In this document: in pieces, positions 1 to 64,000 of the stretch
How the letters are laid out: each line of letters opens with the position of its first letter
How positions within the stretch are numbered: position 1 is the stretch's first letter
Origin: Nemertoderma westbladi
Lineage: Eukaryota; Animalia; Xenacoelomorpha
Direction: 5' to 3'
DNA length: 64,000 nt
Assembly (NCBI GenBank): GCA_032718475.1
Contig: JAUCBJ010008420.1
Location: forward strand, 35,897 to 99,896
Notes under the pieces: generated by a model
Told to the model about the DNA's origin: nothing
Database searches by the model: none
Seen by the model: the letters and a program-made list of their open reading frames with translations, nothing else
Made by a program: the position numbers and the translations under genes

Positions 1-1524
1 CTATTAAGAAATAAAAACATGCCCCATATCACTGCAAGCCAAAGGGAAAGTTAGACAACTATAGTTTTCTGTAATTAAATCAAATCATGCTGCTAATATC
101 TATGGTATGGTGTGGGAATAGGCACTAAGGAAATTTATAAGGGAAATAAAAATTTATTGAAATCACCCTTTTTAAAGAAGCACTAAGCTAGACCCCTATC
201 GACCCCAATCTTATAAGGGAACCACGTAAAAATGAGACACGTATAGTCTTTATTGATTCCAGGTTTAATAAATATATATTGAGGTGATAATGAAGGGATG
301 ATTTATATGGAAGTGGGGGATAGCCATAGCGGCCATAGTCAATCAGTGTTAGACCAACTGGGACACACAACAGCCAACTCTGTCCCAGGGAGAAGGGATG
401 GTATGGTATGATATTATTGTTACAGTGAACCAATCAGTTAAATATCGCCATTTGACTGTTCCTTGGCTGTTCCTTGAGACACCCTGCAATTGTAAGTATG
501 AAAAAAGCGAGAAGAAATGATATAAAGTACAGTACAGTAAAGTAAATTTTTTTTCGGCCATTAGGCCAGGGATTGTGCACAAAGTCTGATGACTTATTCC
601 AAGTGCGGTCCCCCCAGAACTCAGAACCCAGAAGCTCCCCAGAGGAAACTCCAGTTCTTATATAGCTACCACTTGAGGATGCAAGACAGAGATGCACCAT
701 GGCTGGTCCCTTCAAAGCATTCGTGCCGAAACGAAAACTGGCCTGGCCTATGTGTAGTCGAGTTTTGGAGCCTTTTTGGCTATTTATTTATATCAATACT
801 ATTCACTCCCTCGGAATTTGTTTAATACAAGAGGTTTATAGTGAAATGGCCGCAATCACAATATCTATTAAAGAACCACTATCATTCATACCACTGTTGT
901 CAGATTACAGAGTAATATTCATTCAAGTATTAGTAACAAAGTTTAGTAGAAAAGGTTAATCAAATACAATAATGATGTCCCACAAACCAGTAAACAGGCT
1001 ATGCTGATTGACTGGTATGCAGTTACTGTCAGACTGTAAAGGTGACAGGCAGATTTGCACTGACTGGTTGCTGTGGAGTGTGGATCTTTGGTAAGGTAGC
1101 AGGATATCATAACACTGCAATATTAAGTGTATATCCTATGGCAACTACCCTACGTCCCTATAGGACACCTACACGCATCTATAAAGCCTACAGTACACCT
1201 CATGGAATAGACATACCTATATTATTCTGTAGGAACAATCATTTGACAAGGAATAATGCCTTGCATGAGCCTTTTCAAATGATTCCTTAAAATGGTCAGT
1301 TAGTAGAATAGCCTAATTTAATCACTGCTAACAAACATGGTGGGTCCCTGGTTATTGGTGGTAAAGGTGGATTTCATTACCTGAAGTGTGGGAAAACTTT
1401 CAAAAAAGCCCTACATGCCAAAAGACGTCTCCAGTGTTTTCGTTTGTCATTAATATGTTCGCCATAGTGAACAGGAATGGAATATATTCTAAGTTTGTAT
1501 ATTTAATATTTTTTACTTACATAC

Positions 1525-1697
1525 CTGGACCATCTGGATTTGCAATTGGGAATGTGCAAGCTTGATTGGATTCTTCTGGCCCAAGATTTACGTTATTACT
1601 ATACCAGATAGCTGCCCAATATGGTATCTGACTACACACTGAGAACAACCAGACACCAAGGCAGGCAACCTGTCCTACACGCATGGATACATTATTC
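1525..1697 (-). CDS. Exon of a rhodopsin-like (class A) GPCR: ICL2, TM4 and ECL2
   Basis: On the minus strand the exon is bounded by ttcccag| and |gtatgt. It translates (R)NNVSMRVGQVACLGVWLFSVCSQIPYWAAIWYSNNVNLGPEESNQACTFPIANPDGP, with the TM4 W and P and an ECL2 Cys. Its phase-2 start matches the 3785-3910 exon. Confidence 0.75.
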
Positions 1698-3784
1698 CTG
1701 GGAAGTAAATATTTATATTTGAGAATTATATTATTGATACTAAGTAACTTTGAATTAGTTCACAACTTTAAATATCTCAAATTTCGTATTAGCCACATTT
1801 GAAAAATGAGTATATTATAAATTTAAAACAAGCACTTGAAGCGACATTTTAATTAACATTTTATTACTATAATTGCTATCAGCGCAATTTTTCATTGTGC
1901 ACAAGCTTAGCAATACTTATAATATCCATAATGCATATATAACAGGAAATGTTTATAGTTATTACTTAATCTTTAATGTTATTTGAAAATGGAAAAATTA
2001 TGTAACTCCCCTGCATAATTATTAAAATAAACGGAATGCCTATGAATATATATATCTCTTCTTTTATAAATCATAGATTGTTCAACTAATTTGACAACAC
2101 TGTCCAATCTGAGAGCATGACTGACTATATATTATCATGTTTTGTACATTTCAGAACATTATTTTGCAGGTAACTAACTGATGTTACAATTATTAAGGTG
2201 TCAAAATCAATCATTATACTGATTGCCATGACCAATATATACCTAAAAATTAACATCAATTTGGTTTCTTGAATTAATTACAACGTTTTTAATCCTGGCG
2301 AAAACGTGACCATATAGCCTTAAGTGGGAGGGTAGCTGCTTAGAGCTTGGTTTAGGCAATAAGGTGTCATGATAATTGCATAGCCTCATTGCCTTTAATA
2401 TGGCATATCCAATTATCCATCCAACCTTGTGTGCCCTGTGAACATTTTGGTATATTTCCAATTCAGGGATTTGGATCATCGGCTGTAAGAGTCCATCAAT
2501 ATCTGGCATAGAGCAGGACAGGCTGCAACCTACACTGAAATTTTCACCCTTCTTTAAGGAGTAATTCAAGTAATCTATCTGATATTAAGATCTTTGACAA
2601 CTGGTTGATGAGCAGCCATTCTTTGCCATGATAGATTTACTATTCTTTTCATGCAGGTCTCATGATGTTTCCATTGGTCAACTTCTGTTTCAAATCAATA
2701 TTCACTTTACCGTTAGGAGTTTGGTCTTTATGCTATAAGCAAAAGATTAGCTTTTGGAGGTAGCTTTGAAATAACTGAAAAAAACATTATTTAAGCATAA
2801 TCCTATGTTTCTGAAAGAATGTCAACAAAACTGATAGCCAATTTCCTGACCTGTTTTTTGCTGTTAGTTCTTTGTGGCTTCTTAAATGCTATATTGGATC
2901 TAAGGTGCCTCTTTCTTTACCGAAACCATTTTGGTTGCCAGACAAGAGTTCCGTCTAACGGATTCCTGTTTGCATTTCCTTATGATACTGTTTGATACTC
3001 TAGTATGTGTGGCTTATTTGATGCTCTTAATATTCAGATAGCAGCTCAGTTAAAAGGTAGATCCGGAAATACTCCCTGATAATTTGTATGCCTGCAACTC
3101 TAACCAACTATGGATGTGCCCACTGCCTAATATATTATAAAAATGGTATTATATTTTATAAATTAATACCTTTTTATACTAGTCTTATACTTGTATACTT
3201 TAAAACTCTACTCTAAAATTTAGTTTTGTCACACATTTGGAAACTACATTTAATCCTTGTATTCCAATCAAGGAAATAACGATTATATCTTGTAAAAATA
3301 GGAATTTTATTTTTATTATTAATTAATTAATATTAAATAGTACAAAACAATAGTCCATGGGAAGGTAGATCTTATCTTTCTAAATTATCAGTACTGTTTA
3401 TTGGTTACTTTTCTACAATATTGTGAAAAATATTTATATATAGTAGTAAAACTACACTTTATATACTAACTAATCTAATACGACTAATGGTAATTTATTC
3501 AATTCTATTCCTGTGGATAAGACGAAGGTCAGTTAATTAATTAATGAGATCGAGCTCCCTATTTTGCGTTTAGTTTTTGCGGTTACGTTTAGGATGCGAT
3601 AGATTGGATGTCCAACACAGGACATGATTTGAAGTCACCAGACAGCACCCGGCCTTTGTCTATCATTTTCTTGAAAATGGGCTTTCTAACCTGCCAGGTG
3701 TGAATCAGCTTAGGTATACATATATTTAAGTAGATCACCATTTATGCTACTGGTGCCGGCTGGGGCAATAATTTTTATATTTAC

Positions 3785-3910
3785 CTGTGGAATATAGGAT
3801 GACACACACTCATATATCTTTCAAAAGTCATAGCAAGTAGGTTATTCGTTGAACAGACCATTGTAAGCCACATAATTCCATCATTCATCCAGGCGAAGCA
3901 ATAAATGTAC
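3785..3910 (-). CDS. Exon of a rhodopsin-like GPCR: TM3 with ERY motif
   Basis: Translates YIYCFAWMNDGIMWLTMVCSTNNLLAMTFERYMSVCHPIFHR, a classic S..NL.AM..ERY..VCHP TM3/ICL2 signature. Flanked by gttacag| and |gtaa on the minus strand; 126 nt, phase 2-2. Confidence 0.8.
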
Positions 3911-4379
3911 CTGTAACAATAGAGCCCTGTCATTGATTTGTTTTCCACAGAAATAAGTTTCAATATTAATTAAAAAACAATAATATAACTGTAAGGTGTG
4001 AGAACAAGTTGTATGCAATAAAGAATAATGGATTAATTATTAATTGTTTATATGTTTTAACATCCATAGATTGTATAAATTATTAAGTAATTTAAACAGG
4101 ACTTTTCAACTTTTCAACGATATGCATGTGAAAAAATGTAAATAATTAATAATTAATTATTTACATTTTTTCACACGCATATCGTTGAAAAGTCCACTTT
4201 TTCTCACTAATATTTTTTAAAAAGAAGTGAATTAATCTGTTTCAAAGAGTGAATTAATCTAACTTTTTTTACACTGATTTTCCAGTAGTTTTGTTTTAAC
4301 ACAATAATAAGAGATACATTATATTATTATATAAAATGCAACAGTTCAAAATGGATAGTATGTAAACGGGGTTCACGCT

Positions 4380-5470
4380 GCCCTGTCTGATCATGGGAGT
4401 TGTCCAACCTTTCTCCTCCTATCCCAGGCTGCTCCGCCACTTTACCTGCGACCCTCTGATAAAATGGCATGCACCACACCACGGCACTGACAATGGTGAA
4501 CTGAATCCGGTTTCGGACCCAGCCCATGACTTGGCTATTTGAACGTCCCCAATTCTGGTGGAGTCTCTCAGCGATAACCCGCAGGAGCATGCTTGCTTGG
4601 GTGGGGGGGGGGGGGGGGGGGGGGGCTAGGACACCATCACAAGATGCCACAAATGGAGAGAAATCTGCGTGACATTCCCAGGCAGCATCCACATACCCCT
4701 GTTCATATCCTTGGCTGACTCAAGGGCTGACATGACTTTGCATCAAGGTTAACCAACTTAATGTCAATCAATGCTCTCAGTCTGTGGGTTGAATGCTCCT
4801 CGAATGCCTATGTCGCACCGAAGACCGGAATCTCTATCAGTCCCCTGCTGCTTACAGACAATTAGCTCTAGAGTAATGTTGCGTATGAGGCCCAAATGCC
4901 ATTGCTGCCAGATTGCCTAAACCATCCTGGAGCTCATTGTTACAATTTAAGCCATGTTTCAAATCGTAGGGGGCTCCCACATCCATCACACTGACTGGGC
5001 ACTGAGGAGAGGGCACCAGCACATTCGACATCGGCCATAGCCGTCGCTGTGGCATCTCCCCTACTGCTTCAGCTAACTGAGTTTTCTGATTCATTAGCTG
5101 CTGAGACCAGGCTGCTTTCCGCGTTTGTTGGAGGCACTCGATGTGGCCTGCCAGAAAGAACTATGTCTCACCAGTATTTGTCTTCACCAGCAGTTGTGTC
5201 CCCTTCCTAGAGACGGAGTATGAATGAGGGGCCTCCATGACTGGGTCGCATAGTCTTAGTCCTCCTGAATGCTGGGAAATAGCGAACAAACTCCTCTCTG
5301 TGGCTGAAACTGTGCCACAGAAGATAGCTGACAGAAAACGCTTAGATATTGCTACCTCCAGAGTGAGCCACAAAATCAGCATCGCAATCTGGGGTTACCC
5401 ACTGGAGATAGGCCCAATCCCTCTGGAGGAAGCAGGCCATGGTGGTGAATGCTGCTTGAGGTTGAGCCTT
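4380..5470 (-). mobile_element. Degenerate non-LTR retrotransposon with restriction-like endonuclease (HERO/CRE/R2-group), 3' fragment
   Basis: Broken ORFs carry PQAAF...LQRDWAYLQWVTP, GGLRLCDP, NELQDGLGNLA, GLRCDIGIRG and FSPFVASCDGVLA...LLRVIAERLHQNWGRSNSQVMGWVRNRIQF, typical of the C-terminal RLE region. Frameshifts and a poly-G insertion are present. Confidence 0.65.
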
Positions 5471-5929
5471 TGATATTTTTTGAAAATCAGTTAAAAAAGT
5501 AAAAATTTGGTTAAAAAAAGTACTTTTCACTAATTTTGAAGTTAGTTAAAAATACTCTTTTAAACTAATGTTTCAGAATACAGCTCATAAATTGAGGAGT
5601 TACAATTACTTTTATATACTTATATGTCAATAAACTATCTGTATTTTTTTTAACCTCATAAGTCTCATTTAGTTACATAGATAATAAAAACTTTACAAAA
5701 TTCAGATAATATTAAACAATACCCACCACCAACTGACATTACTAGGCAACAAATGTAAGAGGGAAATTTAAAATGAAAAGTGTACTTTTCCCACCCCCAA
5801 CACAGAAACAGCCTCTATGGTGTATGGAGCATACTACTGTACTACCGCATCCTGCCGAACTGTGCCAACACCCCTGGGTCTGAGTCCGCGTTAGCCAACC
5901 GGATCGATGAGTCTGTGATGACCTACCGC

Positions 5930-6430
5930 ACTGGTCGCCTAGCAGCGGTAACCTTGCAAACACATTAAGGATGACCTGAGGAGGGAGAAACTGATTCGCA
6001 GACATACACCCATGAGACGCACTCCAGATAGGGAACCTGACGTTTGTCGGACAACTTCACCACCAGTCATTTGACAAACTGGTGGGCAGATGGTGCCATT
6101 CCACCGAAAGCAGAGAAGATTAAGGGAGTGAAGGTGGAGTGTTCCACCTAGCATAATTTATCTTCGTATTTCCGGCACTTCCTCGCCTCATGGTGAAGAT
6201 GTGTGGTGTCATTCGGCATTGCTGCATTGATGTCTGCCAGTGGGTTGAACACCAACATGTCGATGAACAATTTCTGATGGCGATTGCGGAATGCAGAATG
6301 TGCTCACCGACACATTGAGCCGCGCCAGCTGGTCTGTTGAGGTGGACTGGAGAGTGAAGGAATCACCTGTTAGTGTCTAGAGCATTAGCTCGACAGCCAC
6401 ATTGTGGGCCACCTCGGTTAGGGTGTCGAA
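5930..6430 (-). mobile_element. Second degenerate RLE-type non-LTR retrotransposon fragment
   Basis: Minus-strand remnants ARLNV, RHQKLFIDMLVFNPLA and LRISFSLLRSSLMCLQG resemble the RLE C-terminus of HERO/CRE-like elements; frameshifted. Confidence 0.5.
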
Positions 6431-6879
6431 ATCACGGATCTCATTGTGTCTGATGGAGGGGAAACCTCCAGTGGGACACAACAGAACGTGGGTTGCAGAA
6501 AATCAGGACCCATAGACACAATGAGATGGTAGGTTCTTCGGCGACGAACCATAGCGTATAGACCATCTGTATGGTGTTTGTCATCAGTAGTATATAGCTG
6601 TATAGTACTGTACAGTACAATCATAATACCGGCATACATCAAGCAGAACGGCAGCGAGAAGTACTGGAAAGCTGGACCTGGCAGGCCTTTGGCCTAATAG
6701 TAATATCCTTCTTGATGATCTGAATGTGCCTTCCTTTTCATACTTTAATGAGGATGATATGTTTTTGGGGCTTTGGGTCTTATGAAGTACCCCAAAATAC
6801 CTGAAAACAGTTCAAATATACCATATAATACTAATCAATAATAGTTACTAATCAAAACAATAAATGAGAATAAGATAAC

Positions 6880-7330
6880 AATTTTGTGTCTATTTTAGTT
6901 AATGTTGCAATTTTGTAATGTTCTTGGGTAATCTAAATGCACAAAATAGAGGCTCCACTTTATTTTTGAAAATGAATTTTCAAATTTATAGTATTTTAGA
7001 CTTTTTATGAGGTATTTCGTAGGACTGGGACCTTCTGCCTGAGAAATCCAAAGATACAGTGATAAGGCCGGTAATACTTTTTAAAATAAAACAATATATT
7101 CAATATATAATAATAGAAAAAATATAATGGAAAAATTTTTTTTAGCTCATTTTCTTTAGTGAAATTCAGATATTCTGACCTTGTGTTTAGTTTTTCACTC
7201 ATTGGCTCTCACTTAATTTCACTCACTTAGATCATTTTAAATGCCTAAATTTCCAACTTATGTAAATTTCAACCACTTAAGAATAGTTGAATTTTACTAA
7301 ATTGAAATTGAGTGAAAAAATTTTCAGCTT
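6880..7330. repeat. Dispersed repeat, copy 1 (probable DNA-transposon end)
   Basis: Same-orientation diverged match to 12690-13203: cgtaggac..cttctgcct, aaataaaacaatatattc, ctcattttctttag.gaaattcag, tcaaccact..aatagttgaatt, gagtg.aaaaat. Confidence 0.6.
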
Positions 7331-8039
7331 ACTTTTTTTATGGAATAATAGTCCTATTATTAACTCCATACATTAGAATACGCAGGTGGTTTTAATTACA
7401 GCACATTATCAGCTCTCTACATAAGTAGTAGCAAAGCAAAAGCAGCAGTATTGTAAATATAATTTGTTTGTTTGTATATAGTTGTTTCAAGTCTGCTTGC
7501 CATGCAATATTATACTTGTGATTCTTTTTTGACATTCTTCTGCCTTACATTTACTCTTATTCTTAGACTCCCGGCTGTGGGGCAAATTAGTTAAAACTGC
7601 AGGCCATCAGTGATCTGTTATAATTATACTATGGCCATTGTGTATTGTAATAATGTCATTCCTGGTAACATTAATACTACCCCAAACCAATTAGCTGAGC
7701 ACAGCAGGCAATCCATTTTACCCTTTCAATCTGATCATCTTCATACAGAAATATCTAACTCATTCACACAATAGCAGTTGCACACAGACAGAGGCTCAAA
7801 TTGTCATCATTAGCTTCATTTTTATTCAATTATCTTCATTACCATTAGAAATAGTTGTAGGCAAGTTTCTCAACTTCGTAGTAGTGGTCTCCCTTTGACA
7901 TTTAATGGAAGTCACAAAGGTGATAAGTGTTCTGTATCACACAACACCTAGAGATTCAGAGTCAACAACGATAAGATGATGTATGATTGTTTTAAAATGC
8001 ACAATTGGCTGAACTCATTTGAGAATACTGGCACTGTTC

Positions 8040-9350
8040 CAGCTCCAGGAAAGTTCCCAACAAAATCTCATAATAATGCGATAGCAAGGCAGCATGTTGT
8101 GGAATTCTAAGACAATCTTCCCAAGATGCCATCATCGCATTACTGTAGGGCACATACCACTCGATTGTATGTAGAACCTCAGTTTAAAACTAAAAAAGCT
8201 TTGTATGATTTGTATTGTCAAAATATCACAGAAAAATATAACGATGGTAATATTATGAGCTCGACTTCGTTTTTAAATGAAAGTGAAAATTTGAAAATTT
8301 CCCTTTTGGCCCCTAAAAAAGACCAATGCGATACGTGTGTGGCATTCAAACATCAAAATATTAGTAAAAGCGAATATGAAGAACACATGAATCGCCGGAG
8401 TAGTTTGAGGGCTGAGAAGGAGGCAGACAAAGAGAGAGGCATAGAAGCAAATGGCGATGGACTTATTGTTATAATGGTTGATGAGGAAGCAGTTGTATTG
8501 ACCCCGTATGTTCAAGCAAGTGATGCCTACTACCGATCAAAGTTGTCGACGCACAACTACACTGTTTATAATTGTGTAAGTAAAAGTGCAACCTGTTATA
8601 TTTGGAACGAGACAGAGGGCAATGTAGATGGAGAAGATTACGGATCCTGTCTGTATGATGATTACATAGTCCAATTAAATCTTAAACCGAAATAAATCAA
8701 CGCTAATTATCTGGAGTGATGGTTGTGGAAGACAACATCGATGTGCACCTCTTGCGAATATCTTACAATATCTTGCATTGAAACTGGATGTAACAATAAT
8801 TCAAAAATACCTAGAAAAGGGACATACGCAAATGGAGGTGGATACAATTCATTCAGTAATAGAGCGAAAAAGCATAGGGATAATATTATAGTAGGGATAG
8901 TATATATTATATACGCCCCATCTAGCTTTGGTGAGTTTGTACGTGGTTGCAGATCTAAACAAACTCTGGTCAATAACTATGTTGAGCACACTTTCTTCAA
9001 GACTTTTAAAGCCATTGCTCTAATTTCTGACATTCGGCCAGGAAAGAAAAAAAGGCGATCCAATAGTAGTTAACCTTTGTTCACTGAAATACTCTAAAAG
9101 TGGGGACATGCCCTTAGATAAGTTAAACATAGGAGACCAATGGCAAGTGCTACCAGTTCGAAATCCGATGCAAGTGACATTACATAAGGTATCGATCGAT
9201 TCAAGATCTGGAAAAGAAAATACTTGCAACATATAATTCAAGACTTTCAATATCTGAGAGAAAATATAATGATCTCCAGGCTTTGAAGATGGTGATACCC
9301 AAAGATTATCAAAAATTCTACAATGAAATACCGCATGGGGCCGCTTCTGA
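8040..9350 (+). pseudogene. Decayed DDD/E DNA transposase, Sola (Sola1-like)
   Basis: Motifs LPKMPSSHYCR, PKKDQCDTC, D.EAVVLTP...YYRSKL..HNYTVYN, CYIWNETEG, IIWSDGCG and KYLEKGHTQMEVDTIHSVIER are spread across frameshifted ORFs 8126-8695 and following. The superfamily call is from recalled motifs. Confidence 0.6.
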
Positions 9351-9419
9351 ATGTGACTGATCTAGAGTAGCTCTGTGATCCGTGCAATAATATTCATTCA
9401 TATCTTTGACATCAAACGG

Positions 9420-9800
9420 CAAATGCAATTATTATTTATATGCGAGAGCTAATACATTAATTAGGAAGTTTGGTTCGGCCAGCTTATCTGTCAGAGTAGC
9501 GCTGTTTCGTGCATTTTGCACCCAGATCTATGGTAATGCACTATGGGCGGGTCAGCACTACTCTGATAGTATATATAACAAAATTAGAGTGGCATATAAT
9601 AACTCTATTCGTTTATTTTTCAATATTCCGAGATTTGCTGATGGAGAACCCACCAGTATAAGCTTAACATGTGCACAATTAAATTTACCGATGTTTATTC
9701 ACATCCGACATCGCTCCATAGCTAGCTTGATATCTAGGGTGTGCAAGTCGGATAATTTAATTGTATGTGCGGTATATAGTACATGCCGATTAGCTGGTTA
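9420..9800 (+). mobile_element. LINE reverse-transcriptase C-terminal fragment (RTE-X-like)
   Basis: LYARANTLIRKFGSASLSVRVALFRAFCTQIYGNALW...KIRVAYNNSIRLFFNIPR is a typical post-RT region of non-LTR elements. Confidence 0.6.
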
Positions 9801-11840
9801 TATAAGGAATACTATTGGCGAGAGAATTCCACCCTGTGGGACACCACAGAGCATAGATCTAAGGGTTGAAATTATCTCGCCAATACTTACAAACTGCGTT
9901 CTAGAACTAAGAAAGCTAGCCAGTAATTTATGTGGGATGCCTCTGATACCGTACCGTACATATGTAGTTTATCAAGAAGAATTTTAAAATCTATAGTATC
10001 AAATGCCTTTTTAAGGTCAATAAAAATAGTACGTACTGGCTGTTTGAATAAATTATGTAATTGACAAAAGAGCATCTGTTGTAGATGTCTTTGAGCGGAA
10101 ACCATACTGGGATTTTGCAATTATTGAGAATTTGTCTAGGTAAGATTTAATAATCTTCTCAAAAATTTTACTCAAGACAGGTAACAAGGATATCGGCTGG
10201 TAGTTGTTTGTGTCGGTAGGGTCTTGAAATTTTTAAAGAATATGGAAAAAACCCGTTTTTTATAGATAAATTTATCAGATAGTTCAAGTGTATAGATAGT
10301 GGCTGTGCTGCTAAAATTAATAGTCTCGCAGGGAAGTTGTCATTGGACGACGAGTTAGGGTTTAGGTGTAGTAAGTGATATTGTATTTCTACTGGCGAGG
10401 TCTCACAGAGTGAAGAGGATGATGGATTTTTATGTCGTACATTACGCAGTGGTGATCGTGGCGATTTAGGTATAGTTTCTGCTAGTGAAGGACCAATAGT
10501 CGAAAAGTGTTTATTAATAGCATTAGCAAGGTATTGCTTTTCTGCATTGCGTCATGGAATGCTATATAGAGATATTCTCTATATAGCATTCCATGATTGC
10601 GTAGAGTAGTCGTTAATTTATTTCGAAACGTCCTATATTTATTTAACAGCATTATTTATTATCAGTTGGTTTTTTTTTAATAAATTCTGTATATTTTATT
10701 TTTACGTAAAGTAGAATTTATAAGTCCCCGTGTCATCCACGGTTTATTTTGGGCTTCCCGTTTCGGTAAGTTCTTTTCAAGAACATGTGAACGGCAAATT
10801 TTCTGGAGGTCAGAATAAAACAAGTCAAATTTTTTATCATCTGGTTCATTATTGTTTGTACACGACCAAGATGTCTGCTCGTTTATATCATTTAAAAATT
10901 ATGTTACATTAAAGTTTCCATAATCAAAAACGTTTTTTGTTGTTTTTTCATTAAAAAAAACAAGATTATTCCGTAAAAACCACAAAAGTTGAGTAGTGGT
11001 CCGTAGTTCCGATGTCACATTCAAAAGGGGCAAAGATAGATAGTGAAGTTGTTATATTTGTTATTATGTGATCAATTAGACTTTTGGACCACTCGGTAAC
11101 TCGAGTTGGCTGTTTAATTAATTGCGTGAATCCGAAGGAATTTATTAATTCTATATATGTTTTAGATACACACACATGAAGATTTTAGTAGATCAATATT
11201 ATTTATATCTCCGGTAATAAAGACATCCTGGTTTGATTGCGATAATTTTTTTAAAGTAGAACCCAATTGGTTGATAAAATTATCAATATTCACAGAATCA
11301 GAACGATATATGGTACCAATAATTACTGGTTGATTGTGATTTCGTTTAATTTGGATCCGCGAATTTTCCGGTCCCTCCATTTTTAGATCGACTCTTTCTT
11401 TCAGTCGCTTCTAAAGATTCCTTTATATAAATGGCAGTACCGCCTCGATTTAACGTTGTTCCTAGTGTTCGGTTATCAGTGAAAGGACCTTGATATCCAG
11501 AAATTTTTACAAGATCGGTTAGATAATTGTCAGTTAAGACATCAAACTGTTTGTCTAAAATATTCAAAAAATCAGTAATCGGTGATAAATTTTTTTGCAG
11601 GCTCTTACAGAAGGGAAAGGTTTCTTTAAAGCAGAAAACGCAAAATCGGGTTGACAAAGGGTTAGGTTCAGCAATCTCCCTCAGGCTTAGGTGTGATCCG
11701 CACTGGCAGTGAAAATTATTTGAACGCAATTCACACTGAAATACATAATCCGGTGGGGCGATTATAGAAAAACAAAATTGGCACAATAATTTTTTGTTGG
11801 GTGTAAACATACGGTTAATTCTGGCTAATGTAATCAAATT
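9800..11840 (-). mobile_element. Degenerate CR1/L2-group (Crack/Daphne-like) LINE ORF2: Cys-rich N-terminus, APE endonuclease and RT
   Basis: Minus-strand endonuclease motifs GGTAIYIKES, IIGTIYR, ITGDINNIDLLK, PTRVTEWSKSLIDHIITN and TDHYSTF. RT motifs PISLLPVLSKIFEKII, IFIDLKKAFDTID and GVPQGGILSP. Many frameshifts. Confidence 0.8.
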
Positions 11841-12689
11841 TTAGTAATTTTAGTTAGTACAGAGATCGCAGTTGCTATGCCTACGTATGAACTAAAGCTT
11901 ACAAAACTGCAGTCTGAAGAGGTAGGCAATGAGTCTGACAGTTTTAAGACAGAAAGTTATCAATAGGACCGTACGTGAGATGGAATTAACCGCGTGTTTG
12001 AATATCACTCTAAGACGAATCTGGCAAAACAGGCAGGTCTATTTATATAGATAGACAACAAAAATAATTACGGTTGAAGCAAATATTTCTTAGTAAATAA
12101 TTGAAAAAATAACACAAAAAGGGATACCGGATTCGGTTAATTATGTAACAGACAGTTAAGTTCATGTGTCTGAAATTTCCAACCCTATCGTGGTTAACAT
12201 AACAAAAGTTTCATAAAAAAGAGAAGAATAAACTAAAATACTAAAATAATCAAAATTTCGGATTACAATGGCTACTACCTGCAGATATTATTAGTAGTCA
12301 TTAAAAAAAACACCTAAAATAGTTGGTTTTTCAAGTTGTACAGTAGTGGGACTATGGGCCCATTTCACTGTGCCAGTGCTGTGTTCCGGTCTGGTAGTAG
12401 GCATAATTGTTTTGTTTACAGCCCTGTCAGTAACGAATAGGTCGTTCCTGAAAAAATGAAAAAATTCAAATGAAAAAACTAGTTTCGAAAAAAAAATGAA
12501 AAAATACTTGCTTTTGAAAAAAAATTAAAAAAAATACTAAAAAAGTAGTAAATGGCCGGAAATCACCACCGTAATGAATATTATTTTTTTATTTTATTTA
12601 TACCATATAATCAGTCCATAAATACCAGTTTACCGTATTATGGTAAGGGGACCGAAAAGGTTACAGTGGTAGTTTTTTCTAACCAAAAC

Positions 12690-13203
12690 AATAAGCGAGA
12701 GATCTCGGGTACATTTTGTGGTGTTTTACATACATACAAATAGGAATTCTTCATTTTGCAATGTTTTCGGGTAAACAGAATGTCCAAAACAGAGGCCCGA
12801 AAACAAGTACCGGTATTTTAGTTAATGAATCAAGTTTTTAGGGGTATTTTTGAAGTTATTTTGAGGTATTTTGGTTTCTTGGTGTGTTTTGTGGTAATTC
12901 GTAGGACCGAGAGCTTCTGCCTAACAAATTCAAGTATATAGTGATACAATGTGTGATAGATAACGCTAAGTGATATTTTTTTCAAATAAAACAATATATT
13001 CGATATAAAAACGTGAGGGAAAGCACTATTTTCCACTCATTTTCTTTAGCGAAATTCAGGTATCCTGTATCAGGTATCAGGTAGCCCCCGTGTGTTGACA
13101 TTCTAGCAAGCATTCTTGCAAACTCCTGTAAAACTCAACCACTCTAGACAAAATAGTTGAATTAAGCTGTTATGAAAATGAGTGCAAAAATGCGGTGTAG
13201 TCC
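12690..13203. repeat. Dispersed repeat, copy 2, ending ...gtgtagtcc at a TTAA
   Basis: Diverged direct match to 6880-7330. It ends immediately before the TTAA (13204-13207) that precedes the next TIR element. Confidence 0.55.
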
Positions 13204-13790
13204 TTAATGGGGTAGACGACTCGGAAATTTTTTTTCGAGTTTTCGTTGGTTTCATGTGAAAGAGCATGTGAAATAACCCCAGAGAGCAATTTTACTTAAA
13301 AAAAATAAATATTGGCCGAGTTATAGCGATTTTAAAACGCAAAATTAGCAACATCGAAAAATCAGGCCGTTTCAGAAAACTGCACTAGTGACGTCACTAG
13401 TGCAGCAGTAAATGTTCATTGGTTACTATACAATATAAATCTCTTAGTAACTAAAATAAATTGTGTAGCTAATATTTATTTAGTGTGTTTTTGTGTTGTG
13501 TTAAGAATACATTATTTGATATCTTAATGTGGAAATTGATTCATGACAAGTTAATTATTCCAGAATAATAATTATTTTTCCCAAACTATACAGTTGTTAG
13601 CTATAAAAATAAAATATATTTGTAGCTAAAACTGCCAGGTGATAGAAATCCAGTAGCTTATTGATGTTTCATTTAAGCTTCAAAACTTAGATTACTTTGG
13701 ATTAGATTGTGGATTCGCACTTTTTCGATTGTAATTATTTTTATACAAGTTAAATTATTGAATTCCAATTGATAGTTGATAGTTATACTC

Positions 13791-16700
13791 CAGTCCCTGG
13801 CTTTAGACCCCGTAGGAATTTTGGGGTGGACGGGGTTTCTCACCGAATCCTAGTTGGACATACATATATGGGTGAAAAAAACTTGGGTAGACTTTCTGGT
13901 TCCTGGGCGTAAGTTTTTTATAGCCATTTGTTTTGTGCGTCTGTGAGCTGTTCACAATTTCAAAAATTGCGGCGATTTGAGTATTTACTATGACAGTTTC
14001 CAACGTAACATAATAATACACTTTAAAAATTGTGGTGAAAGTGGTAAAACAAAAAATACGCCACATAATATACAGTACCTGTTTTTTAATACATTGTGAA
14101 AAGATCCAATTATTTCATGTAATAATGTTACCTATACATATTTTCTATGCTGTGCAAGTAAATACATTGTGTTCTAGAATACTAGCTACTAATTTATAGC
14201 TATTAATAAAATTTGTTACATCATTTTAAGTATTTATTTTTAACATCATTTTAAGTATTTATTTTAAACATAAATCATTAATTTAACATAAAAACAGAAA
14301 GCAAAAGTTATTGGTCTCACCGATAATGTTCGTTAAATGGAATTTTCCGAACTTCAGGGTCCCCATAAACATAACCATGTAGGCTAATTATTTCTGTTAC
14401 TGCACATCTTTCGCTATATTTTTCAATAAGAAATATCACAGAATTGTTCTAGAACAATTTACAAACACATTATATTAAAGCAAATATATGTTATTAAAAA
14501 ATCATTAAAAAATCATATGTGGCATATAATGCAAAAGTACCAGTAGCTAACAAAACTTTGTTAGCTACAGTTTCATATTGTTTGATACGGGTATATATAT
14601 TTTATACGTAAGAAGGCCCTTCATATTTTATTTATAATGTAGAAAGAAGGTGTTAAAAGTACAGTACATATAATAAATAATATAATTATTTATCTTGTTG
14701 AACATCGAACAGTTTTTTTTTCAAATGGGAGACAACAAAGAACTTGTTGGACTACAACTTTGCAGAACTACAACATTAATTCGAGATGGTTTTGGGACAT
14801 CAATTGTTTGTGATGCTTCACGGTGTGTTATCTGTCAAGGTGTTGTATCTGTTAGGTTAGGGGGTTCAGGGGATAATATCACAGTTACCGGAACAACCGA
14901 AGGTAGAAAGAAAATAATAGCAGCCGCACAAATCCGAAAAGATATCGTTTTGAAAAGGATAAATTATCTGGGATTAGACTCTGAGTTTGTATATCATTGC
15001 AACAATGAGTGTTACAAATTATACACATTAAAGAAAACACTTCTAAAAAAACAAAGAGAACCGGAAGTGATAGATATTTCTTCAGCAAATGCTGAATCTT
15101 GATAAATCACATCCTGAGGTTTATGATCAGTTCATGAAAGGCCATTTTGTTGTACGGAGAACTAAAGGGAAGTTTAATGCGGTTGGTGTCGATATGGCTC
15201 TGGAACAGACAATAAATAGATCTCAAAAGTCAAGTGGTGGAATTATTGGTCAATCTAAGCGAAAAGACTATATTGCAGAATGGAAACTGGTCTATCATTA
15301 GGTTCTTTCAATTCGACAAGCAATGCAAGTACTACTTAATGTTAGACAAGTCGATTATGAACTGCAGATACATCATGAGTTAAGTGGAAACCTCAGAAAC
15401 GAGATGGATTTAAGTATAGCAAAAATGGTGCAGTATATCGAATGCAAAGAAAATCCCTATATTAATGGAGGTGAGGTTAAACTTCATAATTTATTAACAA
15501 ACGAAATTGTACCACCATCAACTTCCGAAAAGCTACAGTGTAAGTGTACTTAACTTTTCGACCCTGGAAGACAATGTCTATTAGGATTGTTAGGATTGAT
15601 TATTAGGATAACAGTAGTATGGCTGTAATGTACTGCTACTGCTGACTCCCTACCTAAGTCTGGCTCAGACCAATACTTGCAAATAAATACTGAACTTAAA
15701 TACTCAATCCTGCAATCAATACCCTCTATCTGCCTGTTCCGCAATGGCACGCAAGGCTGACAAAGAGAACTGGGCTGCCGCTATACAAAAGCTTAATGAC
15801 CTTATTGAAGTTAAGTTCGAATATTTGGATGGAGACATTAAGCTCATAAAGACCCAACTAGAACTCATCCCAGTTATCCTCAAGGAAAACGAAACATTAA
15901 AAAGAGAGAACCTAGCTCTAAAAGACAAGATTGCAACACAAGAGCTACATATCGATGAACTCGACCAATACGAGCGGCGGCACTCGGTTCTGCTTCATGG
16001 AATTGCCGAAGGTAGCAAAGATGACGATCGGAAATCTCTCCAAGATGTTCTCTCCACCCTATGTATTAACTTTAACTCCGTTGACATTTTTCACTATATG
16101 CAATATTTGGTTAAGGTCATAAAGCCACGATCGACTAGTAAAACGTTTGACAGTCTTCGATCCGAAATCATTAGACAAGAAGGTGCTCCAAACTTATTAA
16201 ACCTTCCTTGTTCAAGTCATTCATTGCAGGGTCATTTGTAGCGCGCCTTCTACAATGTTTATTTGTGTACATCAGTATTAAATAGTAACTCGCCCAACCT
16301 AGAACCAACAGATTATGGATGGTCTATTAATGAGAATGACTCATCAATCATGCCCGATCCTTGGAATAATGAACTACCTAAATGGGCGACGATTACTTGC
16401 TTCTGCAAGAAGTGCAATACTATGCGATGCAGATGCCGGAAAGATATCGCTTCTTGCACATCATTTTGCAAATGCAATTTTGAAATGGAGTGCGAAAATA
16501 TTCCATAATAAGAACATTTTATAATTCATAGCATTTAATTAACATTATATAACATTTCATAATAAATTCACTCAGTGATCATATCAATATAACTATTTTA
16601 CTATGCCCTCGTTTCTTTATAACTCGCTTCGATCGGTTTATGATGAATTGGAGCATCGTAAAACCGTTATATTTGGTTAACTCTGGTAACAACAGCTAAA

Positions 16701-16919
16701 TAATAATTATCATTTGTACTCTTGATTTGGAAAAGTGATGAGGACACAGATGAATATTTGTATATTTATGACGTCATAAAATGACGTCATAAAAAACTTA
16801 GGCCCAGGAACCTAAAAGTCTACCCAATTTTTTGTTCTTCATTTTTGGACCCCAAACCCAGTTCAAGTGAGAAACGGCGTCCACCTCGAAATTCCTACGG
16901 GACTTAAGGGCAGGGACTG
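13791..16919 (+). mobile_element. Internally deleted Academ-like DNA transposon nested in the outer element
   Basis: Imperfect TIRs of about 130 bp (cagtccctg...cccgtaggaatt / aattcctacggg...cagggactg). Coding remnants GHFVVRRTKGKFNAVGVDMALEQTINRSQKSSGGIIG and a C-terminal LP...H..RA..PTDYGW...Cys8 cluster (CFCKKCNTMRCRC..CTSFCKC). No target-site duplication seen. Confidence 0.6.
15560..16100 (+). mobile_element. LINE 5' end/ORF1 fragment (coiled coil plus RRM start) inserted in the Academ-like element
   Basis: ORF 15744: coiled coil ...ENETLKRENLALKDKIATQELHIDELDQYERRHSVLLHGIAE matches the LEQYSRRNN..I.GI.E motif of L1/CR1/L2 ORF1 proteins. Confidence 0.65.
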
Positions 16920-17048
16920 GATTATTAGTCCATGTAGCTGTAATGGATGACGTAGTAAAAATATCTTCAGCTGCCATCTCAATACAATCAGCATAAATCA
17001 GAATTTAGTTGAACTATAACTACTGTATAATTTAAATTTTTTGATTAT

Positions 17049-17370
17049 CTATTTTTTCACAATTTTGGGAAATATATATTCCTTCCAGAAGCTACGACTA
17101 CTTTTCAGTAAACTTTGCATGTATATGGAATCATATGATACTTCAACTATTTTCACTTCGCCATTTATTTCAAAAGATGGATCTGCGATGCTAAACAAGG
17201 CCCATTGTTTATTGCAAAGATGCATTTGAAGTTGGATTTGTGACATGAATTTAGCGCTTACGATATTCGATTGTGTAAGATAAGATTTTTGAATGGCATG
17301 TTTTGATGTTGGACATTTTACTTCTACCACATGCGTTGGTGTAATGGCATCTGAAATGGCATCAAAAAAT
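17049..17370 (-). pseudogene. YqaJ-like viral recombinase / PD-(D/E)XK nuclease C-terminal fragment
   Basis: SDAITPTHVVEVKCP...FMSQIQLQMHLC...FWKEYIFP shows D..EVKCP and QxQxQM motifs. The N-terminus is missing. Confidence 0.7.
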
Positions 17371-18269
17371 AAGATTTTGTGGTATTTTATAAAAACACTA
17401 GCTACAATATTAAAACAGTACATACCATTGAAAACACTAGCTACCACAAACATTTGTTTTTATTTTCTTTAAAACATTTTTTTTTTCACATGTAACTAGC
17501 CAAAATATATCAAGAACATAAATCAATAGCCCAAAACATTATGTTTTGGTATTTTTTGGTATTTTGATATTTTTGGATGTCAAACCAAAAACAGCTATTA
17601 TGAAAGGCAGAATAATGGTGACACGTGCAACACTAGTACCAGTAACACTTTACAGTGAACTGTACAAAAATCGAAATAATTTCCATCTAGTGCTAAATCT
17701 ACCCATCCATTGTTCGCTGTAAAAACAATTAAAAAATAGATTAATGAAACGCCTGGCAGTATTTAGCTAGCTATATTTGTTTTTAGCTACAGCTCTACGG
17801 TACTGGTATGGGCGAAATAAATATTATTCTAGAATAATTAACTTGATATGAATAATTTGCCTCCATACCGTTATCCTATAATCGATTCTTAACACAACAC
17901 AAATACACATCCAAATAAATACATAGCTACATTTATTATTTGTTTTATTTTAGATACTGCAATATTATACTTTATATTAGCCAATCAACTGCGCTTGACA
18001 ACTGTTGCTGTGTTATGGCTGACGTCACTCGTGCAGTTTTCTGAAACGGCCTGATTTTTCGATGTTGCTAATTTTGCGTTTTAAAATTGCTATAACTCGG
18101 CAAATATTAATTTTTTTGAAGTAAAATTGCTCTCTGGGGTTTTTTCACATGCTCTTTCACATGAAACCAAAGAAAACTCGAAAAAAAATTTCCGAGTCGT
18201 CTACCCCATTGTATGCATAAATGTTAATAGCAGTAAGTTTTTATTATTTTCCTTTACTTATATTTGCAG

Positions 18270-18359
18270 ATAAAAAATCTTCGAAACACGTCTGTAAGTT
18301 CTGTGGTCGAGGTTGTGCGAAACCAAGTGTTCTCGAAAAGCACATCCGTAGTCACACAG
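18270..18359 (+). CDS. shn: Schnurri/HIVEP-like ZF transcription factor, internal exon A (ZF1)
   Basis: tttgcag|ATAAA...CACACAG|gttggt; translates [29 protein letters not shown], the first finger of the N-terminal HIVEP/Schnurri pair. Phase 1-1. Confidence 0.9.
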
Positions 18360-18830
18360 GTTGGTTGCTATGTATTAGAGTGAATGATGGATGGATGGAT
18401 GGGCACGGATGGGTTGGTGTACGTAGTACTGAAGAGCGAGTCAAGCAGTACTTCCAATGGGTAGCACTATAAGGCTGTTAAATGTTTGACTCATGAATAT
18501 ATACAAACTATTAGGAATTATATTTATTTATTTATAAAGCACGTTATAAGTAAATAAACCTTACCGGTAGGTGTGTTGTGTTAGTACCAAAGTATGTAAA
18601 AAACTAAAAAGACCTAGACGTTGCATGCAATCAGTGATCAGCTGACAGCAGCCAGCTGATCGGCAGGTTTCGCCCCGCAGCTGAAGGCATTCTCGGGAGG
18701 CCAAGCCAGGAAATGTAGAGAGAAATTCACAACATAGTACATAATAAATATTCACAATATAATACATAATAAATATAATTCACATTTCACAATATTATAC
18801 AAACATGTAAAATTAAATTCTGTCATTCGT

Positions 18831-21800
18831 TCTCTGTTATTCAGGAGAACGTCCTTACCCTTGCCTTCCTTGCGGGCTTTCATTGTTCTGTTTTTCAGGA
18901 GAACGTCCTTACCCTTGCGTTCCTTGCGGACTTTCATTGTTCTGTTTTTCAGGAGAACGTCCTTACCCTTGCGTTCCTTGCGGGCTTTCATTGTTCTGTT
19001 TTTCAGGAGAACGTCCTTACCCTTGCCTTCCTTGCGGACTTTCATTGTTCTGTTTTTCAGGAGAACGTCCTTACCCTTGCCTTCCTTGCGGGCTTTCATT
19101 GTTCTGTTTTTCAGGAGAACGTCCTTACCCTTGCCTTCCTTGCGGGCTTTCATTGTTCTGTTTTTCAGGAGAACGTCCTTACCCTTGCCTTCCTTGCGGA
19201 CTTTCATTGTTCTGTTATTCAGGAGAACGTCCTTACCCTTGCCTTCCTTGCGGGCTTTCATTGTTCTGTTTTTCAGGAGAACGTCCTTACCCTTGCCTTC
19301 CTTGCGGGCTTTCATTGTTCTGTTTTTCAGGAGAACGTCCTTACCCTTGCCTTCCTTGCGGGCTTTCATTGTTCTGTTTTTCAGGAGAACGTCCTTACCC
19401 TTGCCTTCCTTGCGGGCTTTCATTGTTCTGTTTTTCAGGAGAACGTCCTTACCCTTGCGTTCCTTGCGGGCTTTCATTGTTCTGTTTTTCAGGAGAACGT
19501 CCTTACCCTTGCCTTCCTTGCGGGCTTTCATTGTTCTGTTTTTCAGGAGAACGTCCTTACCCTTGCCTTCCTTGCGGGCTTTCATTGTTCTGTTTTTCAG
19601 GAGAACGTCCTTACCCTTGCCTTCCTTGCGGGCTTTCATTGTTCTGTTTTTCAGGAGAACGTCCTTACCCTTGCCTTCCTTGCGGACTTTCATTGTTCTG
19701 TTATTCAGGAGAACGTCCTTACCCTTGCCTTCCTTGCGGGCTTTCATTGTTCTGTTTTTCAGGAGAACGTCCTTACCCTTGCCTTCCTTGCGGGCTTTCA
19801 TTGTTCTGTTTTTCAGGAGAACGTCCTTACCCTTGCCTTCCTTGCGGACTTTCATTGTTCTGTTATTCAGGAGAACGTCCTTACCCTTGCCTTCCTTGCG
19901 GGCTTTCATTGTTCTGTTTTTCAGGAGAACGTCCTTACCCTTGCCTTCCTTGCGGGCTTTCATTGTTCTGTTTTTCAGGAGAACGTCCTTACCCTTGCCT
20001 TCCTTGCGGACTTTCATTGTTCTGTTTTTCAGGAGAACGTCCTTACCCTTGCCTTCCTTGCGGGCTTTCATTGTTCTGTTTTTCAGGAGAACGTCCTTAC
20101 CCTTGCCTTCCTTGCGGGCTTTCATTGTTCTGTTTTTCAGGAGAACGTCCTTACCCTTGCCTTCCTTGCGGACTTTCATTGTTCTGTTTTTCAGGAGAAC
20201 GTCCTTACCCTTGCCTTCCTTGCGGGCTTTCATTGTTCTGTTTTTCAGGAGAACGTCCTTACCCTTGCCTTCCTTGCGGACTTTCATTGTTCTGTTTTTC
20301 AGGAGAACGTCCTTACCCTTGCCTTCCTTGCGGACTTTCATTGTTCTGTTATTCAGGAGAACGTCCTTACCCTTGCCTTCCTTGCGGACTTTCATTGTTC
20401 TGTTTTTCAGGAGAACGTCCTTACCCTTGCCTTCCTTGCGGGCTTTCATTGTTCTGTTTTTCAGGAGAACGTCCTTACCCTTGCCTTCCTTGCGGACTTT
20501 CATTGTTCTGTTATTCAGGAGAACGTCCTTACCCTTGCCTTCCTTGCGGACTTTCATTGTTCTGTTTTTCAGGAGAACGTCCTTACCCTTGCGTTCCTTG
20601 CGGGCTTTCATTGTTCTGTTTTTCAGGAGAACGTCCTTACCCTTGCCTTCCTTGCGGACTTTCATTGTTCTGTTTTTCAGGAGAACGTCCTTACCCTTGC
20701 CTTCCTTGCGGACTTTCATTGTTCTGTTTTTCAGGAGAACGTCCTTACCCTTGCCTTCCTTGCGGGCTTTCATTGTTCTGTTTTTCAGGAGAACGTCCTT
20801 ACCCTTGCCTTCCTTGCGGGCTTTCATTGTTCTGTTTTTCAGGAGAACGTCCTTACCCTTGCCTTCCTTGCGGGCTTTCATTGTTCTGTTTTTCAGGAGA
20901 ACGTCCTTACCCTTGCGTTCCTTGCGGGCTTTCATTGTTCTGTTTTTCAGGAGAACGTCCTTACCCTTGCCTTCCTTGCGGACTTTCATTGTTCTGTTTT
21001 TCAGGAGAACGTCCTTACCCTTGCCTTCCTTGCGGACTTTCATTGTTCTGTTTTTCAGGAGAACGTCCTTACCCTTGCCTTCCTTGCGGGCTTTCATTGT
21101 TCTGTTTTTCAGGAGAACGTCCTTACCCTTGCCTTCCTTGCGGGCTTTCATTGTTCTGTTTTTCAGGAGAACGTCCTTACCCTTGCGTTCCTTGCGGACT
21201 TTCATTGTTCTGTTTTTCAGGAGAACGTCCTTACCCTTGCGTTCCTTGCGGGCTTTCATTGTTCTGTTTTTCAGGAGAACGTCCTTACCCTTGCGTTCCT
21301 TGCGGACTTTCATTGTTCTGTTTTTCAGGAGAACGTCCTTACCCTTGCGTTCCTTGCGGACTTTCATTGTTCTGTTTTTCAGGAGAACGTCCTTACCCTT
21401 GCGTTCCTTGCGGGCTTTCATTGTTCTGTTTTTCAGGAGAACGTCCTTACCCTTGCCTTCCTTGCGGACTTTCATTGTTCTGTTTTTCAGGAGAACGTCC
21501 TTACCCTTGCCTTCCTTGCGGACTTTCATTGTTCTGTTTTTCAGGAGAACGTCCTTACCCTTGCCTTCCTTGCGGGCTTTCATTGTTCTGTTTTTCAGGA
21601 GAACGTCCTTACCCTTGCCTTCCTTGCGGGCTTTCATTGTTCTGTTTTTCAGGAGAACGTCCTTACCCTTGCCTTCCTTGCGGGCTTTCATTGTTCTGTT
21701 TTTCAGGAGAACGTCCTTACCCTTGCGTTCCTTGCGGGCTTTCATTGTTCTGTTTTTCAGGAGAACGTCCTTACCCTTGCCTTCCTTGCGGACTTTCATT

Positions 21801-23798
21801 GTTCTGTTTTTCAGGAGAACGTCCTTACCCTTGCCTTCCTTGCGGACTTTCATTGTTCTGTTTTTCAGGAGAACGTCCTTACCCTTGCCTTCCTTGCGGG
21901 CTTTCATTGTTCTGTTTTTCAGGAGAACGTCCTTACCCTTGCCTTCCTTGCGGGCTTTCATTGTTCTGTTTTTCAGGAGAACGTCCTTACCCTTGCGTTC
22001 CTTGCGGACTTTCATTGTTCTGTTTTTCAGGAGAACGTCCTTACCCTTGCCTTCCTTGCGGGCTTTCATTGTTCTGTTTTTCAGGAGAACGTCCTTACCC
22101 TTGCCTTCCTTGCGGGCTTTCATTGTTCTGTTTTTCAGGAGAACGTCCTTACCCTTGCCTTCCTTGCGGGCTTTCATTGTTCTGTTTTTCAGGAGAACGT
22201 CCTTACCCTTGCCTTCCTTGCGGGCTTTCATTGTTCTGTTTTTCAGGAGAACGTCCTTACCCTTGCGTTCCTTGCGGACTTTCATTGTTCTGTTTTTCAG
22301 GAGAACGTCCTTACCCTTGCCTTCCTTGCGGGCTTTCATTGTTCTGTTTTTCAGGAGAACGTCCTTACCCTTGCCTTCCTTGCGGACTTTCATTGTTCTG
22401 TTTTTCAGGAGAACGTCCTTACCCTTGCCTTCCTTGCGGACTTTCATTGTTCTGTTTTTCAGGAGAACGTCCTTACCCTTGCGTTCCTTGCGGACTTTCA
22501 TTGTTCTGTTTTTCAGGAGAACGTCCTTACCCTTGCCTTCCTTGCGGGCTTTCATTGTTCTGTTTTTCAGGAGAACGTCCTTACCCTTGCCTTCCTTGCG
22601 GGCTTTCATTGTTCTGTTTTTCAGGAGAACGTCCTTACCCTTGCCTTCCTTGCGGGCTTTCATTGTTCTGTTTTTCAGGAGAACGTCCTTACCCTTGCGT
22701 TCCTTGCGGGCTTTCATTGTTCTGTTTTTCAGGAGAACGTCCTTACCCTTGCCTTCCTTGCGGGCTTTCATTGTTCTGTTTTTCAGGAGAACGTCCTTAC
22801 CCTTGCGTTCCTTGCGGACTTTCATTGTTCTGTTTTTCAGGAGAACGTCCTTACCCTTGCCTTCCTTGCGGGCTTTCATTGTTCTGTTTTTCAGGAGAAC
22901 GTCCTTACCCTTGCGTTCCTTGCGGGCTTTCATTGTTCTGTTTTTCAGGAGAACGTCCTTACCCTTGCCTTCCTTGCGGGCTTTCATTGTTCTGTTTTTC
23001 AGGAGAACGTCCTTACCCTTGCGTTCCTTGCGGACTTTCATTGTTCTGTTTTTCAGGAGAACGTCCTTACCCTTGCCTTCCTTGCGGGCTTTCATTGTTC
23101 TGTTTTTCAGGAGAACGTCCTTACCCTTGCGTTCCTTGCGGGCTTTCATTGTTCTGTTTTTCAGGAGAACGTCCTTACCCTTGCCTTCCTTGCGGGCTTT
23201 CATTGTTCTGTTTTTCAGGAGAACGTCCTTACCCTTGCGTTCCTTGCGGGCTTTCATTGTTCTGTTTTTCAGGAGAACGTCCTTACCCTTGCCTTCCTTG
23301 CGGGCTTTCATTGTTCTGTTTTTCAGGAGAACGTCCTTACCCTTGCGTTCCTTGCGGGCTTTCATTGTTCTGTTTTTCAGGAGAACGTCCTTACCCTTGC
23401 CTTCCTTGCGGGCTTTCATTGTTCTGTTTTTCAGGAGAACGTCCTTACCCTTGCGTTCCTTGCGGACTTTCATTGTTCTGTTTTTCAGGAGAACGTCCTT
23501 ACCCTTGCCTTCCTTGCGGGCTTTCATTGTTCTGTTTTTCAGGAGAACGTCCTTACCCTTGCGTTCCTTGCGGACTTTCATTGTTCTGTTTTTCAGGAGA
23601 ACGTCCTTACCCTTGCGTTCCTTGCGGGCTTTCATTGTGCTGTTTTTCAGGAGAACGTCCTTACCCTTGCCTTCCTTGCGGGCTTTCATTGTTCTGTTTT
23701 TCAGGAGAACGTCCTTACCCTTGCGTTCCTTGCGGACTTTCATTGTTCTGTTTTTCAGGAGAACGTCCTTACCCTTGCCTTCCTTGCGGACTTTCATT
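18831..23798 (+). repeat. 54-bp tandem array (92 acceptor copies); unit is a 3' splice site plus the first 40 nt of exon B
   Basis: Unit gttctgtttttcag|GAGAACGTCCTTACCCTTGC(C/G)TTCCTTGCGG(G/A)CTTTCATT. First AG at 18843-18844, last at 23757-23758; distance 4914 = 91 x 54. No indels. Confidence 0.97.
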
Positions 23799-23919
23799 TA
23801 AGACGAAATCCAACCTTTATAAACACGAGAAGAGCCACGCACACGCTGGTAAGATGGTAGATGATGACGAGGATATTAGTGCTAGCGCTACAGAGAGTGG
23901 AGATGAGCCCGTTTTACCA
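23759..23919 (+). CDS. shn: Schnurri/HIVEP-like exon B (ZF2 plus acidic stretch), using the last acceptor of the array
   Basis: Translates (G)[53 protein letters not shown]|gttagt; [10 protein letters not shown] is diagnostic of HIVEP/Schnurri ZF2. An alternative donor G|gtaaga at 23849 is possible. Confidence 0.85.
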
Positions 23920-24419
23920 GTTAGTATCGACCTCACAGAGAATTATTTAAATTAATTACTCTATGTATTTTATGGTAAAATTCACTAAATTTGGAAATGT
24001 AATGGAAATATGGACATGAGATTTGAGAAACAAACGTCAATATATAGCAATACATCATGTAAATGGTACCCATTGCAATGACGTTGAGCTCACCAAAGTG
24101 GCTCGCCTCGCACTCATATATACGTCGAGAGTCCTCTAATGGCAGAATGATGAATTTGGATATTTTTATGACTCTGCCAGTTTTTGGCAATCATGGTGAT
24201 TAATTCATGTTGTCATAGTTACACTGACTGCCAGGAGGAACATTATAGCTGCGCACCAACGTCTGTTTGTGGGTCTAATTTTCGCAAAGCCATTCGCTTT
24301 TTCTTTTTTTTGTTGGAATGTGTTAAATTTCAAGTAAAACTTTTGGTACCATTGGAATCGCCTTTCCATCTCTACAGTGATGGTGTAACCTGTACCTAAC
24401 TAAATACTAAGCTAATACG

Positions 24420-24720
24420 AGGGTAGTGGTAGTGAAGATGCGACAGGGATCGATAGTGGAGGAAAAAAGGGATTGCGGGAGTGGAAAAGGGATTAGGGGG
24501 TGAGACTTGGAAGAGTGCGGTGGAAGGAGTTGAGAAGGGGGTAGTTGGAGTGAAAAGGGGGTAAAGGGTGTGAGAGTGAATAAGGGATGGGGGTGGGGGT
24601 GGTGTGGTCGTAGGCGTGAAGAAGGGGATATAGTTGGAGTGAAAAAGAGGTTTAGTGGGAGTAAAGTACATTAGGGGATGAAGATGGTTGCAATGGGAGT
24701 GAATAAGGGATAGACCGAAG
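24420..24720. repeat. Purine/G-rich low-complexity tract with degenerate ggagtgaa(a/t)aaggg units
   Basis: Strong G/A strand bias with recurring ggagtgaaaaggg and gagtgaataagggat motifs. Confidence 0.5.
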
Positions 24721-25317
24721 AAAGAGATCCACTGCCCTCATGAGGAAGCTTAGTAGGTAGAATAAATACTGTAATAATTAACTTATCTGCATTACCTCAA
24801 TTTGTCCACCAAATGTCCACTGCGAAATGCATTTACAGTAGGGAACATTTTGAGGAGAATCAACCTACAGTTTGTTGCTGATTCACCTTTTCTCCCGTGG
24901 TGGAGAGGATGCTCTTGTGTTTGCATCAGGTACCTGCAGCAGCTGTACCAGGCGTCTGCATAGCGTCTGCTTAGCGTCTACACCCTTAACCTTAACCAGT
25001 GTCATTTCAGAAAGCTAATTTACAGTGCATTCTTATCATTATTATCGTCTCCATTCAACTGTATATCGCTTATGGATTTTACCCAAACTGCGGTTTTTGT
25101 CAATATTTTTTTACCTTAGGACTTCATTCATCTCATCTGGCTGGAAAAATATCACCATTGAATTCCACAATGAACATATGCGCCATGGTGGTATGATTTT
25201 CAGATCTTGGGGATGGAATATTGCTCTTATTTACGTCATTCGTACAGAGTTCCATCACAGCGCTGCGTTTCATTTGCGGCTCAAAGTAAACCTTTGATTT
25301 TTATTTGTGTTTTTCAG

Positions 25318-25477
25318 GAACCCAGTATTTATTACTCGGACGATGTAAGTTTCCCCAAGACGCAGACATCCACACCGATCGCATTAACAAGCACACCACG
25401 ACTTCGGGAAGCTCTCGGCTCTCATTCCAACTCTATGTACATTCCCACTTCGACTCTGTCTACAACCATTGCACTGG
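25318..25477 (+). CDS. shn: Schnurri/HIVEP-like exon C (Ser/Thr-rich linker)
   Basis: gtgtttttcag|GAACCC...CACTGG|gttagt, open frame EPSIYYSDDVSFPKTQTSTPIALTSTPRLREALGSHSNSMYIPTSTLSTTIAL. Phase 0-1 bridges exon B to exon D exactly. Confidence 0.65.
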
Positions 25478-27393
25478 GTTAGTTGAACGTTTTATTTCAA
25501 AAGAATATGAAGTTAATTTAATATGCGATTTCCTCGAAATCGTTTCGTCAACGTGTCTATCTATTATCCACGTGTATCTTAGTTTAAGTCACGAGGTCGT
25601 ATTGTTATCATTTCATATCGCACCAAATCATACCATAGACGAATACCATTTGATTAAAGTCCACTTTCCAATCCATTCCATTCATATAAATAATATCTTT
25701 GTATGCCCTGCGTTGGCGAGATTTTTTTAATCGCGAATTACACGGGACTTTAGTTCCAAAGTCCCCCCCCCCCCCCCCCCCCCACCCCCCATACCAGAAT
25801 ATGTCCGGTATGCACAGCTTAGTTAGTTATTGTTGGTTATTATTATGGAATGCGTGTGTAATCTGGTTGGTTCTTTGTAGGTTGTGTCTACTTCCACTTT
25901 AGCCCCATGTTATTGTTTTTCCACTTATTTCTTATCTTTGTCGTGACCTTTTGATATCGCATTCCTGCCCTCATATACAATGACAATAATACAGACATGC
26001 GCAATCTATGTATTCGCTATAAATTATAATGACACTGCTCATCAATCAATATTTGACCAACATAGTTTAACAACTGAACTGAACGTAGGATGTTAAATAA
26101 TAATAAATAATAAATAATAGCCGCTTAAGTTATTTTACTTTAGTTTATCCTTTGCCTATAATGTTACAGCTCTATAGATATTTGATTCAATTTATTGTAG
26201 TATTTTATTTTATTATTCTATTAAATAATATTTCCAAGCAACGATTTGTTTACAAGTAGAGTGAGTATTGTTTAGTGTAGATTTACTAAATGAGTTTCTT
26301 TATCCTCTGATTTTATTTCATATTTAATCTGCTGAAGTTATGAACTTTCAAGGTTTTCCTAAAATAGCTGTTATTGTCATGAAACGAGGCAAATTATTTT
26401 AGCCGTATTATTTGAGATCAAAAGTTTATACTGTATTTGTTGTTGTTGGCTTTTTATCTGATTGGTATTTATTTATCCGAAGTGACTTTTCTTTACACTA
26501 TGTCAGGGTAATCACACAATTTCAGTTCAACCAATCAAACTCCTCACTACCAATCACTTATGACACGCCCCACTCTTACTTCCTGCTCTACCATTCCCTA
26601 TCAACCAATCACCTTCATCCATTTCTAGCTATTAGGCAGCAGTCTCGCTGATAGTGAATACTATTGTACAACTTACAATGGGAGTCGTAGGCCATTCTCA
26701 GACTACGCATTACTAATATGGCAACAGGTAGCAATGTAGTTATGGATGTTGTAAACCTATCGAATCATCTTTGTTCTGATACACACACACACACACACCT
26801 ACACACGCATCCATCCATATCCATTGCTATTAATTCGCGAAGTGATCAAGTAATCCGCACCTAACCTAACCTGACGTTAACAATTTATCCTTACGTTTTG
26901 AACCCGTCCGTATACCACTCAATAATCTCAAATGCTTGTTTTCCTTTCCTTTTACGCGTTCCATATCGTAATGAATTGGATCAAAATAATCAGCCAGTCG
27001 TTGTTTTTATATAATAATAAAAATTAATTGGACGCCAGTTGTTTGTCGTTTTATCGCGTATAATAGCGGGCGTGTATTTAGTTATTATCTGGCTTTCAAA
27101 GGCGTTTCCTTATTGTTTCATAATGTTGTTTTGGCACAATCGTGGTCTCCCATTTAAAATATAATTAAGTATTTGTTTTCTCCCGCTTCTTAAAGCTAGC
27201 CAATAACTCTTTATCATCAGAAGATTGGCTTTTCCTGAACTCCCTGAGGTAACGCTGCAGTTGTGACAGCCAATACCTTAAACATTGCTTAAACATTGTT
27301 AACATTTACCTGTTCGTTATCTGGTCATAGAATATAGGCCATTTTTTGTGGCCTACTCCAAACCCCACATAATATGGAATGCATTGTTGTTAC

Positions 27394-28359
27394 TAGCCCG
27401 CTAAGTTGCCGTGAAAGACACGGCACTTAATTAAATTCGCCGTAGCATCCACGGCACTCGGCACTAAACTTTGCGACATATTTCTGAAAACGAAATCTGA
27501 AAGCCAGATTTCTTTCAATCTCTCTTTGCAAGATCTCTTTCAATTTTCTAGATATGGCTCTCCGTCCGTTAGAGTGTCGTTATGTCCGTCGTTTTGTCCC
27601 CAAATCAATAGAAAGCATACTATACTATATACTATTTCCCATATGGGTTTTCTTGGTCGGGTGACTTTATTTCCGAAGTCCGTATTCAAATTTGGTGTTC
27701 TTGTGTTTGTCTGGTACGCCTGTCAGTCTGTCCGTCAAAATATAACCGACAGCCATACATGCAGTTTGGAAGCTATGAAATGTGAAATCTGACATTCGAG
27801 ATGAAATCACTGACTAGGAAGACCTCCACAGCCAAAATCTTATAGGGTTTTGTGCTTTCTTGTTGCTAGATATACATTGACAGACTTTTTGAATGCAATG
27901 GTCTCTGAATTCCATTTTTTTTACTGCTCCGCCATTCTTCAAACAATTTGTAAGTTTTTGGTATCAACTCAAAGCTATTCGTGTGCGCCATAATACAATT
28001 GGATAATTTTTTAGTTTTGCAATAATTGTTCATCTGTTGTTATAATATGTTTTACGAAAAAAAAATAGCTCTTTTGACGATTTGAAAATTATTTTGAAAA
28101 ATGTTTTCCCTGAAAATTACGAAACAACGATTCTGCTCGAATTTAATCAAAGCTGAAAATAAAGCATTTTTTGCTCTGGCCCGCTAAGTAGATTAATTTC
28201 AATATTGTTGCGAAACCCAAAATGTATCTTACACTTTATATTTCGAATTATTCGATTTTTGGATCAGTATGCATTTCCAAAGGTTGACTTCTTAACCAGT
28301 TACACCCCCCTTAACAGTACATTTAATAAAATGCACTTTTGCAGCAACTTATTGGGCTA
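27394..28359. mobile_element. Non-autonomous TIR element with TAG...CTA termini (Academ-like)
   Basis: tagcccgctaagttgc at 27394 versus gcaacttattgggcta ending at 28359; flanks ttac and ttaa. An internal segment (gaaatctgacat..gatgaaatca..gactaggaa) is shared with 54500-54760. Confidence 0.5.
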
Positions 28360-29438
28360 TTAACACTTATGCACTCCTTTTGTGGTTTGTGTTATCCGCT
28401 GTGGGTCGTTGAGCAGACAAGGGCAATCACTTCCAAGATCTACACAAGCATCGTGTCTATCATCTGACCCAATGGAACTCTTGTATCCAAAATCCTGACG
28501 AGACACTCGTGTCATACCACCTACAGCTACAATGGCGTAATGGGCAACTACCCCAGACATCTAAAAAGAACTTTGAAACCCCGTCCTCACCTCTTCCCGA
28601 GCAAATACTGTCGTAAATAGTTAGTAGAAAGATTAGACATGACCTCAATGACCTTACCGGTAGAGTGTGAACTTTAAGTTTGATTTTATCTTAGCGAGAC
28701 GCACGTATGGGAATTCCAAACAAACTTACCTCATTTACTTATTTTTATTTAACTGTAAGGAGTTTTTATTTAGTTTAAAGGATTTTACCAAGACTCCATT
28801 TTTTGTGATATTGGACAATTAAACCTGGCAGACAGAACACTCAACCCACGGGAAAACCATCTGATACCTGTGACTAAGACTGGCGGACCAAAGATAACTT
28901 TCCTAACAAAAGCGCAATAATTGCACTTCCTGGTTATAATTACCGTTGTATATGTTTGGCTGCGTGGTTGGTTCCCACCCCACCGCATTTATATGAGTAC
29001 AAGAAATGGCCTCCGTAGCGAACGCAGATAGCTTGCGCCATCCCCACGGCTTCGGCAGGAGTTTCAATCATAGTATTTACCAGTGCAAAGAATTAGGATT
29101 AATCTTCCTCTGTCCTATACTCACTAACTCTCTATAAGATACCCAGCCAGCCACTCAAGGATGTATTTTTCCAGCGGCTTCAATGCTTCATAAAGGACTT
29201 TCCAATCGCATCCCAGGAGAGGAACTTATCATTTGCTATTGGCGTATCTCCTCAGAATTCATTTATGCAACAGATAATCTTGAGGGATATATTTTCAAAT
29301 TATATCCATCTCTACCACGCACACGAATTGTAATTATCTTTCCTTGATTATTTGTATACATTAATTTTGTTTTAATAAAGTAACATTTAGGCTATTTTAT
29401 GCTAAAGCTATAGATTTGCTTTCTTAAATGTCGTATAA

Positions 29439-31890
29439 GGGTCAATAAGCTTAAAAGTGGCCAATGGTTTGTCCGGAAGTTACGATATAATTTTAAATGC
29501 TTTAATTTATTCGTATTTAATAAAGTTATATATTATTTTGTAGCTAATTTATTTGCGCAGCTTACGCACTAAAAATTATGAAAATCTGTTAAGGCTGTCA
29601 AAAGATATGCCCCATCAAAGACTGAAATATCGTGAAAATCAGTTGTCCCTTACATGACAAGACCACAAACAACTGTAAATTGTATCACCCCAAGTGGCAA
29701 ATATATAGGAAACCTATATATTGTTGGGGAGCTTAGATATTTTGCTATCTTTTCCGATTTATTTCAGGCCATAATATTCATGTTGAACCATTTGAGATCG
29801 ATACATAAAATGGGCATGGATTTTTCAATTTTTGTGTCACATCTGTAACATTTACGTCTAGAATCTGAAGTAGTAACTGTAGGTTTACAGTTTTGATATA
29901 TTTCGAATCTACAGGGTTTCTAACATATATAGGCCAAATATCACATACAAAGGGTAAGGTCATCTCATTTGGGAAGCATTTATGTTTAACAAAGTCAATA
30001 TAGAAAGCATAAACGTCCATATCTGTAACGCTACAAATGTGGCCATAGATTTTGATAATATTAATCTCATACAAGAATAATGGTACGTGTGGAAAGGCAA
30101 TTTTAATTTATGCCGCATTAACCCCAAGAGTTAATGTGATAAATAAACACCTATGATGTATGGCGGTGGTAAGCGATTTTGTCAACCATCTGTAACGCGT
30201 CACCGTTACAGTGCAGTGCGTTACAGATAAGGCATGTCTCATCTGTAACGCATTATATAACCAGTTATCGATGCGTTACAGACTGTAGGTTTTCAGTCAT
30301 ATCTATATGACAGTCCTATCTGTAACGGAGTGTCATCCTGAAATACAATAAGGCATCACTGACAATATTTGAATGCCTACGCGTTTGATACGTTCTTCGT
30401 CTTCCTACTGACATCCTAACTGCTCATGGTAATGTGGTAGTGTAAGATGGGTAAGTGTAAAACGCGGAACTGGATGCGGGATCCGGATCGGTACCCGGAT
30501 TTTGAGGTTAAAACGAGGATCCGGATTTTCATGAAATCCGGAAATGAGTGCAAAATGCGAATTCAAGCTAATTTTCATTGTCAAGTGTTACTGGATCCCG
30601 TAAGGGGAGTAAAACACGGATTCATGTTTATCTCTATCCGGGAAGAGGTGATTGTGGATTCTGGGGAGTAAAGCGCAGATTCACTTCACATGAAATTGTA
30701 TGAATCCAGAGCTTCTGGGTCCGTGGTAAATAATTTAGGAATTAATTGCAAATATATACAATCTCCATCTTATAAATTTTATGTATTAATAAAATGTGCT
30801 TTCTGCAAAATTTCGCTTTATTTCGTTTAGAATTGTAGAAGATACATTTCCTACAAACAGTGTTTTTTTTAACATACAATTTATTGTACAGACGGTCCTT
30901 TGCTTTGCCCAATGTTTTGTTTTTCGTTTTTCATGATTAGGGTCTGCAGACGTACAGTATATAGATAGACTTCAATAAATTTGTATGTCTAATTTCATCT
31001 GACATGAAGCAATAAATAAACAAAAGTAAACAATCCAGTGACTGTTATCAGTGAGTGTTGTGTAACTTCAATGTAAAATTATAATTTACTCAAATGATTA
31101 AATACTCTAATGCGTATAAAAGGCCTATATTTTACTATCAATTTCTAAATCATTGGCTTAACATCACTTACTGACTTACATGACGGACTTGTGCACTACT
31201 TATATTATTGTGACAAGTTTAGTCAGATCCGTTTATTGGATGAGGTAATTGACGTCTCTGAATCAGTTGCAGAGAAACGCCAGGGAGCGATTAAATAAGT
31301 ACAGAGAACAAATTGACCGCGCGGTTGTTATTCTAAACAAGCATATATAAAAAGCGGCGTTATAGAGAAAATTTAACACGGGATAAAAAAAATCGTGTAA
31401 AACAAGATTATCGGTTACACAGAAAAATGTTAATGAAAAACGTTTTCTATTTATTGAAATCTTGTGTATTAAGTATAATTAATAAACAAATAAAATTAAA
31501 CATATAATTTAGTGGATGCGATGGTTATGGGCAGATATCTCTGTTTGTTACAGATGTTTGTCCAATAAATTACCTTATTGTAGAAGCAATAAGTTATAAA
31601 TACTGCAAAATCCATATAACATAATTACCGTTACAGATGGCCGTTACAGACGTTTGTCCCATAAATGTCATCACTGTAATGCGTTACAGTGGTAGACAAA
31701 AACGTTACAGATATGACATTAGTTTTTGCCACATATCTCCCTTTGAGCATCGCGTCATGCTCTCCCTCTACCATCACAAGATTCGCCATGAAATTATCTT
31801 TCGAATGGTCTATGGTTTTGCACTAATTTCCGACAAAAATTTTTCGGTCAATTTGTACCCCTTTTTGGCCACTTTTAAGCTTATTGACCC
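29439..31890. mobile_element. Non-autonomous DNA transposon with 26-bp TIRs and a 4-bp ATAA target duplication (Sola2-like)
   Basis: ataa|GGGTCAATAAGCTTAAAAGTGGCCAA ... TTGGCCACTTTTAAGCTTATTGACCC|ataa. Many internal atctgtaac / gttacaga motifs; no coding capacity. Confidence 0.8.
30447..30730. repeat. Dispersed repeat with gtaaaac(g/a)cggat and ggatccgg motifs, nested in the Sola2-like element
   Basis: Same motif family as 54777-55165. Confidence 0.55.
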
Positions 31891-31968
31891 ATAAGCCTTT
31901 TATAATTATTCTTTATTTATCTTTAAATTATATTAAAAATTTTAGGTAAAATCAAGACAACTTTACTA

Positions 31969-32771
31969 CACTGAAAGAAGTAACTGGCGTTTTTTTACTA
32001 AAAAACCACCGGTTTTCCAAAAAGGTTGCTCTTAAAGTGCAACACCAGAACTTAAACTCTTAGACTCTTATTTATAAATGGCAATTCTCTTGCCAAAATG
32101 CCACTCAAAGAAATAAAATGCCACTCAAAGAAATAAAACGCCACTTTCTCATTTAAAACCCAAAATTAATTTAAGAATTGCTACTTATTTACCAAAAGGA
32201 GTATGTTTTTAATGGCACCTTTTTAATGGCATTAAAAACCAACTGTTTTTCCTTAAATTTGAATAAGCAGGACTTTGACGTATTTCACTGCCACTTCTAA
32301 CAAAAGTGCATCTTCTTATATTTAAAATTGGCGATTTTCTTACTAAACTGGCAGTTAAGTTGAATAAAAATAAAGTGGCAGTTTCCAATCTCAAACCTTC
32401 AAAAGTGCTACTTATTTGACAAAGTATAGTTTATTTTTTAAAGGCCCAGTTTACAATATAAACAGTCACTTTATTTATATTAAATAAGCATGAATTTGCA
32501 ACATATAAGTACCACATATCAAAAAAAGTGCCGCTTCCATTTATATAGCTAGTTTAAATCATAACTGCCACTTCATTCATCATGCGTCAGAATATTATAA
32601 CATCAACTTTAATATATAACAGGCACTTTTTCAGAAATCAAAATTCTTCTATTTTATTTTTTTTTATTTAAGTGGATGAAAAAAATAAGTGGCACTTATA
32701 AAATTACGAACAGCTCGTTTTATATCGGAAGTGGATGTTTTAGAAAAAACAGGCAGATACTTTTTTCAGTG
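31969..32771. mobile_element. Non-autonomous CACTA/EnSpm-like element (TA duplication, CAC...GTG ends)
   Basis: ta|CACTGAAAGAAGTAACTG ... CAGATACTTTTTTCAGTG|ta, with multiple internal tgccact / aagtggca repeats. Confidence 0.7.
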
Positions 32772-33213
32772 TAGGCAGGAATGCGATTGCGAAAAAACAG
32801 GCAGTGTAGTTGTAGTAAAGTTGTCCTTGGGTAAAATGTAACGTAACGTTTATAAGTGATATTGAAATCATTTGAATTATTTAAATTTGCAATTTCTGGT
32901 TGATAATAAGAATAATCGTCGTTACAATATTTCATTTTAAAGTCCAAATGGCCAACCGTTTACATGTAATCAAACCGTGAATTTTATTTAAAAACACAAT
33001 GTTTTATAAATCGGGTCTTTACTTTACTTGTTCTAAGTTTTTAATAATTTTACTGGTTAAAAAACTTTTGCTTTGCATTTTATATTCCTTACAAGCGGGT
33101 CGCAATACAGATATAGAATACAATGGACTTTTTGTCGCCTTTTCTTCGAGGTCGTCGGTAAACTAATTTCAGAATGTACAATATATTTCGATTATCCTAT
33201 CCCTATTTTCCAG

Positions 33214-36200
33214 ACATGGATTCCCGTCGCTACCAGCAGACACCCCAAGTTCTCCACCGCCACTACAACCCCTACCTCCAACAACAACCCACGGTGATTA
33301 GCGGACACGTCGCCTATAGCAACCCCGTTACCATGGCCACCGTCGTGGGCTCCACTAACTGCGGGAGTGCGACCCGACAGACTGTGCAACCGCTGGACCC
33401 CCACAAACACCTCCCCAACTACCTGACTCTCTATGACCGGAGCGGTTTCATCCCCTCCCTATCTGAACCCACCACCAAACCGAATTTAATTAACAAGGCC
33501 GTAGATTACTACATGAATAAATCTGATGGATTGGATAGTCGGAGCAATGCTTCTGCTATCCACCATCGCATCCATGGCAACCCTTCTGGAAGCCATGGAA
33601 ATCACCCCGCAGCCCGTAGTAACCATCCTGGTGTCCATGGTATGCCCCCGGGTATGCATAGCAATCCTCTTGGTATCCATGGTAACCATCCCGGTATCCA
33701 TGCCAACGCATCTAACTCGGACCTCCACGCCAAGGTCCCGACCTCCTTCAGTACCACCAGCCTGGTTTCCTTTCCCGATGGACTCTCGGGCGCCCCCTTG
33801 TGGCCTGTGGCGGCGACAGTCCCGGCCCCTACCTCCCCTCGCGCCGCCAGCAAGTACAACCGCCCTCTAGTGGCGGCCACAGACGTCTACCAGCGGAGCA
33901 TCACCCTGGGTACGAGCGGTCGCTACGCGACGGAGGTTGCCAATGCGACGGGTTTGTCCCCCCGGGGATCCGCCATCGACCAGCAGGGTATATCGGAAAG
34001 GATCAAGTACTTGATCAACACAAACCACGAGATTGTGAACACCAACCAGAAGCAGATAGACAGTGTGAGACCGCGTCGGGTCTCGGCCTCCCGTCGTGGA
34101 AGTGTCGACAAACCTGGCGAGTCCCGGCTGCGAATCGTTACCATGGCAACTGCTCCTGTGCAACAGAACGACCTTAATGTGATATCGACCCCCGCGGCGT
34201 TTAACACCTCGTCTTCGGTTATCCGAAGTCTGTTACTGAAGAAGGAACCTGCACAACTGGAGGAACCCCCAGTACCCGTCTATCCAGCCATCATCACTTC
34301 CGGTTATCAGATGATTGTCACTTCTGGTTGTCAGACAGTTGTCCCTTCCGGTTATCAGTCTGATGTCACTTCCGGGTTTAATACAGTCGTCACTTCATCT
34401 TCCCAAACACGCGGTTTTACCTGTTCAATGTGTGGAACGGAATTCCACAGTGGCTCTACACTTCTCACCCATCAGAAATTCTATTGCTCATCGGCGAAAA
34501 TCGAAACCACCGACCGACGATTGGTGGCGCCACAACCTTTAGTTTTCTCTGACATCCCTGATCGAACAGCGATTAGCCGATCTGTGCCTCTAACTAAGAT
34601 CATTAAAGTTGAAGATCCCAATGTGCCATCGGTTGCGAGCGAACAAAACAAATCCATTCCATCCACATCTCATACCTTGCCTTTCTCAATTTCTGTTAGC
34701 TCCATAGGGCCAATAACTGCCATCTCCACCAATTCATCCGTTAAAGAGGTTCTCAACCCAAAGATGAAGTTCTACCGTAAAATGCAGGCTGAAACTGCGG
34801 AACGTGAAGCAGCCAAGAAGAATGCCTTGGCAGAGCAAACTACTAAACTGTTGCCGCAGAAATCATTAACAGTGAAGTTGCCTCTTTTGCCTAGGAAACG
34901 TTGTTTCAGTGAAAGCGCTCTTGGTCTATCGGCTCGCAAGCGGGATCGCAAGAAAACCAAATTGGTGCGGGTCAATCAAGTACTTAGGATCCCGACTAAA
35001 GCTTACCCTCACTCCCTGGTGCTGAACGAGGTTGAAAAGCACCTGTTGGTCTTCACTAGCAGTCCCTGTAAGAAACCAGACACCAACACCTCAGATGATC
35101 ACCATTACATCACGGATCTCGTCTCTGCGAGCCCCGACAGCCCTCCAACAGACCTGCAGCATCTCTGTCGGTTGACTTTCTGTTGTCTCACAAACCCACA
35201 GTCCATAACTACAGTGCAGAAGAGCGTTGCCCTTTCTATGTACTCTAACTGGATTGTCGGCAGTACCACCATGCCCCTCCCCCTTGGACTATCTCCCACA
35301 GAGCACCTGAGTTTGTACAACTCCAAACAACGTGTGCGCTCTAGAATTTACTCTGTCGCTGTTATACAACACCCAGAGATTCTCACTCCATCCAGTATGT
35401 GGAAGCATTACAAGAAAGCTGAACCGGCTGCACAGGTTGAGTCGAAACTCACCAAAGCCACAGAGATATTCGAGGGTGGTTACAAATCAAACGAGACATA
35501 CGTTTATGTGCGTGGGCGTGGGAGGGGCAAGTATGTGTGCAAGGAGTGTGGGATCAGGTGTAAGAAACCTAGCATGTTGCGGAAACATATCAGATCTCAT
35601 CTCGATCTCAGGCCTCATCATTGTCCTTCATGCAACTTCTCCTTCAAGACTAAAGGCAATCTCACGAAACATTTGAAGTCGAAGACTCATAGTAAGCGGG
35701 TTAACTCAGAGTGTAGTATGACGAGTTTGGATGCCGATGACACGGGCTCCGTTTGCAGTGCCGACGAGGAACATCCGTTTAGCGACGCCGCTGACTCTGA
35801 TTCCGAATCGTCTGGCTCGGATTCCGATTCCGCAGAGCGGTTGGCCGATCCTGCAGGGAGCATGGCGTTCGTGTTGCGACCAGGAGGCAGTGATCGCACC
35901 GCACGTCGGTTGAGAAGCTACAGCGAGTCACATCTAGATAAGTTAATTGCTCAGCGACAGAAACATGAAGAAGTAAACAAAAAGGGTAAGCGGACTCATC
36001 ATTCCAGAACTTCAGTATTTAGTTACGAGTTACAACGTAGCAAATCGAATCGGGCAACCCCTTCGGGTGGTTTTCTAGAAAATACGCCGTTTGAAATTCT
36101 TTCTACTGGTATCACAAGTGTGGCGATTTGTAGCACGTTATCTTACTCGACGACCACCAGTACTTTAAACTCTACGTTGTGCGATAGTAATCGCACAGTG

Positions 36201-39200
36201 CCGCTGATACAGACGAGTAAATCGCATCCCTATGTCACCTACCAGCACAAGAAGTTCTCCGCCATCGATACACGAGTGAGTACTCCTGCTGACGTCACTG
36301 TATCGGATCATCGAGTGGGGCACTCAGTCACTGACGCTCAGACAGAGTATTCGGGCGCGACGCGCAGGAAGTTGACTCCCATCCCATTAGTTCCTCGCAA
36401 TGAGCAGCGTGTGGGTCGTGATGAGCAGTTTGCGATACCAAGTCGCGACGAACTCGTTGTTACAACGGTATCTCCCGATGAACGGTTTGCGGGTCGCGAT
36501 TCACGGTTCGTCAGTCTTGATGAGCGGATTGCAACAACAACTCGAGATGAGCGGTTGTCTGGCTACCATGTGGTTGCTGCAGACTGCTCGACGCCATCCC
36601 CCGTGGCTTCAGAATCCACCCTTCACACCGCCACCCGGTTATCCACAGCCCCTGCCACCTTTCCATCCGAACATGTGGCTGTTACACACCACGTTGCAGA
36701 GGCACCCAAACCGTTTGTCCCACAAGAGCAAAAGATAGAGCGGGTATTGGGAGGTGGGCACCATGCCCTGCGCCCAAATGCCCCCACCCTGCCGCCCCAC
36801 ATACAAGCCATCCCGTTGCAGTACTACTTACAGAACTACTACTCACCTGCACTCGCATACCAACACTATCAACATTATCCAACCCTCAAACACCACTACA
36901 TCGCACCATCCAGCAGTGCGACACACCAATATAACAACCGACGTTTGGACACACCTTACACTGTGGCCCCCCTCCACGACTATCAGACTCTGGTAAACGG
37001 TTCCTCAGCTCTGCTCCAACCAGTGTTCCAATCCAACCGGACATTCGTGCCCCAGACTTTCCCTGTAGCCGCCTACCCCCATGGCCACATGGCCAATGAG
37101 CACCCAGTTACTACCTACATGCCAGCTAGCATCTATCTGTCTCATCTTTCTGCTGTTCAACAAACAGGACACACTAGAGTGGATGCGAAGTTGCCCATCG
37201 GTTCAAAGTTACCCGGAGAATCGCACGTGGAGGGATTTGGTCGTGGTGTAGCTGGTGTTGAGTCTCGTAGGCGTGTCGATGTCCAGGCAGAACCCAGTAT
37301 GGTCCGCGGCGATTCCGGTGTGGTCCGATCTGAAGACAGTATTGTCCGAGTTGACTCTGGAGTGGTCCGAGTTGACCCAGGAATGGTCCGAGCTGATTCT
37401 GGAATTGTCCGACTCGATTCAGGAATTGTGCGATCTGACGCCGGTATGGTCCGAGTTGACCCAGGACTAGTCCGAATTGACCCAGGATTGATCCGAGCTG
37501 ATTCTGGAATGGTACGAGGTGACTCAGGAATGCTCCGTACGGAATCCGCCATGCGTACTGAGTCATCACGTCAGTCCAACGACTCCGGCACAATTCAGTG
37601 CAGTTTGTGTGGCCACCGTGGCCCGGACGAGTCGGACATGCAGCGCCACTACCGGGACGTCCACGGAAGTCAACCAGCCCGCATCCACGGTTGCTATGAC
37701 TGCAACGTATCTTTCCGTTCCCGCGGACACCTCCTCAAACACGAGCGTAGCCAGACTCACCTATCGCGTCTCGAGTCGGTAACTGTAGTTACTTCATCCA
37801 CGGACCCGCGCCCCTTCAAGTGCAATGGATGTAAAACTGCATTCCGTATCCCGGGCCACCTCGCCAAACATCTCCGATCAAAATGTCACGCCAACATGTT
37901 GTCGCGCTACGGGAAACCACCGTCGATGGACGCCAGCGATCTGTGTATTGGTAAGGACCAGCTGGGGGACTTGGATCCGGGCGATTCAGACATATCCGGT
38001 AGTGATTATGAGAGCGATAGTTTCGCCGACGAGTCCTCTCCGACCAGCAGTTACGCCGCCAGTACCTACTCGGTGATCCGTTCCCCGAGAGGAGCGCTCA
38101 CTCCCAGTGGCTACTCCGCCCCCTCTGGATACACACCAGGTGTCCACACCACCACCGGTTATACATCAGGTACCCCTAGTGGCTATATTTCAGTTCCCCT
38201 TGGTGGTTTTTCCTCAGCCACTGCTGATGGCTACACATCCGCAATTAAAAACAGTTTTGCTAGCGCGACTAACGCCAGTGACGCGCTGGGAAGGGATAAT
38301 TTAATGACTTACAGCGGCAATAATGCCGTGAGTAGCAGCACTGCCGCATCTGTAGGTCTGGTGGCCGTTAATTCAGTCCCTTCCTACACAAGGGCCCCAC
38401 CTGACAGTATTCTGCATCGATCCCTCACAGTGAGTCCGCGGCACCGAGCACATCCTGTCCACGGATCTCTACAGAATATCAGACTGAACCCGACCTGGGA
38501 CCCGCCAACGCGAACCATCCCTTCCCTGATCGCTATGCCACCTTTCCAGTTGTCGGGACGACGCTCGGCTCAGTTCCATAGCGGCACGGTTACCATGGCA
38601 GCCGAGTACAAACCCAGCGACGAGGCGGCCCCAATCCACCGCACCGAGAACAAACACCACGTGTCGCCGAGTGTTGGAGTCTCCGTCACCGCGGGCTGGT
38701 TGGCCCACGATGGGGGCAGTACTGGGGATCGGCCGCATTCACATCCAAACATCGCAGCTGATCCCCTCCCCGTTCCCAAAGAAATATCTGTGTCGGTTGA
38801 TTCCAGAGCACGCAGCGCTCCTTTGCGCAATTCAGTGGTTCGAGAAGGAATCTTGAATATAGGTTTTGGGCAGGAATCCGGTATCTACAAGCGCCTCCAT
38901 TCCCTGTCCGATTCCGATATCGCGGAAGGTGAGACTCCGTTGCGGAATCTGTCTCAGACACTGAGTGTCCCGGACCTCTGCACACAGGCGCTCCCAGCCC
39001 CGGAGCTCACAGGAGAACCATCGATGGGTGGTAGGGAAGCGTCTCAGATAGACCCCAGCCAACCCAATCGCTGCCCCCAGTGCCATAAACTGTTTAAGAA
39101 TGCGGGATATGTCCGTAAACACATCGAGACGGTTCACATCAACCGCAAACAATTCAAGTGCTCCGAACAAGAGTGCAATAGGGAATACTCGAGCAAGGAA

Positions 39201-39208
39201 GCCCTCAG
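33214..39208 (+). CDS. shn: Schnurri/HIVEP-like giant exon D (about 6 kb)
   Basis: Lies within the 2031-aa ORF; bounded by ttttccag|ACATGG and CTCAG|gttggt. Contains the C2HC finger CSMCG..THQKFYC; the hallmark FEGGYKSNETYVYVRGRGRGKYVCKECGIRCKKPSMLRKHIRSH..FKTKGNLTKHLKSKTH pair with an acidic tract; the Schnurri-type C-terminal triplet including DPRPFKC..C..AFRIPGHLAKHLRSK.H; and the start of an extra finger cluster. Confidence 0.95.
37290..37560 (+). repeat. Degenerate 21-bp coding repeat, about 12 x D(S/P)G(M/I/V/L)VRx
   Basis: Protein reads MVRGDSGVVRSEDSIVRVDSGVVRVDPGMVRADSGIVRLDSG... Confidence 0.8.
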
Positions 39209-39455
39209 GTTGGTACTACTAACTCATTATTCTTATATAGATATAGTGTTGGCCTATTCGAATACATGATATTATTATTTATTACTATTGCATTAACAGC
39301 TCAACTCCAATTTACTCGAATAAATGACAATAACTTACGCCTACGAGCGCCCGTGAACTGTAATCGTAATCCCCTACTTGCTTGCACTACACAGCGTCTT
39401 ATGTGGGTTAACTGGGTGGAGCTAACTATAAACATATCCGTTTTGTTTTCTTTAG

Positions 39456-39614
39456 GTACCACATCATCACCCACCAACGAGTAAAGCCCCATCAGTGTGA
39501 GGATTGTTCCAGAACATTCGCTTCCCTCTCCCAACTCAAACTGCATATGAGCAGCCATGTCGCCGATCGGCCATGGGTCTGTAAATATTGCTCCAAAAGC
39601 TTTAAATTACAGAG
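39456..39614 (+). CDS. shn: Exon E (extra C2H2 fingers)
   Basis: ttctttag|GTACCAC...CAGAG|gtaatt. Completes CSEQECNREYSSKEALR|YHIITH, then encodes CEDCSRTFASLSQLKLHMSSH and CKYCSKSFKLQ. Phase 2-2. Confidence 0.9.
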
Positions 39615-40392
39615 GTAATTAATCTAATTAATTTGATCCATTGTTTAATGTGATAGCGATGTGCAACTTTATGTCTATTCTCAATGCCATTGCACGATTC
39701 CCACTCATTGTACAGGGGATATTGAAGTTGATATCGAACTAAAAGCACCAACACTCCATATTTTTTCCTTCAGAGGTTTTTAATTAGAAAGTTCACCCAC
39801 GGCGCTTTTTTATAATTAATTTCCTTAATATCCGCCTTTCGCAGTTGGTAACATTATTTCATTGAACGAGAAACCCGGGTTTTCGCCGGTACTTAATTTA
39901 AGTAAAATTTTACATTAAATTTCACATTATTAGAACAATGTACTTTATATAAAGTCAAAAACCTTTCCTCCAAAAGGGACATTTTTGAAGGAATGCTGAA
40001 ATACTTGTTCGAACAAGTGATAGGAATATCCAAAAATGATTTGGTTTGGAATTTGTTTGCTAAAGCTCAACCTCAACCTATTGGCTTACCTCGTTCAACC
40101 TATTCATTTCCGGACTTTATTCGTTATAAGTTCTTGTTTTTAGACTAATTATGCCCGCGGATGTATGTAATTAGTGTTCTTTTTCTGCCAATGCGATGAA
40201 TTATTGAGTAGAACGTGCGAGCGGGCGACGGGCGTCTTACAGTCAGAGTAATGAAAGAATCTTATTTCCTTCCTGCCATTCCCACATCTCCTGTTTCTAT
40301 ACTTAACAGTCTATATTTCTTGCTTAATTAACTTTCTATTATTACTCGCTTGATATTATCTCGTCTTTCTGTATTTCTCATCCTCCATTTAG

Positions 40393-40525
40393 TACACTCA
40401 AACAACACACCCAGAGCCACTCCGAATCTGGTGACGATTTCACTACATCGCATAGTTGCAAGATTTGTTCGGAATCATTCCCGACTTCGCAGCTGCTCAT
40501 TCTACATTTTAGGAGACACACCCAG
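40393..40525 (+). CDS. shn: Exon F (extra C2H2 fingers), ending at the first donor of the 50-bp array
   Basis: ccatttag|TACACTC...ACCCAG|gtaagt; translates (S)TLKQHTQSHSESGDDFTTSHSCKICSESFPTSQLLILHFRRHTQ and completes the finger begun in exon E. Phase 2-0. Confidence 0.88.
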
Positions 40526-43500
40526 GTAAGTGTAATGTTAAGTGGTGAGCATTCTGTTTTAGGAAACACACCCAGGTAAGTGTAATGTTAAGTGGTGAGC
40601 ATTCTGTTTTAGGAAACACACCCAGGTAAGTGTAATGTTAAGTGGTGAGCATTCTGTTTTAGGAAACACACCCAGGTAAGTGTAATGTTAAGTGGTGAGC
40701 ATTCTGTTTTAGGAAACACACCCAGGTAAGTGTAATGTTAAGTGGTGAGCATTCTGTTTTAGGAAACACACCCAGGTAAGTGTAATGTTAAGTGGTGAGC
40801 ATTCTGTTTTAGGAAACACACCCAGGTAAGTGTAATGTTAAGTGGTGAGCATTCTGTTTTAGGAAACACACCCAGGTAAGTGTAATGTTAAGTGGTGAGC
40901 ATTCTGTTTTAGGAAACACACCCAGGTAAGTGTAATGTTAAGTGGTGAGCATTCTGTTTTAGGAAACACACCCAGGTAAGTGTAATGTTAAGTGGTGAGC
41001 ATTCTGTTTTAGGAAACACACCCAGGTAAGTGTAATGTTAAGTGGTAAGCATTCTGTTTTAGGAAACACACCCAGGTAAGTGTAATGTTAAGTGGTGAGC
41101 ATTCTGTTTTAGGAAACACACCCAGGTAAGTGTAATGTTAAGTGGTGAGCATTCTGTTTTAGGAAACACACCCAGGTAAGTGTAATGTTAAGTGGTGAGC
41201 ATTCTGTTTTAGGAAACACACCCAGGTAAGTGTAATGTTAAGTGGTGAGCATTCTGTTTTAGGAAACACACCCAGGTAAGTGTAATGTTAAGTGGTGAGC
41301 ATTCTGTTTTAGGAAACACACCCAGGTAAGTGTAATGTTAAGTGGTAAGCATTCTGTTTTAGGAAACACACCCAGGTAAGTGTAATGTTAAGTGGTGAGC
41401 ATTCTGTTTTAGGAAACACACCCAGGTAAGTGTAATGTTAAGTGGTGAGCATTCTGTTTTAGGAAACACACCCAGGTAAGTGTAATGTTAAGTGGTGAGC
41501 ATTCTGTTTTAGGAAACACACCCAGGTAAGTGTAATGTTAAGTGGTGAGCATTCTGTTTTAGGAAACACACCCAGGTAAGTGTAATGTTAAGTGGTGAGC
41601 ATTCTGTTTTAGGAAACACACCCAGGTAAGTGTAATGTTAAGTGGTGAGCATTCTGTTTTAGGAAACACACCCAGGTAAGTGTAATGTTAAGTGGTGAGC
41701 ATTCTGTTTTAGGAAACACACCCAGGCAAGTGTAATGTTAAGTGGTGAGCATTCTGTTTTAGGAAACACACCCAGGTAAGTGTAATGTTAAGTGGTGAGC
41801 ATTCTGTTTTAGGAAACACACCCAGGTAAGTGTAATGTTAAGTGGTGAGCATTCTGTTTTAGGAAACACACCCAGGTAAGTGTAATGTTAAGTGGTGAGC
41901 ATTCTGTTTTAGGAAACACACCCAGGTAAGTGTAATGTTAAGTGGTGAGCATTCTGTTTTAGGAAACACACCCAGGTAAGTGTAATGTTAAGTGGTGAGC
42001 ATTCTGTTTTAGGAAACACACCCAGGTAAGTGTAATGTTAAGTGGTAAGCATTCTGTTTTAGGAAACACACCCAGGTAAGTGTAATGTTAAGTGGTGAGC
42101 ATTCTGTTTTAGGAAACACACCCAGGTAAGTGTAATGTTAAGTGGTGAGCATTCTGTTTTAGGAAACACACCCAGGTAAGTGTAATGTTAAGTGGTGAGC
42201 ATTCTGTTTTAGGAAACACACCCAGGTAAGTGTAATGTTAAGTGATAAGCATTCTGTTTTAGGAAACACACCCAGGTAAGTGTAATGTTAAGTGGTGAGC
42301 ATTCTGTTTTAGGAAACACACCCAGGTAAGTGTAATGTTAAGTGGTGAGCATTCTGTTTTAGGAAACACACCCAGGTAAGTGTAATGTTAAGTGGTGAGC
42401 ATTCTGTTTTAGGAAACACACCCAGGTAAGTGTAATGTTAAGTGATAAGCATTCTGTTTTAGGAAACACACCCAGGTAAGTGTAATGTTAAGTGGTGAGC
42501 ATTCTGTTTTAGGAAACACACCCAGGTAAGTGTAATGTTAAGTGGTGAGCATTCTGTTTTAGGAAACACACCCAGGTAAGTGTAATGTTAAGTGGTGAGC
42601 ATTCTGTTTTAGGAAACACACCCAGGTAAGTGTAATGTTAAGTGGTGAGCATTCTGTTTTAGGAAACACACCCAGGTAAGTGTAATGTTAAGTGGTGAGC
42701 ATTCTGTTTTAGGAAACACACCCAGGTAAGTGTAATGTTAAGTGGTGAGCATTCTGTTTTAGGAAACACACCCAGGTAAGTGTAATGTTAAGTGGTGAGC
42801 ATTCTGTTTTAGGAAACACACCCAGGTAAGTGTAATGTTAAGTGGTGAGCATTCTGTTTTAGGAAACACACCCAGGTAAGTGTAATGTTAAGTGGTGAGC
42901 ATTCTGTTTTAGGAAACACACCCAGGTAAGTGTAATGTTAAGTGGTGAGCATTCTGTTTTAGGAAACACACCCAGGTAAGTGTAATGTTAAGTGGTGAGC
43001 ATTCTGTTTTAGGAAACACACCCAGGTAAGTGTAATGTTAAGTGGTGAGCATTCTGTTTTAGGAAACACACCCAGGTAAGTGTAATGTTAAGTGGTGAGC
43101 ATTCTGTTTTAGGAAACACACCCAGGTAAGTGTAATGTTAAGTGGTGAGCATTCTGTTTTAGGAAACACACCCAGGTAAGTGTAATGTTAAGTGGTGAGC
43201 ATTCTGTTTTAGGAAACACACCCAGGTAAGTGTAATGTTAAGTGGTGAGCATTCTGTTTTAGGAAACACACCCAGGTAAGTGTAATGTTAAGTGGTGAGC
43301 ATTCTGTTTTAGGAAACACACCCAGGTAAGTGTAATGTTAAGTGGTGAGCATTCTGTTTTAGGAAACACACCCAGGTAAGTGTAATGTTAAGTGGTAAGC
43401 ATTCTGTTTTAGGAAACACACCCAGGTAAGTGTAATGTTAAGTGGTGAGCATTCTGTTTTAGGAAACACACCCAGGTAAGTGTAATGTTAAGTGGTGAGC

Positions 43501-46500
43501 ATTCTGTTTTAGGAAACACACCCAGGTAAGTGTAATGTTAAGTGGTGAGCATTCTGTTTTAGGAAACACACCCAGGTAAGTGTAATGTTAAGTGATAAGC
43601 ATTCTGTTTTAGGAAACACACCCAGGTAAGTGTAATGTTAAGTGGTGAGCATTCTGTTTTAGGAAACACACCCAGGTAAGTGTAATGTTAAGTGGTGAGC
43701 ATTCTGTTTTAGGAAACACACCCAGGTAAGTGTAATGTTAAGTGGTGAGCATTCTGTTTTAGGAAACACACCCAGGTAAGTGTAATGTTAAGTGGTGAGC
43801 ATTCTGTTTTAGGAAACACACCCAGGTAAGTGTAATGTTAAGTGGTGAGCATTCTGTTTTAGGAAACACACCCAGGTAAGTGTAATGTTAAGTGGTGAGC
43901 ATTCTGTTTTAGGAAACACACCCAGGTAAGTGTAATGTTAAGTGGTGAGCATTCTGTTTTAGGAAACACACCCAGGTAAGTGTAATGTTAAGTGGTAAGC
44001 ATTCTGTTTTAGGAAACACACCCAGGTAAGTGTAATGTTAAGTGGTGAGCATTCTGTTTTAGGAAACACACCCAGGTAAGTGTAATGTTAAGTGGTGAGC
44101 ATTCTGTTTTAGGAAACACACCCAGGTAAGTGTAATGTTAAGTGGTGAGCATTCTGTTTTAGGAAACACACCCAGGTAAGTGTAATGTTAAGTGATAAGC
44201 ATTCTGTTTTAGGAAACACACCCAGGTAAGTGTAATGTTAAGTGGTGAGCATTCTGTTTTAGGAAACACACCCAGGTAAGTGTAATGTTAAGTGGTGAGC
44301 ATTCTGTTTTAGGAAACACACCCAGGTAAGTGTAATGTTAAGTGGTGAGCATTCTGTTTTAGGAAACACACCCAGGTAAGTGTAATGTTAAGTGGTGAGC
44401 ATTCTGTTTTAGGAAACACACCCAGGTAAGTGTAATGTTAAGTGGTGAGCATTCTGTTTTAGGAAACACACCCAGGTAAGTGTAATGTTAAGTGGTGAGC
44501 ATTCTGTTTTAGGAAACACACCCAGGTAAGTGTAATGTTAAGTGGTGAGCATTCTGTTTTAGGAAACACACCCAGGTAAGTGTAATGTTAAGTGATAAGC
44601 ATTCTGTTTTAGGAAACACACCCAGGTAAGTGTAATGTTAAGTGGTGAGCATTCTGTTTTAGGAAACACACCCAGGCAAGTGTAATGTTAAGTGGTGAGC
44701 ATTCTGTTTTAGGAAACACACCCAGGTAAGTGTAATGTTAAGTGGTGAGCATTCTGTTTTAGGAAACACACCCAGGCAAGTGTAATGTTAAGTGGTGAGC
44801 ATTCTGTTTTAGGAAACACACCCAGGTAAGTGTAATGTTAAGTGGTGAGCATTCTGTTTTAGGAAACACACCCAGGTAAGTGTAATGTTAAGTGGTAAGC
44901 ATTCTGTTTTAGGAAACACACCCAGGTAAGTGTAATGTTAAGTGATAAGCATTCTGTTTTAGGAAACACACCCAGGTAAGTGTAATGTTAAGTGGTGAGC
45001 ATTCTGTTTTAGGAAACACACCCAGGTAAGTGTAATGTTAAGTGGTAAGCATTCTGTTTTAGGAAACACACCCAGGTAAGTGTAATGTTAAGTGATAAGC
45101 ATTCTGTTTTAGGAAACACACCCAGGTAAGTGTAATGTTAAGTGGTGAGCATTCTGTTTTAGGAAACACACCCAGGCAAGTGTAATGTTAAGTGATAAGC
45201 ATTCTGTTTTAGGAAACACACCCAGGTAAGTGTAATGTTAAGTGGTGAGCATTCTGTTTTAGGAAACACACCCAGGCAAGTGTAATGTTAAGTGGTGAGC
45301 ATTCTGTTTTAGGAAACACACCCAGGTAAGTGTAATGTTAAGTGATAAGCATTCTGTTTTAGGAAACACACCCAGGTAAGTGTAATGTTAAGTGGTGAGC
45401 ATTCTGTTTTAGGAAACACACCCAGGTAAGTGTAATGTTAAGTGGTGAGCATTCTGTTTTAGGAAACACACCCAGGCAAGTGTAATGTTAAGTGATAAGC
45501 ATTCTGTTTTAGGAAACACACCCAGGTAAGTGTAATGTTAAGTGGTGAGCATTCTGTTTTAGGAAACACATCCAGGTAAGTGTAATGTTAAGTGGTGAGC
45601 ATTCTGTTTTAGGAAACACACCCAGGTAAGTGTAATGTTAAGTGGTGAGCATTCTGTTTTAGGAAACACACCCAGGTAAGTGTAATGTTAAGTGATAAGC
45701 ATTCTGTTTTAGGAAACACACCCAGGTAAGTGTAATGTTAAGTGGTGAGCATTCTGTTTTAGGAAACACACCCAGGCAAGTGTAATGTTAAGTGGTGAGC
45801 ATTCTGTTTTAGGAAACACACCCAGGTAAGTGTAATGTTAAGTGGTGAGCATTCTGTTTTAGGAAACACACCCAGGCAAGTGTAATGTTAAGTGGTGAGC
45901 ATTCTGTTTTAGGAAACACACCCAGGTAAGTGTAATGTTAAGTGGTGAGCATTCTGTTTTAGGAAACACACCCAGGTAAGTGTAATGTTAAGTGGTGAGC
46001 ATTCTGTTTTAGGAAACACACCCAGGCAAGTGTAATGTTAAGTGGTGAGCATTCTGTTTTAGGAAACACACCCAGGTAAGTGTAATGTTAAGTGGTGAGC
46101 ATTCTGTTTTAGGAAACACACCCAGGTAAGTGTAATGTTAAGTGGTGAGCATTCTGTTTTAGGAAACACACCCAGGTAAGTGTAATGTTAAGTGGTGAGC
46201 ATTCTGTTTTAGGAAACACACCCAGGTAAGTGTAATGTTAAGTGGTGAGCATTCTGTTTTAGGAAACACACCCAGGTAAGTGTAATGTTAAGTGGTGAGC
46301 ATTCTGTTTTAGGAAACACACCCAGGTAAGTGTAATGTTAAGTGATAAGCATTCTGTTTTAGGAAACACACCCAGGTAAGTGTAATGTTAAGTGGTGAGC
46401 ATTCTGTTTTAGGAAACACACCCAGGCAAGTGTAATGTTAAGTGGTGAGCATTCTGTTTTAGGAAACACACCCAGGTAAGTGTAATGTTAAGTGGTGAGC

Positions 46501-49500
46501 ATTCTGTTTTAGGAAACACACCCAGGCAAGTGTAATGTTAAGTGGTGAGCATTCTGTTTTAGGAAACACACCCAGGTAAGTGTAATGTTAAGTGATAAGC
46601 ATTCTGTTTTAGGAAACACACCCAGGTAAGTGTAATGTTAAGTGGTGAGCATTCTGTTTTAGGAAACACACCCAGGCAAGTGTAATGTTAAGTGATAAGC
46701 ATTCTGTTTTAGGAAACACACCCAGGTAAGTGTAATGTTAAGTGGTGAGCATTCTGTTTAGGAAACACACCCAGGCAAGTGTAATGTTAAGTGGTGAGCA
46801 TTCTGTTTTAGGAAACACACCCAGGTAAGTGTAATGTTAAGTGATAAGCATTCTGTTTTAGGAAACACACCCAGGTAAGTGTAATGTTAAGTGGTGAGCA
46901 TTCTGTTTTAGGAAACACACCCAGGTAAGTGTAATGTTAAGTGGTGAGCATTCTGTTTTAGGAAACACACCCAGGCAAGTGTAATGTTAAGTGATAAGCA
47001 TTCTGTTTTAGGAAACACACCCAGGTAAGTGTAATGTTAAGTGGTGAGCATTCTGTTTTAGGAAACACACCCAGGTAAGTGTAATGTTAAGTGGTGAGCA
47101 CTGAGCATTCTGTTTTAGGAAACACACCCAGGTAAGTGTAATGTTAAGTGGTGAGCATTCTGTTTTAGGAAACACATCCAGGTAAGTGTAATGTTAAGTG
47201 GTGAGCATTCTGTTTTAGGAAACACACCCAGGTAAGTGTAATGTTAAGTGGTGAGCATTCTGTTTTAGGAAACACACCCAGGCAAGTGTAATGTTAAGTG
47301 ATAAGCATTCTGTTTTAGGAAACACACCCAGGTAAGTGTAATGTTAAGTGGTGAGCATTCTGTTTTAGGAAACACACCCAGGTAAGTGTAATGTTAAGTG
47401 GTGAGCATTCTGTTTTAGGAAACACACCCAGGCAAGTGTAATGTTAAGTGATAAGCATTCTGTTTTAGGAAACACACCCAGGCAAGTGTAATGTTAAGTG
47501 ATAAGCATTCTGTTTTAGGAAACACACCCAGGTAAGTGTAATGTTAAGTGGTGAGCATTCTGTTTTAGGAAACACACCCAGGTAAGTGTAATGTTAAGTG
47601 GTGAGCACTAAGCATTCTGTTTTAGGAAACACACCCAGGCAAGTGTAATGTTAAGTGATAAGCATTCTGTTTTAGGAAACACACCCAGGTAAGTGTAATG
47701 TTAAGTGGTGAGCATTCTGTTTTAGGAAACACACCCAGGCAAGTGTAATGTTAAGTGATAAGCATTCTGTTTTAGGAAACACACCCAGGTAAGTGTAATG
47801 TTAAGTGGTGAGCATTCTGTTTTAGGAAACACACCCAGGTAAGTGTAATGTTAAGTGGTGAGCATTCTGTTTTAGGAAACACACCCAGGCAAGTGTAATG
47901 TTAAGTGATAAGCATTCTGTTTTAGGAAACACACCCAGGCAAGTGTAATGTTAAGTGATAAGCATTCTGTTTTAGGAAACACACCCAGGTAAGTGTAATG
48001 TTAAGTGGTGAGCATTCTGTTTTAGGAAACACACCCAGGTAAGTGTAATGTTAAGTGGTGAGCACTGAGCATTCTGTTTTAGGAAACACACCCAGGTAAG
48101 TGTAATGTTAAGTGGTGAGCATTCTGTTTTAGGAAACACATCCAGGTAAGTGTAATGTTAAGTGGTGAGCATTCTGTTTTAGGAAACACACCCAGGCAAG
48201 TGTAATGTTAAGTGATAAGCATTCTGTTTTAGGAAACACACCCAGGTAAGTGTAATGTTAAGTGGTGAGCATTCTGTTTTAGGAAACACATCCAGGTAAG
48301 TGTAATGTTAAGTGGTGAGCATTCTGTTTTAGGAAACACACCCAGGTAAGTGTAATGTTAAGTGGTGAGCATTCTGTTTTAGGAAACACACCCAGGTAAG
48401 TGTAATGTTAAGTGATAAGCATTCTGTTTTAGGAAACACACCCAGGTAAGTGTAATGTTAAGTGGTGAGCATTCTGTTTTAGGAAACACACCCAGGCAAG
48501 TGTAATGTTAAGTGGTGAGCATTCTGTTTTAGGAAACACACCCAGGTAAGTGTAATGTTAAGTGGTGAGCATTCTGTTTTAGGAAACACACCCAGGCAAG
48601 TGTAATGTTAAGTGGTGAGCATTCTGTTTTAGGAAACACACCCAGGTAAGTGTAATGTTAAGTGGTGAGCATTCTGTTTTAGGAAACACACCCAGGTAAG
48701 TGTAATGTTAAGTGGTGAGCATTCTGTTTTAGGAAACACACCCAGGCAAGTGTAATGTTAAGTGGTGAGCATTCTGTTTTAGGAAACACACCCAGGTAAG
48801 TGTAATGTTAAGTGGTGAGCATTCTGTTTTAGGAAACACACCCAGGTAAGTGTAATGTTAAGTGGTGAGCATTCTGTTTTAGGAAACACACCCAGGTAAG
48901 TGTAATGTTAAGTGGTGAGCATTCTGTTTTAGGAAACACACCCAGGTAAGTGTAATGTTAAGTGGTGAGCATTCTGTTTTAGGAAACACACCCAGGTAAG
49001 TGTAATGTTAAGTGGTGAGCATTCTGTTTTAGGAAACACACCCAGGTAAGTGTAATGTTAAGTGATAAGCATTCTGTTTTAGGAAACACACCCAGGTAAG
49101 TGTAATGTTAAGTGGTGAGCATTCTGTTTTAGGAAACACACCCAGGCAAGTGTAATGTTAAGTGGTGAGCATTCTGTTTTAGGAAACACACCCAGGTAAG
49201 TGTAATGTTAAGTGGTGAGCATTCTGTTTTAGGAAACACACCCAGGCAAGTGTAATGTTAAGTGGTGAGCATTCTGTTTTAGGAAACACACCCAGGTAAG
49301 TGTAATGTTAAGTGATAAGCATTCTGTTTTAGGAAACACACCCAGGTAAGTGTAATGTTAAGTGGTGAGCATTCTGTTTTAGGAAACACACCCAGGCAAG
49401 TGTAATGTTAAGTGATAAGCATTCTGTTTTAGGAAACACACCCAGGTAAGTGTAATGTTAAGTGGTGAGCATTCTGTTTAGGAAACACACCCAGGCAAGT

Positions 49501-50583
49501 GTAATGTTAAGTGGTGAGCATTCTGTTTTAGGAAACACACCCAGGTAAGTGTAATGTTAAGTGATAAGCATTCTGTTTTAGGAAACACACCCAGGTAAGT
49601 GTAATGTTAAGTGGTGAGCATTCTGTTTTAGGAAACACACCCAGGTAAGTGTAATGTTAAGTGGTGAGCATTCTGTTTTAGGAAACACACCCAGGCAAGT
49701 GTAATGTTAAGTGATAAGCATTCTGTTTTAGGAAACACACCCAGGTAAGTGTAATGTTAAGTGGTGAGCACTGAGCATTCTGTTTTAGGAAACACACCCA
49801 GGTAAGTGTAATGTTAAGTGGTGAGCACTGAGCATTCTGTTTTAGGAAACACACCCAGGTAAGTGTAATGTTAAGTGGTGAGCATTCTGTTTTAGGAAAC
49901 ACATCCAGGTAAGTGTAATGTTAAGTGGTGAGCATTCTGTTTTAGGAAACACACCCAGGTAAGTGTAATGTTAAGTGGTGAGCATTCTGTTTTAGGAAAC
50001 ACACCCAGGCAAGTGTAATGTTAAGTGATAAGCATTCTGTTTTAGGAAACACACCCAGGTAAGTGTAATGTTAAGTGGTGAGCATTCTGTTTTAGGAAAC
50101 ACACCCATGTAAGTGTAATGTTAAGTGGTGAGCATTCTGTTTTAGGAAACACACCCAGGCAAGTGTAATGTTAAGTGATAAGCATTCTGTTTTAGGAAAC
50201 ACACCCAGGCAAGTGTAATGTTAAGTGATAAGCATTCTGTTTTAGGAAACACACCCAGGTAAGTGTAATGTTAAGTGGTGAGCATTCTGTTTTAGGAAAC
50301 ACACCCAGGTAAGTGTAATGTTAAGTGGTGAGCACTGAGCATTCTGTTTTAGGAAACACACCCAGGTAAGTGTAATGTTAAGTGGTGAGCATTCTGTTTT
50401 AGGAAACACATCCAGGTAAGTGTAATGTTAAGTGGTGAGCATTCTGTTTTAGGAAACACACCCAGGTAAGTGTAATGTTAAGTGGTGAGCATTCTGTTTT
50501 AGGAAACACACCCAGGCAAGTGTAATGTTAAGTGATAAGCATTCTGTTTTAGGAAACACACCCAGGTAAGTGTAATGTTAAGT
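40506..50583 (+). repeat. 50-bp tandem array (about 201 copies); unit is the end of exon F plus a 5' splice site
   Basis: Unit ttttag GAAACACACCCAG|gtaagtgtaatgttaagtggtgagcattctg. Donor positions run from 40526 to 50566 (10,040 bp; I count six +7 insertions and two -1 deletions, giving 200 intervals). Variants include ggcaag, gataag and tccagg. Confidence 0.97.
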
Positions 50584-50969
50584 AAGTGTTGAACATTCTG
50601 TCTGTATACACTTCTTTATATTATGTACTTAATATAGATTTGTTAAAGTGGCCTCGGTTATAATTTATTTCATGTGGAACCAATATCGGCATCCGCTAAT
50701 ATTGAATGTTGTTTGCATGCAACAGGCAATCCATAATAGCAATCCAATCCAACAGGCAACAGTTATCCATAATTTATTTATATATTATTATTATTATTAT
50801 TATTATTATTTATATTAATATATATAATTTATATATATGTGTAGTTTTCTTGTTTTCACATTTGTGAATGGATTGTCTCTCTATAATAAATTTATCATAG
50901 GGAGGGTAATACTTGATACTTTTTCCATTCGTTACTGGAGTTAACCATTAGTTAACCTTAAACATTTAG

Positions 50970-51197
50970 GAGAACCACCAAACCTCTACCAACTACAGAT
51001 GTTCTACCTGCAAAAAGTTGTTCGTCGGAAAGTTACAATACAAACAGCACGGTTGCGTTGGCGGCAAGGATGGCGGTTTCAAGTCTAGAGGTGGCGGACA
51101 AGTGGGTTCATTCCAATGCGAGTACTGCTGCAAACTGTTTGCGAGTCAGTATGGGTTGCAGAGTCATTGTCGCACTGCCCATAAACGGGGACATGTG
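50970..51197 (+). CDS. shn: Exon G (two further zinc fingers)
   Basis: catttag|GAGAAC...CATGTG|gtaaga; translates ENHQTSTNYRCSTCKKLFVGKLQYKQHGC...FQCEYCCKLFASQYGLQSHCRTAHKRGHV. Phase 0-0, compatible with exon F. Confidence 0.85.
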
Positions 51198-51468
51198 GTA
51201 AGAGTAGATCTATGGTACGGATATCTGGACGTCTTATAAGACTCATTTGGACCAAATATATTTCTAATGGAATAATTTTTGTAACTCGAATCTGTCCAAT
51301 TTTGATCTGATATCGAATTGATATACCTGTTCATCCCAAATATTCCACTCTATTTTTCTGAAACCGCACTTTGTTTGTTGGTGGATAAGAAAGTTTTATC
51401 AAATTTTCGTAATACGAAATATTACTAATTAGTTAATAATTACATAGAAATTGTATTTGAATTTACAG

Positions 51469-53253
51469 AGAAAATTCTACGTTTACCCAAATATGGACGA
51501 CGCACTGAAGGATCTGATGACGACATCTACTGGCAAAACGAAGGAACTTGATAATACGTCATCAGATAAAGCAAATAAAACTGTGTTATCCAATACCTAT
51601 CAGTCATCAACTCACATGCACTATACGACAGTTATTTCGGAGCAGTTAACTGGCCAATCAACTTATAGTTCCCCTACAACTGACCAATTAACCCGAATCT
51701 CCCATACAACTGGCCAATCAACTCGAATCTCCCCTACAACTTACCAATCAACTCGTATCTCCCCTACAACTGACCAATCAACTCGAATCTCCCCTACAAC
51801 TGACCAATCAACTCGAATCTCACCTACAACTGACCAATCAACTCGAATCTCCCCTACAATTGACCAATCAACTCGAATCTCCCCTACAACTGACCAATCA
51901 ACTCGAATCTCCCCTACAACTGACCAATCAACTCGAATCTCTCCTACAACTGACCAATCAACTCGAATCTCCCCTACAACTGACCAATCAACTCGAATCT
52001 CCCCTACAACTGACCAATCAACTCGAATCTCCCCTACAACTGACCAATCAACTCGAATCTCCCCTACAACTGACCAATCAACTCGAATCTCCCCTACAAC
52101 TGACCAATCAACTCGAATCTCACCTACAACTGACCAATCAACTCGAATCTCCCCTACAACTGACCAATCAACTCGAATCTCCCCTACAACTGACCAATCA
52201 ACTCGAATCTCCCCTACAACTGACCAATCAACTCGAATCTCACCTACAACTGACCAATCAACTCGAATCTCCCCTACAACTGACCAATCAACTCGAATCT
52301 CTCCTACAACTGACCAATTAACCCGTATCTCACCTACAACTGACCAATCAACTCGAATCTCTCCTGCAACTGACCAATCAACTCGAATCTCTCCTACAAC
52401 TGACCTATCAACTCGAATCTCTCCTACAACTGACCAATCAACTCGAATCTTTCCTACAACTGACCAATCACCTCGAATATCCCCTACAACTGACCAATCA
52501 ACTCATCGATCCCCTACCTCTGGCCAACCACGTACTGTTGATACTGATTTCAGTATGGCCCTACCTACTACACCACGAACTACCCCCACTTTACCTCAGC
52601 CACCAGAGGCACCAACACTGCGTGCTCATCCCACCCAGTCATTAAGTACATCCGCAGTGTCCGCTCACGTCCATAAGCAAACTACAACTGACCAATCACG
52701 ATGCAGTAATCTACCCGCCAAAAAACGCCGTTGTCTATCTCTCAGAGAAAGCGCCGAATTTACAACTTTTAAACAGCGCCGTCTATCTCTGGAACTATCT
52801 ACTTCATTGACACCATCGGAGTCCCCATCACTCATGACGTCAATGTATCCCATCAGTGAGACGTCTCTCACACTAATGGTCACTATGACGTCACCCGTCC
52901 CCATCCCGCCATCGCTGACGTCATCACCCTCCACTCGTCTGTCTAATACGTTTTTACCTGTGGATACTCGAATCACCATGACATCACCACAGCCCGCTAT
53001 GACGTCATCGGCTAATACTCCGACATCACTGGGCCCTTCTCAACTCAATTTAGTAACACAAGCTTATTTTCCGTTGCCGATGACGTCACCTACTCCGGTG
53101 ACGTCATCCTGTTCCCCCATTGTGTGCGAAGAGTCACCTACAGCGAGTCGTGACGTCACAGACAGCGAGGACGAGCTGCCCTCGGAGCGTCTTGTAAGAC
53201 TGTCGTCAGGGACAACACCAGCTGTAACTAGCGCTTCAGTAAACGCCATATAA
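51469..53253 (+). CDS. shn: Terminal exon H: Thr/Ser/Pro-rich tail with a 10-aa repeat and NLS-like PAKKRR
   Basis: atttacag|AGAAAATTC, phase 0, open to TAA at 53251-53253 (600-aa ORF). Linkage to exon G is inferred from phase and splice signals only. Confidence 0.7.
   Translation, partial: RKFYVYPNMDDALKDLMTTSTGKTKELDNTSSDKANKTVLSNTYQSSTHMHYTTVISEQLTGQSTYSSPTTDQLTRISHTTGQSTRISPTTYQSTRISPTTDQSTRISPTTDQSTRISPTTDQSTRISPTIDQSTRISPTTDQSTRISPTTDQSTRISPTTDQSTRISPTTDQSTRISPTTDQSTRISPTTDQSTRISPTTDQSTRISPTTDQSTRISPTTDQSTRISPTTDQSTRISPTTDQSTRISPTTDQSTRISPTTDQSTRISPTTDQSTRISPTTDQLTRISPTTDQSTRISPATDQSTRISPTTDLSTRISPTTDQSTRIFPTTDQSPRISPTTDQSTHRSPTSGQPRTVDTDFSMALPTTPRTTPTLPQPPEAPTLRAHPTQSLSTSAVSAHVHKQTTTDQSRCSNLPAKKRRCLSLRESAEFTTFKQRRLSLELSTSLTPSESPSLMTSMYPISETSLTLMVTMTSPVPIPPSLTSSPSTRLSNTFLPVDTRITMTSPQPAMTSSANTPTSLGPSQLNLVTQAYFPLPMTSPTPVTSSCSPIVCEESPTASRDVTDSEDELPSERLVRLSSGTTPAVTSASVNAI
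51651..52530 (+). repeat. 30-bp coding minisatellite, about 29 x TDQSTRISPT
   Basis: Unit tgaccaatca actcgaatct cccctacaac; degenerate copies at both ends. Confidence 0.95.
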
Positions 53254-54409
53254 TTCCAACCCTTTGTGCTAAATTGATGCGTATTTGTACAACCAGCTCC
53301 TATTGGGTCTCTTTAGGCTCAATACCTCCAGAGTGAGTTTATGTATAACATCAGTGCGGTCGTGTAGTTCCCTGTTTTGGTGTACGAATACAATAATAAT
53401 AATAATTAACGCTTGAGGTTGTAACTTTATGACGAGGGGCTGTATAAACTCTTAACCCTATCTAGTCCGGCCTATTTTACTACGTATTTTTAAAACTTTT
53501 TTAGATCTTGGCTCAACAATTGCAATTTGAATCGCTGATCACGATAAAACTTATTAAAAATATTTTCTGGCAATCCAACTACCATTTTTTTGTGCTATTT
53601 TGGTCCCCCAGGACGAACAGTACAAGTCAAAAAAATGTAACCCAAAAAATGTTTGTTTGTTAATTCTGAAGGTATACGGGTTTTAGAGGTCGGCTAATCA
53701 CGATGAAACTAGTTATAAATCATTCGTGGTAGTGCACCTATCGTTTTTGGTGCTTGTCTGGTGGAACGAAACTTACAAGTAGCATAAAATTTAAAACGGC
53801 AAAAATCTAATTTCGTTGGATGATACTATTATTACGATACTGCGACACCCCCCCCCCCCCCCCCCCCCCCCCATTAACCCTCCCCACCCCCCATTTCTTA
53901 CACATTGTACACAAACTCACCCGAGATTTTATGAGCCTAAAGTGACACCAATAAGCCCCCACTATCAGTCGGATTGTTGTCTCTGCTGCTATGTAGTTAA
54001 TGTACGTAATTTCGGTGCACGTGATATTGTTGCCTCTATGTACTTCATGTAGATTCCTTTTAGTACTTTAATTGTTCGTTTTTTGTGTTAAAGAATTGTA
54101 GTTATTTTTGTCAATTGTCATCGTATAGAGTGTTGTATTTTTTGAGATGTAAAATTTTTAAATCAATGTACAAAACAGGGTCTAACTAACTAAGTAAGTA
54201 TCGTATTGTTTTGCATTCCTTTTCATTGCCGATTTGTTGAAATATTTGCTTTGTTGTATTTATATTTATGTATATAATATATTGTGAGTCTACGTACAAA
54301 ATTTTATGATTATATTACATTATTATATGGCTGGAAATTGCAATATTTCAAACTTCTTGGACTTGGCAATTGACTATTAATTGGGACCCTGACTATTAAC
54401 TGGTTGTCC

Positions 54410-54490
54410 TTCTCCCAATTGTCCGAGTCCCAATTGTCCGGCTCCCAATTGTCCGGCTCCCAATTGTCCGGCTCCCAATTGTCCAGATCC
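54410..54490. repeat. 15-bp tandem repeat (cccaattgtccggct) x about 5
   Basis: Directly visible in the sequence. Confidence 0.85.
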
Positions 54491-54499
54491 AACTTTGGT

Positions 54500-54760
54500 G
54501 ACAGGTAGACAGACAGACATACAGACAGACATTATAGACTTCGCTAAAAATGAAATCTGACATCAGCAATGAAATCAGCGACTAGGAAAACCACATCAAA
54601 AAAGTGTAAGCTAGTTGGTATGATGTCCCTATTTTGAAAGACAGATTGTCGGAGGGATAGACAGACTGACATACAGTAGAGGTCTATTAGTTTTCGTTAA
54701 AAGTAAAAACTGACGTTTGTTTGGAGTGAAATCAACGACCAGGAATACCCCATAATAAAA
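54500..54760. repeat. Dispersed repeat with (AGAC)n microsatellite, related to 27720-27830 (Helitron/Helentron-associated-like)
   Basis: agacagacagacatacagacagac plus gaaatctgacatcagcaatgaaatcagcgactaggaa. The family call is tentative. Confidence 0.4.
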
Positions 54761-54776
54761 CTTTTAGCTATAGAAG

Positions 54777-55165
54777 GGTCAGAGTAAAACGCGGATCCGG
54801 ATCAGGATCCGGATTCTATCATTTAACATTGTCCCTATGGAAGTCGACTGAATTAACATTTTTCGGGTGTAATCTGCGGATCCGCGCACTGCTAAATTTA
54901 CCGAATCCGTAACCGAGTGTAAAATGCGGATTGGCCTTTTTTCAGATCCGGAAAGGAGTGTAAAGCGCGGATTCATGTTTTAGGCTAAATCCTGATCGGA
55001 GTGTAAAACGCGGATTCATATTTCTACTGAATCCGGGATTGGGTGTAAAACACGGATTTACATTAATTACCAAGTTTTATTGGATCCGGAATGGAGTGTA
55101 AAACACTGATTTTCGTTAATTACCAAGTTTTGTTGGATCCGGAATGGAGTGTAAAACACGGATTT
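54777..55165. repeat. Dispersed repeat with tandem gtgtaaaac(g/a)cggat subunits
   Basis: Same family as 30447-30730. Confidence 0.6.
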
Positions 55166-56750
55166 CCGTTAATTAATTACCAACCCTGCAAACCATAGCA
55201 ACATTAAAATAATGTTTATTAACATCTTTATTCATATAATAAAATATTAAAATTCAAATGTTAAACTAATGCCAGTTTTAATATTTTTTTGGCAAAGCGC
55301 TCGGACCCTGTGCAATAGAAGTGCACTTTTGGCAGTATTCGGTTACCAATATTAATCAGTGTTATTTTAACATTGGAATTTTAATAGTTAGTGGATTTCC
55401 CACCCTTAACATTCTAATGTTATTCTAAAATTAAGCTAATATTGGAATTATTTCATAGCATTCTCATAGCATTCCTGATTTTTTTTCTCACTATTTTCTC
55501 ATTATTATTCTAACATTAGTACATCAATACTAAAACATTATGATTTTAATGTTATTAAATGCATGGTATCTTGTAATAGGCCTACATAGAGTTTCCATAT
55601 AAACAATGTTATTTCTATAAATGCAAAAACTTATTACACCTGAACAAAATTGGTGCGGTTTGTTTTATAATATTACAGAATAACAATGGGTAAAAACGCT
55701 ATTTATTAATATTATAATCATAATGTGAATAATAATGTTAGTATGTGTACACCCGTTGAAAATATGGAAATGAAACCCACCAACCCAAGACGCAATGCTT
55801 TTATCTTATTATCTTATAGCAAATATAACTAACAACAGTAATTTATAATAATGTCTGGTTAATCCCCAATGTAGTGCTAATCTCGTAGGTATAAAAACAC
55901 AGAACGTTTCCGATACCTAATAGGACAATCTATTACAATTTTATTATTAATTGAAAAGATATTGCAAGAAACAAACAATTAAAATTTGATATAAATATAA
56001 ATAAAGGTTGACCTATTTTATGCACATGTATAGGGCCTACGGTATAAAGTTCTTATAAGTCCAATCAAAAGTCTCAATTCCAGTCTCGATTTCGTTTTCT
56101 ATCTTTTCGATTGCGATACACTCCTCGGCTCCTCCAACTTTTCTAGCACTGTAAAGTAATTAAGATTACATTAATTAAGATTTCATTGATTACATTATTA
56201 AGATTACCATAATATTAAGTTGACAGCGAAACGGTATTCCGTCATATAAGTTAAGAAAATTATGTTATAAATCCTCAAACCTAAACCAACCCACCCACAT
56301 GCATAATATTTAACACACAAATCCTCACCACTATTATTTATCTAATACAAAACTAATCTTTCTTTATATACCCATAATCGCACCATTATTGCATTAAATT
56401 ATAATATTTAATTAAATTTTGAGGTCTATGCATTATAATATAATTATACTTACATGTGCTTAGATCCATCAACGCGCCACGCAACTTGAACAAAATAGTT
56501 TGTAATCACTTTCTCTATCTTCGCGTCAACACCATAGGCCTAGTGTTCAGTGAGAAAGCTAGAAGAAATTTAATTGAAAATTAATTTAAATTTGTATCTC
56601 TAACTGAGCCTCGTGCTGCGCGAAGGTCCCACGGACGTGTTTTGTTAGGTTATTATGTTACGAGCTTCAAACTATAGCAATTCTTTCTAGGGTACAGAAT
56701 AAATTTATTTACTTTACTTTCTTTACATAAAATGAAACACAATAATATTA

Positions 56751-59700
56751 TGTTCAAATTATCCTACTGCGTGAATGCGGGGCGAGCTGTTACGGTATAT
56801 GGCGCTGTATCCACAGTATTAGTCCATTATGCAGTATGCAGTATTAGTCCATTATGCAGTATGCAGTATTAGTCCGTTATACTGTACGTAATATTAGTCC
56901 GTTGTGCAGTATAATTATTTAGATAAGGCGCAGTGTGGTGACATTTAGGTAAGGAAGTTAAAACGCCCATATATTTTGCATCCATTCATTTTGTATAGTA
57001 TGTAGCCCTACCTACGTAATTTTGTATTAGGATATATGTAGATAGTTCCAGGGTAGCGAGTTTACTCGGACCCTGGATTTTGTGCTTGCTGATATTAGTT
57101 TGATAGGGCTAGCATATAGGGACGCTGTCCTGGCCATTCAGCAGCCAGAGACGTGATCCATTACCATATATGGTAATAATTTGAGGGCATAGGGCTACAA
57201 TCCGGTCTCCTTATTGGATTAACTGCTTCCAGGTTGGTTTAATGCTAGCATGGACTGGAGAGCCAATGGGAGAGCGATTGAGTCACCTTATTGCATCACC
57301 CCATCGGGATCACCTATAAATTGGCGGTGTGCCGGTAGGGCCTTTTGTTGTTCATATGTTCATGCCTTATCACATGACACACCCCTGTTACAATTTACTT
57401 GCTGAGCTGTCTCTAATTTTGTATTAGGATATCGTATTTTCTGCAATTTGCTAATTTTGATTAATTTCTTGGAATGATTTGCTAGTACGATTACTTTGCT
57501 TGTGTTTCTCAATAATTCCTTCGATTACTGCAAATTACAATCGAACTATGATTTCTACCTTTGATTGATGGTTCTATGTGATTCTTTTCTGCGCAATAAT
57601 CCCAAGGGATTCCTGAGACTGTCAGACTTTGTGATTTGCATGCGCCGCTACGGTAGCTATTAGCATCATGGAGGGCTAAGGTGCCAGTGGGCGGTGGGCG
57701 CATCGGGGGGTTGAGCGACTAGGAGAGAGCGGAGGATTCAAAGCGGGCAACGCTGGCCAGGGTCACCGTTGCGGGCGGGTATCTTGCACTGCGGCACGCA
57801 GACCGATCGCCGGTACAGTATCTAGGGGGCTGATGATCCAGGTTTTGTCTCTATTTAGTATTAGGGGGGCAGGAATTGGGTTAGTTAGGAATCCTAGATG
57901 TACCCGGGAGAGGCCTGCGCGTATTACAACGTTGAGTGTGGAGTACGAGTAGTGAATTGCACAATTGTAAACTGTGATTTCTAACGCTGATTGGTGTGTT
58001 ATTGAAGTGTGCCTAAGATTACGAATGCTTAGATAGGCGCTCCTTTTCCTTTGATTGATTTCTATTTCTTAGTTACAATAATTAGTTATTGATTAGGTCA
58101 ATGTAATACGGCAATTTAGGCTATTACTAGCGAAACCTGTTGCGTGATAAATTAGAATTACGTATTCTGGAACTCTTAGTAATTAGTACGCTGTTAAATA
58201 TTTGTGACTGTAATTAATTAGTAAAAAATTAAGAATTAGTACGCAGCATAGCGGAGAGTAGCTAAGGTAATAATTAGTGTACTGTAAACTATTCACGCTG
58301 AGCGGTTATTTGCATTAGCGGGCAATCAGCTAGAACGCACTATTCGGTACGCACGATACGCTAGTAATTTTGCTGGCCTAAAGCCAGTCGCGGGCAGTTT
58401 TAGACTCGGAGTGGTATTATCCACGTAGAAACAGATACTGTACCATTTTGATATTTTAAATATTCTCGCATTCACACATTACGTTAGGGAACCTCCAGTA
58501 TTCGCGATTAGAAAGACGTAGGTAATAGCGTGCTTTAATAGTGATAAAATTAGGCGTAAGAATACTCTGAGTGCAAGGCCTCTCGCACTCGTCTTAAGTA
58601 AGCTTAGGGAGCCGACTCGGGTTTATTGTTTTGGTTATTCCTGCGTGGCTCATAGATTCGAACAGTTAGCTCTCTATCGAGCAATCGGTAGAGAAAGGAA
58701 CAAGCGATTTTGCAGGAGTTGTGTAAATTTAGTAAAATATATTAGCGGACGGCAGATTAGCGCCATCTAACGGTAAGTAGCGGTTTGTATTTAGCAACCC
58801 TTACAATTTAGTAATAGCACACTCCTGATCCCCTTTACTTAACAGTAGAGCAGTCTTTGTGTCTTATTGGTTAGACGAGAACTTATTAGGTTGGCAGAAG
58901 GATATTAAGGGTATTGGTCTGTTCAACAGTTCTGCTGTTAGTATAGAGGTCGCGGTTGTTTATCAGTAATACGCGCTTTATTGGCTGTAGGCTGTAGCGT
59001 ACAGTCAATAGAGTATTCTTAGGCTGATTAGTAGTATCACAGTATTAAGTAATAAGTTAGAGCACGTGATCGTCTGCTGTAGGCTATAGGCTAGCGTACA
59101 GTAAGACATTGAGTATATTTATTCTATTAGGCTGTTAGTTTAGATTACTGTATTCACTGGCTGCGTACAATAGTACAGTAGTACATTAGGCTGATTGTTG
59201 TTACTGCGGACGGTAGAAGGACATTTGTTTGCCGTACCACACACAGTATCATTAGGCTGTTAGGTTGGTGTACTGTTTTACTTACTGTGCTGCATACAGT
59301 GAATGTACGGTAGTGCGTTTTGCTAATTGCGAATACAGCAGTTCCTTAGGCCTTAGGGCAAACAGTAATTAGTAAGTTTTTTGAAAATTTTAGCTAGGTT
59401 TGCGAGAATTCAGTTTTCGGTCAAAATTATTTTGTAAAATTCTAGAGTTTTGTACCGGTATGTTAGGTAACCGCTTAGTTATTTTATACCATCTGGAGAT
59501 ACATGGCAAGACGGAACTTCTGAGTTTGGGGTTCGTGTGGGTCTGCGGGTTCGGTTTGCAATCAGCGAAGGGCTTGAATCTTTGGACGCGGACGTGGAAT
59601 CTCACAGCAAACAAGGTTGGTTGTTCTGTTGGCACCAGTGTGTTTGTGGAAGCAGTAAAAAATTACCGGTTGTTTAACTGCGAAGCTGAACTCAATTTAT

Positions 59701-62700
59701 TAGTTAGGATATTTAGGTTTAGCCGGCCATGGTTTTTTGAATCGCTCAAGTTAGAGAGAGAGTTAGAGAGAGTCGCAACCCGAAGATGTAGCCACGCGCT
59801 AGTGGATACATATAATATTTGAAATTAAAATTACGTTGATTGGAGCTATATATATAAAATTAGAAATATTTGGGTGGCAAATTTATCTTGAATATTTTGT
59901 ATTAGATTCAAAGTTATTTTGTGCTATACCGGTATTTAATACTATATAGTAGCTATATAATAATATTTTTTGTTTAAATATTGTGTTAGTATTTGCTATA
60001 ACTATATACCCCATTAAATTCACAATATTGCATTGCGAATTTATTTGACATTTGGACCAACTGATTATTTGACAAATAATTTGACCGTATTTCGGTTAAA
60101 TTATAATTATATCTCGAACTTTTGCGAGATTTTTGCCAGAAGGCAAATATTATTTAGACTATGAGTGTCTCAGACAAAGAGGCACTAGAGGACAGCTATG
60201 AGACGGCGGCTGGACCGCCGACTGACGATAGCGTAAATAATACTGTTGATGACAATGCCGACTATGACGACGCAGCGAGCGACGCTGACGTAAGTGAACA
60301 GGAGGACGAGACAGTGACTAGTGAGGAAGAACAGCAGCCTCAGGTAATAGTATTAGGATCCCCTACCGCTACTGTAAGGAAGGATTGTACAGCAACCCGG
60401 ACAGAGGTGAGTGATAGGGAGGGTAGTGTAGTAGAAGCGAGAGCCCGGAGCCCGGTTTCCAGACCTGTGGGTATGGTAAGTGCCGTGGTCCCGACGGCTG
60501 TTAGGAGTACCCGTAGTTCCCGAAATAATCCTTCAAGTCCACCGAGCGTAAGTCAGGTGAGCGAGAGAGAACTTGATATCGCGATAAAGAAGAAACTTCG
60601 CGCGCATGCCGGACATATAACTCGGACGGCGGACAAGGTAAGGAAGATGTTAGCTGACCCAGCGAACATCGGGAGGGTAGAGTTAGTAGAGATTAGAAGA
60701 GGATATAACTCAGCGTTATTCAAGCAGACAGAGGAGCTTGCAGTCCTAGCGAAGAAGGCAGTAGAGTCTCAGTCGAGCGACGTAGCAACGAGGATTTACG
60801 ACAGGGTTTTAGCAGCCTTGTTAGAGCACCGCGAGTTATCGGAGCGATTCCGACGAGTTAGGACGGAGAACTGGCTGCTATGGGCATCACAAGCGCAGGC
60901 GACTCAGGTGAGTGACGCAGAGTTGAGAGACTTAGTGGAGCGAGAAGAGATCCAAGATAAGGAAGAGCGCCGTTATCAGAGGGAAGTTACTAGCTGGCTG
61001 ATGCAGAATGGAGTGGTGGTACCAGGCCAGGTGCTACCGACGACGGAGAACATTCAACAGAGGACGTTGACTCCACCCGACGACGCATCTAGAGACAGCG
61101 GCGATTCCCAGGTTAGTCACGCGCGAGGTAAGGTAATATGTGCTAGATCCCTTGTTTCTCACAACTCGGCGGAGGAGAGAAGACGCCGACTAGACGAACA
61201 GCAGGCGGAAGTTTTGCGTGCACAGGAAGCACGGAAGGAAGCTGAGCAGGAACGGGAGCGCACACGTAAGTTGGACGCAGAGTTACGAGAGTTGGAAGAG
61301 ATAAGTAAGCGCGAGCGAGCGGAACGCGAGCAAAGGGAACGTGAACTCCAAGCCGAGCGCGAGCGCGAGGAACTCGAATGCGAACAGAGAGAACGCGAAC
61401 TCCAACTCGAATGCGAACGGGAAGCGAAGAAACGCGAACTCCAACTTGAATGCGAACGGGAAGCGAAGAAACGCGAACTCCAACTCGAACGCGAACAGGA
61501 AGCGAAGAAACGCGAACTCCAAGCCGAACGTGAGCGCAAGAAACTCGATCGTGAACAGAAGGAGCGCGAGCTTCAACTCGAACGCGGACGCAAGGAACGC
61601 GAACTCGAGATCGAGAAAAGAAGACGCGCATTGTATGAAGAAAAGGCGCGAGTGGAAGAAGAGAGCGCAGCGAGACGAGCGAGGGAAGAAGAAGAGCGTA
61701 AACTGGCGTAGTTGGAAAGTGCGAGATTAAGTTTAGAGAGCGAAGAATGGACTAGGAAGGCGAACGAAATCGCCGAGAAGGGGATGCGAATGCTCGAAGA
61801 ATGTGGGGCGAGTGTGGGGACAGAGTTGCGAGAACTGTTCGCACTGCAGAAGGCCGAACAGGAAGCGAGAACTCCGACTATACGCGAGTCAACGACGACC
61901 AGAATTCCTATACCCGGTCCAGCTATTACGAGTACACGGATCGTTAAACCATTCTCTACATATCGCACGCCAGTTGGTATTAGTGCTTCACCTATCGCCC
62001 AGGATCTACGTCATCGGAACGCCGCACCACTGTATACCGAACGTGACAACGGAGAATTTAGAGAAGAAACTCCGACGGGCCGAGTATTTGGCGAACCGAA
62101 CCCGCGGGTTTGGAATACGCGGACGGAGCGCCGACCCAGTTCGACGGAGAACTTCCGGGTTAAACCGGAAGAGGGATCATATGAGAGACAGCGGATTACT
62201 CAGATAGAGCCGACTATGCAACAGAACCCTAGCCAGGAATTTATTACGAGGGATGAGTTAAGTGCTAGTTTAGCGCAAGCTATATCGCCGCACATCCAAC
62301 CTATAACGGACATGCTTAGCAACCTACGGTTAAAGGAAGCAGCCCAGGTAAGAAGTAATTCTAATCCTAGCAGGCCTGAGTTAGATAAAGTCCAGCCTAG
62401 TCAACGAGTACGCATATCGGAGGAGACTATACCACATAGACCTCAGGTAAGGACGCCTGTCCCGAATATCCATAATCCCAATTTCGAAAATTCGGCAGAA
62501 AGATTTATTGAGGAAGCTTGGGTCAGGGCCTCGGCGCGCAAACCATCGCGAGCGCTAAGGACTGACACTGAGTCAAGCGATGAAGAGGAAGAAATGAGAC
62601 GTCAGAAGTCCCGAAACTATAAGGAAAGAAGGACGGACGCGGAGCAGGTAAGTTGGAACCACCGGGAAAGGACCAGACTTAACAACCCTGCGGAACTAAA

Positions 62701-64000
62701 CCATTTGTTGACCCGGAACGACGCAACCCTTAGGGACATAGGTAAGTTTGCTGCTAGGCAAGGACTGCCGACGCAGCAACCCCAGAAGTTTATGGGTAAC
62801 CATAAACATTGGAGGACCTTCAAAACCTATGTCGACGAGCAGCTAACCAACAGCACCTTTACTCCCAACGAGAAGTTCAACTATTTGCTTCAGATGCTCC
62901 ATCGAGAACCTAGAGCCATTGCTGATAATTTCGTCGGCAATGAAAGAGCATTTGAGTTAGCGATGAAGACGCTTAGTGACATCTACGGGAATAAAACCAA
63001 GATGGCGCAGTCGATAGTAGAAGACTTGGGTAAGGGCGGAAGGATTACAACTCCGTTAGAGCTGTTGAATTTAGCGAACGCTATTTCGAACGCATTGGAC
63101 ATCTTGAGGACGGTGAATCTACCTCATCATGGTGATCACGCCGAAGTTTTGAAAAGCGTAATAAGACGTTTAAACATGCGTTACAGACAGAAATGGCGCA
63201 AATTAGAGAATAAGTTGGAGGGCCAAGGTAAGGTGTTGACACTTCAGCATATTCATGACATGATAGCCACAGACGCAGTAGCAGAGATGAAATCAAACTT
63301 CTCAGAAGAGAATATGAGGGAGTCTAAACCTGTTACCGGTAAGTCTATGGTAAGTTTTGACGATGACAGGACCACTGTGACATTTAACTCAGTAGACAGA
63401 TATAATTCGAATACCCCAGCCTTTAGATCAGACTCGCGAGTATGGTCAGGTGAGCGGTTAGATAGACCTAGGTTAAAGCAACAGGAGTTGCCGGATGGAT
63501 TTGTAGGTTGCCAATACTGTTTACTAAAGGAGGTAAGATCTGACGACCATAAGTTAGATAGTTGCAGACGGTTCAAAGAATTAAATTCGGAACAGAGAAG
63601 AGTTCAAGTGCGGACGTTGGACACCTGTTGGGCTTGTCTTGCGCCAGGCCATGTACGGCGGCAGTGCCCGAACAGCAAGGACGGATGCATGGAATGCGGC
63701 AGACTACATCACAAGTTGCTACATGCGGATTTCCACACCCCAACGGACCGTTACTTACAGCGAAATCCTCAAAGGAAGGGGAGCAAAGAACCCGTATCGA
63801 TAAGGAGGAATACGTACACTGGCATCCAAGACGATGGTTACCAACCAGGTTCGTCGGACGAGGATGGCGAGTCGAGCGCGAGAGAAGTGACCTGCCAAGG
63901 TTTCACCGCGGATAGTTCATCGACCAGCGTGCGGACGTATTTATCATCGGCCATGTCGGAAATATTTAGTGTGATTCCGGTGAAACTCACTGGCGATAAG
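56751..64000 (+). mobile_element. BEL/Pao LTR retrotransposon, 5' part (left boundary uncertain; runs off the window)
   Basis: Composition shifts near TGTT at 56751, followed by a long untranslated region and then a gag-pol frame from 60161. PBS and LTR end were not identified. Confidence 0.7.
60161..64000 (+). pseudogene. BEL/Pao Gag(-Pol) frame with one in-frame TAG at 61709-61711
   Basis: Acidic N-terminus and E/R coiled coil, then in the same frame PQKFMGNHKHWRTF...EKFNYLLQML...AMKTLSDIYGN (DUF1759-like). Triple Cys knuckle CQYC..H.LDSC..F / CWACLAPGHVRRQC / CMECGRLHHKLLH, then IFSVIPVKL at the protease start. Confidence 0.85.

Follow-up and report, generated by a model that had tools for sequence, protein, structure and literature searches.

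How does one conserved regulatory gene come to carry two very large tandem arrays, each made of copies of one of its own splice junctions, and how is such a gene spliced? This question is raised by a locus of Nemertoderma westbladi, which we have analysed in a stretch of 64,000 nucleotides (the window) of contig JAUCBJ010008420.1. The two arrays, which repeat an acceptor junction (array 1) and a donor junction (array 2), comprise 15,043 bp, or 43% of the gene span, and contain 291 extra splice-like sites, in line with the about 15 kb and nearly 300 sites of the original prediction. All the features described below lie on the + strand.

The host gene and its exons

Judged by its finger domains and homologs, the gene is a member of the Schnurri/HIVEP family, and it appears otherwise intact. 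Our gene model begins at exon A (18270..18359; delimited by AG/GT edges, frame and homolog match), which encodes zinc finger 1 and the first base of the TGERPY linker; the start codon and exons further upstream lie outside the model. Exon B (23759..23848; 90 nt) encodes zinc finger 2, is bounded by the last acceptor copy of array 1, the use of which is predicted, and is phase-compatible with exon E (33214..39208; 5,995 nt). The latter is placed by protein matches and frame, with its 3' end given by a spliced joint in run X4, and contains a CCHC finger, finger pair 4-5, finger triplet 6-8 and the beginning of a further finger cluster. This C-terminal cluster includes exon F0 (39456..39614; 159 nt), both GT..AG joints of which are found in record 30 of X4, and is followed by exon F (40393..40525; 133 nt; X4 record 30 and frame), which ends at the first donor of array 2. 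Exon G (50970..51197; 228 nt; frame and AG/GT edges) encodes further fingers and is the predicted splice partner of exon F, and exon H (51469..53253; frame) is the last coding exon, running to the stop codon. Two short stretches (25120-25187 and 25318-25344) could be exons in phase with exon B, but were rejected since they end out of phase with exon E. The expectation that the other exons are intact is borne out by a frame check, in which exons E to H form 2,766 codons with the terminal stop as the only one, and by translation of exons A and B into the whole of finger pair 1-2.

The family assignment of the original prediction is likewise upheld, as finger pairs 1-2 and 4-5 and triplet 6-8 all match the family. 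All 120 matches listed for the peptide of exons A and B lie near the N-termini of the homologs, with 62-85% identity. A protein search with finger pair 4-5 and the conserved block preceding it returned 1,596 hits at E<=0.001, and the named entries among the best 120 of these include shn, HIVEP3 and zinc finger protein 40. Triplet 6-8, which is of the invertebrate Shn type and located at about residues 1460-1560 of exon E, was found in 120/120 matches listed, the best (E 8e-28) being amphioxus entries. No close relative appeared in two protein searches (best 120 of 1,596 and of 369 hits), in which the best entries show 40-51% identity over most of the region. Drosophila Shn has finger pairs 1-2 and 4-5, a single CCHC finger and the 6-8 triplet (PMC10853822), all of which have counterparts here; unlike the Schnurri/HIVEP/SMA-9 proteins, however, the present gene contains at least six additional C2H2-pattern matches after triplet 6-8. 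From its family membership, the product may serve as a Smad cofactor in BMP/Dpp signalling.

Junctions associated with fingers are common in this gene (5/6 introns in the model), and thus the location of the array junctions at fingers is not special. Both had been placed in finger linkers, which is correct for the first, in the canonical TGERPY linker, but not for the second, which falls in a non-canonical spacer after a finger.

Structure of the arrays and evidence from reads

Array 1 (18833..23798) was found by TRF as 92.0 copies of a 54-bp unit with 98% matches, at the intron/exon-B boundary as predicted. Its unit consists of about 14 nt of the intron end plus AG, and the first 40 nt of exon B, and occurs in 6 variants. 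All 92 copies carry the acceptor-like site CAG/GAGAAC, and 91/91 spacings are exactly 54 bp; there are no indels in 91 units, versus length variants in 8/200 of array 2. Read in the exon frame, the array is free of stops over 1,637 aa and forms an 18-residue half-finger repeat. In each unit, branch-like motifs of the yUnAy type occur at -41 and -16, no AG intervenes ahead of the following acceptor, and the value for the pyrimidine tract is 0.83, compared with 0.56-0.83 in the real acceptors of the gene; every unit resembles a complete 3' splice site, which points against a pure-passenger reading. Only the last acceptor copy continues into the remainder of finger 2. The acceptor that gives an intact finger 2 is accordingly a repeat-made copy, whose tract and branch-like motifs are supplied by the preceding unit, and 4.9 kb separate it from the original intron tail upstream. 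Use of the first acceptor, giving a 485-nt intron and a 5-kb exon, would not be absurd, as the gene tolerates a 6-kb exon, and any leak at array 1 would put 18-residue repeats between fingers 1 and 2. We rejected a reading of array 1 as a series of 14-nt GT..AG 'mini-introns', as the seam donor fits the consensus at only 2/9 positions.

Array 2 (40507..50583) was found by TRF as 200.7 copies (201 units) of a 50-bp unit with 97% matches, and again agrees with the predicted size and position at the exon-F/intron boundary. The unit takes in 19 nt of exon F, up to its end, together with the donor and some 31 nt of intron. The 201 donor-like sites are CAG/GT (166), CAG/GC (34) and CAT/GT (1), spaced at 50 (192), 57 (6) or 49 bp (2), and array 2 holds 166 of the 167 perfect consensus donors of the window, with one elsewhere. 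Along the array the consensus units drop from 22/25 to 9/25, and 28/34 GC donors are located in the distal half. Only the first donor is in frame with exon F; use of donor 2 is predicted to cause a frameshift, and that of donor 3 or 4 an added stop. An alternative reading, in which the unit is a 37-nt GT..AG intron plus a 13-nt micro-exon, is possible by sequence (pyrimidine fraction of the inner acceptor, 0.61), but was rejected as no array sequence follows exon F in record 30.

A third young array (51648..52504; TRF, 30 bp x 28.6), located beyond the end of the range first described, encodes a Thr/Ser/Pro-rich decapeptide; it is an in-frame coding minisatellite wholly within exon H, 179 bp from any junction, and serves as an internal control. 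The gene also carries about 18 small arrays.

The repeats exist in the reads, and their lengths are given as assembled: copy numbers are assembly values, as no record spans either array and the aligned records cover only some two units of each. DNA contigs of runs X1 and X2 begin at 23769 and enter the unique sequence beyond array 1 after 30 bases, and those of X2 and X3 stop at 40536, 30 bases past the last exon-unique base. In the DNA runs the contigs are thus interrupted where the array edges were predicted, and depth accumulates over the repeat units. These three runs belong to studies P1 and P2; the assembly may itself derive from X1 and X2, and X3 and X2 share a sample. The depth excess on the units differs 5- to 20-fold between runs by rough scaling, contig depth not being copy number.

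Evidence on splicing comes from record 30 of X4, a run listed as 'DNA?' and presumably RNA. This contig has two exact GT..AG joints at modelled exon edges, aligns over 40391-40526, and exits at the first donor of array 2, after which follow 147 unplaced letters. It is one contig from one run, the sample may lack array 2, and minor donor use could be missed, as assembled contigs drop rare forms. The suggestion of an isoform-producing device finds no support, as regards array 2, in this single spliced contig with its exit at donor 1, though minor use of other donors is possible. The mean depth of X4 in the last bin (15.5) equals that of record 30 alone (61.2 x 136/536), with no array 2 unit contig added. 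In the bin that covers exon B and the last part of array 1, for which no record is listed, the X4 depth is 0.79, and this sample may lack the array; 9-45 would be expected there if 92 units were retained at a transcript depth of 1-5. We take these depths as hints and give them no weight as evidence.

Origin, persistence and possible use of the arrays

That two independent junction-centred amplifications occurred in one gene is supported by the 16-mers, none of which is shared between arrays 1 and 2 or with the rest of the window. A transposon origin was rejected on the same absence of unit 16-mers elsewhere in the window, and as the units copy host exon edges. No unusual folding of the units was found relative to shuffles (z from -0.02 to +1.9 in 12/12 tests), and hairpin-driven expansion was discarded, as no unit folds better than its shuffles. 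Blocks that recur over 12 units (mean of 200 shuffles 5.4, maximum 9) and 32 units (mean of 200 shuffles 7.8, maximum 14), variant polarity and a mean pairwise unit difference of 1.8% and 2.0% in the two arrays are signs of ordinary minisatellite turnover; furthermore, the end copies diverge from the inner units.

The reading that we prefer, with a probability of about two in three, is that the arrays are two independent 'mirages', as such repeats are called in amphioxus, which probably expanded through slippage and unequal exchange, and which likely persist as near-neutral passengers, as the exon-adjacent copy is spliced. Each would have started as a 50-57-bp tandem duplication across an exon edge, possibly seeded at the short CATT motifs shared at the seams, a microhomology that is suggestive only (null frequency 9% and 4%), and copy number may vary between samples. 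Splicing of the exon-adjacent copy is seen in one contig for the donor and predicted for the acceptor; the last acceptor would be chosen by exon definition, favoured because no other copy defines an exon of 90 nt in which finger 2 is complete. The exit at the first donor in X4 fits the scanning model for the human F7 gene (PMC1557585), while 'neutral' may be too strong a word in view of the length effect of the ABCA7 repeat on exon skipping.

It was originally suggested that a lineage-specific mechanism amplifies junctions, and one may suppose that exon edges are favoured sites in this lineage for the origin or expansion of small duplications, DNA lesions coupled to transcription or splicing being one conceivable cause; junction arrays would then be enriched genome-wide. 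Two of the 3 young large arrays do straddle junctions (p 0.003-0.009 by position, post hoc), and mirages are perhaps a general phenomenon in the amphioxus group (PMC3087553). However, when all arrays of the gene are counted only 2/21 do so (0.30-0.39 expected, p 0.04-0.06), and just 2/16 exon edges examined are duplicated; at the other 14 the best 20-mer copies have 10-13 matches, within the null range, revealing no further duplicated junction. The excess over chance is weak for all 21 arrays and stronger, but post hoc, for the three young large ones. Moreover, the window was chosen because of the array feature itself, the sequence points to no mechanism, and such arrays have been described in both amphioxus and humans; a lineage-specific process is not supported. 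The junction bias is weak in this gene, and we consider a mutational bias quite unlikely. That the lengths are an assembly artefact, a short real repeat having been over-expanded by the assembler, seems most improbable: the lack of a record across either array, the identically repeated blocks, 12 and 32 units in length, which could be mis-joins, and the depth of X3, which suggests far fewer units, are set against contig breaks at the predicted edges in three runs of two studies, an X1 depth corresponding to roughly 88 and 250 units versus 92 and 201 assembled (a rough figure), and recurrent, positionally graded variants unlike a collapsed consensus.

Two other explanations assign the arrays an effect. 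Leaky or regulated acceptors of array 1 might insert n x 18 residues with CxxC half-fingers between fingers 1 and 2, detuning DNA binding by this pair while leaving the Smad-binding triplet intact, with the unit length of 54 held by selection against frameshifts. The 3n, stop-free and indel-free array could indeed reflect selection on a partly used acceptor, its branch-like motifs and tract are as strong as in the real acceptors of the gene, scanning is commonly held to take part in the choice of 3' splice sites (PMC1557585), fingers 1-2 are important in Drosophila (PMC10853822), and repeats at human exon edges can be kept as in-frame amino-acid repeats (PMC2812944). Nevertheless, we regard this as rather unlikely: RT-PCR showed splicing undisturbed by acceptor-side mirages in amphioxus (PMC3087553), a repeated GERP[YF]PCxxC occurs in 0/120 homologs listed, all of them distant, and by our estimate chance alone would give a 3n, stop-free unit in roughly one case out of 4, with few independent events. 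In the other explanation, the 15 kb and 166 perfect U1 sites shift expression, timing or skipping according to array length while the joined sites stay unchanged, as for the ABCA7 VNTR (PMC5954066). The concentration of consensus donors in array 2 and rough depth arithmetic, which hints at length differences between runs, are in its favour; but contig depth is not copy number, a length effect alone would not prove selection, and we hold it to be very unlikely.

It is unlikely, too, that array 1 functions as an in-frame ladder of acceptors, in which any of the 92 3' splice sites may be used and variable 18-residue repeats tune DNA binding in the BMP pathway. Its in-frame outcome would escape nonsense-mediated decay; use of upstream acceptors would make the product a repeat-tuned transcription factor, and one would expect a genome-wide rule by which acceptor mirages, but not donor mirages, are filtered for frame. 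In any case, the locus lends itself to the study of how a 3' splice site is chosen among 92 near-identical acceptors: under scanning that starts from the upstream donor the first should be used, and under exon definition the last.

Comparison with known junction-spanning repeats

The arrays are junction-spanning minisatellites, a kind already known from amphioxus and humans. Amphioxus mirages have been described in Adh3, the globins BflGb6/BflGb9, troponin C and PGBD5 (PMC3087553, PMC3902484). Like them, the present arrays consist of head-to-tail, minisatellite-sized units that cover their own exon-intron boundary, affect both 5' and 3' boundaries, keep the splice signals (92/92 CAG acceptors; 167/201 GT and 34/201 GC donors) and have the real junction in an end copy, the donor junction being supported by X4 and the acceptor junction deduced from the conserved finger pair. 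The diverged end copies also recall the mirage borders, which are excluded from homogenisation (PMC3087553). Normal splicing was reported in amphioxus, whereas here only the donor side is seen, in one spliced contig. Clusters in BflGb6 have 3-6 units of 81-100% identity, compared with 92 and 201 units of about 98% here, and as far as the available text of these papers goes, an acceptor and a donor array in one gene and an in-frame acceptor unit distinguish our locus. No acceptor-side array of such size was found in the literature searched (main texts, few subscription papers).

In humans, the intron 7 VNTR of F7 and the minisatellites of 6-16, CBS, LMNB2 and PDGF are comparable to array 2 (PMC1557585): their first unit straddles the end of the exon and is trailed by identical pseudo-donors, and splicing takes the donor furthest upstream, as in the X4 contig, although in 6-16 and CBS the next two donors are used as well. 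In the available text of that paper these have 5-25 copies, on the donor side only, versus 201 here, 166 of them with perfect consensus donors. The intron 18 VNTR of ABCA7, with alleles up to 10,678 bp (about 427 donor-bearing units), matches array 2 in size at its top allele, but its unit is described as starting at GT, without exon sequence; its second donor is used at a low level, and array length altered skipping of the next exon (PMC5954066). Internal tandem repeats at exon-intron boundaries, averaging about 4 units and either spliced out or kept in the protein, are also minisatellites at exon edges (PMC2812944), though they occur in recently duplicated human genes, whereas the regulator that carries ours is conserved and has no paralog in the window. 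Set beside these systems, the locus is an extreme yet recognisable case, in which 15 kb and 291 splice signals have entered a conserved developmental regulator and the normal donor is still picked in the one transcript seen.

Two junction arrays in a Schnurri-like gene

The window is dominated by two tandem arrays according to Tandem Repeats Finder: array 1 (18833-23798, forward strand; 54 bp x 92.0, 98% matches), whose units join an intron end to the start of exon B, and array 2 (40507-50583, forward strand; 50 bp x 200.7, 97% matches), whose units join the end of exon F to an intron start. The original prediction of a 92 x 54 bp acceptor array and a donor array of about 201 x 50 bp was thus confirmed by this program, as well as by unit parsing, which gave 92 acceptor-like sites in array 1, spaced by 54 bp throughout and falling into six unit variants, and 201 donor-like sites in array 2 (166 CAG/GT, 34 CAG/GC and one CAT/GT), spaced by 50, 57 and 49 bp. 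The arrays, predicted to add about 15 kb, measure 15,043 bp and take up 43% of the span of the gene; the introns holding arrays 1 and 2 would shrink to 485 and 404 nt, respectively, if the extra units were removed. There is no N in the window, and the copy numbers of 92.0 and 200.7 are putative, being assembled lengths.

The host gene model, which starts at exon A with the 5' start of the gene lying outside it, comprises exons A (18270-18359), B (23759-23848), E (33214-39208), F0 (39456-39614), F (40393-40525), G (50970-51197) and H (51469-53253), all on the forward strand. Exons A and B form a complete finger pair, the phase of B fits E, and exons E to H contain 2,766 codons with the terminal stop as the only one. 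Residues 600-900 of exon E matched 1,596 proteins; shn, HIVEP3 and zinc finger protein 40 are among the names carried by the best 120 of these. In local blastp, all 120 matched both the finger pair of A+B (62-85% identity) and finger triplet 6-8. The host is therefore a Schnurri-like gene, as had been proposed. According to PMC10853822, the layout of Drosophila Shn includes pair 1-2 and triplet 6-8, and the window gene has the same arrangement; that eight-finger layout is without the at least six further C2H2-pattern matches that lie past triplet 6-8 across exons E, F0, F and G (39060-51197, forward strand). No close relative was found among the full-length or shorter proteins in the listed best matches. 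Two short segments 3' of exon B (25120-25187 and 25318-25344, forward strand) resemble exons and have AG/GT edges; they are in phase with B, and joining them to E would break the phase unless a further exon lay between.

Several other elements were observed. Two consecutive long ORFs at 60158-64000 (forward strand) are broken by one stop (61709-61711) and include a 39-bp coding repeat (61371-61548); the second has a Pfam DUF1759 match (E 8.5e-10) and a zinc-knuckle-like end. By sequence they fit the gag of an LTR retrotransposon, presumably of the BEL/Pao type. In the B-E intron, 27655-32739 has a DNA-run depth of hundreds to thousands versus 20-90 on its flanks, corresponding to high-copy interspersed repeat(s). 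An ORF 5' of exon A (17049-17459, reverse strand), which weakly matches a YqaJ-like recombinase (E 6e-4, short of the Pfam cut-off), is probably a transposon remnant.

Array length and splice-site choice in sequencing runs

Four of the six matched runs (three studies; two runs possibly the assembly's own source) contain the whole stretch or a portion of it. Contigs of these four runs, X1-X4, of which X1-X3 are DNA, were aligned to 23700-40620, which includes about two units of each array. Contigs of X1 and X2 start at 23769, 30 bases ahead of the first exon-B-unique base, and those of X2 and X3 end at 40536, 30 bases past the last exon-F-unique base; these would be the breaks required of a 31-mer graph if the units repeat. 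Mean depths of the end bins on the array 1 and array 2 sides were as follows: in X1, 329 and 1041 versus an exon-E depth of 36; in X2, 108 and 398 versus 20-30; and in X3, 64 and 121. Contig depth is not copy number, and scaling gives only rough counts of array 1 and array 2 units: about 88 and 250 in X1, 29-42 and 113-167 in X2, and 6-14 and 12-27 in X3, a hint that array length varies between runs. X3 has mismatches at 30 of the 6,148 letters of 33090-39237 versus 0 of 6,573 in X2, both filed under one sample, which may reflect either a divergent haplotype or pooled individuals.

X4 is catalogued as 'DNA?'; we infer that it is RNA, because two GT..AG joints in its record 30 (1,374 letters at a depth of 61) coincide exactly with the modelled E/F0 and F0/F edges, and the depth of X4 in single-copy intron bins is nil. 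The record aligns to 40391-40526 and then departs, leaving 147 letters unplaced though the aligned stretch ran into array 2. Since the array continues there, the first of the 201 donors was used in this one contig, whose sample may be without array 2; contigs lose rare forms, so minor donor use is invisible in it. The unplaced letters are predicted to be exon G. Use of donor 2 would cause a frameshift, and a stop would follow from use of donor 3 or 4. At 40515 the exon copy has a base unlike the array 2 units; the X1 contig ends at 40514, and those of X2 and X3 reach 40536. This points to an Arg/Lys polymorphism in the exon, with the other allele identical to the array, and conversion of the exon by array sequence is possible.

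In each array 1 unit, yUnAy motifs lie at -41 and -16, the acceptor has no AG ahead of it, and the pyrimidine fraction is 0.83; judged from these letters, every unit would constitute a full 3' splice site. No stop interrupts array 1 in the exon frame over 1,637 residues; therefore, an upstream acceptor, if used, would add half-finger repeats of 18 residues each between fingers 1 and 2. Exon definition favours the last acceptor, the only one to yield an exon of 90 nt; the first would be preferred if splice sites paired across the intron. A real acceptor ladder is improbable, and owes what chance it has to the in-frame unit.

Origin, turnover and junction bias

No 16-mer is common to arrays 1 and 2, or to either of them and other parts of the window. 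The seam of each array falls at short, imperfectly aligned CATT-containing motifs common to exon and intron; random positions show seam-like matches in 9% and 4% of cases, so that seeding at these motifs may be regarded as suggestive. Within the strings of unit variants, blocks of 12 and of 32 units recur, each longer than in any of 200 shuffles, and consensus units along array 2 drop from 22/25 to 9/25, with 28 of its 34 GC donors in the distal half. Inner units differ in sequence from the end copies, and a five-copy array 1 variant, which holds the original intron tail and letters of the last exon copy, is probably the founding unit. No unusual folding was found in any unit of either array. 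This is ordinary minisatellite turnover.

A third young minisatellite, absent from the original prediction, lies in frame inside the last coding exon, H (51648-52504, forward strand; 30 bp x 28.6), and gives Schnurri a Thr/Ser/Pro-rich tail. Exon E has older degenerate 21-bp coding repeats (37344-37537 and 33619-33702, forward strand; 73% and 66% matches), evidence that minisatellites have arisen in this gene more than once.

The original prediction took two junction-centred amplifications in one gene as a sign of a junction-amplifying mechanism or a splice-site device. This interpretation has partial support: the presence of two unrelated junction arrays stands, but a bias towards junctions is not established. 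Two of the three young large arrays lie on junctions (positional chance 0.003-0.009, in a window chosen for this feature), and among all 21 distinct Tandem Repeats Finder arrays in the gene (score at least 40, period at least 10) two straddle junctions versus 0.30-0.39 expected (p 0.04-0.06). At the other 14 exon edges, including those of the two candidate small exons, local copies were all within the null range. The window is unable to establish a junction bias.

Comparison with known junction repeats

The arrays are very large minisatellites of the type called mirages in amphioxus, whose unit spans an exon-intron boundary, and are most likely tolerated passengers (probability about 0.68). 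Donor arrays of 5-25 copies occur in human F7, 6-16, CBS, LMNB2 and PDGF, with the first or first three donors used (PMC1557585); the ABCA7 VNTR has up to ~427 donor-bearing units, and more skipping of the next exon when longer (PMC5954066); and junction repeats in human duplicated genes have been catalogued (PMC2812944). Among the publications listed on junction repeats, we found neither an acceptor array of ~90 copies nor a gene with two arrays this large. What distinguishes the present case is the size of the arrays, the presence of both an acceptor and a donor array within a single gene, and an acceptor unit that is in frame.

What the first reader, a model, noticed from the sequence alone, without database searches (positions are those of the whole stretch)
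18831..23798. 92 tandem in-frame 3' splice sites: a potential length dial between zinc fingers 1 and 2
Seen: the unit is 54 bp (18 codons), has no stop in the exon frame and no indels, and every copy keeps ttcag|G. Splicing exon A to acceptor k gives an in-frame protein with (92-k) extra copies of GERPYPC(L/V)PCGLSLFC(F/Y)S, up to 1,638 aa of CxxC-rich repeat inserted inside the N-terminal DNA-binding finger pair. Established: splicing usually selects the first AG downstream of the branch point. Inference: the native branch region is most likely upstream of copy 1, so the long form is plausible, and only the last acceptor gives a canonical Schnurri.
Basis: partly seen in the sequence, partly recalled or inferred. 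Interest (0 to 1): 0.82.

Follow-up and report, generated by a model that had tools for sequence, protein, structure and literature searches.

The report
Splice-acceptor "mirage" repeat in Schnurri gene
In an animal's Schnurri/HIVEP gene the end of an intron plus the start of the next exon is repeated 92 times in reading frame, a repeat type already described in lancelets and humans; the cell likely splices to the last copy and makes the normal protein, so the proposed long zinc-finger spacer is possible on paper but probably rare, and the junction itself has not been seen in RNA.

Summary
In detail: 92 acceptors at exact 54-nt spacing, no indels, open frame, up to 1,638 extra residues. Each unit is 14 nt of intron end plus 40 nt of exon start, a 'mirage' minisatellite as described in lancelets and humans. 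This scan has already noted many such arrays elsewhere in this genome (unchecked AI notes).

The dial reading is weak. The same gene carries a second array (201 x 50 nt) on a donor; it is out of frame, and only the exon-proximal site gives the full 2,902-residue frame. In-frame plus stop-free has about a 1-in-3 chance. Every unit has its own branch-like motifs. The finger linker is 7 residues in 153 of 159 homologues checked (6 unmatched). In the one run whose cover follows exon A, repeat depth is 0.63 of exon depth, against 20-39 in DNA-like runs.

The exon A-B junction was not seen in any contig, so splicing to the last acceptor is inferred (0.72). A short ladder gets 0.17 and a long form 0.06. 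Because in-frame products would escape decay, this locus could measure true acceptor leakage.

The parts
18270..18359 (+). Exon A: zinc finger 1 up to H-T-G (phase 1), donor CAG|GTTGGT
   Evidence: run X4 cover inferred as 18269-18357 from bin means
18360..18844 (+). Unique intron part (485 nt) ending at the native-like acceptor of copy 1; holds a dispersed high-copy repeat at about 18500-18740
18833..23798 (+). Array 1: 92 x 54 nt; unit = 40 nt of exon B start + 14 nt of intron end with acceptor; acceptors at 18845 + 54(k-1)
23759..23919 (+). Exon B from the last acceptor: linker and zinc finger 2, acidic stretch; donor at 23919 in my model, or a strong alternative donor at 23848 (CTG|GTAAGA) whose phase would fit exon D directly
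   Evidence: boundary choice inferred from frame
25318..25477 (+). Exon C (predicted from splice signals and frame)
33214..39208 (+). Exon D, 5,995 nt: single CCHC finger, second finger pair, finger triplet
39456..39614 (+). Exon E (C2H2 fingers)
40393..40525 (+). Exon F (C2H2 finger ending H-T-Q); its donor is copy 1 of array 2
40507..50583 (+). Array 2: 201 donor-site copies, mostly 50 nt (192 x 50, 6 x 57, 2 x 49), 166 of 201 with intact CAG|GTAAGT; stops in all three frames of the tandem unit
50970..51197 (+). Exon G (last fingers), in frame only from donor 1 among donors 1-4 tested
51469..53253 (+). Exon H, last coding exon, with a 30-nt coding repeat at 51648-52504

Best explanation
The array is a minisatellite made from the gene's own intron-exon border (14 nt of intron plus 40 nt of exon B, 92 copies), and the spliceosome likely picks the last acceptor by pairing it across the short exon with exon B's donor, so the other 91 copies would be removed as intron and the normal finger pair made. 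Shown: anatomy, frame, a second border array in the same gene, repeat turnover. Inferred: origin as a duplication at a short shared word (TCATT lies in both the native intron end and the exon at the unit junction; CATTCT does so for array 2), growth by unequal exchange or slippage, selection of the last acceptor by exon definition (exon of 161 or 90 nt against 5,075 nt for copy 1), and near-neutrality. The reading frame would be a 1-in-3 accident.
For: (1) Array 2 in the same gene is out of frame; donor 1 gives a 2,902-residue open frame, donor 2 stops at 2325 and donors 3-4 at 2250, so an intact protein needs the exon-proximal site there, although the last donor would give only a 404-nt intron. 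(2) Of possible duplications across this acceptor, 113 of 341 near the observed size (642 of 2736 overall) are in frame and stop-free; 4 of 6 frames of the array are open; shuffled units are stop-free 64% of the time. (3) The variable sites are 1 synonymous and 3 non-synonymous, against 39:111 for all single changes: no sign of protein-level selection, on few events. (4) Internal units have their own branch-like motifs. (5) The H-to-C linker is 7 residues in 153 of 159 homologues, with 6 unmatched and no other length (set dominated by vertebrates). (6) Run X4 covers 18269-18357, i.e. exon A and not the flanking unique intron, at depth 8.4, and the repeat at 5.3, a ratio of 0.63 against 20.6, 39.4 and 23.5 in X1, X2 and X3; a dominant long form from this allele would give about 34-60. 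If X4 is RNA the repeat is mostly spliced out; if it is DNA that animal has a short allele. (7) Precedent: lancelet mirages reported not to disturb splicing (PMC3087553; PMC3902484); the duplicated CBS intron 7/exon 8 junction is spliced at the distal site (PMC2630376); exons between long introns are included well only below about 500 nt (PMC9225289).
Against: No contig shows the exon A-to-B junction. X4 holds a full head-to-tail 84-nt repeat contig, so if it is RNA some RNA contains at least one extra unit (pre-mRNA or upstream acceptor use). X4 is listed as 'DNA?', contig depth is a poor measure of expression, and its allele length is unknown. This gene apparently tolerates a 5,995-nt internal exon. 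Exon A to copy 1 is only 485 nt, and copy 1 is transcribed 4.9 kb before copy 92. In human data the upstream 3' splice-site preference is only reduced between long introns, and globin duplication experiments gave opposite results in two groups. Array 1 has no length variant in 91 units while array 2 has 8 in 200, a mild point for frame keeping.
Confidence: 0.72

Rival explanations
1. Short ladder: acceptors 91, 90 and 89 (exon B of 215, 269, 323 nt) compete with acceptor 92 and are used in 10% or more of transcripts. The products are in frame, would escape nonsense-mediated decay, and would space finger 1 from finger 2 by 18, 36 or 54 residues, likely weakening DNA binding as WT1 +KTS does.
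For: The acceptor sequence and branch-like motifs are the same in nearly all copies. In human IFI6 (6-16) and CBS intron 13, two neighbouring repeat donors are used besides the true one (PMC1557585). X4's repeat contig at 0.63 of exon A depth fits an average of under one extra unit per transcript. WT1 +KTS has weak DNA binding (PMC7140685).
Against: X4's repeat could equally be pre-mRNA or DNA; the human precedents are donors, and F7, LMNB2 and PDGF use only the true site; linker length is invariant in the homologues matched.
Confidence: 0.17
2. Long form or regulated dial: exon A is spliced co-transcriptionally to copy 1 across 485 nt, or to any copy, giving a 5-kb exon and up to 1,638 residues of half-finger repeat between fingers 1 and 2 as a major or regulated product.
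For: The frame is open from every acceptor tested; no indels; the intron-centric proximity rule favours the upstream acceptor (PMC9225289); a 6-kb exon exists in the gene; copy 1's AG is predicted more accessible than internal ones (unpaired 0.27-0.44 against 0.03-0.30).
Against: The repeat-to-exon depth in X4 is about 50-95 times lower than this predicts. The same rule applied to array 2 would truncate the protein. The unit has 3 Cys and no His, so it is not a finger. No half-finger tandem in the 150 best of 18,717 HMMER hits, which were all poly-finger proteins.
Confidence: 0.06
3. Assembly artefact: a few real copies inflated to 92.
For: Depth ratios of 20-39 are below the 34-86 expected for a homozygous 92-copy allele; no contig spans the array; X1 and X2 have no cover at 18740-18819.
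Against: Non-periodic order of 6 unit types with a block duplication and polarity; the unit is at hundreds to over 1,400-fold word depth in three DNA-like runs from two samples, either of which may be the window's source.
Confidence: 0.05

Closest known systems
Lancelet 'mirage' minisatellites (globins BflGb6/BflGb9, PMC3087553, 9 passages read; PGBD5, PMC3902484, 4 passages read; Adh3 and troponin C only as cited there)
   Same: Tandem copies of an intron-exon border with its splice signal; BflGb6 has the same layout (intron 3' end plus next exon's 5' part); both borders can be hit; turnover by tandem-repeat mechanisms; PGBD5 units of 60 and 108 nt are also multiples of three.
   Different: Copy number 92 and 201 here against 2-7 in the globin and PGBD5 cases read; near-identical units; the insert point is a C2H2 linker; organism not identified as a lancelet; splicing not shown here.
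Human CBS 844ins68 (PMC2630376, one substantive passage read)
   Same: Duplicated intron end plus exon start; splicing strongly favours the distal site and gives normal mRNA.
   Different: Two copies, 68 nt, out of frame, so upstream use could be hidden by decay (my inference).
Human donor VNTRs F7 IVS7, IFI6 (6-16), CBS IVS13, LMNB2, PDGF (PMC1557585, 11 passages read)
   Same: Direct analogue of array 2; the exon-proximal site is used, with at most two neighbours.
   Different: Donor side, 5-25 copies.
WT1 +KTS/-KTS (PMC7140685, passages read)
   Same: What an upstream acceptor would do: a splice choice lengthens the spacer between two DNA-binding fingers.
   Different: Three residues, shown to be functional and essential; here 18n residues from a repeat, with use not shown.
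Schnurri / HIVEP1-3 (ZAS) transcription factors
   Same: Host gene: finger pair 1, single CCHC finger, finger pair 2, triplet; best hits named zinc finger protein 40/HIVEP.
   Different: Extra C-terminal fingers in exons D-G; the 5' end was not found in the window; no tree built.

Membership tests
Mirage minisatellite | Tandem unit spans an exon-intron boundary of the host gene | tested here: met
   40 nt exon + 14 nt intron
Mirage minisatellite | Units repeat the splice signal | tested here: met
   92 of 92 CAG|G; array 2 has 166 of 201 intact donors
Mirage minisatellite | Tandem-repeat turnover (homogenised units, block duplications, polarity) | tested here: met
Mirage minisatellite | Length varies between alleles or individuals | tested here: inconclusive
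   Depth ratios 20.6, 39.4, 23.5 and 0.63; contig depth is not copy number
Mirage minisatellite | Regular splicing is undisturbed | tested here: inconclusive
   No junction contig; only the indirect depth ratio in X4
Schnurri/HIVEP | N-terminal finger pair with KPS-L-KH and [10 protein letters not shown], 7-residue linker | tested here: met
   (with acceptor 92)
Schnurri/HIVEP | Distant second finger pair and single CCHC finger | tested here: met
Schnurri/HIVEP | Orthology by phylogeny | not tested
   no tree built
Selected coding repeat / splice dial | Frame and open reading beyond chance | tested here: not met
   0.33 near this size, 0.235 overall; 4 of 6 frames open
Selected coding repeat / splice dial | Excess of synonymous over non-synonymous variants | tested here: inconclusive
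   1:3 against 39:111 expected; only four sites
Selected coding repeat / splice dial | Repeat present in mature mRNA or protein | not testable with these tools
   No run on record as RNA and no raw reads; no protein of this species found in three searches

The most novel reading that the evidence does not exclude
A length-variable repeat of the gene's own acceptor yields a stable in-frame ladder of Schnurri isoforms in which 18-residue half-finger units separate fingers 1 and 2: a WT1-KTS-like switch in DNA binding set by a minisatellite and by allele length, in a genome where giant arrays are seeded preferentially on splice sites.
Probability: 0.15. Interest if true: 0.7.

Novelty: new member of a known kind. 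Interest (0 to 1): 0.28.

Why it matters
As it most likely stands this is an unusually long example of a known, tolerated repeat. Its value is as a test bench: 92 near-identical acceptors, in frame and bar-coded by four variable sites, so mis-spliced products would not be erased by nonsense-mediated decay, and one long-read experiment would measure how strictly the spliceosome picks the exon-proximal acceptor over a first-come one 485 nt from the donor. It also adds to an open question: both giant non-coding arrays in this window sit on real splice sites (rough chance 0.0002), and the lancelet paper calls the mechanism unclear. If upstream acceptors are used, a repeat would tune a transcription factor's DNA-binding domain.

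Tried and rejected
No whole genome is held, so a genome-wide count of in-frame against out-of-frame arrays was not possible. No RNA holder was listed; this is no evidence on expression. No contig of X1, X2, X4 or X5 showed a joint from 18359 to an acceptor, and X4 and X5 had no cover on unique exon B; the tool drops human-like contigs unannounced, so these holes are not evidence. Three protein searches found no protein of this species; a 4,500-residue long form lies outside the lengths searched. The HMMER search with three units plus exon B was swamped by poly-finger proteins. Local RNA folding did not favour acceptor 92 (AG unpaired 0.03-0.06, like internal copies), so structure is rejected as the selector. 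A 13-nt micro-exon reading of array 2 was dropped: its first copy is the true end of exon F and the spacers are 37 nt. Recursive re-splicing through GT dinucleotides in the unit was dropped: all three are poor donors. Early exon models had off-by-one and phase errors; one search is the one used. No fold or complex prediction was run, as it would not decide splicing. Six paper searches listed no paper on this locus or on a giant in-frame acceptor array; the library lacks most subscription papers, and no supplements were opened.

Full report
Observation. The array is as described: 18833-23798, period 54, 92 copies, no indels, with 92 acceptors at exact spacing from 18845 to 23759. Each unit is the first 40 nt of exon B followed by 14 nt of intron end. 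After the 40 nt the last copy runs into unique exon B. Four sites vary among copies 1-91. The order of variants has a 12-unit block duplication (0 of 1000 shuffles) and polarity, so this is a turning-over minisatellite. Runs X1, X2 and X3 hold the unit at 20.6, 39.4 and 23.5 times the depth of neighbouring unique DNA. These are contig depths, not copy numbers; they lie below what a homozygous 92-copy allele predicts, and X1 and X2 may be the window's source.

Host gene. An eight-exon model from 18270 to 53253 gives one open frame of 2,902 residues with 14 finger-pattern matches when acceptor 92 is used. Best database hits are HIVEP / zinc finger protein 40 proteins. The 5' end was not found. 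Exon B may end at 23919 or at 23848. The linker between fingers 1 and 2 is 7 residues in 153 of the 159 proteins; 6 did not match the pattern. The 45 proteins were not checked.

A built-in control. The same gene has a second array, 201 copies of mostly 50 nt at 40507-50583, whose first copy is the donor of exon F. It is out of frame and carries stops. Donor 1 keeps the full frame; donor 2 stops at residue 2325 and donors 3 and 4 at 2250. So border arrays arise in this gene without coding value, and an intact protein needs the exon-proximal site even though the last donor would leave a 404-nt intron, much like the 485 nt from exon A to copy 1. Both arrays show a 5-6-nt word shared by intron and exon at the unit junction, which suggests an origin by microhomology; that step is inference.

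Is the frame meaningful? Of possible duplications across this acceptor, 113 of 341 near the observed size and 642 of 2736 overall are in frame and stop-free. The strand has 6 A in 54 nt, so 4 of 6 frames are open. Variants are 1 synonymous to 3 non-synonymous against 39:111 expected.

Which acceptor? The branch-point argument does not single out copy 1: copies 2 and 92 have yUnAy at -42 and -17 with no AG in between, while copy 1 has one match at -56. PMC9225289 (parts 1-3 of 6 read) reports exon-centric choice when flanking introns exceed about 250 nt and poor inclusion of exons above about 500 nt, but for 3' sites the upstream preference is only reduced. Exon B would be 161 nt from acceptor 92, 215-323 nt from acceptors 91-89, and 5,075 nt from copy 1. 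Against me, the gene has a 5,995-nt internal exon, though with a 247-nt intron behind it.

Reads. No run is on record as RNA. X4, listed 'DNA?', covers 18269-18357 by bin arithmetic, matching exon A within 1-2 nt, with none on 18220-18259 or 18380-18499, which looks like spliced RNA. It also holds a head-to-tail 84-nt repeat contig at depth 5.3 against 8.4 for exon A. A dominant long form would give a ratio of about 34-60; 0.63 is seen. If X4 is RNA the repeat is mostly removed, though some RNA holds it; if it is DNA the allele is short. The junction itself was not seen, so this is a hint only.

Known systems. Lancelet mirages (PMC3087553; PMC3902484), CBS 844ins68 (PMC2630376) and the human donor VNTRs (PMC1557585) describe the same kind of element, with the exon-proximal site used and at most two neighbours. 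I read passages only, and no supplements. Earlier AI notes list many such arrays in this genome, including out-of-frame acceptor arrays, and an in-frame case in another genome; I could not check them and do not count them as support.

Verdict. A real feature and a new member of a known kind. Last acceptor dominant 0.72, short in-frame ladder 0.17, long form or dial 0.06, inflated assembly 0.05. What remains interesting is that an in-frame array lets acceptor leakage be measured directly, and that both giant non-coding arrays in the window sit on splice sites (rough chance 0.0002) for no known reason.

Noticed in passing
window 40507-50583: Second mirage in the same gene: 201 copies of exon F's end plus donor, 10 distinct units, out of frame.
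   Followed up: yes
window 51648-52504: Coding tandem repeat, 30 nt x 28.6, giving a Thr/Ser-rich 10-residue unit in the last exon; smaller degenerate 21-nt coding repeats at 33619-33702 and 37344-37537.
   Followed up: partly
window 23848 and 23919: Two possible donors for exon B; the first would skip exon C in frame, the second includes it in frame.
   Followed up: partly
window 23805 and 23961: Run X2 differs from the window by a synonymous change in exon B and an intronic change; X3 shares the intronic one and has 3 differences in 195 nt, which suggests high heterozygosity.
   Followed up: partly
window 60158-64000: Two long ORFs, the second with DUF1759 (E 8.5e-10), likely the gag region of a BEL/Pao retrotransposon (family link recalled).
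   Followed up: partly
window 8111-16241: Several broken ORFs that look like decayed mobile elements; seven tested, no Pfam hit at E 0.01.
   Followed up: partly
window 17700-18219 and 18500-18739: High-copy dispersed repeats flank exon A; 17945-18200 resembles 13195-13400 on the opposite strand by eye.
   Followed up: no
protein P0042: A partial bird HIVEP2 record has the finger-2 start twice, 59 residues apart; possibly an annotation artefact.
   Followed up: no
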